Source: Opitutales bacterium (GTDB taxonomy: Bacteria > Verrucomicrobiota > Verrucomicrobiia > Opitutales > JABSRG01). From it: 34,702 nt of DNA. The notes beneath the pieces are model-generated. The model searched no databases, was not told the origin of the DNA, and was given only the letters and a program-made list of their open reading frames with translations. The position numbers and the translations under genes were made by a program. Positions 1-34,702 of the stretch are shown piece after piece. The stretch is taken from positions 1-34,702 of the forward strand of contig JBMYOQ010000045.1 in assembly GCA_049599475.1 (NCBI GenBank). Reading direction: 5' to 3'. Within the stretch, counting starts at the first letter, position 1; each line of letters opens with the position of its first letter.

Positions 1-4
1 ACGT

Positions 5-100
5 CAACTAAATCAATAATTATGCCTAGCCCCCAATCTTTGGTGTAGACCCCAACTAACTCAAAATATATGCCCAGACCCCAATCTCTGGTGTAGACCC
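5..100. repeat. Two-copy 48-bp tandem repeat in the presumed host flank
   Basis: 5-52 and 53-100 align without gaps at 41/48 positions; shared core CCCCAATCTyTGGTGTAGACCC. Confidence 0.85.
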
Positions 101-118
101 CCTTCATCCTTATCAAAA

Positions 119-148
119 TGGTCGGGCCTACTGGATTCGAACCAGCGA
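119..148 (-). other. att core: 3' fragment of a tRNA (T arm, acceptor strand, CCA); possibly tRNA-Pro
   Basis: Minus strand reads TCGCTGGTTCGAATCCAGTAGGCCCGACCA: T stem GCTGG/CCAGT, loop TTCGAAT, then AGGCCCG-A-CCA. tRNA similarity stops at 148. The CCGACCA ending is typical of tRNA-Pro, but the identity is not certain. Confidence 0.85.
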
Positions 149-350
149 TAAAAATTCTGTAAGCTGCGCGAAATCAATAACTAAGGACTTTTGTGAAGCG
201 TGCTGCACACCTCTCAGCACACCCGAGGATTTAAAGCCCGTTTTGAAGGCTTGGCCGACCCTTCCAGGCCATCTGAAAGCCGCGGTTCTGGCGATTGTGA
301 ATTAATCTATAGCCCCTGTATCTGAATCGGGAATGCGAGCGTTTGACGAT

Positions 351-446
351 ATATACGTGAAAATGATAGACAGGATATACGTGTTAGTGATAAGCTTGAT
401 AAAAGTGTAATTGATAATCATTATAAACGTGTGATTGAAACGACTG
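351..446 (+). repeat. Four degenerate 24-bp direct repeats directly upstream of the fic gene
   Basis: ATATACGTG (351), ATATACGTG (375), ATAAAAGTG (399) and ATAAACGTG (423), each followed 4 nt later by TGATA/TGAAA (364, 388, 412, 436). Confidence 0.75.
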
Positions 447-450
447 CGAT

Positions 451-1965
451 ATGCCAAGCCCGTCAGAAAATTTAGCGAAGTCTTTGGACGCTCTTCGAGA
501 TCTTCAGAAGCAGGGGCACGGACTCGCGATACGCTCAAAAGATCTCTCAAGAACCAATCGAGAAAGGCTGCTCAACAGTGGCTTTATTCGTGAGGTCATG
601 AAGGGCTGGTATTTTCCGGTCAATCCACATGAGAAAACAGGAGAGAGTACGTCATGGTATGCAGCCTTCTGGCCGTTTTGTGCAGCCTATTTGAGGGAGC
701 GCTTCGGAGAGGATTGGTGCCTATCGCCAGAGCAATCTCTGAGTCTACATGCCGGAAACACCACGGTTCCTTCGCAACTCTTGGTAAGGACGCCAAAAGG
801 CTTTCACAACACCGTTCGCTTACCCCATGGCACTTCAATTTTTGACTTAAAAGCGCAGCTTCCATCATCGGATCAAATTGAGCAGAAAGATAATCTAAAC
901 ATATTCTCGGTTGAGACCGCGTTGATCCATGCGTCTCCAGGGTTTTACAAGCAGAACGCTTTGGATGTGAGAGCCGTTCTTTCTATCATCAAAGACGGCT
1001 CGAAGCTTTTGGAAAAATTGCTCGAAGGCGGGCATAGCCGTATAGCAGGCAGGCTTGCAGGCGCATTCCGAAGCGTAGGTAAAGACCGTATTGCTGACGA
1101 TATTTTGAAGACAATGCGCAGTGTGGGTTATACAGTAAACGAAGAGAAACCCTTTGAAATAGACCTTATTGTTCCAAAGCGTGAATTTTCTCCCCACGCC
1201 AATCGGATCTCGATCATGTGGGAAGAAATGCGGACTCAAATCATTGAGCACTTTCCTGAAGCGCCAGGACTCCCCAAAAGCAAAAAAGCCTATCTCGAAT
1301 CCCTTGCCGACATCTATGCGGCAGATGCCTACAACTCCCTCTCTATCGAAGGTTACCGCGTCACACCCGAACTCATTGAGCGGGTGCGCTCTGGTCAATG
1401 GAATCCAGATCAAATGGAAGCCGACCGTGCCCAGCGAGACGCACTCGCGGCGCGTGGCTACTGGCAGGCCTTCCAAGAGGTGAAGCGTGGTGTCGAACAG
1501 ATTCTGGATGGCGATCAGCCCGGGAAGGTTGCCGATGAAAACCACGGCGACTGGTATCGTGAGCTATTCGCGCCAAGTGTTACTGCAGGCATTCTCAAAG
1601 CTTCAGACCTAGCAGGGTATCGTTCAACACCTGTTTATATCCGGCAATCGATGCATGTACCCATGAACACGGAAGCCGTGCGCGACGCTATGCCGCGTTT
1701 CTTCGAGTTGCTTTCTGCGGAAGATAATCCAGCAGTACGCGTTGTTCTCGGTCATTTTATCTTTGTCTACATTCATCCCTATCCTGACGGCAATGGCCGG
1801 ATCGGCCGTTTTCTCATGAATACAATGCTCGCCGCTGGAGGCTACCCTTGGCTGGTTGTCCCTGTAGAGAAACGTGACGCCTATATGGCTGCGCTTGAAT
1901 CCGCCAGCGTTCAAAACGACATCATCCCCTTCACCCAATTTCTCGCTGGGTGCATGGAAGAATGA
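451..1965 (+). CDS. Fic family protein (class II-like) with an N-terminal AbiEi-like/wHTH region
   Basis: Fic motif HPYPDGNGRIGR; upstream inhibitory-helix motif SLSIEG (S/TxxxEG). Confidence 0.92.
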   Translation: MPSPSENLAKSLDALRDLQKQGHGLAIRSKDLSRTNRERLLNSGFIREVMKGWYFPVNPHEKTGESTSWYAAFWPFCAAYLRERFGEDWCLSPEQSLSLHAGNTTVPSQLLVRTPKGFHNTVRLPHGTSIFDLKAQLPSSDQIEQKDNLNIFSVETALIHASPGFYKQNALDVRAVLSIIKDGSKLLEKLLEGGHSRIAGRLAGAFRSVGKDRIADDILKTMRSVGYTVNEEKPFEIDLIVPKREFSPHANRISIMWEEMRTQIIEHFPEAPGLPKSKKAYLESLADIYAADAYNSLSIEGYRVTPELIERVRSGQWNPDQMEADRAQRDALAARGYWQAFQEVKRGVEQILDGDQPGKVADENHGDWYRELFAPSVTAGILKASDLAGYRSTPVYIRQSMHVPMNTEAVRDAMPRFFELLSAEDNPAVRVVLGHFIFVYIHPYPDGNGRIGRFLMNTMLAAGGYPWLVVPVEKRDAYMAALESASVQNDIIPFTQFLAGCMEE

Positions 1966-1974
1966 GGAACCAGA

Positions 1975-3477
1975 TCAGCTGCTAATCTGGTCCCAATTCG
2001 CACGCTGCAAAATCATCGGTTTCTTGCCAGGGATGCAGATGAGCTGGCGGTTCATGTGGTCATCACGCGCGAAAAACTGCCGCACCTCTTCCGGTGTCAT
2101 GAGATCCTGAACTTGGTGGCGATAACTGAAGCCAGTCGCTCCAGCGCGCAGGGAATCCAAGGTGCTGTCTGCTCGGTCCTGCACGCGCAGCGTTGTTTTC
2201 CCAAGATACTTGCTTATCCATTCGCTGGTAAAGAAATCGACCGTTCCAAAGAACTGAAGAACGCCACTATTACCCAGAAACGTCTCATAATTTTTGTAGA
2301 GTGATTTGAGCTGCCCGAGGTCCTGAATGATCGAGTGAATCCTCAGCCCCAGCCCTGCAACTAATCCAATCGCAGTCTCAAGTTCCTTCATTGGGCCGAG
2401 CACGGGCATCTCATCGATAATCATCTTGATTGGGATGTCTGGCTGGATGGGGCATCGCTCGACGGCTCCCAGTGTTTGATTTACGAATAGTCGCAACCAT
2501 TGGCGACACGTACCCATACGCATCGCGGGCAAACACAAATACAGAGAAATCTTCTTTGATTTAAGATCTTCAAGGCTGAAGCAGTTATCTCCCTTGAGCA
2601 CATTTTGCATCGATTGATAGCGCAAAAATTTTAGATTTTTGCGGACATTCGAAAGTACGGATGCCCCTTCTTCTTTGCCGCGCTCCTTCATCGCGCGGGC
2701 TCCTGCCGCAACGACGTCGTCCGGTCCGCCACAAATGATCATATCGTCATAAAGCTCCCTCATGCTCTCATGGCGCTTGCATGCGATAAGCTCGTAAACC
2801 GTAATTAGATTGCGCTCTTCCGGTCTAAAAAAGCCAGTCGCAACGTATAGAATGACTACCGTGATGAAGTCTTTCGCAGTGTCGTCCCAGTGAGCGTCCT
2901 TAGTATTTGTGGAGACAACCACAGCATCAGCGATGAGTTCAGCGTCTTCGATCAGCGTCGCGCTATTTACATCAAGGGCGGCAATAGGATTGTAGGTCTT
3001 TCGGAGCGACGCTAGTTTGGGGTCTGTAATTTCAAACGGATCAAGTACGATCACGGTCTGCCCTAGCTTATCGCGTCTTATCAATCCTGTAGCGTTCGTA
3101 TTCTCGCCTTTCGGATCGAAGCAAACGATCGAGCCACCGTAATTGGAAAGGTTTGGGATGATCATGGAACGCCCTTTTCCGGAACGTGATCCAGCTACTG
3201 TGACTAGATGGCGGTCATCACGATTACCAACCAGAGTTCCACCCGTTGTTCTCGTTTCTGCACGGCCATCCTCTCTTATAACCGTTTCGCTACATCCATT
3301 TATCATCCCAATGAGCGTATCCGCGCTGTTAGACACGTAGCTCATCTGTGCAATGTTGTCCGGATTCTCAAACGCAGAAACTGGCAACGCATCAAGATGA
3401 TCGGGACGGCCTATTTGCCCCCTAGGAACGTCATCTTGAATTTGGTCTGCTTTAGGTCTCTTTTTAAACAGGCGCAT
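1975..3477 (-). CDS. virD4: Type IV coupling protein, VirD4/TraG family
   Basis: Walker A AGSRSGKG, FDPKGE, Walker B IIDEMPVLG, IIQDLGQLKSLY and LMTPEEVR. Confidence 0.92.
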   Translation of the reverse strand: MRLFKKRPKADQIQDDVPRGQIGRPDHLDALPVSAFENPDNIAQMSYVSNSADTLIGMINGCSETVIREDGRAETRTTGGTLVGNRDDRHLVTVAGSRSGKGRSMIIPNLSNYGGSIVCFDPKGENTNATGLIRRDKLGQTVIVLDPFEITDPKLASLRKTYNPIAALDVNSATLIEDAELIADAVVVSTNTKDAHWDDTAKDFITVVILYVATGFFRPEERNLITVYELIACKRHESMRELYDDMIICGGPDDVVAAGARAMKERGKEEGASVLSNVRKNLKFLRYQSMQNVLKGDNCFSLEDLKSKKISLYLCLPAMRMGTCRQWLRLFVNQTLGAVERCPIQPDIPIKMIIDEMPVLGPMKELETAIGLVAGLGLRIHSIIQDLGQLKSLYKNYETFLGNSGVLQFFGTVDFFTSEWISKYLGKTTLRVQDRADSTLDSLRAGATGFSYRHQVQDLMTPEEVRQFFARDDHMNRQLICIPGKKPMILQRANWDQISS

Positions 3478-4069
3478 AATTCAAAAGTCCTTTCTTGTAA
3501 GCAATTTCCAACATCGCGCTCGCCTTTGCCCAAGTTCGATCAGCATCCGGCCTCGTGTAGATTTCAGCGACGATCGCAATAGGCTTGCCGTTTTCTAGAA
3601 GCAAAAGCCTCTGAGAATTTCGATAGATAAGGCTGGAAGGATTTTCAAAGGGGACCATGCGAAAGCTGAGGCCACCATTTACAATGATTGTCCTTCGAAA
3701 AAATGTGCTAGATATTTTGATACGACCGCGCTCAACTTTCATTCGCAGCGGATTGCCTAAGCATGCTCCAATGATCTTGAATCCTGAGAGATGCTCGATG
3801 TGATAAAGGAGGAACGTGCCCGCCATCCATAGATACACGACTTCCCGATTAAAACCTGCGTATAGCGCAAAGACATTCGTGCCAAATGTGAGCAAAAAAC
3901 GATCGACCAACAATGTGGTAAAGATCAACCCCCACGCAAGTACCGCAGGTGCGAGGAACGCATTTTCAATCTGAGAAAAAACACTTGGCGTAATGAACTT
4001 CTCATTCATTTTCACATACTTTTTTCGTATCCGAATGCCACGATAGCTCCTGAAATTACGGTGCTGCAT
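3464..4069 (-). CDS. Hypothetical membrane protein overlapping the virD4 start
   Basis: Two hydrophobic segments; 14-nt overlap with virD4; the true start may be the internal Met (MNEKF). Confidence 0.65.
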   Translation of the reverse strand: MQHRNFRSYRGIRIRKKYVKMNEKFITPSVFSQIENAFLAPAVLAWGLIFTTLLVDRFLLTFGTNVFALYAGFNREVVYLWMAGTFLLYHIEHLSGFKIIGACLGNPLRMKVERGRIKISSTFFRRTIIVNGGLSFRMVPFENPSSLIYRNSQRLLLLENGKPIAIVAEIYTRPDADRTWAKASAMLEIAYKKGLLNYAPV

Positions 4070-4070
4070 A

Positions 4071-4550
4071 TTATCGCCCCCTCCCTTCAGTGCGCTCGTT
4101 GAAGTCTTGCTTTACAGCGCTAACAATATCCCGTGCTGACTTGACGAATTCTTCACGCTCCTCCAGCTGCGTATTTCGCATCTTATGCAACTCCGCTGAT
4201 TCCTCACGCATGACCTCTGCCGTAGCATCATGGATGGCACGTTTTGACAGTTCGGAACGATCAGGCCCAAGGAGGTCTTTAGGCCTGAGGTTTGGGTTTA
4301 TTTCGCGGACAGCCTCGTTGAGTTTCAAGTCCGCAATATCTTCGACCTTCTTAGGCCTCTCCAGCTCCAGAGCTTTTTGCCGCTCTTCCATTTCGAAACT
4401 TTGCTTCAAAAGGCACGCCTCGTAGAGCTTGTTCAGTCTTGGGCTACCAAGTTTATACACTTCCAGAGCTAAGCGTTGCTCATCTTCGATACGAGATGCC
4501 TCATCGAAGGAGCCTTTCGCCTCTTTCGGGGATGAATTTTGCAGGGTCAT
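4071..4550 (-). CDS. Hypothetical coiled-coil protein with an Arg-rich C-terminal tail
   Basis: 159-aa charged helical ORF ending 1 nt before the next gene; C-terminus FNERTEGRGR. Confidence 0.75.
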   Translation of the reverse strand: MTLQNSSPKEAKGSFDEASRIEDEQRLALEVYKLGSPRLNKLYEACLLKQSFEMEERQKALELERPKKVEDIADLKLNEAVREINPNLRPKDLLGPDRSELSKRAIHDATAEVMREESAELHKMRNTQLEEREEFVKSARDIVSAVKQDFNERTEGRGR

Positions 4551-4599
4551 GAGAAAATTTGTTAGTATTGGTCTATCAATGACAGATTGGAGGAATAAG

Positions 4600-4887
4600 A
4601 TGGATGAAACAGAAAGAGATGCTGTAGAGCGTCAGGTGATGCAGGAGACGGAACGTGAAGTGACCACAGCTCAGGTGATGGCTCAGGAAGCCATCGCAAG
4701 CATGGAAGAGAGCGGGATCAGCCCCGAAGTGATCGCAATGATCTTTATGACACACGCGATTGAGTTTCCTGCGAAGCGACAGGAGCGAAACATCCAGATA
4801 CAGATAATGGATCAGGTTGAACGCTCCTATCGTCGTATGCAGGATGACCTAAGTCATCTTTCGAGTGGCTTACAGCTTGTTGACTAG
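4600..4887 (+). CDS. Hypothetical protein (95 aa)
   Basis: GGAGG RBS before the ATG at 4600 (MDETERD); fills the gap between minus-strand genes. Confidence 0.6.
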   Translation: MDETERDAVERQVMQETEREVTTAQVMAQEAIASMEESGISPEVIAMIFMTHAIEFPAKRQERNIQIQIMDQVERSYRRMQDDLSHLSSGLQLVD

Positions 4888-5205
4888 CCAGTCCTTAGCG
4901 TCCACCGCCAAGCGCCACAACAAGTCGCTGAGCTTGTTATCTGGCTCGACAAAGGTAAACAATGGCACTTGGCCATAGAGTGTGTGCTTCTCGAAACCGA
5001 TGGTGACCATGGTGCACTCTGCTGCGTAAGCCGGATCACCGACCCACTCATAGCGGAGCGCAGGATGTCCTAACGTAATTTCCATCAGGATAAACAAGAA
5101 GAGAAATACCGCGAACTTAACGAATGGTTTTAACCACTCGGTAAACCTCTGCGAACTGCCATCGTATTGAGGCAAGGGTTGGTGGTGTGAGTTTTGATTG
5201 TGCAT
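4870..5205 (-). CDS. Hypothetical single-pass membrane protein
   Basis: 111 aa with the hydrophobic segment FAVFLFLFILMEITL. Confidence 0.65.
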   Translation of the reverse strand: MHNQNSHHQPLPQYDGSSQRFTEWLKPFVKFAVFLFLFILMEITLGHPALRYEWVGDPAYAAECTMVTIGFEKHTLYGQVPLFTFVEPDNKLSDLLWRLAVDAKDWLVNKL

Positions 5206-5236
5206 AAAAATAAAAGTGGAAGGTTGGAAATTCAGA

Positions 5237-5279
5237 AAAAATGACCCGCCATGCTATTTGGGAGCTGCGGGCCATTTTT
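5237..5279 (-). terminator. Intrinsic terminator after the VWA gene
   Basis: Minus strand AAAAATGGCCCGC-N17-GCGGGTCATTTTTT: a stem with one G-U pair followed by a T run. Confidence 0.6.
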
Positions 5280-5288
5280 GTGGATTTG

Positions 5289-6593
5289 CTACAGGCTGGT
5301 GATATCGACACCCTTAGGTACCCAGGATGTGTCGACGCGTTTCTTGCAGCGAACGAAGGTCAGCTTATGGTTCTCCTGCAGTAGGGCTTGCAGCAGAGTC
5401 GCATAGTGATCTTCGGGCCGAACCCCCGCTTTCGACTGCGGAGCCACATCGCTAACGATCTGGATGTCGACGTTCTTTGATCCGCGTGCGAGGATTTCAC
5501 TTACAGCAATCTTTAGCCCCGCAGCAAAACTCCCCTCCTCATCCATACCGCTAATGCGCGGGACCTGGCGGAAGGCTTTGGCAATTTCCAATGCATTGGC
5601 ATTTTCGCTGTAGAGTGCAGCGTTCCCTGTATCGAAGAGAATAAGGCCGAAATACTCACCCTGATGGTTTCGATACTCAGTCATGCGCCTAGCGATTGTT
5701 TCCAGGGCATCACTGTTGCTGCCTGAGCAGTCCACCAACCAGAGTTTCGTGAACGCTGGAAGCGCTTGGCGGCGCACCACAACATGGTTCGGCGTGAGGT
5801 CTTCAACCGTTAGCATTGCAACTGCAGCTTCATTTGGATCGACCTTCGGGGATAGTGGATCAAATGCACCCGTGCCAATCATCGCCGCAACTTGAGCCGG
5901 ATCAGTTTGAATACTCGCCATCTTACCGCCAATGGACTCCACTGTAAGCGCCCAATAATTCTCGACTTCTCTCAGGTATGCGTCGCTATCTGTCTGCGTG
6001 TCACCCATTGGATTTACCCAATACACTCGGAGTCCATCAATTTTTTCCTCCTCTTGCATACTATAGATAGAGAGAAATTTGTCGGCTGTGATGGAACCAT
6101 GAGATGGCCGACGCAAACGCTTGCGAGGGTCTTCGGGGTAGCGATCATCCAAAAACGAATTTGCGTCGTCGCCCGTCCAAAGAGTGCTACCATAGATTAT
6201 CAAAATCTGCTCGTCCTTTGATTTCTGCAATGAGCGCATCAAACGAGGCGTGTCGACATGCCCAGTAATTGTAGCATTTTTAGACTGGGTTACAGCCGAT
6301 TGCAGGAAACCGCCTAACTGGAAGAAGAACGGCTTAACCGCGCTTTCGCGCATGCGATCATTGCCATACTCTTTCTTTTCAATGCTAGCTTTTTTTGAAG
6401 GCATACCAGATGCACTGACAACCTGAAGAGTATCACCTGGCTCGATGACGTTCAGAATTTCTGCTGAAAGCTGGTAGACCTCACCCGCCATTTTAGGAGT
6501 GAGGTTTTGCGTAGTGGCGATAGTGTAATTGCCACCGAAAAGCGTGGAGCTAGCGCAAATTAACGCCACGAGAATATTCGATATTACATTCAT
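5289..6593 (-). CDS. Secreted protein with a C-terminal VWA domain
   Basis: Signal-peptide-like MNVISNILVALICASSTLFG from the ATG at 6593; MIDAS-like WLVDCSGS, FGLILFD and IVSD. Confidence 0.75.
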   Translation of the reverse strand: MNVISNILVALICASSTLFGGNYTIATTQNLTPKMAGEVYQLSAEILNVIEPGDTLQVVSASGMPSKKASIEKKEYGNDRMRESAVKPFFFQLGGFLQSAVTQSKNATITGHVDTPRLMRSLQKSKDEQILIIYGSTLWTGDDANSFLDDRYPEDPRKRLRRPSHGSITADKFLSIYSMQEEEKIDGLRVYWVNPMGDTQTDSDAYLREVENYWALTVESIGGKMASIQTDPAQVAAMIGTGAFDPLSPKVDPNEAAVAMLTVEDLTPNHVVVRRQALPAFTKLWLVDCSGSNSDALETIARRMTEYRNHQGEYFGLILFDTGNAALYSENANALEIAKAFRQVPRISGMDEEGSFAAGLKIAVSEILARGSKNVDIQIVSDVAPQSKAGVRPEDHYATLLQALLQENHKLTFVRCKKRVDTSWVPKGVDITSL

Positions 6594-6619
6594 AGGATTT
6601 GGGTGTTTTGGATTTGATG

Positions 6620-7648
6620 TTACTTTGAAGAGAAACGTGAAACGAACGCTGCCAGAGCCTTGCCCGGAGCCTTCCCAATTTCCATTTTGTGGATCAGTGC
6701 GCTGAGCTCGGCTCGAGCCTTGTTCAATGCGCGGCGATCCCACCACTGGATGAGGCTGACCGCGTGCTTCTCGATATCGTAGACACGAAGTGCCGCGTTG
6801 AGATATGGGTATGCGCCTTCCTTGAAGAAAATCAGGAAGCAGTAAGAGAAGAAGACCTCTGACCCCATTGCCCCAAGGTAGAGGTTGCTCAAGTCGATGA
6901 TAGAGGGCGGAGCGACTTCCATCGCGATTCCGGCTCCGAAATTTGGAGCAGGTGGGGCGATGGACGATGACTGCTCTACAATGTAGAAGAATTTGTTTGT
7001 GAGCTCGCGGACGAAAAGGGCAAATGAAGAAAAGCCGAACACGACAAGCAAGGCCTCAAGCGGTTGGCGGATAAATGAAAGAGGGCCGTGAGTTGCAAAC
7101 TTTACCCCGAAGGATCCCAGTGCTGCAATAAATGCAATGCCGACTGCGCTGAAAACGGATGCTGAAAGCGACTGGCTCTTCACGTAGAAGAAGGTAACGG
7201 TGAAGGTCGCTGTGATGATCGCAGTCATACCGCTTAGGAAGAAGGCTCGGGTCGCCATTGCGCTGCCCCAGAACTTATCAATAAGCACATCGGCCATTCC
7301 CTGGAGACGAATTTTTTCAAGCTTCGCGTCACGATCTTGAACCGCTTTTGACTTAGTCTCGATAATGCTGCGGCAGATTTCCATCCGCTTCCGTTCGTGA
7401 TCAGTCAAGCCACTAGCGCTCTCACGCATCATCTTAACCAGCTTGGGGTTCATGCCAGCGGCATTCATGAGCTCGCCGACAACGTGGGTGAGTAACTCAT
7501 GCCCTGCGGTGTGATCCTCGTAGGTGACGCGCGGCTCTGGATTTACATCCGGAACGAAGTTCTCAGGGACATAAAAATCGCGGGGATCTTTTGAAGTATT
7601 ACCGGAATTTGGGCCGTTTGAGGGCGTATTCGTATCAGAAGTAGTCAT
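6620..7648 (-). CDS. Hypothetical polytopic membrane protein (about 4 TM helices)
   Basis: Long ORF with four hydrophobic stretches; start uncertain (ATG 7648, or ATG 7468 if the promoter motif at 7552-7527 is used). Confidence 0.75.
   Translation of the reverse strand: MTTSDTNTPSNGPNSGNTSKDPRDFYVPENFVPDVNPEPRVTYEDHTAGHELLTHVVGELMNAAGMNPKLVKMMRESASGLTDHERKRMEICRSIIETKSKAVQDRDAKLEKIRLQGMADVLIDKFWGSAMATRAFFLSGMTAIITATFTVTFFYVKSQSLSASVFSAVGIAFIAALGSFGVKFATHGPLSFIRQPLEALLVVFGFSSFALFVRELTNKFFYIVEQSSSIAPPAPNFGAGIAMEVAPPSIIDLSNLYLGAMGSEVFFSYCFLIFFKEGAYPYLNAALRVYDIEKHAVSLIQWWDRRALNKARAELSALIHKMEIGKAPGKALAAFVSRFSSK
7527..7552 (-). promoter_or_regulatory. Putative ECF-type promoter CCGGAT-N17-CGT
   Basis: Minus strand CCGGAT gtaaatccagagccgcg CGT, pointing into the membrane/VWA genes. 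Confidence 0.5.
7602..7627 (+). promoter_or_regulatory. Putative ECF-type promoter, one-mismatch copy
   Basis: CCGGAA tttgggccgtttgaggg CGT, pointing toward the sigma factor operon. Confidence 0.35.
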
Positions 7649-7913
7649 ACAGGTTACAGGTTCGTGGTTACTGGAATCGAGACCTGAACCGTAGATGATC
7701 ACTCAAAATTGGGAAATCTTTATAAAGTTCCTAAATGTTTGATAGTAAATATATTAGGGATAAATTATTGCTGAAAATTGCGCACAAATTGTCCGCAAAT
7801 TGTGCTTCGCTGATTTTGCCAATTTTTACTCAACGTTGACAAAACGATTGCCCTTTGCGCATCGATTATTAGATATCAGTTTTCGAGTCTCCAACCCTAA
7901 CCTGGACCCTCTC

Positions 7914-8882
7914 ATGGCTACCTATCATTCTCGAAAAACCGTCCGCATGGAGCTGCTCCAACTCCTTGCCAAAGACTACAATGGAAATGTCTTTAAGTTC
8001 ATAACTTCGTTGGCACACGAGGATTGCCCTTCCGAAGGGACCCTTCGCTCCTCGCTAAAAACCGGAGTATTCACTGACCCAATGCTAAAGCGTTTGGCAA
8101 ACACGATTGGGATTGATTCATTCTTCTTGATCGACTTTGAGCACAAGTTACTCGGCTCACTGGAGGCGTATCGCGCCGCAGAGAAGCCTAATCGTAAGGC
8201 TGTAGAGAAAGACCCGAGTCTTCTCGAAAAAAACGATCTAGGCATTCCCCTGTGTGAACTCACTGATAAGGGCGTTGATAAAGAGAAGGAATTCGGTTTT
8301 GGAGCTGAAAACTTGGTCCATGGGGGCTTCCTCTATGATCATTGGAACGTAGACCACATCCTTGAGCGCGTTTTCAAAGCCGACATTGATGACGAAATCC
8401 GCATGCTCACTACTTTTCCGCTCTCACACCCACGTATTTTGCCACGACTTGAGCGCAAGCTCGAGCTGCAATCTCGTCGAGGCCGAAAAGATAAACGTTG
8501 CTCTGTGAAAGTGTTGCTGATGAACCCCTTTGAGGAAGAGCTCGTGTATGCGCGCTACAAGCTCCGTAGCGATTGCGAAAATCGAAGCGCCGAGATTATC
8601 TCAGTTGTTCAGAAGCTTCTCTGCATGCAAGAGCAATACAAGCACGTGTGCGATTTGGAGGTCCTCTTCTACACAAACATGCCAAACTGGAGCTATTTTC
8701 AGATCGGAGATAAAGCTATTTACGTCGGAAGTCTCCCCCCTCACGACGCCGCTGCCAATGGCCTAGTCAACCTCCTGACTGATAACACCTCTGACGCTTG
8801 GGACTTCGTTGAACGTGGTTTCCACACAGTCTATGGTTCCGCCGAAAATGCTGCAGATGTCATCAACGAAAACGCCGTCTAG
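7914..8882 (+). CDS. Putative regulator: HTH-like N-terminus with a DUF5919/PLD-like C-terminal domain
   Basis: ATG 7914 (MATYHS); PSEGTLRSSLKTG...MLKRLANTIGID resembles an XRE HTH; VKVLLMNP...FYTNMPNWSYFQIGDKAIYVG resembles DUF5919 by eye. Confidence 0.6.
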   Translation: MATYHSRKTVRMELLQLLAKDYNGNVFKFITSLAHEDCPSEGTLRSSLKTGVFTDPMLKRLANTIGIDSFFLIDFEHKLLGSLEAYRAAEKPNRKAVEKDPSLLEKNDLGIPLCELTDKGVDKEKEFGFGAENLVHGGFLYDHWNVDHILERVFKADIDDEIRMLTTFPLSHPRILPRLERKLELQSRRGRKDKRCSVKVLLMNPFEEELVYARYKLRSDCENRSAEIISVVQKLLCMQEQYKHVCDLEVLFYTNMPNWSYFQIGDKAIYVGSLPPHDAAANGLVNLLTDNTSDAWDFVERGFHTVYGSAENAADVINENAV

Positions 8883-8887
8883 TTTTT

Positions 8888-9418
8888 GTGCTATCTGAAG
8901 CCGACATCGATACACGCCGAATGCGATCAATCGAAGAAGCGATTGATCGCTACGGCGTTTATATCCAGAACTACCTGTTTGGGCTTACGAAAGACTGGCA
9001 TGCTGCGGAGGATATTGCGGACAAGCTTTGGGTGTTCGTATATGAGCGTTTTAAGGATGAGCAGATGCTCGAAATCCGCTTGATCAAGTTTAAGGCCTAC
9101 CAGCTCTTTTGTGAATACTATCGCAAGGTGAAGCGCTCGAAGCTGGATTTTACCGACGAGGTGCCGGAGCACACGTTTGGCACAACTAGCAAGGATCTCG
9201 GGACGCCTGAGTACGAGGAAGCCTTCAGGCAGAAATTCATGGAGGACTATGCGGATGTAGGTTTGAGCGAAAAACAGTTTCAAGCCCTCATCTGGAACTG
9301 CCGCGATGGCTATACCATTCTTGAAATCGCGGAGAGGCTCGGAGTCGGGAAATCAACGGTTGGCGACTGGATAAAGGACGCTAAGAATAAATTTGCGGAG
9401 TATTTTGCGAAAGCGTAG
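8888..9418 (+). CDS. RNA polymerase sigma-70 family, ECF-type sigma factor
   Basis: Region 2-like WHAAEDIADKLWV; region 4 HTH LSEKQFQAL...YTILEIAERLGVGKSTV; 176 aa. Confidence 0.88.
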   Translation: MLSEADIDTRRMRSIEEAIDRYGVYIQNYLFGLTKDWHAAEDIADKLWVFVYERFKDEQMLEIRLIKFKAYQLFCEYYRKVKRSKLDFTDEVPEHTFGTTSKDLGTPEYEEAFRQKFMEDYADVGLSEKQFQALIWNCRDGYTILEIAERLGVGKSTVGDWIKDAKNKFAEYFAKA

Positions 9419-9425
9419 AAATATT

Positions 9426-9614
9426 ATGATGCCACAGGATGACAAAGATCAGGGCCGCATCTCGGCAGACAACGTTCACGAGTTGGTTCGTGACTACGGT
9501 AAGCCGCTCGCACCGGAGCGTAAGCAATCGATCATGGAGAAGATCCGACAATCTAAAGGACGTTCGGAAGAAGCCGAGCGGGATAACGAGAAAGACCGCG
9601 ACTTCGGGCGTTGA
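9426..9614 (+). CDS. Small charged protein following the sigma gene (candidate anti-sigma)
   Basis: ATG 7 nt after the sigma stop; 62 aa ending ERDNEKDRDFGR; followed by a terminator. Confidence 0.65.
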   Translation: MMPQDDKDQGRISADNVHELVRDYGKPLAPERKQSIMEKIRQSKGRSEEAERDNEKDRDFGR

Positions 9615-9627
9615 TCTTTAAAAGCAA

Positions 9628-9657
9628 AAAAGCGCACCGCCTGAGCGATGCGCTTTT
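9628..9657. terminator. Bidirectional intrinsic terminator
   Basis: AAAAGCGCACCGC-ctga-GCGATGCGCTTTT between convergent genes. Confidence 0.75.
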
Positions 9658-9683
9658 CTTTAACCACTTCTCCGAAAGAACCC

Positions 9684-10016
9684 CTAGCGGCTGCGGGTCT
9701 CTGATTGCTCATTGAGCTGGCCAACGGGGAGCCCTTGGCCAATGCGGTGCTGCTCCAGATAGGCTTGCATGCCGATCCCCGTGTCCTTCTCGAAGATCTG
9801 ATTGATCTCCATGCGGGCTTGCGGCTCGGTGATGCCTTTTGCGGCGGCGTAACCCGTCGCCAGATCCTTGAGCGGATAGCGATAGGCTCCACGTTCATCG
9901 ATTGAGTCCTGGAGGCGCGTGACGAGCTTACGCTCGGCATTGCGCTCCACTGCATTCGATGCGACCTGGGCGAGTTGAGGTTTAGAGGCGGTTGCGGTGT
10001 CTTGTGTCTTTTCCAT
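9684..10016 (-). CDS. Hypothetical protein with an Arg-rich C-terminus
   Basis: ATG 10016 (MEKTQDT); 110 aa ending NEQSETRSR; promoter motif upstream and terminator downstream. Confidence 0.7.
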   Translation of the reverse strand: MEKTQDTATASKPQLAQVASNAVERNAERKLVTRLQDSIDERGAYRYPLKDLATGYAAAKGITEPQARMEINQIFEKDTGIGMQAYLEQHRIGQGLPVGQLNEQSETRSR

Positions 10017-10058
10017 GAGTTTTGAATTGTTTTGGTGCTTCATTGCACATGGGAAGTT

Positions 10059-10084
10059 ACGCCGGAACCTTTTGAAAAATCCGG
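10059..10084 (-). promoter_or_regulatory. Putative ECF-type promoter CCGGAT-N17-CGT
   Basis: Minus strand CCGGATTTTTcaaaaggttccgGCGT; shares CCGGATTTTT-N12-GCGT with 33282-33307. Confidence 0.65.
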
Positions 10085-10142
10085 TGTGCTTCGAAAAAAA
10101 ACGGTTCACTTTCTGAGAATGTGCATCCTTCTATAACAGGCT

Positions 10143-10172
10143 TTGACATTGAGATGCTATTTTCAGTAATCT
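10143..10172 (+). promoter_or_regulatory. Sigma70-type promoter of the defence operon
   Basis: TTGACA (10143-10148), 18 nt, TAATCT (10167-10172); the ATG starts at 10179. Confidence 0.55.
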
Positions 10173-10178
10173 CGTGGG

Positions 10179-10361
10179 ATGAATGTTTCCTTAACCGATC
10201 AGCTCGAAAACTTCGTTAATCGCTTAGTTGAGCGAGGTCGCTATCGTTCTGCGAGTGAGGTTGTGCGCGAAGGGCTTCGTCTGCTAGAAATACGGGAGTC
10301 GCAGCTTAAAGACAGCCGTGACGAAAACGGCAATAATCCAGAACAAGCCAACCAAGGGTAA
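10179..10361 (+). CDS. ParD-family ribbon-helix-helix antitoxin-like regulator (no partner toxin)
   Basis: MNVSLT...VERGRYRSASEVVREGLRLLE is the ParD/CC2985 family signature. Confidence 0.88.
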   Translation: MNVSLTDQLENFVNRLVERGRYRSASEVVREGLRLLEIRESQLKDSRDENGNNPEQANQG

Positions 10362-10369
10362 ACTCGACA

Positions 10370-13126
10370 ATGAACGCAGTCGAAATCGAAGAAGCAATAT
10401 CTCTTCTGGCCGAGCAGCCTTTTGAGGCTGACGCATTCCCGTATTCGTTTCTGGAAGCCTTTGGTAATAAGGCGACGACGATTAAGCGGCTTAGAAGCGG
10501 CTCTACCAATAAATCAGATGTGGGCGGCCTGTTGCAGCGCGGCAATATTCATATCAAAACATGTGCTGAAGGCGAAGTCGCCGCTACGCTCGATGCGCTT
10601 CGCGATAGCTCCGCGACCGCAAAGCAGAAAGTTCGCTTCATCCTATCAACAGATGGAATCGAATTGCAGGCTGAAGACATGGAAGGCGGCGATACCATTG
10701 CTTGTGATTATGCGGATTTTTCGAACCACTTTGTCTTCTTTCTCAAACTCGGTGGAATTAGTTTTGAGAAGCAAATTAAAGACGTAGAGTTAGATATTAA
10801 GGCGACCAGCCGACTGAACCGCCTCTATGTCGAGCTACTAAAAGATAACTTGGATTGGGGAACTGAAGCCCGCCGCCATGAGATGAATCATTTTATGGCA
10901 CGTCTCATTTTCTGCTTCTTCGCAGAAGACACGGATATTTTCAATGGAAACGATTTGTTCACCGCAACCGTTGAGCAAATGAGTGCACGAGATTCATCGA
11001 ACACCCATGAGGTAATTGCCGAGATTTTTCGCGCAATGGACACAAGAATTGAGGATCGCGCGACAGCAAACCTCCGCCGCTGGGCAGATGCTTTCCCTCT
11101 CGTTAATGGAGGCTTGTTCTCGGGTAGCTTAGAAGTTCCGAAATTTAGCAGAATTGCTCGTGCTTATCTCATACAGGTTGGCAAGTTGGATTGGACAAAA
11201 ATCAATCCCGATATATTCGGCTCGATGATTCAGGCCGTCGCGGATGATGAGGAGCGCGGAGCTCTTGGGATGCACTACACCAGTGTACCAAATATTTTGA
11301 AAGTGCTTAACCCGCTCTTTCTCGATGACCTTCGGGCTAAGCTTAAGGAAGCCGAAGGGAACGCACGAAAGCTACTCAATCTTCGCAACCGTATTTCGCG
11401 TATTCGCGTATTTGACCCTGCTTGTGGCTCTGGAAATTTTCTTGTCATAGCATACAAAGAAATGCGCGCGATTGAGGCGGAAATCAACTTACGTCGGGGA
11501 GAGCGCGAGCGCCGGACTGATATTCCACTCACCAACTTCCGTGGTATTGAACTTAGAGACTTCTCTGCCGAAATCGCACGTCTCGCACTCATTATTGCCG
11601 AGTACCAATGCGATGTCATGTATCGAGGTCAAAAAGAGGCACTTGCTGAATTTTTGCCCCTTGAAAAAGCTAATTGGATTACTTGTGGTAATGCGCTAAA
11701 GCTAGATTGGCTCAGTATTTGCCCCCCTACGGGCACGGCAGTAAAACATCGTTCCGAAGATTTGTTTGAGACGCCACTAAATCAGGCGGACATAGACTTT
11801 CGAAATGAAGGGGGCGAAACCTATATTTGTGGAAATCCTCCGTATTTGGGGTCAACATGGCAGTCAAAAGAACAAAAGTCGGAACTCCAGTGTATATTTG
11901 AGGACAAGACCAAAAATTGGAAGTCCCTAGACTATGTTGCTGGTTGGTTCATGAAAGCATCTGACTATGGTATTCATACCGAGTCTGCTGCGGCTTTTGT
12001 ATCCACGAACTCGATTTGTCAGGGGCAGCAGGTGCCAATACTTTGGCCACTCGTTTTTGCTTCAGGACATGAAATCACCTTTGCACACACCAATTTCAAA
12101 TGGGCAAATCTAGCGAGTCACAACGCTGGTGTAACAGTTTCGATCATAGGCATCTCAAGAAGCAAGAGTACTGTAAAGAAGCTCTTCTCAACGGGTGACG
12201 ATGGGGAAACCATAGCCAAGAACGTTTCTTACATAAACGCCTATTTGGTTTCTGGGGCCAATATTGTCATTCATAAATCAAGCGCACCAATTTCTCGAGA
12301 ACTCCCCAACGTCATACGTGGGAATATCCCTGTTGATGGTGGGAATTTATACCTCAATCCCGATGAGAAACTTAGATTTCAAGAGGTGCTGGAGGATGAT
12401 CAAATAAGACTATGTTTAGGATCGGATGAGTTTATATCAGGACACCAAAAATATTGTCTCTGGCTAAAAGACTATGACCTAAACGATCTTAAGAGAAAAA
12501 GCGTTGTTTCAGAAAGACTCGAACTTGTGAAGGAAATGCGAACGTCGAGTTCTAAGAAAGCAACGCAAACTGCTGCTTCGACTCCTCACCTATTCTTTGA
12601 ACGCAGGCAGGAAGGACACGAATCCATTATCGCTATTCCTGCTATCAGTTCTGAAAACAGAGAATTCTTGCCTGTGGGGCTCTTGCCCAGCGGAACTATA
12701 ATTACCGGAAAAATGTATGGTATCTTCGATGCTCCATTATGGAACATGGCCCTACTCGCTTCGCGTCTTCATTGGGTTTGGATTGGTGCTGTCTGTGTTC
12801 GCCTAGAAATGCGTTTTTCATACTCAAACACTCTTGGATGGAACACCTTTCCCGTTCCGAGTTTAACCGAGTCTAACAAAGCAGACCTGACGCATTCCGC
12901 AGAAGAATTACTTCTGGCTAGAGAAGCGCATTTTCCAGCTACTATTGCTGAACTTTATGATCCTAAAAAGATGCCTGAAAATCTTAGACAGGCGCATAAG
13001 CGCAACGACGAAGTTTTAGAGCGTATTTATATAGGTCGTCGTTTCAAGAACGATACCGAGCGACTGGAAAAGCTCTTTGATCTTTATACCAAAATGACCG
13101 CCACCAAAAAGGTTGGAGAAAATTAA
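10370..13126 (+). CDS. yeeA: MmeI/YeeA-like N6-adenine DNA methyltransferase with target recognition domain
   Basis: RLIFCFFAEDT, LGMHYTS, motif I FDPACGSGNF, motif IV GNPPYLG and C-terminal YSNTLGWNTFPVP. Confidence 0.9.
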   Translation: MNAVEIEEAISLLAEQPFEADAFPYSFLEAFGNKATTIKRLRSGSTNKSDVGGLLQRGNIHIKTCAEGEVAATLDALRDSSATAKQKVRFILSTDGIELQAEDMEGGDTIACDYADFSNHFVFFLKLGGISFEKQIKDVELDIKATSRLNRLYVELLKDNLDWGTEARRHEMNHFMARLIFCFFAEDTDIFNGNDLFTATVEQMSARDSSNTHEVIAEIFRAMDTRIEDRATANLRRWADAFPLVNGGLFSGSLEVPKFSRIARAYLIQVGKLDWTKINPDIFGSMIQAVADDEERGALGMHYTSVPNILKVLNPLFLDDLRAKLKEAEGNARKLLNLRNRISRIRVFDPACGSGNFLVIAYKEMRAIEAEINLRRGERERRTDIPLTNFRGIELRDFSAEIARLALIIAEYQCDVMYRGQKEALAEFLPLEKANWITCGNALKLDWLSICPPTGTAVKHRSEDLFETPLNQADIDFRNEGGETYICGNPPYLGSTWQSKEQKSELQCIFEDKTKNWKSLDYVAGWFMKASDYGIHTESAAAFVSTNSICQGQQVPILWPLVFASGHEITFAHTNFKWANLASHNAGVTVSIIGISRSKSTVKKLFSTGDDGETIAKNVSYINAYLVSGANIVIHKSSAPISRELPNVIRGNIPVDGGNLYLNPDEKLRFQEVLEDDQIRLCLGSDEFISGHQKYCLWLKDYDLNDLKRKSVVSERLELVKEMRTSSSKKATQTAASTPHLFFERRQEGHESIIAIPAISSENREFLPVGLLPSGTIITGKMYGIFDAPLWNMALLASRLHWVWIGAVCVRLEMRFSYSNTLGWNTFPVPSLTESNKADLTHSAEELLLAREAHFPATIAELYDPKKMPENLRQAHKRNDEVLERIYIGRRFKNDTERLEKLFDLYTKMTATKKVGEN

Positions 13127-13145
13127 CTTTGAAAGGAATTCCAAA

Positions 13146-15200
13146 ATGACTGCCCAAAAATCAGTGCCCTCAGTCTCTGTCACTTATGCTCAAAAAGGCA
13201 CATCGGCAGCCTCCAATGAGTTAGGTATGCGCCCTATGCAAGAGCGTGCGTATCAGAAGCGTGGTGAGCAGTATTTATTAATCAAATCACCTCCTGCTTC
13301 AGGGAAGAGTCGGGCTCTGATGTTTGTAGCTCTCGACAAGCTACATAACCAAGGGCTGAAGCAGGCCATCATAGTCGTGCCGGAGAAATCAATTGGTTCG
13401 AGCTTTAACAATGAGCCGCTCAGCAAATTTGGTTTTTGGGCAGATTGGACGGTCGAACCTAAATGGAATCTTTGTAACGCGCCAGGCTCAGAGGGCGGCA
13501 AGGTGAACTCGGTGAAGGCTTTCTTAGATGGTGATTCCAAGGTGCTTGTATGCACCCATGCGACATTTCGCTTTGCTGTAGATAAGTTTGGCGTGGAAGC
13601 ATTCGATAACCGCCTGCTTGCGGTCGATGAGTTTCACCATGTTTCTGCCAACCCCGACAACAAGCTTGGGGCGCATTTAGGGGAATTTATTTCCCGGGAT
13701 AAAACGCACATCGTCGCCATGACTGGATCCTATTTTCGTGGCGATGCTGAGGCTGTCCTTAATCCTGAGGACGAAGGAAAGTTCGATACGGTCAAATACA
13801 CTTACTACGAGCAGTTAAACGGCTATGAGCATCTGAAGCAGCTTGATATCGGTTACTATTTTTATACAGGCCGCTACTCAGACGAAATTCTGCAGGTTCT
13901 CGATCCTAACGAGAAAACAATCGTGCATATCCCAAACGTGAACTCACGGGAAAGCACGAAGGATAAAATACGAGAAGTAGAGCACATCCTTGAAGAGCTT
14001 GGGGATTGGCAAGGAACTGATCCCGAAACAGGCTTCCAGCTTGTTAAAACCGCAGCGGGACGAATTTTGAAAATAGCGGATTTGGTGGATGATGATCCCG
14101 CAAAGCGTGATCGTGTATCTGCATCTCTTAAAGATCCATCGCAGAAAAATAATCGTGACCATGTGGACATCATCATTGCACTCGGCATGGCCAAAGAGGG
14201 CTTCGATTGGATCTGGTGTGAACATGCACTGACCGTTGGCTATCGCTCTAGTCTCACAGAAATTATACAGATCATTGGTCGCGCCACACGGGACGCTCCA
14301 AACAAAAGCAAGGCTCGTTTTACCAATCTGATTGCAGAACCGGATGCAGGTGAAGACGCGGTTGTTGAAGCGGTCAATGACACGCTCAAAGCAATTGCTG
14401 CCAGCTTACTCATGGAGCAAGTGCTTGCGCCGCGTTTTGAATTCCGTCCCAAGCGAGCAGACAATCAGCCGACTGATGGGTTCGATTACGGTGAAGATGG
14501 CTATCAGTCGAACGAACCGAATATCGGGTTCAATGAGGAAACGGGAAAAATCCAGATGGAGATCAATGGTCTCGTCGAGCCAAAGAGCGAGCAAGCTCAG
14601 CGGATTTGCCAAGACGATCTCAACGAAGTGATTACTGCGTTTGTTCAGGATAAGGACACGGTTGAGCGCGGCGTCTTCGACCAGGAAGAGACATTGCCGG
14701 AAGAGCTTACGATCGTTCGCATGGGAAAAATTATTAGAGATAAGTATCCCGAACTGGATGAGGAAGATCAGGAAGCCGTGCGCCAACATGCTGTTGCGGC
14801 ACTCAATCTAATACAGAAAGCCAAGGAAGGTATCGTGGACAATGGTGACGGCACTCCAACCGCGAATACCGCGCTCTTGGATGGCGTTCGCAAGTATGCG
14901 ATGGATGTGAAGACACTCGATATTGACCTGATCGATAGGATTAACCCATTTGGAGAAGCCTACGCAATTCTCTCAAAGTCAATGAACGAGGAACGGCTGA
15001 AGCGAATAAAAGAGATTATCGGGGCACGGAATGTCAGCATGACGATTGAAGAGGCTCGTGAACTCGCAAAGCGTGCTCTCCAATTTAAGAAGGAAAAGGA
15101 TCGTTTACCTTCCCTGACCGCCGCTGATCCATGGGAGAAACGCATGGCTGAAGGGATTGCCTTCTTGCAGAGCAAGGCAAAGGAGGAGCAGGATGGCTAA
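13146..15200 (+). CDS. yeeB: SF2 DEAD/DEAH-type helicase, YeeB-like
   Basis: SPPASGKS, DEFHH, MTGS and QIIGRATRD; GAAAGGA RBS before ATG 13146; lies between yeeA- and yeeC-like genes. Confidence 0.87.
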   Translation: MTAQKSVPSVSVTYAQKGTSAASNELGMRPMQERAYQKRGEQYLLIKSPPASGKSRALMFVALDKLHNQGLKQAIIVVPEKSIGSSFNNEPLSKFGFWADWTVEPKWNLCNAPGSEGGKVNSVKAFLDGDSKVLVCTHATFRFAVDKFGVEAFDNRLLAVDEFHHVSANPDNKLGAHLGEFISRDKTHIVAMTGSYFRGDAEAVLNPEDEGKFDTVKYTYYEQLNGYEHLKQLDIGYYFYTGRYSDEILQVLDPNEKTIVHIPNVNSRESTKDKIREVEHILEELGDWQGTDPETGFQLVKTAAGRILKIADLVDDDPAKRDRVSASLKDPSQKNNRDHVDIIIALGMAKEGFDWIWCEHALTVGYRSSLTEIIQIIGRATRDAPNKSKARFTNLIAEPDAGEDAVVEAVNDTLKAIAASLLMEQVLAPRFEFRPKRADNQPTDGFDYGEDGYQSNEPNIGFNEETGKIQMEINGLVEPKSEQAQRICQDDLNEVITAFVQDKDTVERGVFDQEETLPEELTIVRMGKIIRDKYPELDEEDQEAVRQHAVAALNLIQKAKEGIVDNGDGTPTANTALLDGVRKYAMDVKTLDIDLIDRINPFGEAYAILSKSMNEERLKRIKEIIGARNVSMTIEEARELAKRALQFKKEKDRLPSLTAADPWEKRMAEGIAFLQSKAKEEQDG

Positions 15201-16398
15201 GAAGCAGGTCAGCCAGGACGACATTGATCTCCTAGGGGCGCTCGGTGTCGATACTGCACCCAAGAAAAAAACTGCACGCACTCCGCTTGAGCAAAGGATC
15301 ATTGCGGGGTACGAGGAAATCGAACGCTTTGTAGAACAACATGGAAGACTTCCACTGCACGGGGAAAGCCGTGACATTTTTGAACGTCTTTATGCCGTCC
15401 GTTTGGATCAGCTGCGGAACTCTGGAGAGTGTCGCGAAGTTCTCAGCGAGATCGATGTGAAGGGCCTTCTCGACATGGAAGATGACTCGCAAGCGATGGC
15501 AGTAAATGAGGACACAGTGACCGACGAGGAACTTCTGGAAGCTCTCGGCGTGAACGCTGATAGCTCCGACGATATTACTCAACTAAAGCATGTGCGCCCT
15601 CAGAGTGAAATAAGAGCTGCTGAGGATGCCGCACGGCGCAAGCCTTGTGAAAACTTTGGGGTGTTTAAACCGTTGTTCACGCAAATTCAAAAAGACATTC
15701 AGTCAGGTGCTCGCAGAACAGTTAAATACGATGACGACACTCAGATAAAAAAGGGAGACTTCTTTATCTTTGATGGACTCAAGGCCTATGTCGCTGAAAT
15801 TGGTGAGGCGCATTACCGACGCAGCAAGGAAACCGACAGGCGCTTGCTCGTGGTATTCGATAATGGAACCGAAAGCGAAATGCTCTATCGCTCGCTTCAA
15901 AGGGCGCTGAGGAAAGATGAAAACAGTCGGCGTATCAGTGATCCAACACTGGGGCCTCTATTCTCCGATCAGGAAGAAGATGGTGACCAAGCCGTAGGGC
16001 ATGTTTATGTGCTGCGAAGCAAGTCTGATAACCCGTTTATCCAAGAGAACCGAAAAGTAATTCACAAGATTGGCATTACAAAAGGGTCGGTGAAAAAAAG
16101 GGTGGCAAATGCCGCGAAAGATCCGACTTATCTTCTTGCTGATGTCGAGGTGGTCGAGACTTACAAGGTTGCCAATTTGGATCTCACTAAACTCGAGAAG
16201 CTCTTGCACAAGTTCTTCGAGCCTGCTCGCTTGGACCTTCAGTTAAAGGATCGTTTTGGCTTTGATGTAGAGCCACGTGAGTGGTTTCTCGTGCCGCTAC
16301 CGATAATCGAGGATGCTATTCAAAAGCTAGTAGACGGCACGCTTCCCAAATATCGCTACGAGCCGAAAGAAGGCCGGATTGTAATAGAATCGGATTAA
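15193..16398 (+). CDS. yeeC: GIY-YIG (T5orf172/MUG113) nuclease, YeeC-like
   Basis: GHVYVLRS...HKIGIT...LEKLLHKFF...PREWF; AGGAGG RBS; overlaps the helicase stop. Confidence 0.87.
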   Translation: MAKKQVSQDDIDLLGALGVDTAPKKKTARTPLEQRIIAGYEEIERFVEQHGRLPLHGESRDIFERLYAVRLDQLRNSGECREVLSEIDVKGLLDMEDDSQAMAVNEDTVTDEELLEALGVNADSSDDITQLKHVRPQSEIRAAEDAARRKPCENFGVFKPLFTQIQKDIQSGARRTVKYDDDTQIKKGDFFIFDGLKAYVAEIGEAHYRRSKETDRRLLVVFDNGTESEMLYRSLQRALRKDENSRRISDPTLGPLFSDQEEDGDQAVGHVYVLRSKSDNPFIQENRKVIHKIGITKGSVKKRVANAAKDPTYLLADVEVVETYKVANLDLTKLEKLLHKFFEPARLDLQLKDRFGFDVEPREWFLVPLPIIEDAIQKLVDGTLPKYRYEPKEGRIVIESD

Positions 16399-16399
16399 C

Positions 16400-17578
16400 A
16401 TGGACACGACCAACAAAGACAATCTCGAACAAATCGATAATTTATTGGCAGCCAGCAACCAGTCATGGTTATTCGGAGCCGGGATAAGCCTTAATGCTGG
16501 GATCCCTTTGATGTGGCCACTCACAGACCGTATTTTTGCAAAAGCAAAAGCAGACGGAGAAGTTGATGATCTGAAGGTGTTAGAATATGTTAAGAATCAG
16601 CTATCTGATGAGGCTCATATAGAACATATTTTGAGCCACCTTGGCGACCATCGCGCTATAGCGGAGCGCTCAAAGAAGAAAGAAACTGAATTTGGCGAAG
16701 TAGTCCTTCCTATCCATCAATTAGATGCACTACATCAACGCATACTAAGCTGGATTGCCGAAACGATTCGTTGGGGTTACAAGCCTCAAGGTAAAGACGG
16801 CACCCCAGAAAAAATAGGAACACACGAAGAGAGAATCGTGGAGGTCACAAACCATTCCGAATTTGTCTCCGCCCTGTTCAATCGCAACCAAGCTGGAATC
16901 GCTGAACGTCGAAGGGCCGTCAAGCTATTCACCACAAATTACGACACCTTACTTGAGGATGCATTGGCTTTAGGAGGCTTTTCATACTGGGATGGCTTTT
17001 CTGGTGGTGCGGTTGCATATCGCATTCACAGTTATGGAGGCGAAGAACCAAACCTCCGAGAAAGGGCTCACGTAATTAAACTACACGGTTCGATTGATTG
17101 GCATCTGGGAGAAGATGATCGGGTTTGGAGAGTACGTGATGGAGATCTTTATCCAAAAAAGGTTTCTCGTGTTTTGATATACCCGCAATCAACCAAATAT
17201 CTTGCAACCCAGCGTGACCCTTTCGCTGCTCAATTTGATCTATTTCGAAGGACGCTATGTTCCAGTGATGAAAATGTGTTAGCTACTTGCGGATACAGTT
17301 TTGGGGATGAGCATATAAACCAGGAAATTGAGCTGGCGGTTCAACGACCTGAAAACAAGACGACAATTCTAGCATTCGTACCCGAGCTTAATTCAGTACT
17401 CAATCAATGGAGGAATAAACCGTGGGGCAAAAGAGTGTATGCAATTACAGCAGGAGGGCTATATGTTGGTGCTGAAGGGCCATTCTTAGCTCCTGCTTCA
17501 GATGAAAAACGTGATTGGTGGACTTTTGAAGGTGTAACAAGAATACTTAACAATGGAGCAGAGGCTTGTTCGCTATGA
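16400..17578 (+). CDS. SIR2-family NADase (Sir2-HerA defence system)
   Basis: FGAGIS, TTNYD, KLHGSIDW and GYSFGDEHIN. Confidence 0.92.
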   Translation: MDTTNKDNLEQIDNLLAASNQSWLFGAGISLNAGIPLMWPLTDRIFAKAKADGEVDDLKVLEYVKNQLSDEAHIEHILSHLGDHRAIAERSKKKETEFGEVVLPIHQLDALHQRILSWIAETIRWGYKPQGKDGTPEKIGTHEERIVEVTNHSEFVSALFNRNQAGIAERRRAVKLFTTNYDTLLEDALALGGFSYWDGFSGGAVAYRIHSYGGEEPNLRERAHVIKLHGSIDWHLGEDDRVWRVRDGDLYPKKVSRVLIYPQSTKYLATQRDPFAAQFDLFRRTLCSSDENVLATCGYSFGDEHINQEIELAVQRPENKTTILAFVPELNSVLNQWRNKPWGKRVYAITAGGLYVGAEGPFLAPASDEKRDWWTFEGVTRILNNGAEACSL

Positions 17579-19428
17579 GCGTATTTGATTTAAATACAGA
17601 CTTAAAAAATGGCCATATCGTTGAGGTTTCTGGGACCACTATTCGGGTGGAGCTTTCGGGCGATGTAACAGAGCTTACACGAACATTTGAGGGACGTGTT
17701 TATCCGATTGGTCAAATTGGCAGCATTGTTAAGGTTCACTTTGGTAGACGGCTTGTATTTGGCTTCGTGACTCTTTTACGGATGCGATCAGAAGAGCTGC
17801 TTGAGGTATCCAAACCAATTCCTCCAGACGCTGACCAAAGACTGATGGAAGTCGAACTGTTTGCTGAAGGTGTTTGGAATGCTAAAGATCAGAAATTGAG
17901 ATTCATTCGGGGAGTGACCACTTACCCTTTGCCGCGACAAAGCGTTCATCTTCTAACACGTGAAGAAGCCGGTGAGATTTATTCTGCAGCGGAAGGCCAG
18001 CACAGTACTAATGGATATAATCCGCTAGTTCCATTCGCGAATTATATGGGAGCAGACAATGCCGTTTGTCGTGCTAATGCTGATAAGATGCTTGGAATGC
18101 ATTGTGCGGTTCTTGGCTCAACTGGCTCTGGTAAATCTGGTGCTGTGGCAGCGTTGCTCCATAGCATGCTCGACCATAAGCCTGAGCCGGATGCCATAAG
18201 TCACCCTCGTATCCTTGTAATTGACCCGCATGGCGAATACGGACAGGCATTTACAAACCGAGCGGTAGTATACCGAGCATATGATCCTCTTGGAAACGAA
18301 GAAACTGTAGGTATTCCAATAAGCCTTCCCTATTGGCTTATGAGTGCCGACGAGTTTCGTCAGCTAGCAATAGGAAAAACTGAGAAGGAAGCTACCTCTC
18401 AAAACAATATCATATACAAAGCTCTTACCCACGCGAGAATGGTGGCAGCAAACTTGGTAGATCCAGCGCCTTCTGAATATGGAGTGAGTGTTCCTGACGA
18501 TGGTTTAGGTCCTGATGCTCCACGTCCTAAAGATGGTGTCGATCAAAACGAGATTGCTCAGTTTGATCGAGATAAACCGCGTCCATTCTCTATGGATGAA
18601 CTCATAAACCATATCAAGTTCTCGCAAGCTGTGAATGTGTCGGGCGGAAAAACAAAATCGAAATCCGCAACTGACCTTTCAAAAGAAGGTTTTCGATCAA
18701 TATTAGATAAGTTATCAGTTCTAAGGCGTGATCGTAGGATTCAATTCATGATGAAAGAATGGAATGAGCAAAGTGATCCGCTTGAGCACATCATCGCCCA
18801 ATTAGTTGGGCAGATTCAAGGTGAAGGTGGTGCTGATCAAGACATTCGGATATTGGACATTTCCGGATTGCCTAATGAGGTTGCTGGTCCACTAGCCGCG
18901 ATGCTCGCGCGTTTGCTTTTCCAATATAAGGTTTATCAGACATCTGAGGAGCGGAAACGCGATCCCGTTGTTCTCGTTTGTGAGGAGGCTCACCGATATG
19001 TGCCTGATAGAGGAGAAGCTGAATATGCGGCTGCACAGACTGCAATACGACGCATAGCTCGTGAAGGTCGAAAATACGGAATAGGTCTTATGCTAGTAAG
19101 TCAGCGTCCTGCTGACGTGGAAAGCACGGTAATTTCTCAATGCGGAACTTGGTTGGTACTTCGGCTTACTAATGCAGCCGATCAACAGCATGTCTCCCGT
19201 TTCCTTCCTGATGGGCTATCCGGTATGACAAAGGCTTTGCCTAATCTAGCACAGCAGGAAGCAATTTTTGTTGGAGAAGGTGCCGCAATGCCCGCACGAG
19301 TGAGAATCAGAGACCTATCCGATAGTCAGTTGCCAAAATCGGACACTGCTAAATTTGCGAAGGGCTGGATTCTTGATCGTTTAACTGAAGAAGAGATTGC
19401 TGCCGTAGCGAGCCGCATGAGCGACTAG
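17575..19428 (+). CDS. herA: HerA-family ATPase (Sir2-HerA defence system)
   Basis: HAS-barrel N-terminus (GQIGSIVKV), GSTGSGKS, DPHGEY, EEAHRY, AREGRKYG and SQRP; ATGA overlap with sir2. Confidence 0.92.
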   Translation: MSVFDLNTDLKNGHIVEVSGTTIRVELSGDVTELTRTFEGRVYPIGQIGSIVKVHFGRRLVFGFVTLLRMRSEELLEVSKPIPPDADQRLMEVELFAEGVWNAKDQKLRFIRGVTTYPLPRQSVHLLTREEAGEIYSAAEGQHSTNGYNPLVPFANYMGADNAVCRANADKMLGMHCAVLGSTGSGKSGAVAALLHSMLDHKPEPDAISHPRILVIDPHGEYGQAFTNRAVVYRAYDPLGNEETVGIPISLPYWLMSADEFRQLAIGKTEKEATSQNNIIYKALTHARMVAANLVDPAPSEYGVSVPDDGLGPDAPRPKDGVDQNEIAQFDRDKPRPFSMDELINHIKFSQAVNVSGGKTKSKSATDLSKEGFRSILDKLSVLRRDRRIQFMMKEWNEQSDPLEHIIAQLVGQIQGEGGADQDIRILDISGLPNEVAGPLAAMLARLLFQYKVYQTSEERKRDPVVLVCEEAHRYVPDRGEAEYAAAQTAIRRIAREGRKYGIGLMLVSQRPADVESTVISQCGTWLVLRLTNAADQQHVSRFLPDGLSGMTKALPNLAQQEAIFVGEGAAMPARVRIRDLSDSQLPKSDTAKFAKGWILDRLTEEEIAAVASRMSD

Positions 19429-19447
19429 AGGGGTGCTTTCTGACCTA

Positions 19448-19614
19448 AGGGGCGCTGCCCCTAGCGCAGTGCAAGGGTGTCCCCAATCTTCCTTCGCTGG
19501 CGCTTTCGTGCAGATTGGGTGATCCCCCCTCCCTTGCACTTTGCCTCCCCGATCTCGGCGATGGCCAGGTTTTCACGCGCGCGATGCATGCCGCTTCGCG
19601 ACTGCATGAAAACC
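19448..19614. promoter_or_regulatory. Nested stem-loop leader upstream of ardA (candidate ssDNA promoter)
   Basis: AGTGCAAGGG (19468-77) with CCCTTGCACT (19531-40); CCCAATCT (19482-89) with AGATTGGG (19512-19); GGTTTTCA (19568-75) with TGAAAACC (19607-14). Confidence 0.55.
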
Positions 19615-19642
19615 ATTAGCCATTTATTCAGGAGGCACTCAA

Positions 19643-20164
19643 ATGACAGATACACTCACCACCCCCAGCATCTACGTGGCTTGCTTGGCCAGCTATAACA
19701 ATGCGATCTTGCACGGTCGCTGGATACCTCTGGATCAGGATATCGAAGACGTTTGGAACGAAATCCGAAACATTCTTGCAAGCTCGCCGGAGCCAGATGC
19801 GGAGGAATATGCGATCCATGATTATGAGGGTTTCGGATCGTATCCGGTTTCCGAATATGAAGGCATTGAGCACGTGCACAATTTGGCAGCATTCATCCTC
19901 GAACATGAAGACATCGGGCTCGCTTTACTCGAAAACAACTCTGGAGACGTTGAAGAAGCCACGCGGGTGCTTGAAAACTATATCGGCAGCTTTGAGGCTT
20001 TGACCGATTTTGTAACCGAGCATCTTTCAAACATTGGGGCAAGCATCCCCGATTTCCTAGAGTGCTACCTGAATTATGAGGACATAGGGCGCGACATGCA
20101 GATCAACGGCGAGATCGAGGTGATCGAGACCGCGTGGAATGAAGTGCATGTCTTTTACGCCTGA
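19643..20164 (+). CDS. ardA: Antirestriction protein ArdA
   Basis: IYVACLASYNN.ILHGRWI, EEYAIHDYEGF and YLNYEDIGRDM; strongly acidic; AGGAGG RBS. Confidence 0.95.
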   Translation: MTDTLTTPSIYVACLASYNNAILHGRWIPLDQDIEDVWNEIRNILASSPEPDAEEYAIHDYEGFGSYPVSEYEGIEHVHNLAAFILEHEDIGLALLENNSGDVEEATRVLENYIGSFEALTDFVTEHLSNIGASIPDFLECYLNYEDIGRDMQINGEIEVIETAWNEVHVFYA

Positions 20165-20176
20165 CATCCAAAAATC

Positions 20177-20211
20177 GAGTTGAGCGCATTCCATGATGAG
20201 GCGCTCAACTC
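20177..20211. terminator. Hairpin between convergent genes
   Basis: Perfect 11-bp inverted repeat GAGTTGAGCGC/GCGCTCAACTC; no T run. Confidence 0.5.
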
Positions 20212-20216
20212 AGCCC

Positions 20217-20876
20217 CTAAGGGTTGTTAAGCTCTATCGCCTGAACAACGTCTTCTCGCAAGCGATACATGCCGTGCCCATCGCGTTCGACAATTTCATT
20301 CCAGATTGAACTGCGCTTGAATAGATCAGGCACATGAAAACTGTCTGAGCCTGCAGCTCGCAGCATCGTTTTTCCATGCTGCCAAGGCTCGCCATCTCGA
20401 TAGCCGTCGAGCAAACACCGCAGAGCTGCGGATTGTTTAGAGCCCAGACGATGCGTGACACCTTCGCGCTTTATAATGCGCAAGTGTTCGTCAACCTCCC
20501 ACCGCTTCAAAGCTTCAGAATTGAAGCGGATCAAGAGATCATCAGGCGCTATAGTGATATCGTGCACATCTTCGGGAAGCCTGTATTGCTCGGATTTGTC
20601 CTCGTTTGTGAATTCCCGAATATGCAATTTCCCACTTTTTAAGAGACGACCAATTGCGCCCTCTGAAAGCGGAATGGGTCCATCGAAATGAACGAGTGAG
20701 CGATCTGTGACGATTTCATCATCCAGAACCTGCCGTTCAATGCGATAAACGCTCGTCAGTGGCTGCCAGACAAAGCACTGGTGTTTGCCGCTGAGTAGTT
20801 CTCTTTTTACGCGTGAGAAACGCTCTGATTTGTCACCAATAAGATCATACAAATCTGTGAAGCTATCATTTTTCAT
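20217..20876 (-). CDS. Hypothetical protein with a C-terminal winged-helix-like domain (putative regulator)
   Basis: LGSKQSAALRCLL...GKTMLRAAGS...DLFK...DGHGMYRL; AGGGGGAGG RBS; divergent from the next operon. Confidence 0.65.
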   Translation of the reverse strand: MKNDSFTDLYDLIGDKSERFSRVKRELLSGKHQCFVWQPLTSVYRIERQVLDDEIVTDRSLVHFDGPIPLSEGAIGRLLKSGKLHIREFTNEDKSEQYRLPEDVHDITIAPDDLLIRFNSEALKRWEVDEHLRIIKREGVTHRLGSKQSAALRCLLDGYRDGEPWQHGKTMLRAAGSDSFHVPDLFKRSSIWNEIVERDGHGMYRLREDVVQAIELNNP

Positions 20877-20974
20877 CTTCCTCCCCCTTGTTGTAACAAA
20901 TTTCAGCTTATAGTAGCCATTTTACCACAAATCAGCCCCTCAAGACCAAAGCTGAGCCTCGTTTTCGGGGTTTT

Positions 20975-21018
20975 GTCCTGACCTGTCCGTGTTCGTCCTG
21001 ATCATTCTGTCTTTGTCC
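20975..21018 (+). repeat. Helically phased GTCC repeats
   Basis: GTCC at 20975, 20985, 20995 and 21015 (10-bp register). Confidence 0.6.
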
Positions 21019-21024
21019 TCGTTT

Positions 21025-21050
21025 CTGGATCAATGAGGGGCTCAAAGCGT
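21025..21050 (+). promoter_or_regulatory. Putative ECF-type promoter, one-mismatch copy
   Basis: CTGGAT caatgaggggctcaaag CGT, upstream of the 21140-22514 operon. Confidence 0.45.
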
Positions 21051-21139
21051 CCTGATTGAGTGCTGATTGTGTCCGGAGCGATCCGTGCGGGACTTATGGC
21101 AGTCTTTATTCATCACAACGAGGAAAGGATTAAGGACTG

Positions 21140-21349
21140 ATGACTGACACTCTTGAACATGACTTTGAAGCCATTCGAAGGCTTTCAATGGATGAGGCGA
21201 TCTGTTTGCCGTCGCAGCAATTGAACGTGCTGTATGAGCAGGCAATGGAAAATCTGCACCTATCTCAGCAGATAATTCAATGGATCAAGATCATTCGCTT
21301 TGAGAAGCAGCAGCTCGCGCGGGATGAGCAAGGAGGCTTCTATGAATAA
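21140..21349 (+). CDS. Small hypothetical protein
   Basis: TAAGGA RBS; stop overlaps the next start. Confidence 0.6.
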   Translation: MTDTLEHDFEAIRRLSMDEAICLPSQQLNVLYEQAMENLHLSQQIIQWIKIIRFEKQQLARDEQGGFYE

Positions 21350-21665
21350 GATGGAAACTTGGACTCAGGAGGCCGTGATGTCTCATGTGCGCCGTGCTGC
21401 GGATATTCACAAGCGCCTCAAGTCAGCTTCCCGTAATGAGACCCGCTATTGCCTGAGGGTCATGCGCTGGTTGAATTGGGTAGAGCCGAACGACCAGCAA
21501 ATACTCTGGCTACGTGCAGGAGGTGTGCCGTGGGAGACAATCAGCGAGCGCTTTCAAAAAGGTCGCGGGTCACTGGAGCGCGAAGAAACGATTGCGCTTA
21601 TTGGAATTGCTGCAGGGCTCAATAGGCTCGGTGTCGATCCCGAGGACCCGAGCTTGAATGTGTAA
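21342..21665 (+). CDS. DUF6362-like HTH protein
   Basis: WTQEAV...RRAAD...WLNWVEPNDQQILWLRAGGVPWETI pattern recognised by eye; AGGAGG RBS. Confidence 0.65.
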   Translation: MNKMETWTQEAVMSHVRRAADIHKRLKSASRNETRYCLRVMRWLNWVEPNDQQILWLRAGGVPWETISERFQKGRGSLEREETIALIGIAAGLNRLGVDPEDPSLNV

Positions 21666-21695
21666 CGCTGTCAAAACGAGTGAAAGGAGAAACTC

Positions 21696-21944
21696 ATGAC
21701 AAAACGTAAGAAAAAAGCGCCAGTAGACGTTATCCGGCGCGGAGCGCTCAAGGCGTCATTCTGGGAGAACACTGGTGAGAATGGCCCTTTTCTGAAGGTC
21801 AGCTTTGCCAAGACTTACAGGCAGGGCGGCGTTCCTAAGGATGCTTACAGCTTTGATGAGCGGGACCTCTTGGGACTGTCTCACCTGGCAAAGAATGCGT
21901 TCGACCGGATTGCCGAACTCAAGCCAAAGCCGGTCAATGACTGA
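21696..21944 (+). CDS. Small mobile-element protein, possibly a PC4-like ssDNA-binding fold
   Basis: PVDVIRRGALKASFWEN...VSFAKTY...SFDERDLL; GAAAGGAG RBS. The fold assignment is inference. Confidence 0.7.
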   Translation: MTKRKKKAPVDVIRRGALKASFWENTGENGPFLKVSFAKTYRQGGVPKDAYSFDERDLLGLSHLAKNAFDRIAELKPKPVND

Positions 21945-21957
21945 CAGTGATCCCAAT

Positions 21958-21992
21958 GCGAAGCGATGGCCCTCGCGGGCTCGTCGCTTCGC
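21958..21992. other. GC-rich hairpin before radC
   Basis: GCGAAGCGA...TCGCTTCGC arms with an inner GCCC/GGGC stem. Confidence 0.5.
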
Positions 21993-22016
21993 GTCTCTAA
22001 AAGAAAGGAAGATGTT

Positions 22017-22514
22017 ATGCAGAGATACAATTTGAAAATCGTATTTGAAGATGCAGGAGAATTTCATCCTGAAATCTTGGATACACCGGAAAAGGCTTAT
22101 CACTATATGCAAGGGGCATTTGATGAATATCCCATGCAAGAGGCGTTTTACGTGGTTGCCCTCAATCGGAAAAACAGACCGCTCGGGCGCTACCGAGCGA
22201 CGATTGGAACGGCAACAGCCTCGCTCGTGCATCCGCGCGAGGTGTTCCGGCCTCTCGTCCTAGCGGGAGCAAGCGCCTTCATCGCAAGCCACAACCATCC
22301 ATCGGGCGATCCGACGCCTAGCCGCGCGGATATCGTTATCACCAAGCGTCTTGCTGAAGCCGCCCGTGTGATGGACATCAACCTTTTGGATCATGTGATT
22401 GTCGGGGATAGAAAAGCCGATCCACTTCACTGTGGCTACTACAGCTTCAGCGATCACGGCCTGTGCCCTCAGTTGGAGCCATACCAAAAGGAGCACTATG
22501 CGCATCCGGCGTGA
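22017..22514 (+). CDS. radC: RadC-like JAB domain protein
   Basis: QEAF, VHPREVF, HNHPSGDPTPSRAD, LLDHVIVG and YYSF. Confidence 0.93.
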   Translation: MQRYNLKIVFEDAGEFHPEILDTPEKAYHYMQGAFDEYPMQEAFYVVALNRKNRPLGRYRATIGTATASLVHPREVFRPLVLAGASAFIASHNHPSGDPTPSRADIVITKRLAEAARVMDINLLDHVIVGDRKADPLHCGYYSFSDHGLCPQLEPYQKEHYAHPA

Positions 22515-22534
22515 TGGGCATTGGAGCTATCGCT

Positions 22535-22723
22535 ATGAATCAGGACGTTTTGGAAATTATCGAATTTATTCGTAAGGACACTCGAAAGCCTCACGAAATC
22601 AATCGCTCGATACAGAAGCAAGTGCGTGAAAAAATCGGACATGATGTGTCAGATAAAGACGTTGTAGAATCTGCGAGGCGGTTAATTCGTTATTTCCAAA
22701 TTCTTGGTGAAATCAATGAATAA
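22535..22723 (+). CDS. Small hypothetical protein preceding the serine recombinase
   Basis: GGAG RBS; 62-aa helical ORF. Confidence 0.55.
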   Translation: MNQDVLEIIEFIRKDTRKPHEINRSIQKQVREKIGHDVSDKDVVESARRLIRYFQILGEINE

Positions 22724-22737
22724 GCTGTGCGAGGCGC

Positions 22738-22767
22738 TTGAATTTGCAGCACCCTCAATGATACACT
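22738..22767 (+). promoter_or_regulatory. Sigma70-type promoter for the recombinase
   Basis: TTGAAT-N18-TACACT with an extended -10 TGn; AGGAGG RBS downstream. Confidence 0.5.
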
Positions 22768-22804
22768 TAAGTTATTGATATAGCGTACAAAAGGAGGCTT
22801 AAGC

Positions 22805-24445
22805 ATGCTGCATGACCACCAAGCAATGAAGGCTATTACGATTGCCCGCGTTTCGACTGACGAGCAACTCGAATACTCACCCGCCGCGCAGAGCGCTCGC
22901 ATGCGCGAATATTGCGAACGCAAGGGGCTTGAAATCTTAGAGAGCCATGAGATTTCGGAATCTTCTACGCGGGGTGAACGTAAAGGCTTTATGCGCATTA
23001 TTGATGATGCATCAAAGAAAGCGATCAAGCTCAAGGAACCTGTCGCCATTGTAACGGATAAAGTTGATCGGCTTCAGCGTGGCTTTAAGCAACAGCCTAT
23101 CCTTGAAAAATATCGCGAGGATGGCTTGCTGGAGTATCATTTCAGCAGCGACAATTGCATCATTCACAAGCGCTCCCCAGCGAAAGACCTCTTCATGTGG
23201 AACATTGCGGTATCCTTGGCGCAAAATTACACGGATAGTCTCAGGGATAATGTCAACCGTGCGAAGGAAGAGAAGCTAGCGCGTGGAGAATGGATATCTC
23301 AGGCTCCAATAGGATACCTCAACCAGCGTGATGATAGTTGCAAGCGACACGGAAGGGGCAGAGCTGAGATAATTGTCGACCCAGAAAGAGCCCCGCTTGT
23401 GAAGCAGTTATTCGAACGCTATGCGACTGGATGCTATTCAATTTTTCAGCTAGTGAAATTTTCAAAGGAGATAGGCCTCACAAATTCACGGGGTAAGAAA
23501 GGGCATCTTACCAAAAGCCATGTTCATAAGATCCTCAATAATCCATTCTATCACGGCGTTATGAGGCTACGATCAACAGGAGAGGAATTCCCGCATATTC
23601 ACGAAGCCCTGATAAGCAAAAGCCTATTCGACCAATGCCAAGCTGTCATGAAGGCAAAAGGCTCTCCTCATGGACGCTATGGGCGCAAGGAGTTTCTATT
23701 TCGTGGACTTGTTACGTGTGCCAAGACGGGTAAATTGTGTACGGCGCAGGAGCATAAGAGAAAGTACGAGAACGGAAACGTCGCTTCGTTCGTCTATCTG
23801 ACGTCTTACTCAGCAGACGATCCCAAGAAAATTTACTACGTGAGAGAAGAAGCGGTATTGGATCAGGTTGTCGACGCGCTGAGCACCTTGACTATCGCTG
23901 ACCCTGACGATCTTAAAAATACCCTTTCATATATCAGCAAAGCCTACAGCAAGGAGCGCCAAGGCCACAGGGAGCAAACCGTATCGCTTCGCCGTGAAAG
24001 TGGAGACCTTGAAAGGAAGCTCGACCGCCTCACCGATTTACGCCTTGAGGGTGAGTTGAATGCTGCAGAGTTCATGTCGCAGAAAAAGCGAGTGCAGGAT
24101 CGCCAGAGAGCAATAGCTGAGCTGCTGGAGGCCCATCACATCACCGATGATGGTTTCACGCAGAAGATCAGCCAAATAGTGGAACTCGCCTCAAACGCCC
24201 GCAAAACCTTCGAAAATTCAAGTTTTGAGCAAAAACGGGAACTGCTTTCTCTGGTATTCCAGAACCTGCAGCTAGAGGAGAAAAAGCTAGTGTTTTCAAT
24301 GAATAAGCCATTCGACACCATTGCCGAATGTGCAAAAACTGGAGAATGGTGCACCCTGGTTGACGTTATTAGAACCTGCGGCGACACTCGAAACGTCATT
24401 ATAAACATGAATGATTACGATTGGGAAGGCCTTCTGGCGGCCTGA
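22805..24445 (+). CDS. Large serine recombinase
   Basis: ARVSTDEQ (catalytic Ser), DKVDRLQR, recombinase domain APIGY...ILNNPFYHG, zinc-ribbon-like GLVTCAKTG and a coiled coil. Confidence 0.93.
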   Translation: MLHDHQAMKAITIARVSTDEQLEYSPAAQSARMREYCERKGLEILESHEISESSTRGERKGFMRIIDDASKKAIKLKEPVAIVTDKVDRLQRGFKQQPILEKYREDGLLEYHFSSDNCIIHKRSPAKDLFMWNIAVSLAQNYTDSLRDNVNRAKEEKLARGEWISQAPIGYLNQRDDSCKRHGRGRAEIIVDPERAPLVKQLFERYATGCYSIFQLVKFSKEIGLTNSRGKKGHLTKSHVHKILNNPFYHGVMRLRSTGEEFPHIHEALISKSLFDQCQAVMKAKGSPHGRYGRKEFLFRGLVTCAKTGKLCTAQEHKRKYENGNVASFVYLTSYSADDPKKIYYVREEAVLDQVVDALSTLTIADPDDLKNTLSYISKAYSKERQGHREQTVSLRRESGDLERKLDRLTDLRLEGELNAAEFMSQKKRVQDRQRAIAELLEAHHITDDGFTQKISQIVELASNARKTFENSSFEQKRELLSLVFQNLQLEEKKLVFSMNKPFDTIAECAKTGEWCTLVDVIRTCGDTRNVIINMNDYDWEGLLAA

Positions 24446-24578
24446 TAAATCGATCCAAGTTTCATCTTAATTTATGTCTTTGAACATAACATTAAGGTCG
24501 TCACATATTCCGACATCCAGTTGTCTGGTCGTTGTTGCCGGTTGACATAGCCGATCTCTGGGCTGTATTTAATAAAGC

Positions 24579-25043
24579 ATGAACGCGGTTCAGAAATGCA
24601 TAGTTTATTGCCTCGTCGCGTTGGTGGGGATCAACAGCCTACTGGTTGCATCCGGTGGCGCTGTGCTATGTTTTCATGATAAAGGTTTCAGTCACTTCGC
24701 TGTAACAGAGCATGTCGACCATGGCCACGACTGCCATGGTCATCATGAACATACAGCTCATGAGACACATTCAGTTCATGATGGGATCAGCATAGCAGAA
24801 CATTCCGATGTATCAAAACAGTGCTTTGATGTTGTATTAAGCCCCCTTGAAGAACTTGCGCAGCGCACCTCAGATCTGATGTTGGTTGATAAGCTGGCCG
24901 TTACATCAGGTTATACACATAGGCGATTTGAATCTGGTTGTGATCCATGTTCCCCGCCCCAAATGCTTTTAGCATCCAGGGAGCCACCAGTTAAGTGTAG
25001 CATGCTGGAACAGTGTGTTTTGAAGACAGTTCTACGAATATAA
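24579..25043 (+). CDS. His/Cys-rich membrane-anchored or exported protein
   Basis: Hydrophobic N-terminus; HVDHGHDCHGHHEHTAHETHSVH; first gene of the efflux cluster. Confidence 0.75.
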   Translation: MNAVQKCIVYCLVALVGINSLLVASGGAVLCFHDKGFSHFAVTEHVDHGHDCHGHHEHTAHETHSVHDGISIAEHSDVSKQCFDVVLSPLEELAQRTSDLMLVDKLAVTSGYTHRRFESGCDPCSPPQMLLASREPPVKCSMLEQCVLKTVLRI

Positions 25044-25138
25044 GACCTGATTAGAGAATAACGTGCGGTTTTTCCCGCCGATCGACTTAGCGCAAAATTT
25101 TGCGTGTCAGATAACATTTCTACTAAGCAGGTTTTTTT

Positions 25139-26437
25139 ATGCATGGATATAATTTATTACTAACAACCCTACTGATTTTTTATGCATCGATAGTTCGAGC
25201 TGAGCCTTCAACTGCGCTTAACCTTACGAGTCCGGAAGCTGTCGCTTGGGCTTTGGAGAAAAATCAGTCAATGCAGGCAGCACGATCTACTATAGAAGCA
25301 GCTCATGCGTATTCCGAATATGCGGGCAGATTAGAAAATCCCGAGCTAAATCTTGAATATGCCTCAGATTGGGCATTCAACAATGAAGGAGAACGGGCAT
25401 ATTCAATAGGGATCGAACAACGTTTTCCGGTAACTCATCGGCTCAAGCTTTTGAAAAATGTCTCCGCGCTTGAGATCCAATTAGCCGAGAAAGAATTTCG
25501 CAATCAACAGCGTTTATTTATTCGTGATATTGAGCTGGCTGTAGATGAGTTATCGAGCTTGGAAGCGCGCCTTCAATTACTGAATGAAGTTATCGATCTC
25601 CAAAATACCTTAACCAAGTTTCTGGAGAGGAAAATCGAAGAAGGAGAAGCATCGACACTCGATTTGAACCAAGTGCAGGTTGCGCGTTTTGCAGTCAAAC
25701 AGGACATTCAAAATCTAACCAAACAACGCGATATCGTGGTGGCACAACTACGCATTTTGCTCGGGGTTGCGAAAGACGTTGATCTTCAGATTTCATCAGT
25801 ATCACCCGAACTGACTGTCCTTCCTCCTATGCAAGACTTTGACAGCACTCAATTGATCACGCACCCAGAATATCAATACAAAACGCTTCTTGCAGAAATA
25901 GCTCAAGACCGAACTTCTCTGGCTAAGGCAGAACGATGGGCCGACATTGCTGTAGAGGTCTTTTTCGAGGAGGAACGTGCTGTGGATGAACCTGTCGGGC
26001 GCGAAACCGACCGATTCTTCGGCATTGGAGTTTCAATACCTTTACCGTTAAATGACAATAACCGTGGAGAAATTGAAGCTAGCAGACTGCGCGAAAGAAA
26101 AATCTATCACGAAACCGCAGCCCTAAAACTTCGCCTAGAAAACGAAGCAAATTCTCTAAAACTCAATGCAGAGGCGACTTATAAGCAGTTGTACGACTAC
26201 AAGAAGAGCGCAGTCGAACTTGTTGAAAAGAACCTGGAAGAGATCAATCGCGCCTACGCCGCCGGTCAGGTCGATTTAGGAGAAGTCTTTCGTGTGCAAG
26301 AACAACGATTGGAAATCAAAACAGCTCAAGTTGCTCTTCGGCATGAGCTTAATCAAATACTGATCAGGTGGCGAGCTGCGACGGCAGCGAACTTCCCCAA
26401 TAAAAAAACTGAGGAAATTTCCAATGAGACTAAGTAG
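25139..26437 (+). CDS. TolC/CzcC-family outer membrane efflux protein
   Basis: Signal peptide, NPELNL, GIGVSIPLPL..NRGEI and AYAAG; operon position. Confidence 0.9.
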   Translation: MHGYNLLLTTLLIFYASIVRAEPSTALNLTSPEAVAWALEKNQSMQAARSTIEAAHAYSEYAGRLENPELNLEYASDWAFNNEGERAYSIGIEQRFPVTHRLKLLKNVSALEIQLAEKEFRNQQRLFIRDIELAVDELSSLEARLQLLNEVIDLQNTLTKFLERKIEEGEASTLDLNQVQVARFAVKQDIQNLTKQRDIVVAQLRILLGVAKDVDLQISSVSPELTVLPPMQDFDSTQLITHPEYQYKTLLAEIAQDRTSLAKAERWADIAVEVFFEEERAVDEPVGRETDRFFGIGVSIPLPLNDNNRGEIEASRLRERKIYHETAALKLRLENEANSLKLNAEATYKQLYDYKKSAVELVEKNLEEINRAYAAGQVDLGEVFRVQEQRLEIKTAQVALRHELNQILIRWRAATAANFPNKKTEEISNETK

Positions 26438-27575
26438 CCTTTTCTTACTTTATATTTTTACAATTTCGGCAGCACATGCGTCCGATGATCTTCGTGCTCA
26501 AAATACAATCATCCTAAATGAAACGAGTGTTCGTAATCTTCAAATACAGACGGAAGAAGTGGAAGAACGCGACTTTGAGAAGACCGTTTTTGCGATTGGC
26601 CGCATTGAAGAAATTCCAGCTAGTCGCTCCGTTTTATCTTCTCGAATTGCTGGACGCATTATTGATCTTAAAGCCTTTGTTGGAGACACAGTTGATGCAG
26701 GCGACATTCTCGCCACTGTCGAAAGTCGACAGCCCGGCGACCCGCCTCCAAGCGTATCATTGAAGGCTCCTCAAGGCGGTGTGGTTGTGGCATCTCACGT
26801 CCGCTTGGGACAACCCGTTGAACCTTCAGCCGAGCTACTCGATATCTCGGATCGGTCAAAACTATGGGCAGTTGCAAAAATCCCAGAACAGGAGGCGGCA
26901 AACACAGATATTGGCTCTCTGGCTTATATTCATATTCCAGCTTTGGGCGAAGAACAAATAGAAGCCAAGCTGACCCGTTTCGGTGTTGAAGCAGATCGCC
27001 AGGCCGGCGCCATTGAGGGTATCTTTGAGTTGGATAATTCTGCCGGAAAATTACGTCCGGGCATGCGTGCAGAGTTCTCCATTGTCCTTGAAACGAAGCC
27101 CTTTGTTCTCTCAATCCCGCGCACTGCGATTCAGGGCGATCCGGCAAACCGAAAAGTCTTTGTAAAGGATTTTGAACTACCGAATGCGTTTGTGCGTGCG
27201 CCCGTCGTGCTTGGTGAGGAAAACGACCAGTATGTTGAGGTGATCAATGGTTTGTTTCCCGGCGACGAAGTCGTAACTCAAGGATCCTACGCGCTTAGTT
27301 TCACAGGTAGTGGCTCTGGCATGTCATTGAAGGAAGCACTGGATGCAGCGCACGGCCACGAGCACAATGAGGATGGTTCTGAGATCACTGATGAGCAGAT
27401 TGAGGAAGCAGAGGATCATGGCAATCACGACCACGATCACGAAGCCGGAAATGAGGCATCCCTTAGCAAACTGCTGATGATTTACGCAGGAGTAATGACC
27501 CTTTTGTTCCTGATCGCTGCACAAATTCTTTGGAACCGACGCCAGCATAAAATGGAGACAGACAATGCTGAATAA
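26424..27575 (+). CDS. RND periplasmic adaptor (CzcB/CusB family) with a His-rich tail and C-terminal TM helix
   Basis: VGDTVDAGD, LRPGM and VEVINGLFPGDEVVTQG; HGHEH...HDHDH. Confidence 0.9.
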   Translation: MRLSSLFLLYIFTISAAHASDDLRAQNTIILNETSVRNLQIQTEEVEERDFEKTVFAIGRIEEIPASRSVLSSRIAGRIIDLKAFVGDTVDAGDILATVESRQPGDPPPSVSLKAPQGGVVVASHVRLGQPVEPSAELLDISDRSKLWAVAKIPEQEAANTDIGSLAYIHIPALGEEQIEAKLTRFGVEADRQAGAIEGIFELDNSAGKLRPGMRAEFSIVLETKPFVLSIPRTAIQGDPANRKVFVKDFELPNAFVRAPVVLGEENDQYVEVINGLFPGDEVVTQGSYALSFTGSGSGMSLKEALDAAHGHEHNEDGSEITDEQIEEAEDHGNHDHDHEAGNEASLSKLLMIYAGVMTLLFLIAAQILWNRRQHKMETDNAE

Positions 27576-30500
27576 GCTCATTCAGTTTTCGCTAACGCAT
27601 AGGCCACTCATTTTGGCCCTTGCTCTGGTGGTTTTCATCTGGGGACTGAAAACTGCACGCGAACTCCCCGTCGAAGTATTACCGGACTTAACTAAACCTA
27701 CAGTTACGATCCTAACTGAGGCCTCAGGCTTTTCACCTGAAGAAGTGGAAACTCTGGTGACAATCCCTCTGGAGAATTCTCTTATGGGAGTTACAGGGGT
27801 CACGCGACTGCGCTCAGTCAATGACATCAGTTTGTCATTGGTATTCATCGAATTTGAGTGGGGAACGGATATCTATCAGGCACGTCAATTCGTCCAAGAA
27901 CGGCTAGTGGGAGTCAGCGAATCTCTGCCAGAAGGCGTGAATCCTTACATGACCCCTGTCTCCTCTTTGATGGGAGATATCATGCTAGTCGGTCTTGTTG
28001 ATCCCACAGGTGCGACTGAACCCAGGGATTTGCGAACGCTGGCAGATTGGACTGTTGCACGCCGCTTGCAGTCGATCCCGGGCATTGCCGAAGTGTTGTC
28101 CATGGGCGGCGGCGTCAAGCAAGTCCAAGTGCAGCCCAACCCCGATAAAATGTTGGCGATGAGGATTCTACACGAAGATCTACGTGATGCGACCGCTAAT
28201 GCTGTTAGTAATAGCACGGGTGGTTTTTTAACTGAGTCCTCTCAGGAAATCATGGTCCGCAATCTGGCGATGACTTCTGACCTTGAAGCTATCGGTAATA
28301 CGGTCGTCACTCACTTAAATGATCGTCCTGTTCGTATCAAAGATGTCGCTACAGTCATCTGGGATGTCGAGCCGATGCGTGGTGACGCTGGCATGGGAAG
28401 TAAGCTGCTTGGCGACCATATCGCGAAAGGCTATCCGGGAGTAATTCTGAGCGTTAAAAAATCGCCGGGCTTCGACACTCTAGCGCTCACTGACAGAGTC
28501 GAAGAGGCGTTAGAAGAATTACAAGTTACGCTTCCCGAAGGAACCAAGCTGCTCCCAATCTATCGCCAGTCAGATTTCATTAATCTCGCCGTCGGTAACT
28601 TGAAAGAAGCCCTCATCGAAGGAGCGGTCATGGTGGCCGTAGTCCTGTTTCTTTTCCTGCTCAACGTTCGCATAACACTCATCACATTGACTGCTATACC
28701 GCTCTCTTTGGGAATGACTGTGCTGGTTTTTGGTTCTTTCGGCTTAAGCGTAAACTCCATGACACTTGGAGGTTTGGCTGTCGCCATCGGAATGGTGGTC
28801 GATGATGCGATTGTTGACGTAGAAAATGTTTTCCGCCGATTACGTGAAAATGCATTGCTAGCGAAGCCACACAACAAACTAGAGGTTATTGCGAAGGCCT
28901 CTGCTGAGGTTCGTTCATCTATTCTTTATGCAACAGTGCTTATCATCCTAGTATTCTTGCCTCTTATGGCTTTGAGCGGAGTCGAAGGGCGACTTTTCAC
29001 ACCCATAGCCATCGCAACAATTGTCAGTATGGCTGCTTCGTTTCTCGTCTCATTGACAGTTATCCCAGTGCTGAGTTCTTATCTGCTGAAACCGAAGGGA
29101 GACAATAAGCACGCCGATGGGAGGATAGAGCGCTTCGTCAAAAAAGCATTCAAAGTCACATGGCTAAAGTTCTCTCTCTCGCAGCCCTTCATGGTGCTTC
29201 TTGGGACTGCTTTTTTAGTCATACTAGCGGCATTATCTTTCACTCAAATGGGCGGTAACTTTCTACCCGCATTTAGGGAGCCCACTGTTCTTGTAGCCAC
29301 AACAACTGCTCCGGGAACATCTCTGAAGCAAACGCGTGAAATTGCTGATACAGCACAAGATTTACTTCTGCAAATCCCAGAGATTGAAACGGTTGGCTAT
29401 CGCGTTGGCCGCGCAGAGCGTGGGGATCATGTCGTTCCTGTTTCAACGGTCGAATTCGATGTAGAGTTTGTCCAGAACTATGAACGCAGCCGTAGTGATG
29501 TGCTCGAAGATATTCGAAGTGCCATGCAGACGATCCCTGGCACTTTCAGCGCATTGAGCGGCCCTCTGGCGGATCGTATTGGCCACATGCTTAGCGGGGT
29601 ATCCGCGAAAGTCGCAGTCAAAGTCTTCGGACCTGATCTCGACGAACTGCGTCGCATTGGCACCAAAATCGCAGAGATTGCACGTGAAATACCGGGTATG
29701 GAGGAAGCCCGTATCGAGCAACAGGCTCCTATCCCACAACTGCGCATCGAAATAGATCGCAAACGGGCAATGGCTTATGGCGTCACCCCGGGTGAACTCA
29801 ATGCAGAACTCTCTGCACTTATGGGAGGAGAAGCGGTTGCCGAGATCTACGAAGACCAACGCGTCTATGATCTAGTGCTAAGGCTTCCTCTCGAATGGCG
29901 CGAGTCACCACGAAGACTATCACAACTCTACATCGACACGCAGAGTGGTCAGCGAATACCACTGAGTTATGTTGCAAACATCCGCCATGCGACTGGCCCA
30001 AACAATATACTGCGAGAGAACACCATCCGCCGATTTGTAGTCTCAATTAATCCAACGGTCGATGACTTGAATGCAGCCGTTGAAACACTTCAGGACAAAG
30101 TCGCCTCCGAAATGCAATTGCCAGAAGGATACACCATTTCCTTTGAAGGTGAATATGAAGCGCAAGCGCAAGCTAAACGCACGATCCTTATCACCTCGGC
30201 GATTGTTCTACTGGTTATCTCATTCCTACTCTACAGCTATTTCCGAAGTTTTGTCTTTGTTGTATTAGTCCTAACAATTGTGCCTATTTCACTCGTCGGC
30301 AGCATCTTCCTTACTGCGGCCACGCTTGATAATATAAGCATCGCTACGCTCGTCGGCTTTATCGCAGTGAGTGGCATTGCGGCTCGTAATAACATCATGC
30401 TCATCTCCCACTACTTACATTTGATGCGTCATGAAGGTGAGCGATTTACCCGTAAGATGGTCGAACGCGGCACGCAAGAACGTCTCATTCCGATTCTGAT

Positions 30501-30714
30501 GACTGCGATATCAGCAGGCTTAGCACTTGTGCCTTTGCTTTTGGCAACTGAGGAACCCGGCAAAGAAATCCTCAATCCAATCGCGGTCGTCATCGTCGGC
30601 GGTCTTGTTACCTCCACTTTGCTCGGCCTTGGTGTCACACCGGCGATCTTTTATTCATTCTGCCGACACTCGGCCGAAAAGTCAGTTAAACTGAAATCCA
30701 CTGCGTCAGAATAA
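27565..30714 (+). CDS. Heavy-metal RND permease (CusA/CzcA family)
   Basis: 1049 aa; LPVEVLPDL, AIGMVVDDAIVDVEN and ERLIPILMTA. Confidence 0.95.
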   Translation: MLNKLIQFSLTHRPLILALALVVFIWGLKTARELPVEVLPDLTKPTVTILTEASGFSPEEVETLVTIPLENSLMGVTGVTRLRSVNDISLSLVFIEFEWGTDIYQARQFVQERLVGVSESLPEGVNPYMTPVSSLMGDIMLVGLVDPTGATEPRDLRTLADWTVARRLQSIPGIAEVLSMGGGVKQVQVQPNPDKMLAMRILHEDLRDATANAVSNSTGGFLTESSQEIMVRNLAMTSDLEAIGNTVVTHLNDRPVRIKDVATVIWDVEPMRGDAGMGSKLLGDHIAKGYPGVILSVKKSPGFDTLALTDRVEEALEELQVTLPEGTKLLPIYRQSDFINLAVGNLKEALIEGAVMVAVVLFLFLLNVRITLITLTAIPLSLGMTVLVFGSFGLSVNSMTLGGLAVAIGMVVDDAIVDVENVFRRLRENALLAKPHNKLEVIAKASAEVRSSILYATVLIILVFLPLMALSGVEGRLFTPIAIATIVSMAASFLVSLTVIPVLSSYLLKPKGDNKHADGRIERFVKKAFKVTWLKFSLSQPFMVLLGTAFLVILAALSFTQMGGNFLPAFREPTVLVATTTAPGTSLKQTREIADTAQDLLLQIPEIETVGYRVGRAERGDHVVPVSTVEFDVEFVQNYERSRSDVLEDIRSAMQTIPGTFSALSGPLADRIGHMLSGVSAKVAVKVFGPDLDELRRIGTKIAEIAREIPGMEEARIEQQAPIPQLRIEIDRKRAMAYGVTPGELNAELSALMGGEAVAEIYEDQRVYDLVLRLPLEWRESPRRLSQLYIDTQSGQRIPLSYVANIRHATGPNNILRENTIRRFVVSINPTVDDLNAAVETLQDKVASEMQLPEGYTISFEGEYEAQAQAKRTILITSAIVLLVISFLLYSYFRSFVFVVLVLTIVPISLVGSIFLTAATLDNISIATLVGFIAVSGIAARNNIMLISHYLHLMRHEGERFTRKMVERGTQERLIPILMTAISAGLALVPLLLATEEPGKEILNPIAVVIVGGLVTSTLLGLGVTPAIFYSFCRHSAEKSVKLKSTASE

Positions 30715-30741
30715 TTTCAACCAAATAGAAAGCACTGTACC

Positions 30742-31308
30742 ATGAAATATAAAACATCCCTAGTCACCGCGCTAATCGCTGCTTGTATTCTAATCACAAA
30801 TGCATCAAATGCAGAAAATAATGACCACGATCATTCCACACATGATCATTCACAGCACGACCATGGGGCGCACGACGACCATGAGCATAATGAACATGCC
30901 GGGCATGATCATCATGAAAAACAAGTGGGGCCAAACGGCGGCCGCTTAATTACATCAATTGAGCCTCACCTGGAATTTTTTGTGACTGAACAAGGCTTTG
31001 TCCAGATCACGTTTTTAAATGAACTCAATAAACCCATTGCGCGTAAAGAGCAGATTGTTTCGTTAATTGGGGGTGACCGTCAGGAGCCATTTAGGCTTAC
31101 ATTTAAAGCTAAAGAAAAATCGCTAATTTCCACTGAAACTCTACCTAAGGGTAACAACTTGCCGATCATCCTTTCTATTAAACTAGATGAAAATTCTAAA
31201 ACAGTCAGAGAGAGGTTTAACCTTAATCTAAGTGAATGTCCAACCTGTGACTACAAGGAATATGCATGCACCTGTGAGCATCACGACCACGAAGGACATG
31301 ATCACTGA
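30742..31308 (+). CDS. Exported His-rich metal-binding protein
   Basis: Signal peptide; long His/Asp tract; GPNGGR; C-terminal CPTCDYKEYACTCEHHDH. Confidence 0.85.
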   Translation: MKYKTSLVTALIAACILITNASNAENNDHDHSTHDHSQHDHGAHDDHEHNEHAGHDHHEKQVGPNGGRLITSIEPHLEFFVTEQGFVQITFLNELNKPIARKEQIVSLIGGDRQEPFRLTFKAKEKSLISTETLPKGNNLPIILSIKLDENSKTVRERFNLNLSECPTCDYKEYACTCEHHDHEGHDH

Positions 31309-31379
31309 TCCCGATTGTTTTGACTGAATATTGACTGAAACAGGCGAACATAAATTTCCCTAAATTAACTTGACGCATA

Positions 31380-31424
31380 GCGAGATGTGTTTTTGTCGGA
31401 CAAAAACCACTACGTTACATCTCG
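31380..31424 (-). other. Putative oriT (MOBP-like) with predicted nic at 31381/31380 on the minus strand
   Basis: Perfect inverted repeat GTTTTTGTC-g-GACAAAAAC (31389-31407), flanked by CGAGATGT/ACATCTCG; upstream of mobC. Confidence 0.7.
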
Positions 31425-31563
31425 GAAAGGGAGGGCTCTGCCCCCCGTTTCATCCCCCCGCTAGGAGTGGGCTAGCCCCTCCTGTAACCACCCCAAACGG
31501 GTGACCCCGTAAACCCCTTAACTGAAACTCATAGGAGTTTTCTTTGCTTAAATCGCACGGTGG

Positions 31564-31589
31564 CCGGATCGCCGCATGCCTTCAATCGT
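31564..31589 (+). promoter_or_regulatory. Putative ECF-type promoter CCGGAT-N17-CGT
   Basis: CCGGAT cgccgcatgccttcaat CGT, 18 nt before the mobC ATG. Confidence 0.6.
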
Positions 31590-31607
31590 AATGGATGGCA
31601 TAGAGTC

Positions 31608-31952
31608 ATGGCCCGCCCTAAGAAATCCATTCAAGCTCGCAAAACGCGCAAGCTCTGCTACCGCCTTTCTGAAGCGGAGTATTTGAAGCTGTCCCATAAG
31701 GCGGCTTCGATAGGTGTGAGCGTTAACGAGCTTGCACGTCGTTTAGCGCTTGATCGTTCAGATGCTCTGAACGTCACGGTAAATGAGCGCGTCGACCCTG
31801 CCCTCATCCAGCAGCTGCATCACATAGGCATAAACCTCAATCAAACAGTGAAGCGCTTTCACATGACGGGCCGCAGCCCGAAATATCTGGATGCCATGTG
31901 TGAGCGGATCGATGCCTTGATCGATGAAGCACAATCTCAGGAGAAAATCTAA
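31608..31952 (+). CDS. mobC: Relaxosome accessory protein MobC
   Basis: RHH-type RLSEAEY...SVNELAR and LHHIGINLNQ; stop overlaps the relaxase start. Confidence 0.9.
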   Translation: MARPKKSIQARKTRKLCYRLSEAEYLKLSHKAASIGVSVNELARRLALDRSDALNVTVNERVDPALIQQLHHIGINLNQTVKRFHMTGRSPKYLDAMCERIDALIDEAQSQEKI

Positions 31953-33265
31953 TGGTCCCCGTGATCGCCGGAATGGGAACGTCCTTCAAAGGGGCGTTCC
32001 TCTATTATTGCCATGACAAAGATGCGAGAACGACCATGCGCGTGGCATGGACCGAAACGCGGAACCTGATGGCGGATACGGTAGATAAGGCTTGGCGCTT
32101 CATGGCTTACACAGCCAAGAGCCATGAACGGCTAAAACAAGCGGCAGGCGTTAAGGCGACTGGGCGCAAATTAGAAAAGCCCGTCTTCACCTATTCTTTG
32201 AGTTGGCATCCCGAGCAGTCGCCGACTAAGCGCGAAATGCTGCAAGCTGCCGATGACTCCTTAAAGGCTCTCGGGCTGGAAGAGCATCAGGTTATTATCT
32301 CGTGTCACAGGGATGAGCCTCATCCTCACGTGCATTTGATCGTCAACCGCACGCATCCGCTCACGGGCATTGCTGCAAAGCTCAGTCGCTCAAAACGCAA
32401 GCTCTCGGATTTTGCACGGGTATTTCAGCGCAAAGAAGGCACGGACTATTGCCCCGCTCGTGAGGAGAATTACCAGAAGCGAAAAGCTGGGAAAAGAACC
32501 AAGCATGGTGATCCAGTTATCGTGAATGCATGGGCGAATAGTGATAGCGGAAAAGAGTTCGTGGCTGCGCTCGAAGCAGAGGGTTACGCGCTGGCAAACG
32601 GTAATCGACGTCTTGTCGTCGTTGATCGCTACGGAAAATCGATCAATCCCGTTCGCCAACTTGAAGGCGTAAAAGCAAAAGAGTTCAATGCCTTGCTCAG
32701 TGATTTAGATCTGAATTCTCTGCCCGATGCGTCCACTCTTCAGAGGTCAGCGAAAAACGCTGAAAAAGAAAAACGAGCCGCCGCGCGACGAAAACGTGAG
32801 GAGCTTGAGGAGCGCAAAGCTCTGATGCTGGCAGCTCTTCAAGATCGCCAGATCCAGGAACGCGCAGAGGTTTTCAACAAGCATCATACACGAATAGAAA
32901 AAGCGAAGGATGAACTTTCGGCTTACTATTCATTGAGCAAGCACAAGCGCGATATCGAGAACCTCAATACACGCCTCAATAACACTGGAGTATTTGGCCG
33001 TTTGCTCGGAAAACATCAAAAAATTGCCGATGAAAAGGCCGCGAAGCTGAAAACGCTGAATAATGCCCAAATGCGCTTCAATGAGGCGATAGGATCGCTT
33101 GAGAAGAAACGTGACCGCGAACTAGAGCAGCTCTCGCAGAAGCAATCTGAGCAGGTCAGGAAAATATCTCTTGAATTGGATGCTCAGTTCTTTGAGCGAG
33201 AGCATGCCCCTCAAAGGCGTAGTCGAAATCAAAATACAGCATCCCGTGAAATACGGGGGCCGTAG
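31952..33265 (+). CDS. Relaxase, MOBP-like HUH
   Basis: G.SFKGAFLYY, YSLSWHP and HRDEPHPHVHLIVN; coiled-coil C-terminus. Confidence 0.93.
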   Translation: MVPVIAGMGTSFKGAFLYYCHDKDARTTMRVAWTETRNLMADTVDKAWRFMAYTAKSHERLKQAAGVKATGRKLEKPVFTYSLSWHPEQSPTKREMLQAADDSLKALGLEEHQVIISCHRDEPHPHVHLIVNRTHPLTGIAAKLSRSKRKLSDFARVFQRKEGTDYCPAREENYQKRKAGKRTKHGDPVIVNAWANSDSGKEFVAALEAEGYALANGNRRLVVVDRYGKSINPVRQLEGVKAKEFNALLSDLDLNSLPDASTLQRSAKNAEKEKRAAARRKREELEERKALMLAALQDRQIQERAEVFNKHHTRIEKAKDELSAYYSLSKHKRDIENLNTRLNNTGVFGRLLGKHQKIADEKAAKLKTLNNAQMRFNEAIGSLEKKRDRELEQLSQKQSEQVRKISLELDAQFFEREHAPQRRSRNQNTASREIRGP

Positions 33266-33281
33266 GGTTTTTTATTAAGGG

Positions 33282-33307
33282 CCGGATTTTTGAGGCTGCC
33301 AGAGCGT
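33282..33307 (+). promoter_or_regulatory. Putative ECF-type promoter CCGGAT-N17-CGT
   Basis: CCGGATTTTTgaggctgccagaGCGT, 10 nt before the excisionase ATG. Confidence 0.65.
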
Positions 33308-33317
33308 GTCTTCGAGT

Positions 33318-33515
33318 ATGAATAACCTGACACCCAATGACACCCTTATCTCTATCAAAGACGTAGCTAAACGCCTTTCTTTGTCCGTCCGTGCTGTCTA
33401 TCGCCTGATTGCCGATAACAGCTTTCCTCCACCCGTAAAAGTGGGCGGAGCCTCCCGCTGGTATGAGAGTGACCTCAGTGATTATCTGAATCGTCTCAAG
33501 AGCCAGCGTCCGTAA
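33318..33515 (+). CDS. AlpA-family HTH protein, probable excisionase
   Basis: LISIKDVAKRLSLSVRAVYRLI...FPPPVKVGGASRW; directly upstream of the integrase. Confidence 0.9.
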   Translation: MNNLTPNDTLISIKDVAKRLSLSVRAVYRLIADNSFPPPVKVGGASRWYESDLSDYLNRLKSQRP

Positions 33516-33540
33516 TTTTTCATCCAACCAGAAGGAGCCC

Positions 33541-34695
33541 ATGATGACTAAATTCGTGTATCGCCAAAGGCGAAAGCTAAACGGAAAGACCAGCCTCGCT
33601 AAGACCTATTCGGGAGGCTACGCGCTGCCTTGGCAGACTGGTCGCAGGACCGTTGCTCTAAAAACTGCGGACAAGCGCATTGCTGAAAAACGCCTCGATC
33701 AATTCGTTCGATGCCTCGAACTGGAGCATGAAGGCGAACCAATCCCTTCCAATCTTTGGGGCGCACCCAAGCGCGAAATCAAAGATCTCTTGGATGATTA
33801 CAAGAGAGGCCTTTTGAGTAAGCGCCGCGCGGAACGTCACGTCCACGACACCTGCACACGCATTGAGACTTTGTGCAAGAAGCTCTCTTGGAAGACACTC
33901 GATGATATCGCACCGCTAGGCTTTGAGCGCTGGCGCTCGCGTGGTCCCTTGAATGAGCGCACCGAACGCCCCATCTCGGCAAAGACCCTCAACGAGTATT
34001 TGGTCAGTATCAAGGCCTTCGTCAATTGGGCCATCAAGCTTGGCTACATGGAAAGCAATCCGCTCAAATCCATCGAGAAAGTGGAAACGCGCGGAGCGGA
34101 GACGAAAAAGCGTCGCGCCTGGAGCGATGAAGAGTTTGAGACATTTATGACGGAAGGCACACCTCATCGCGCGGATTACCGCGCTGCCGTCTTTCTTCTC
34201 CGCTGGACGGGGCTGCGTAAAAACGAACTCCAGCGTCTCACTTGGGGCGATGTCTTCATTGATGGTGATAAGCCGTTCATGACCGTGCGCTCATCGGTTT
34301 CGAAAAACCACAAAGAGGAATCGATCCCTTTGCTCGGGATCGCTGCGGATTATTTCAAGTTGCTCCGCCCTGAACACTGGAAGGGGTCACAAAAGGTGCT
34401 GGGCTTTACCATCCCTGCATCCAAACAGCTCAAATACGATCTCAAGCGCTTGGACATCACCTACAGCAATGAGGTGGGCGATCTCGATTTTCACGCTCTA
34501 CGCCACACTTTCGGCACATGGCTTGTTTCGCAAGGTGTGCCATTAAAAGAGGTCCAAGTGCTCATGCGTCACTCGGATATTAACATGACCGCGAACCGTT
34601 ATACCGACGTAACACGCTTACCTATCGCACGCACGATCAGCGATTTGGCGTTCTTCCTCAAAGATTGGGGCCATGAGGCAAAAGTGCCAGCATGA
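33541..34695 (+). CDS. Tyrosine recombinase/integrase
   Basis: TGLRKNEL, SKNHK, FHALRHTF and MRHSDINMTANRYT (R-K-HxxR-H-Y). Confidence 0.96.
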   Translation: MMTKFVYRQRRKLNGKTSLAKTYSGGYALPWQTGRRTVALKTADKRIAEKRLDQFVRCLELEHEGEPIPSNLWGAPKREIKDLLDDYKRGLLSKRRAERHVHDTCTRIETLCKKLSWKTLDDIAPLGFERWRSRGPLNERTERPISAKTLNEYLVSIKAFVNWAIKLGYMESNPLKSIEKVETRGAETKKRRAWSDEEFETFMTEGTPHRADYRAAVFLLRWTGLRKNELQRLTWGDVFIDGDKPFMTVRSSVSKNHKEESIPLLGIAADYFKLLRPEHWKGSQKVLGFTIPASKQLKYDLKRLDITYSNEVGDLDFHALRHTFGTWLVSQGVPLKEVQVLMRHSDINMTANRYTDVTRLPIARTISDLAFFLKDWGHEAKVPA

Positions 34696-34702
34696 CCCCA
34701 GT

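Follow-up and report, generated by a model that had tools for sequence, protein, structure and literature searches.

Does an integrative element encode its own sigma factor, and does this factor read promoters located ahead of the excision and mobilisation genes of the same element? This question is raised by a contig of 34,702 nucleotides, the whole of which is hereafter called the window, from a marine verrucomicrobial genome of 4.68 Mb. Family searches with its 32 open reading frames (ORFs) recognised a relaxase, MobC, a TraG/VirD4-type coupling protein, Xis and Int, and this gene content suggests that it is an integrative element of the mobilisable type. No VirB4 or other mating-pore family was recognised among the 32 ORFs with Pfam, NCBIfam or PHROG, a result to be read knowing that five backbone ORFs (3464-7648) match no family in these collections, VWA included, and that the contig coincides with the window, such that the element may extend beyond it. 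The genes and flanking features considered here are the following.

7800..8882, plus strand, orphan ORF before the sigma factor gene, starting at TTG 7800 or ATG 7914
8888..9418, plus strand, ECF-type (group 4) sigma factor, 176 amino acids, assigned by profile and fold
9426..9614, plus strand, 62-amino-acid gene 8 nt past the sigma stop, predicted anti-sigma-like partner
9630..9655, both strands, terminator-like hairpins between the convergent sigma operon and 110-amino-acid gene
9684..10016, minus strand, conserved 110-amino-acid gene (orthologues 29-43% identity, profile A2)
31380..31460, plus strand, putative oriT-like block, an inverted repeat and CCCCCCGTTTCATCCCCCC, upstream of the mobC box
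31608..31952, plus strand, mobC/nikA-like relaxase accessory gene, 114 amino acids, ATG 31608 (Pfam NikA-like 9.8e-12; MbpA and MobA also match)
31952..33265, plus strand, MobA/VirD2-like relaxase (Pfam Relaxase 1.4e-22)
33318..33515, plus strand, xis, AlpA/HTH_17 excisionase-like, 65 amino acids (Pfam HTH_17 4.7e-09, Phage_AlpA 1e-06; TIGR01764 excise 2.7e-06 at 27.6 bits, curated cut-off 28.8)
33541..34695, plus strand, tyrosine integrase (Pfam Phage_integrase 2.2e-22), starting 25 nt past xis, with the contig end 7 nt beyond its stop

The preliminary description had taken 8888-9418 to be a sigma factor, and both profile and fold place it in the ECF type. A profile of its family (A1) matches Mycobacterium tuberculosis SigH at 8.3e-09 over profile positions 36-177 and also Bacillus subtilis SigW, nearly full length. 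The AF2 model (pLDDT 82.6) contains two helical domains (4-81 and 107-175) joined by a disordered linker (84-103), which is the two-domain ECF layout with sigma-2 and sigma-4 on a single chain, and the best Foldseek matches are all ECF sigmas (SigL, SigE, SigW, SigH and SigK; 160-196 columns, probability 1.00). The only curated threshold passed is that of Pfam Sigma70_r4_2 (28.6 bits, cut-off 25.7). The window protein has no match to Pfam Sigma70_r2, its TIGR02937 score is 22.5 against a cut-off of 42.9, and the remaining NCBIfam ECF models also fall under their cut-offs; PF04542 appears in the precomputed annotation of some family members. Orthologues that are 32-44% identical were found at about 15 loci in verrucomicrobial genomes, in elements that also encode MobC-relaxase, a coupling protein and Xis-Int. 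Sequence comparison places the protein in a small family of Verrucomicrobiota that moves together with elements of this kind.

A CGT-type -10 box at a spacing of 16-17 nt is an ECF hallmark, and the common -35 type is GGAAC. The candidate promoter pattern in the window is CCGGAT-N17-CGT, for which the preliminary description listed four exact and two one-mismatch copies.

33282..33307, plus strand, exact copy ahead of xis
31564..31589, plus strand, exact copy CCGGAT-N17-CGTAAT, 18 nt from the mobC ATG
10059..10084, minus strand, exact copy CCGGAT-N17-CGTAAC, promoter-like site of the 110-amino-acid gene
7602..7627, plus strand, one-mismatch copy CCGGAA-N17-CGTATTC, candidate autoregulatory promoter of the operon of the 360-amino-acid ORF, sigma factor and small gene
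7527..7552, minus strand, fourth exact copy, inside a 342-amino-acid ORF in sense orientation
21025..21050, plus strand, one-mismatch copy (CTGGAT), 89 nt ahead of an operon of a small ORF, DUF6362 and RadC

Our scan found all six and no further exact copy, with the G before CGT in five of them and the shared CCGGATTTTT. The motif in the window is real and the original observation is confirmed; the interpretation that accompanied it, a master switch for excision and transfer, is partly supported. Dinucleotide shuffling (100 shuffles) gives a mean of 0.13 exact copies and a maximum of 2, and the exact-copy rate outside the window (5.6 per Mb) predicts 0.19. One-mismatch copies are mildly enriched (15, including the four exact ones, versus 5.9 expected). 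However, the choice of the 6+3 motif implicitly drew on some 4^9 patterns for each spacer, and because the motif was defined after the fact the count of four is by itself no evidence. Significance must come from independent tests in relatives.

For this purpose we used 17 regions upstream of xis, mobC and 110-amino-acid-gene orthologues in relatives. The window-defined motif (at most one mismatch, spacer 17; background rate 1.45e-4 per strand-nt) occurs in 7 of them, with 8 matches, whereas 300 composition-matched shuffled motifs reach a mean of 0.45 regions and a maximum of 3, and spacers of 14, 15, 16, 18, 19 and 20 give 1, 0, 0, 0, 0 and 0 regions, respectively. An unbiased enumeration of 4-mer/spacer/4-mer patterns in the same regions ranks CGGA-N18-CGTA first (6 regions; maximum in 30 shuffles, 3), followed by six further registers of the same motif. 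The preliminary description had tied its reading to conservation beside orthologous sigma factors, and this expectation was borne out. The family consensus is YCGG(A/T)(T/C)-N17-CGTAT, which differs at -35 from the common ECF type. Its orientation is always that of the downstream gene and its end lies mostly 9-30 nt ahead of the start codon, and the base before CGT varies (A3 C0 G6 T6 in 15 sites), such that the G seen in the window is not conserved in relatives.

A matrix built from the 15 sites was used to find new sites in relatives. It places one 14-15 nt ahead of where the sigma gene starts in G115a, G168 and G661, ahead of the sigma gene in G645 and ahead of a 110-amino-acid-gene/sigma operon in G668 and G681, and thus the promoter-like site before its own operon that sigma autoregulation would entail is present in relatives. 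No such site was found before the sigma gene by matrix scan in G281, G004, G115b or G134, and the sigma-bearing loci of G281 and G115b yielded no site with this matrix. Across ten sigma-bearing loci outside the training set (328,678 bp), 9 sites score at least 16 where the host rate (1.29 per Mb) predicts 0.42, and four elements that have a relaxase but lack the sigma factor (146,260 bp) contain no site reaching that score. The motif also precedes xis-like HTH_17 genes in G668 and G661, and in G214 (Pfam TrwC 9e-66) and G134 it lies ahead of a TrwC (MOBF) relaxase that is non-homologous to the window relaxase. Its -35 variant is uniform within each element: AT here, AC in G168 and G115a, AA in G079 and TT in G668 and G681. 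The xis and mobC regions of G645 carry CCGG(T/A)(T/A)...CTTATA instead, at spacers of 17 and 15.

The reading that we favour, at a probability of roughly 0.7, is that the boxes ahead of xis-int, mobC-relaxase and the 110-amino-acid gene form a conserved set of promoter-like sites and that the sigma factor of the element itself likely recognises them, which would make this protein a positive switch for excision and mobilisation. Dependence of the boxes on the sigma factor is something we infer from genomic comparison. Co-occurrence by itself does not point to the sigma factor in particular, since Xis, Int and MobC accompany the motif as regularly, and it is conceivable, if unlikely, that the boxes are operator half-sites for the Xis/AlpA-type helix-turn-helix protein, the MobC/NikA ribbon-helix-helix protein or the 110-amino-acid protein, with the sigma targets elsewhere. 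Motif-like sites do exist where no sigma orthologue was detected (G054:C123, before mobC; G045:C2, also before mobC, with a score of 13.9; G054:C24, ahead of a xis-like gene, with CGC for CGT), the boxes sit near start codons and overlap an apparent ribosome-binding site ahead of mobC, and the 110-amino-acid protein, which has no significant family or fold match, bears faint AraC-like helix-turn-helix resemblances (E >0.3). Against operators speaks a promoter geometry of two unlike boxes that form neither repeat nor palindrome, with the rigid 17-nt spacer, the constant orientation towards the downstream gene and a second box, CGTAT, that resembles an ECF -10 element. The motif, moreover, is borne by the sigma genes themselves and stands ahead of the TrwC relaxase in elements without a MobC match.

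Promoters of a host-encoded ECF sigma, with the element's factor redundant or serving another use, are a rather improbable explanation. Verrucomicrobial genomes encode many ECF sigmas, weak matches to the element sigma occur in 42 of 401 genomes, sites without a linked sigma exist, and in the genome that contains the window the site with the highest score belongs to a chromosomal czc-like operon adjoining a chromosomal ECF sigma (C13). Nevertheless, host chromosomes are not enriched for the motif, as the preliminary description would have it: this genome holds 30 exact copies versus 25 for the reversed control, and 8 of 64 matches scoring at least 14 are intergenic (12.5%, with 10.5% of the DNA non-coding). 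Totals of YCGGWY-N17-CGTAT in G661, G134, G168 and G668 likewise resemble the reversed control, with 3 of 11, 3 of 13, 4 of 14 and 2 of 4 genome-wide copies, respectively, within 20 kb at the element. The motif tracks the element across different host families and a second order, its -35 variant follows the element rather than host kinship, and its presence before element sigma genes is what ECF autoregulation predicts. That the window copies are a functionless pattern picked after reading is very improbable. In its favour, the number of one-mismatch copies is close to that expected by chance, a coding frame encloses two of the six listed sites, and a matrix from 12 non-window sites finds no overall enrichment in the window (7 matches versus 3.8 expected at threshold 11). 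The recurrence at orthologous positions, the first rank in the unbiased search and the 9 high-scoring sites in non-training loci contradict it for the three main sites, if not for 7552 and 21025.

Under the favoured reading of promoters served by the element's own sigma factor, the three sites at xis-int, mobC-relaxase and the 110-amino-acid gene are well supported. The xis ATG lies only 10 nt past CGT, and the xis-int mRNA is therefore predicted to be leaderless or nearly so. The box before xis is exact in G004, with the ATG 11 nt on, and takes the forms CCGGAC in G115a and G168 and CCGTAA in G079. At mobC, the support comes from conserved position and not from score, which is below 9 with the matrix of non-window sites: the box recurs 15-18 nt ahead of the ATG in G004, G168, G668, G681 and G054:C123 with unrelated spacer sequences. 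The sequence of the putative oriT-like block is conserved ahead of mobC in G004, G168, G645, G668 and G681. Speaking against a promoter here, the start point would lie within a conserved RBS-like GAGGTG ahead of mobC if CGT occupies -12 to -10. The 110-amino-acid gene has an in-frame ATG at 10043, 15 nt past CGT, and its orthologues in G004, G168, G668, G681 and G178:C124 are also preceded by the box; in G668 and G681 it is directly upstream of the sigma gene on the same strand. The earlier claim that the motif precedes excision, mobilisation and backbone operons holds for these three units but not for the coupling-protein block, where the matrix scan yielded nothing convincing in the window, nor in G178 or G004.

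The proposal that 7602-7627 faces the sigma operon has gained weight, because this is the best window match (14.2) of the matrix from non-window sites and the sigma genes of relatives bear the motif. The site lies within the opposite-strand 342-amino-acid ORF, and it is probably, on these sequence grounds, the promoter of the sigma operon. The intervening 7800..8882 ORF has no family in Pfam, NCBIfam or PHROG and no homologue in relatives.

The sigma factor would join host core RNA polymerase and direct transcription from about 10 nt past CGT, so that the xis-int mRNA would have no leader and the mobC-relaxase mRNA a very short one. It would likely drive its own operon from 7602-7627, as it may do directly in several relatives, to give positive feedback. 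The 62-amino-acid product would then bind both sigma domains and keep the protein inactive until some signal arrives. If this is true, the island itself sets the timing of its excision and transfer.

This conserved small gene is a new finding, and all 14 elements whose flank is intact have a small ORF (52-75 amino acids) directly 3' of the sigma gene. A model of the sigma/62-amino-acid complex scores 0.81 (runs 0.77-0.83; best control 0.03), a mark that 116 of 157 solved complexes attain, compared with 2 of 215 mismatched pairs. Contacts agree between runs to at least 85%, the partner pLDDT is 75, and sigma residues 8-71 and 134-173, belonging to both domains, are engaged, such that the product is predicted to clamp both domains in an anti-sigma-like manner. 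The 62-amino-acid protein has no transmembrane segment, known family or sigma-region family.

The closest known case is Sig7-Sig8 (orf7/orf8) of Tn916 with its promoter Psig7. As described in bioRxiv 10.64898/2026.10.01.756105, this sigma is group-4-like and encoded by the integrated transfer element itself; it activates a promoter of the element, feeds back on itself and is required for excision via xis expression. According to the same paper, the Tn916 sigma is split into two subunits, transcripts from one major promoter extend into xis-int and, once the element has circularised, reach the conjugation genes, and the element is self-transmissible in Firmicutes. By contrast, the mobilisable-type element here has verrucomicrobial hosts, separate putative promoters at xis, the relaxase operon, the small conserved gene and the sigma operon, and a predicted anti-sigma partner. 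A Tn916-type split sigma was considered for the window and rejected, regions 2 and 4 being on one chain and the 62-amino-acid neighbour lacking a sigma-region family. The passage on SigN of Bacillus subtilis plasmid pBS32 (bioRxiv 10.64898/2026.10.01.756105) also describes a sigma on a mobile replicon with positive feedback, though plasmid-borne, triggered by DNA damage and leading to cell death; it does not connect SigN with excision or with promoters of a relaxase.

Among ECF pairs, SigW-RsiW, SigE-RseA and EcfG-NepR (PDB 5wuq, 1or7 and 5uxx) share the two-domain sigma, autoregulation, a -35 box with a CGT-type -10 at a 16-17-nt spacer and a co-transcribed inhibitor on both sigma domains, the last being predicted here. 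Unlike in those pairs, the partner is 52-75 amino acids long without a transmembrane segment or known family, and the putative regulon comprises excision and transfer genes rather than an envelope or stress response. SetCD of SXT/R391 and the ICEclc regulators resemble the arrangement proposed here in that one positive regulator serves dispersed promoters before xis and transfer operons, but they are activators that work with host sigma, whereas here the specificity factor would be element-supplied. Host RpoS acts on ICEclc, according to a passage of PMC5812530.

As the preliminary description held, no motif copy lies ahead of the defence or metal cargo in the window scan. Its sigma70-like TTGACA boxes at the cargo can be seen by eye (TTGACA-N18-TATTTA before 24579 and TTGACA-N18-TAATCT ahead of parD), but a formal sigma-70 scan lists neither. 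Two sites of the original set were set aside. The copy at 7552-7527, said to lead into membrane/VWA genes, has a score of 11.0 in the matrix from non-window sites, where a threshold of 11 lets 3.8 matches be expected per window, and it lies in sense orientation inside the 342-amino-acid ORF (ATG 7648), whose codon-usage score is gene-like from about 7635 downwards, without support in relatives. At 21025-21050, proposed for the radC operon, a T replaces the C found at position 2 in 15 of 15 sites, and the score is below 11. Among relatives, the motif does lie ahead of RadC in G079, and the RadC operon of G168 bears it as well.

The motif CCGGAT-N17-CGT occurs exactly at the four positions named in the preliminary description, 33282-33307 (+), 31564-31589 (+), 10084-10059 (-) and 7552-7527 (-), and nowhere else in the window, which confirms the observation itself. 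One hundred dinucleotide shuffles of the window yielded a mean of 0.13 copies and a maximum of two. When one mismatch is permitted, 15 copies are found versus 5.9 expected, and both of the one-mismatch copies singled out by that description (7602-7627 and 21025-21050) are among them. The organism's genome (4.68 Mb in 146 contigs, of which the window is the entire contig C45) holds 30 exact copies and 25 of the reversed pattern, giving 0.19 expected per window. The four-copy count is therefore unusual, yet on its own it decides nothing, because the motif was picked after reading the sequence and about 260,000 different 6+3 patterns are possible for each spacer length, such that some four-copy pattern is expected by chance.

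Within the limits of the contig, the genes surrounding these copies form an integrative element of the mobilisable type. No mating-pore family was recognised among the ORFs of the window, and no Rfam families were found in it.

Genes of the window (coordinates, strand, description)
451-1965, +, Fic-domain protein
1975-3477, -, TraG/VirD4-type coupling protein
3464-7648, -, five ORFs, no family assigned
7800-8882, +, orphan ORF
8888-9418, +, ECF-type sigma factor
9426-9614, +, 62-aa ORF
9684-10016, -, 110-aa ORF
from 10179, +, ParD-like gene and MmeI-type enzyme
up to 19428, +, helicase, T5orf172, SIR2 and HerA genes
19643-20164, +, ArdA
20217-20876, -, 219-aa ORF
21140-22514, +, small ORF, DUF6362, 82-aa ORF and RadC
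22805-24445, +, serine recombinase
24579-31308, +, metal-type RND efflux set
31608-31952, +, MobC
31952-33265, +, relaxase
33318-33515, +, Xis
33541-34695, +, integrase

Three exact copies are intergenic and oriented into the following gene. The distance from the end of CGT to the ATG is 10 nt for xis, 18 nt for mobC, and 42 nt for the 110-aa ORF, or 15 nt if an in-frame ATG at 10043 is used in the last case. The fourth exact copy (7552-7527) and the copy at 7602-7627 both reside within a 342-aa ORF that matched only itself in a homologue search. The start of this ORF was judged from codon usage only, and its score is gene-like from about position 7635 downwards.

Independent evidence came from relatives alone, leaving the window aside: the 17 regions (250 nt plus 20) that precede their xis, mobC and 110-aa orthologues. 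The preliminary description had made its claim dependent on conservation of the motif in elements with orthologous sigma factors, and such conservation is observed: the window-defined motif, with at most one mismatch and a spacer of 17, is present in 7 of the 17 regions (eight matches), whereas 300 composition-matched shuffled motifs occur in 0.45 regions on average and in three at most. Identical boxes separated by 14, 15, 16, 18, 19 or 20 nt are found in 1, 0, 0, 0, 0 and 0 regions, respectively, and the opposite strand gives two. At least the opposite-strand match at one of two sigma loci in genome G115 (G115a) is the promoter of a divergent sigma gene, CCGGAC-N17-CGTAATA. An unbiased count of all 4-mer/spacer/4-mer combinations in the final 150 nt of these regions ranks CGGA-N18-CGTA first (6 of 17, versus a maximum of three in 30 shuffles), and ranks 2 to 7 are the same motif in other registers. 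The boxes are kept across elements, and the spacer sequences between them are unrelated. From 15 sites, the consensus is YCGG(A/T)(T/C)-N17-CGT(A)(T)(C/T).

The sigma factor itself is recognised by Pfam through region 4 only, and NCBIfam ECF models match its whole length with scores below their cut-offs. A profile of 14 family members aligns almost end to end with SigH of M. tuberculosis (8.3e-09), with SigE and with SigW of B. subtilis, and the AF2 model folds into two helical domains (pLDDT 82.6) whose best structural matches are all ECF sigmas. The family is small, judging by a word-limited profile search across 5.8 billion proteins, which gave 34 sigma clusters, all with E values of at most 2e-50. 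Where source names are given, they read generically ‘RNA polymerase sigma factor’ and come from Cerasicoccus, Opitutus and Luteolibacter. A single-sequence protein search recovered one fragment that is 93% identical, a contig scan with the sigma factor alone gave just one weak, unrelated match, and no further orthologue was found in the organism's own genome outside the window.

Searches of 401 genomes from the order and 401 from the class found orthologue-like matches with 32-44% identity in 13 further genomes (G281, G004, G214, G373, G115 with two loci, G134, G168, G079, G178 with two partial loci, G668, G661, G681 and G645), with a more distant match in G200. A tblastn search of the sigma flanks revealed the same backbone, including MobC-relaxase, coupling protein, Xis-Int, the 110-aa and 219-aa genes, ArdA, RadC and the 82-aa gene. 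The sigma and xis genes of relatives are often divergent neighbours, and G668 and G681 have the 110-aa gene immediately before sigma, in the same orientation. A region-4 helix carrying DAITIAR is paired with the -35 variant CCGGAC in G168 and G115a. This covariation is suggestive, but these two are close kin and the sample is small. In the G645 orthologue (G645:C53, about 9860-10449), the N-terminal 25-30 residues are in a different frame from the rest, which is a frameshift or an assembly error.

A matrix built from the 15 sites, three of them from the window, extends the candidate regulon. Sites precede the sigma gene by 14-15 nt in G115a, G168 and G661, and one is also found upstream of sigma in G645. 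Additional sites lie upstream of RadC in G079, of the 82-aa/ArdA/RadC set in G168, and of xis-like HTH_17 genes in G668 and G661. In G214 a site precedes a TrwC-type relaxase-helicase (Pfam TrwC, 9e-66) that is unrelated to the relaxase of the window, and in G134 a site precedes a similar protein. Ten sigma-bearing loci that contributed no training site (328,678 bp) contain nine sites scoring at least 16, versus 0.42 expected from the organism's own genome outside C45 (six such sites per 4.64 Mb).

Interval between CGT and the start codon
xis (window, G004): 10 and 11 nt
sigma (G115a, G168, G661): 14-15 nt
mobC: 15-18 nt
RadC (G079): 11 nt
xis-like genes (G661, G668): 9 and 14 nt

Known ECF promoters have their CGT at about -12 to -10. 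If the same holds here, the mostly short intervals before the start codons predict messages for these genes that are leaderless or carry leaders of only a few nucleotides. The predicted start point before mobC would fall inside a conserved GAGGTG, which counts against this reading.

The preliminary description regarded the regulon as private to the element and proposed six sites. With regard to privacy, the organism's own genome contains 64 sites scoring at least 14, of which eight (12.5%, versus 10.5% non-coding DNA) are intergenic, and two of these eight belong to the window. Four relatives were scanned genome-wide with YCGGWY-N17-CGTAT, a pattern that excludes the CCGGAA of G079. Totals resemble those of the reversed control, and matches cluster at the element: 3 of 11 genome-wide matches lie within 20 kb there in G661, 3 of 13 in G134, 4 of 14 in G168 and 2 of 4 in G668. 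Elsewhere in the organism's own genome, five exact copies of the motif, all on the minus strand, lie within 10 kb (contig C13, 19893-29902), most of them within genes of a czc-like chromosomal RND efflux cluster, which adjoins a chromosomal ECF sigma gene (25539-26114) and a possible anti-sigma gene. The copy at 20935 is the best matrix match of this genome (19.3).

Relaxase homologues without a linked sigma orthologue served as controls. Two of these contigs, G168:C10 (30 kb) and G045:C15 (40 kb), contain no site scoring at least 13.4. Three others do carry sites: the sole site of G054:C24 is TCGGAT-N17-CGCATCT, 10 nt before a xis-like gene; G045:C2 has a site scoring 13.9 located 13 nt before mobC; and G054:C123, a close relative on a 10-kb contig with a broken relaxase, has kept CCGGAT-N17-CGTATTG 18 nt before mobC. 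No sigma orthologue was found in the G054 genome. Owing to these three contigs, the link between motif and sigma factor is strong but non-exclusive. The sigma-less sites may be relics, may belong to incompletely assembled elements, or may be served by a sigma factor supplied in trans. Two sigma-bearing loci, G281 and the second locus of G115, contain no motif site, and the xis and mobC regions of G645 carry CCGG(T/A)(T/A)...CTTATA in its place.

A matrix trained on the 12 non-window sites ranks 7602-7627 highest in the window (14.2), followed by the xis and 110-aa sites (11.9 each) and 7552 (11.0), and the mobC site scores below 9. The window overall is not enriched with this matrix (7 versus 3.8 at a threshold of 11). 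The matrix itself is weak, given the few training sites and an element-specific -35 variant. Support for the mobC site rests on its conserved position.

In sum, the sites before xis, mobC and the 110-aa ORF are well-supported candidates, and 7602-7627 is a probable site for the sigma operon, given a low background rate (about 0.002 matches scoring at least 14 expected in the 300 nt ahead of the operon, from 58 per 9.29 million strand positions) and sigma autoregulation in relatives. Its position within an ORF and the 170-290 nt to the next start speak against it. The remaining two proposals are not supported. The copy at 7552-7527, formerly read as a promoter into membrane/VWA genes, lies inside the 342-aa ORF and is indistinguishable from a chance fourth copy, and 21025-21050, assigned to the radC operon, carries a T at a position that is C in all 15 sites and does not reach a score of 11. 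A G before CGT was also rejected as part of the motif. The core of the proposal, in which the sigma factor would switch on excision and transfer, is supported, with the dependence of the sites on this sigma factor inferred. A search of sequencing runs found no RNA data set containing the window.

The 21025-21050 copy overlaps another repeat family, comprising GTCCTG/GTCCTC direct repeats and a recurring TTTGTCCTCGTTT(C/G)TG word (20965-21030, 18964-18985 and 20595-20613). These repeats stand ahead of the small-ORF/DUF6362/RadC operon and look like the site of another regulator.

A small ORF of 52-75 aa begins a few nucleotides after the sigma stop codon, or overlaps it, in 14 of 14 elements with an intact flank, including the window. 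No family was found for the 62-aa partner; an Atlas hit to DUF4316 (41% of the members of one cluster, score 0.92) was treated as a lead only. When the complex was modelled with both alignments, it scored 0.81 (0.77-0.83 in three runs) versus 0.03 for the best control, passing a mark that 116 of 157 solved complexes attain, as do 2 of 215 mismatched pairs. The three runs have at least 85% of contacts in common, and the partner has a pLDDT of 75. In the model, it contacts sigma residues 8-71 and 134-173, and hence both domains, which is the binding mode of known anti-sigma factors (PDB 5wuq, 1or7 and 5uxx); the pass may partly reflect this likeness. The small partner is a predicted inhibitor of the sigma factor. 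Terminator-like hairpins on both strands (9630-9655) separate the sigma operon from the convergent 110-aa gene. For the 110-aa protein itself, neither PDB sequences nor Pfam or PHROG families gave a match, no fold match was significant, and its Atlas leads (DUF3849 at 0.81 and AraC-like models) are below a usable level.

How excision and transfer are decided is known for few model families of integrated elements, and mostly involves repressors or activators. An element-encoded sigma factor acting as the switch was shown only recently, for Tn916 of Firmicutes: a 2026 preprint shows that orf7 and orf8 encode the two subunits of a sigma factor which turns on Psig7, acts back on its own expression and is needed for excision (bioRxiv 10.64898/2026.10.01.756105). 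The system proposed here would work alike in principle. However, the wiring proposed here would differ in having a single-chain ECF sigma, a tiny predicted anti-sigma, and several dispersed promoters, including those directly at xis and the relaxase operon, and it would extend the principle to a mobilisable island in an unrelated, little-studied phylum. In the literature covered, subscription journals excepted, no ECF sigma is described as running the excision and relaxase promoters of an integrative element, and no such elements are described in Verrucomicrobia. An ICE review uses ‘sigma’ once, for host RpoS (PMC5812530), an IME review mentions sigma-70 only as cargo, and in a Sphingopyxis ICE preprint sigma and anti-sigma genes are listed among the variable cargo.

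A bolder proposal, which we advance tentatively and consider somewhat likelier to fail than to hold, is that a family of verrucomicrobial mobilisable islands carries a complete portable switch, in which an ECF-type sigma is combined with a very small anti-sigma (about 60 aa, of no known family), a positive feedback loop, and private promoters from which leaderless mRNAs for excisionase and relaxase are made, and that the sigma-less islands (G054:C24, G054:C123 and G045:C2) are activated in trans by the sigma of a co-resident island. If true, such trans activation would amount to parasitism at the level of promoter recognition. The system is directly testable and of interest to both mobile-element and sigma-factor biology. 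Its compact sigma/promoter/inhibitor set could be of use for orthogonal gene control, and YCGG(A/T)(T/C)-N17-CGTAT beside this sigma family could serve as a signature to find and delimit such islands in metagenomes.

Several other features of the element were observed. Two tandem 48-nt units that are 85% alike occupy the extreme left end of the contig (5-100), where contigs from DNA runs diverge from the window at 52, 53 and 148, each continuing differently; this region may be an attachment site or repeat boundary of the element. Contigs of two DNA runs placed on 1-20000 were uninformative as to the motif, and one of the runs gave only short, identical pieces in that range. ORFs of 485, 111, 159 and 201 aa (3464-6746) adjoin the coupling-protein gene as conserved backbone without a Pfam, NCBIfam or PHROGs family, and accompany the coupling protein at two G178 loci (C105 and C124), with part of the set also present in G681 and G004. 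The defence cargo (MmeI-type enzyme, helicase and T5orf172; 10179-19428) is common to an element at G004:C17:1063-11265 (55-72% identity), which also has ArdA, and SIR2-HerA is an addition of the window. The ParD-like antitoxin gene lies just upstream of the MmeI gene, with no recognisable toxin gene there. An oriT-like block upstream of the mobC promoter (31380-31460), conserved in six elements, consists of an inverted repeat around AGATGTG...CATCT followed by CCCCCCGTT(T/G)CATCCCCCC. Finally, the organism's own genome holds a second, related element fragment (contig C41, 30019-36343) that carries a Fic gene 67% identical to that of the window, a relaxase homologue interrupted by a stop codon, and, at the end of the contig, mobC.
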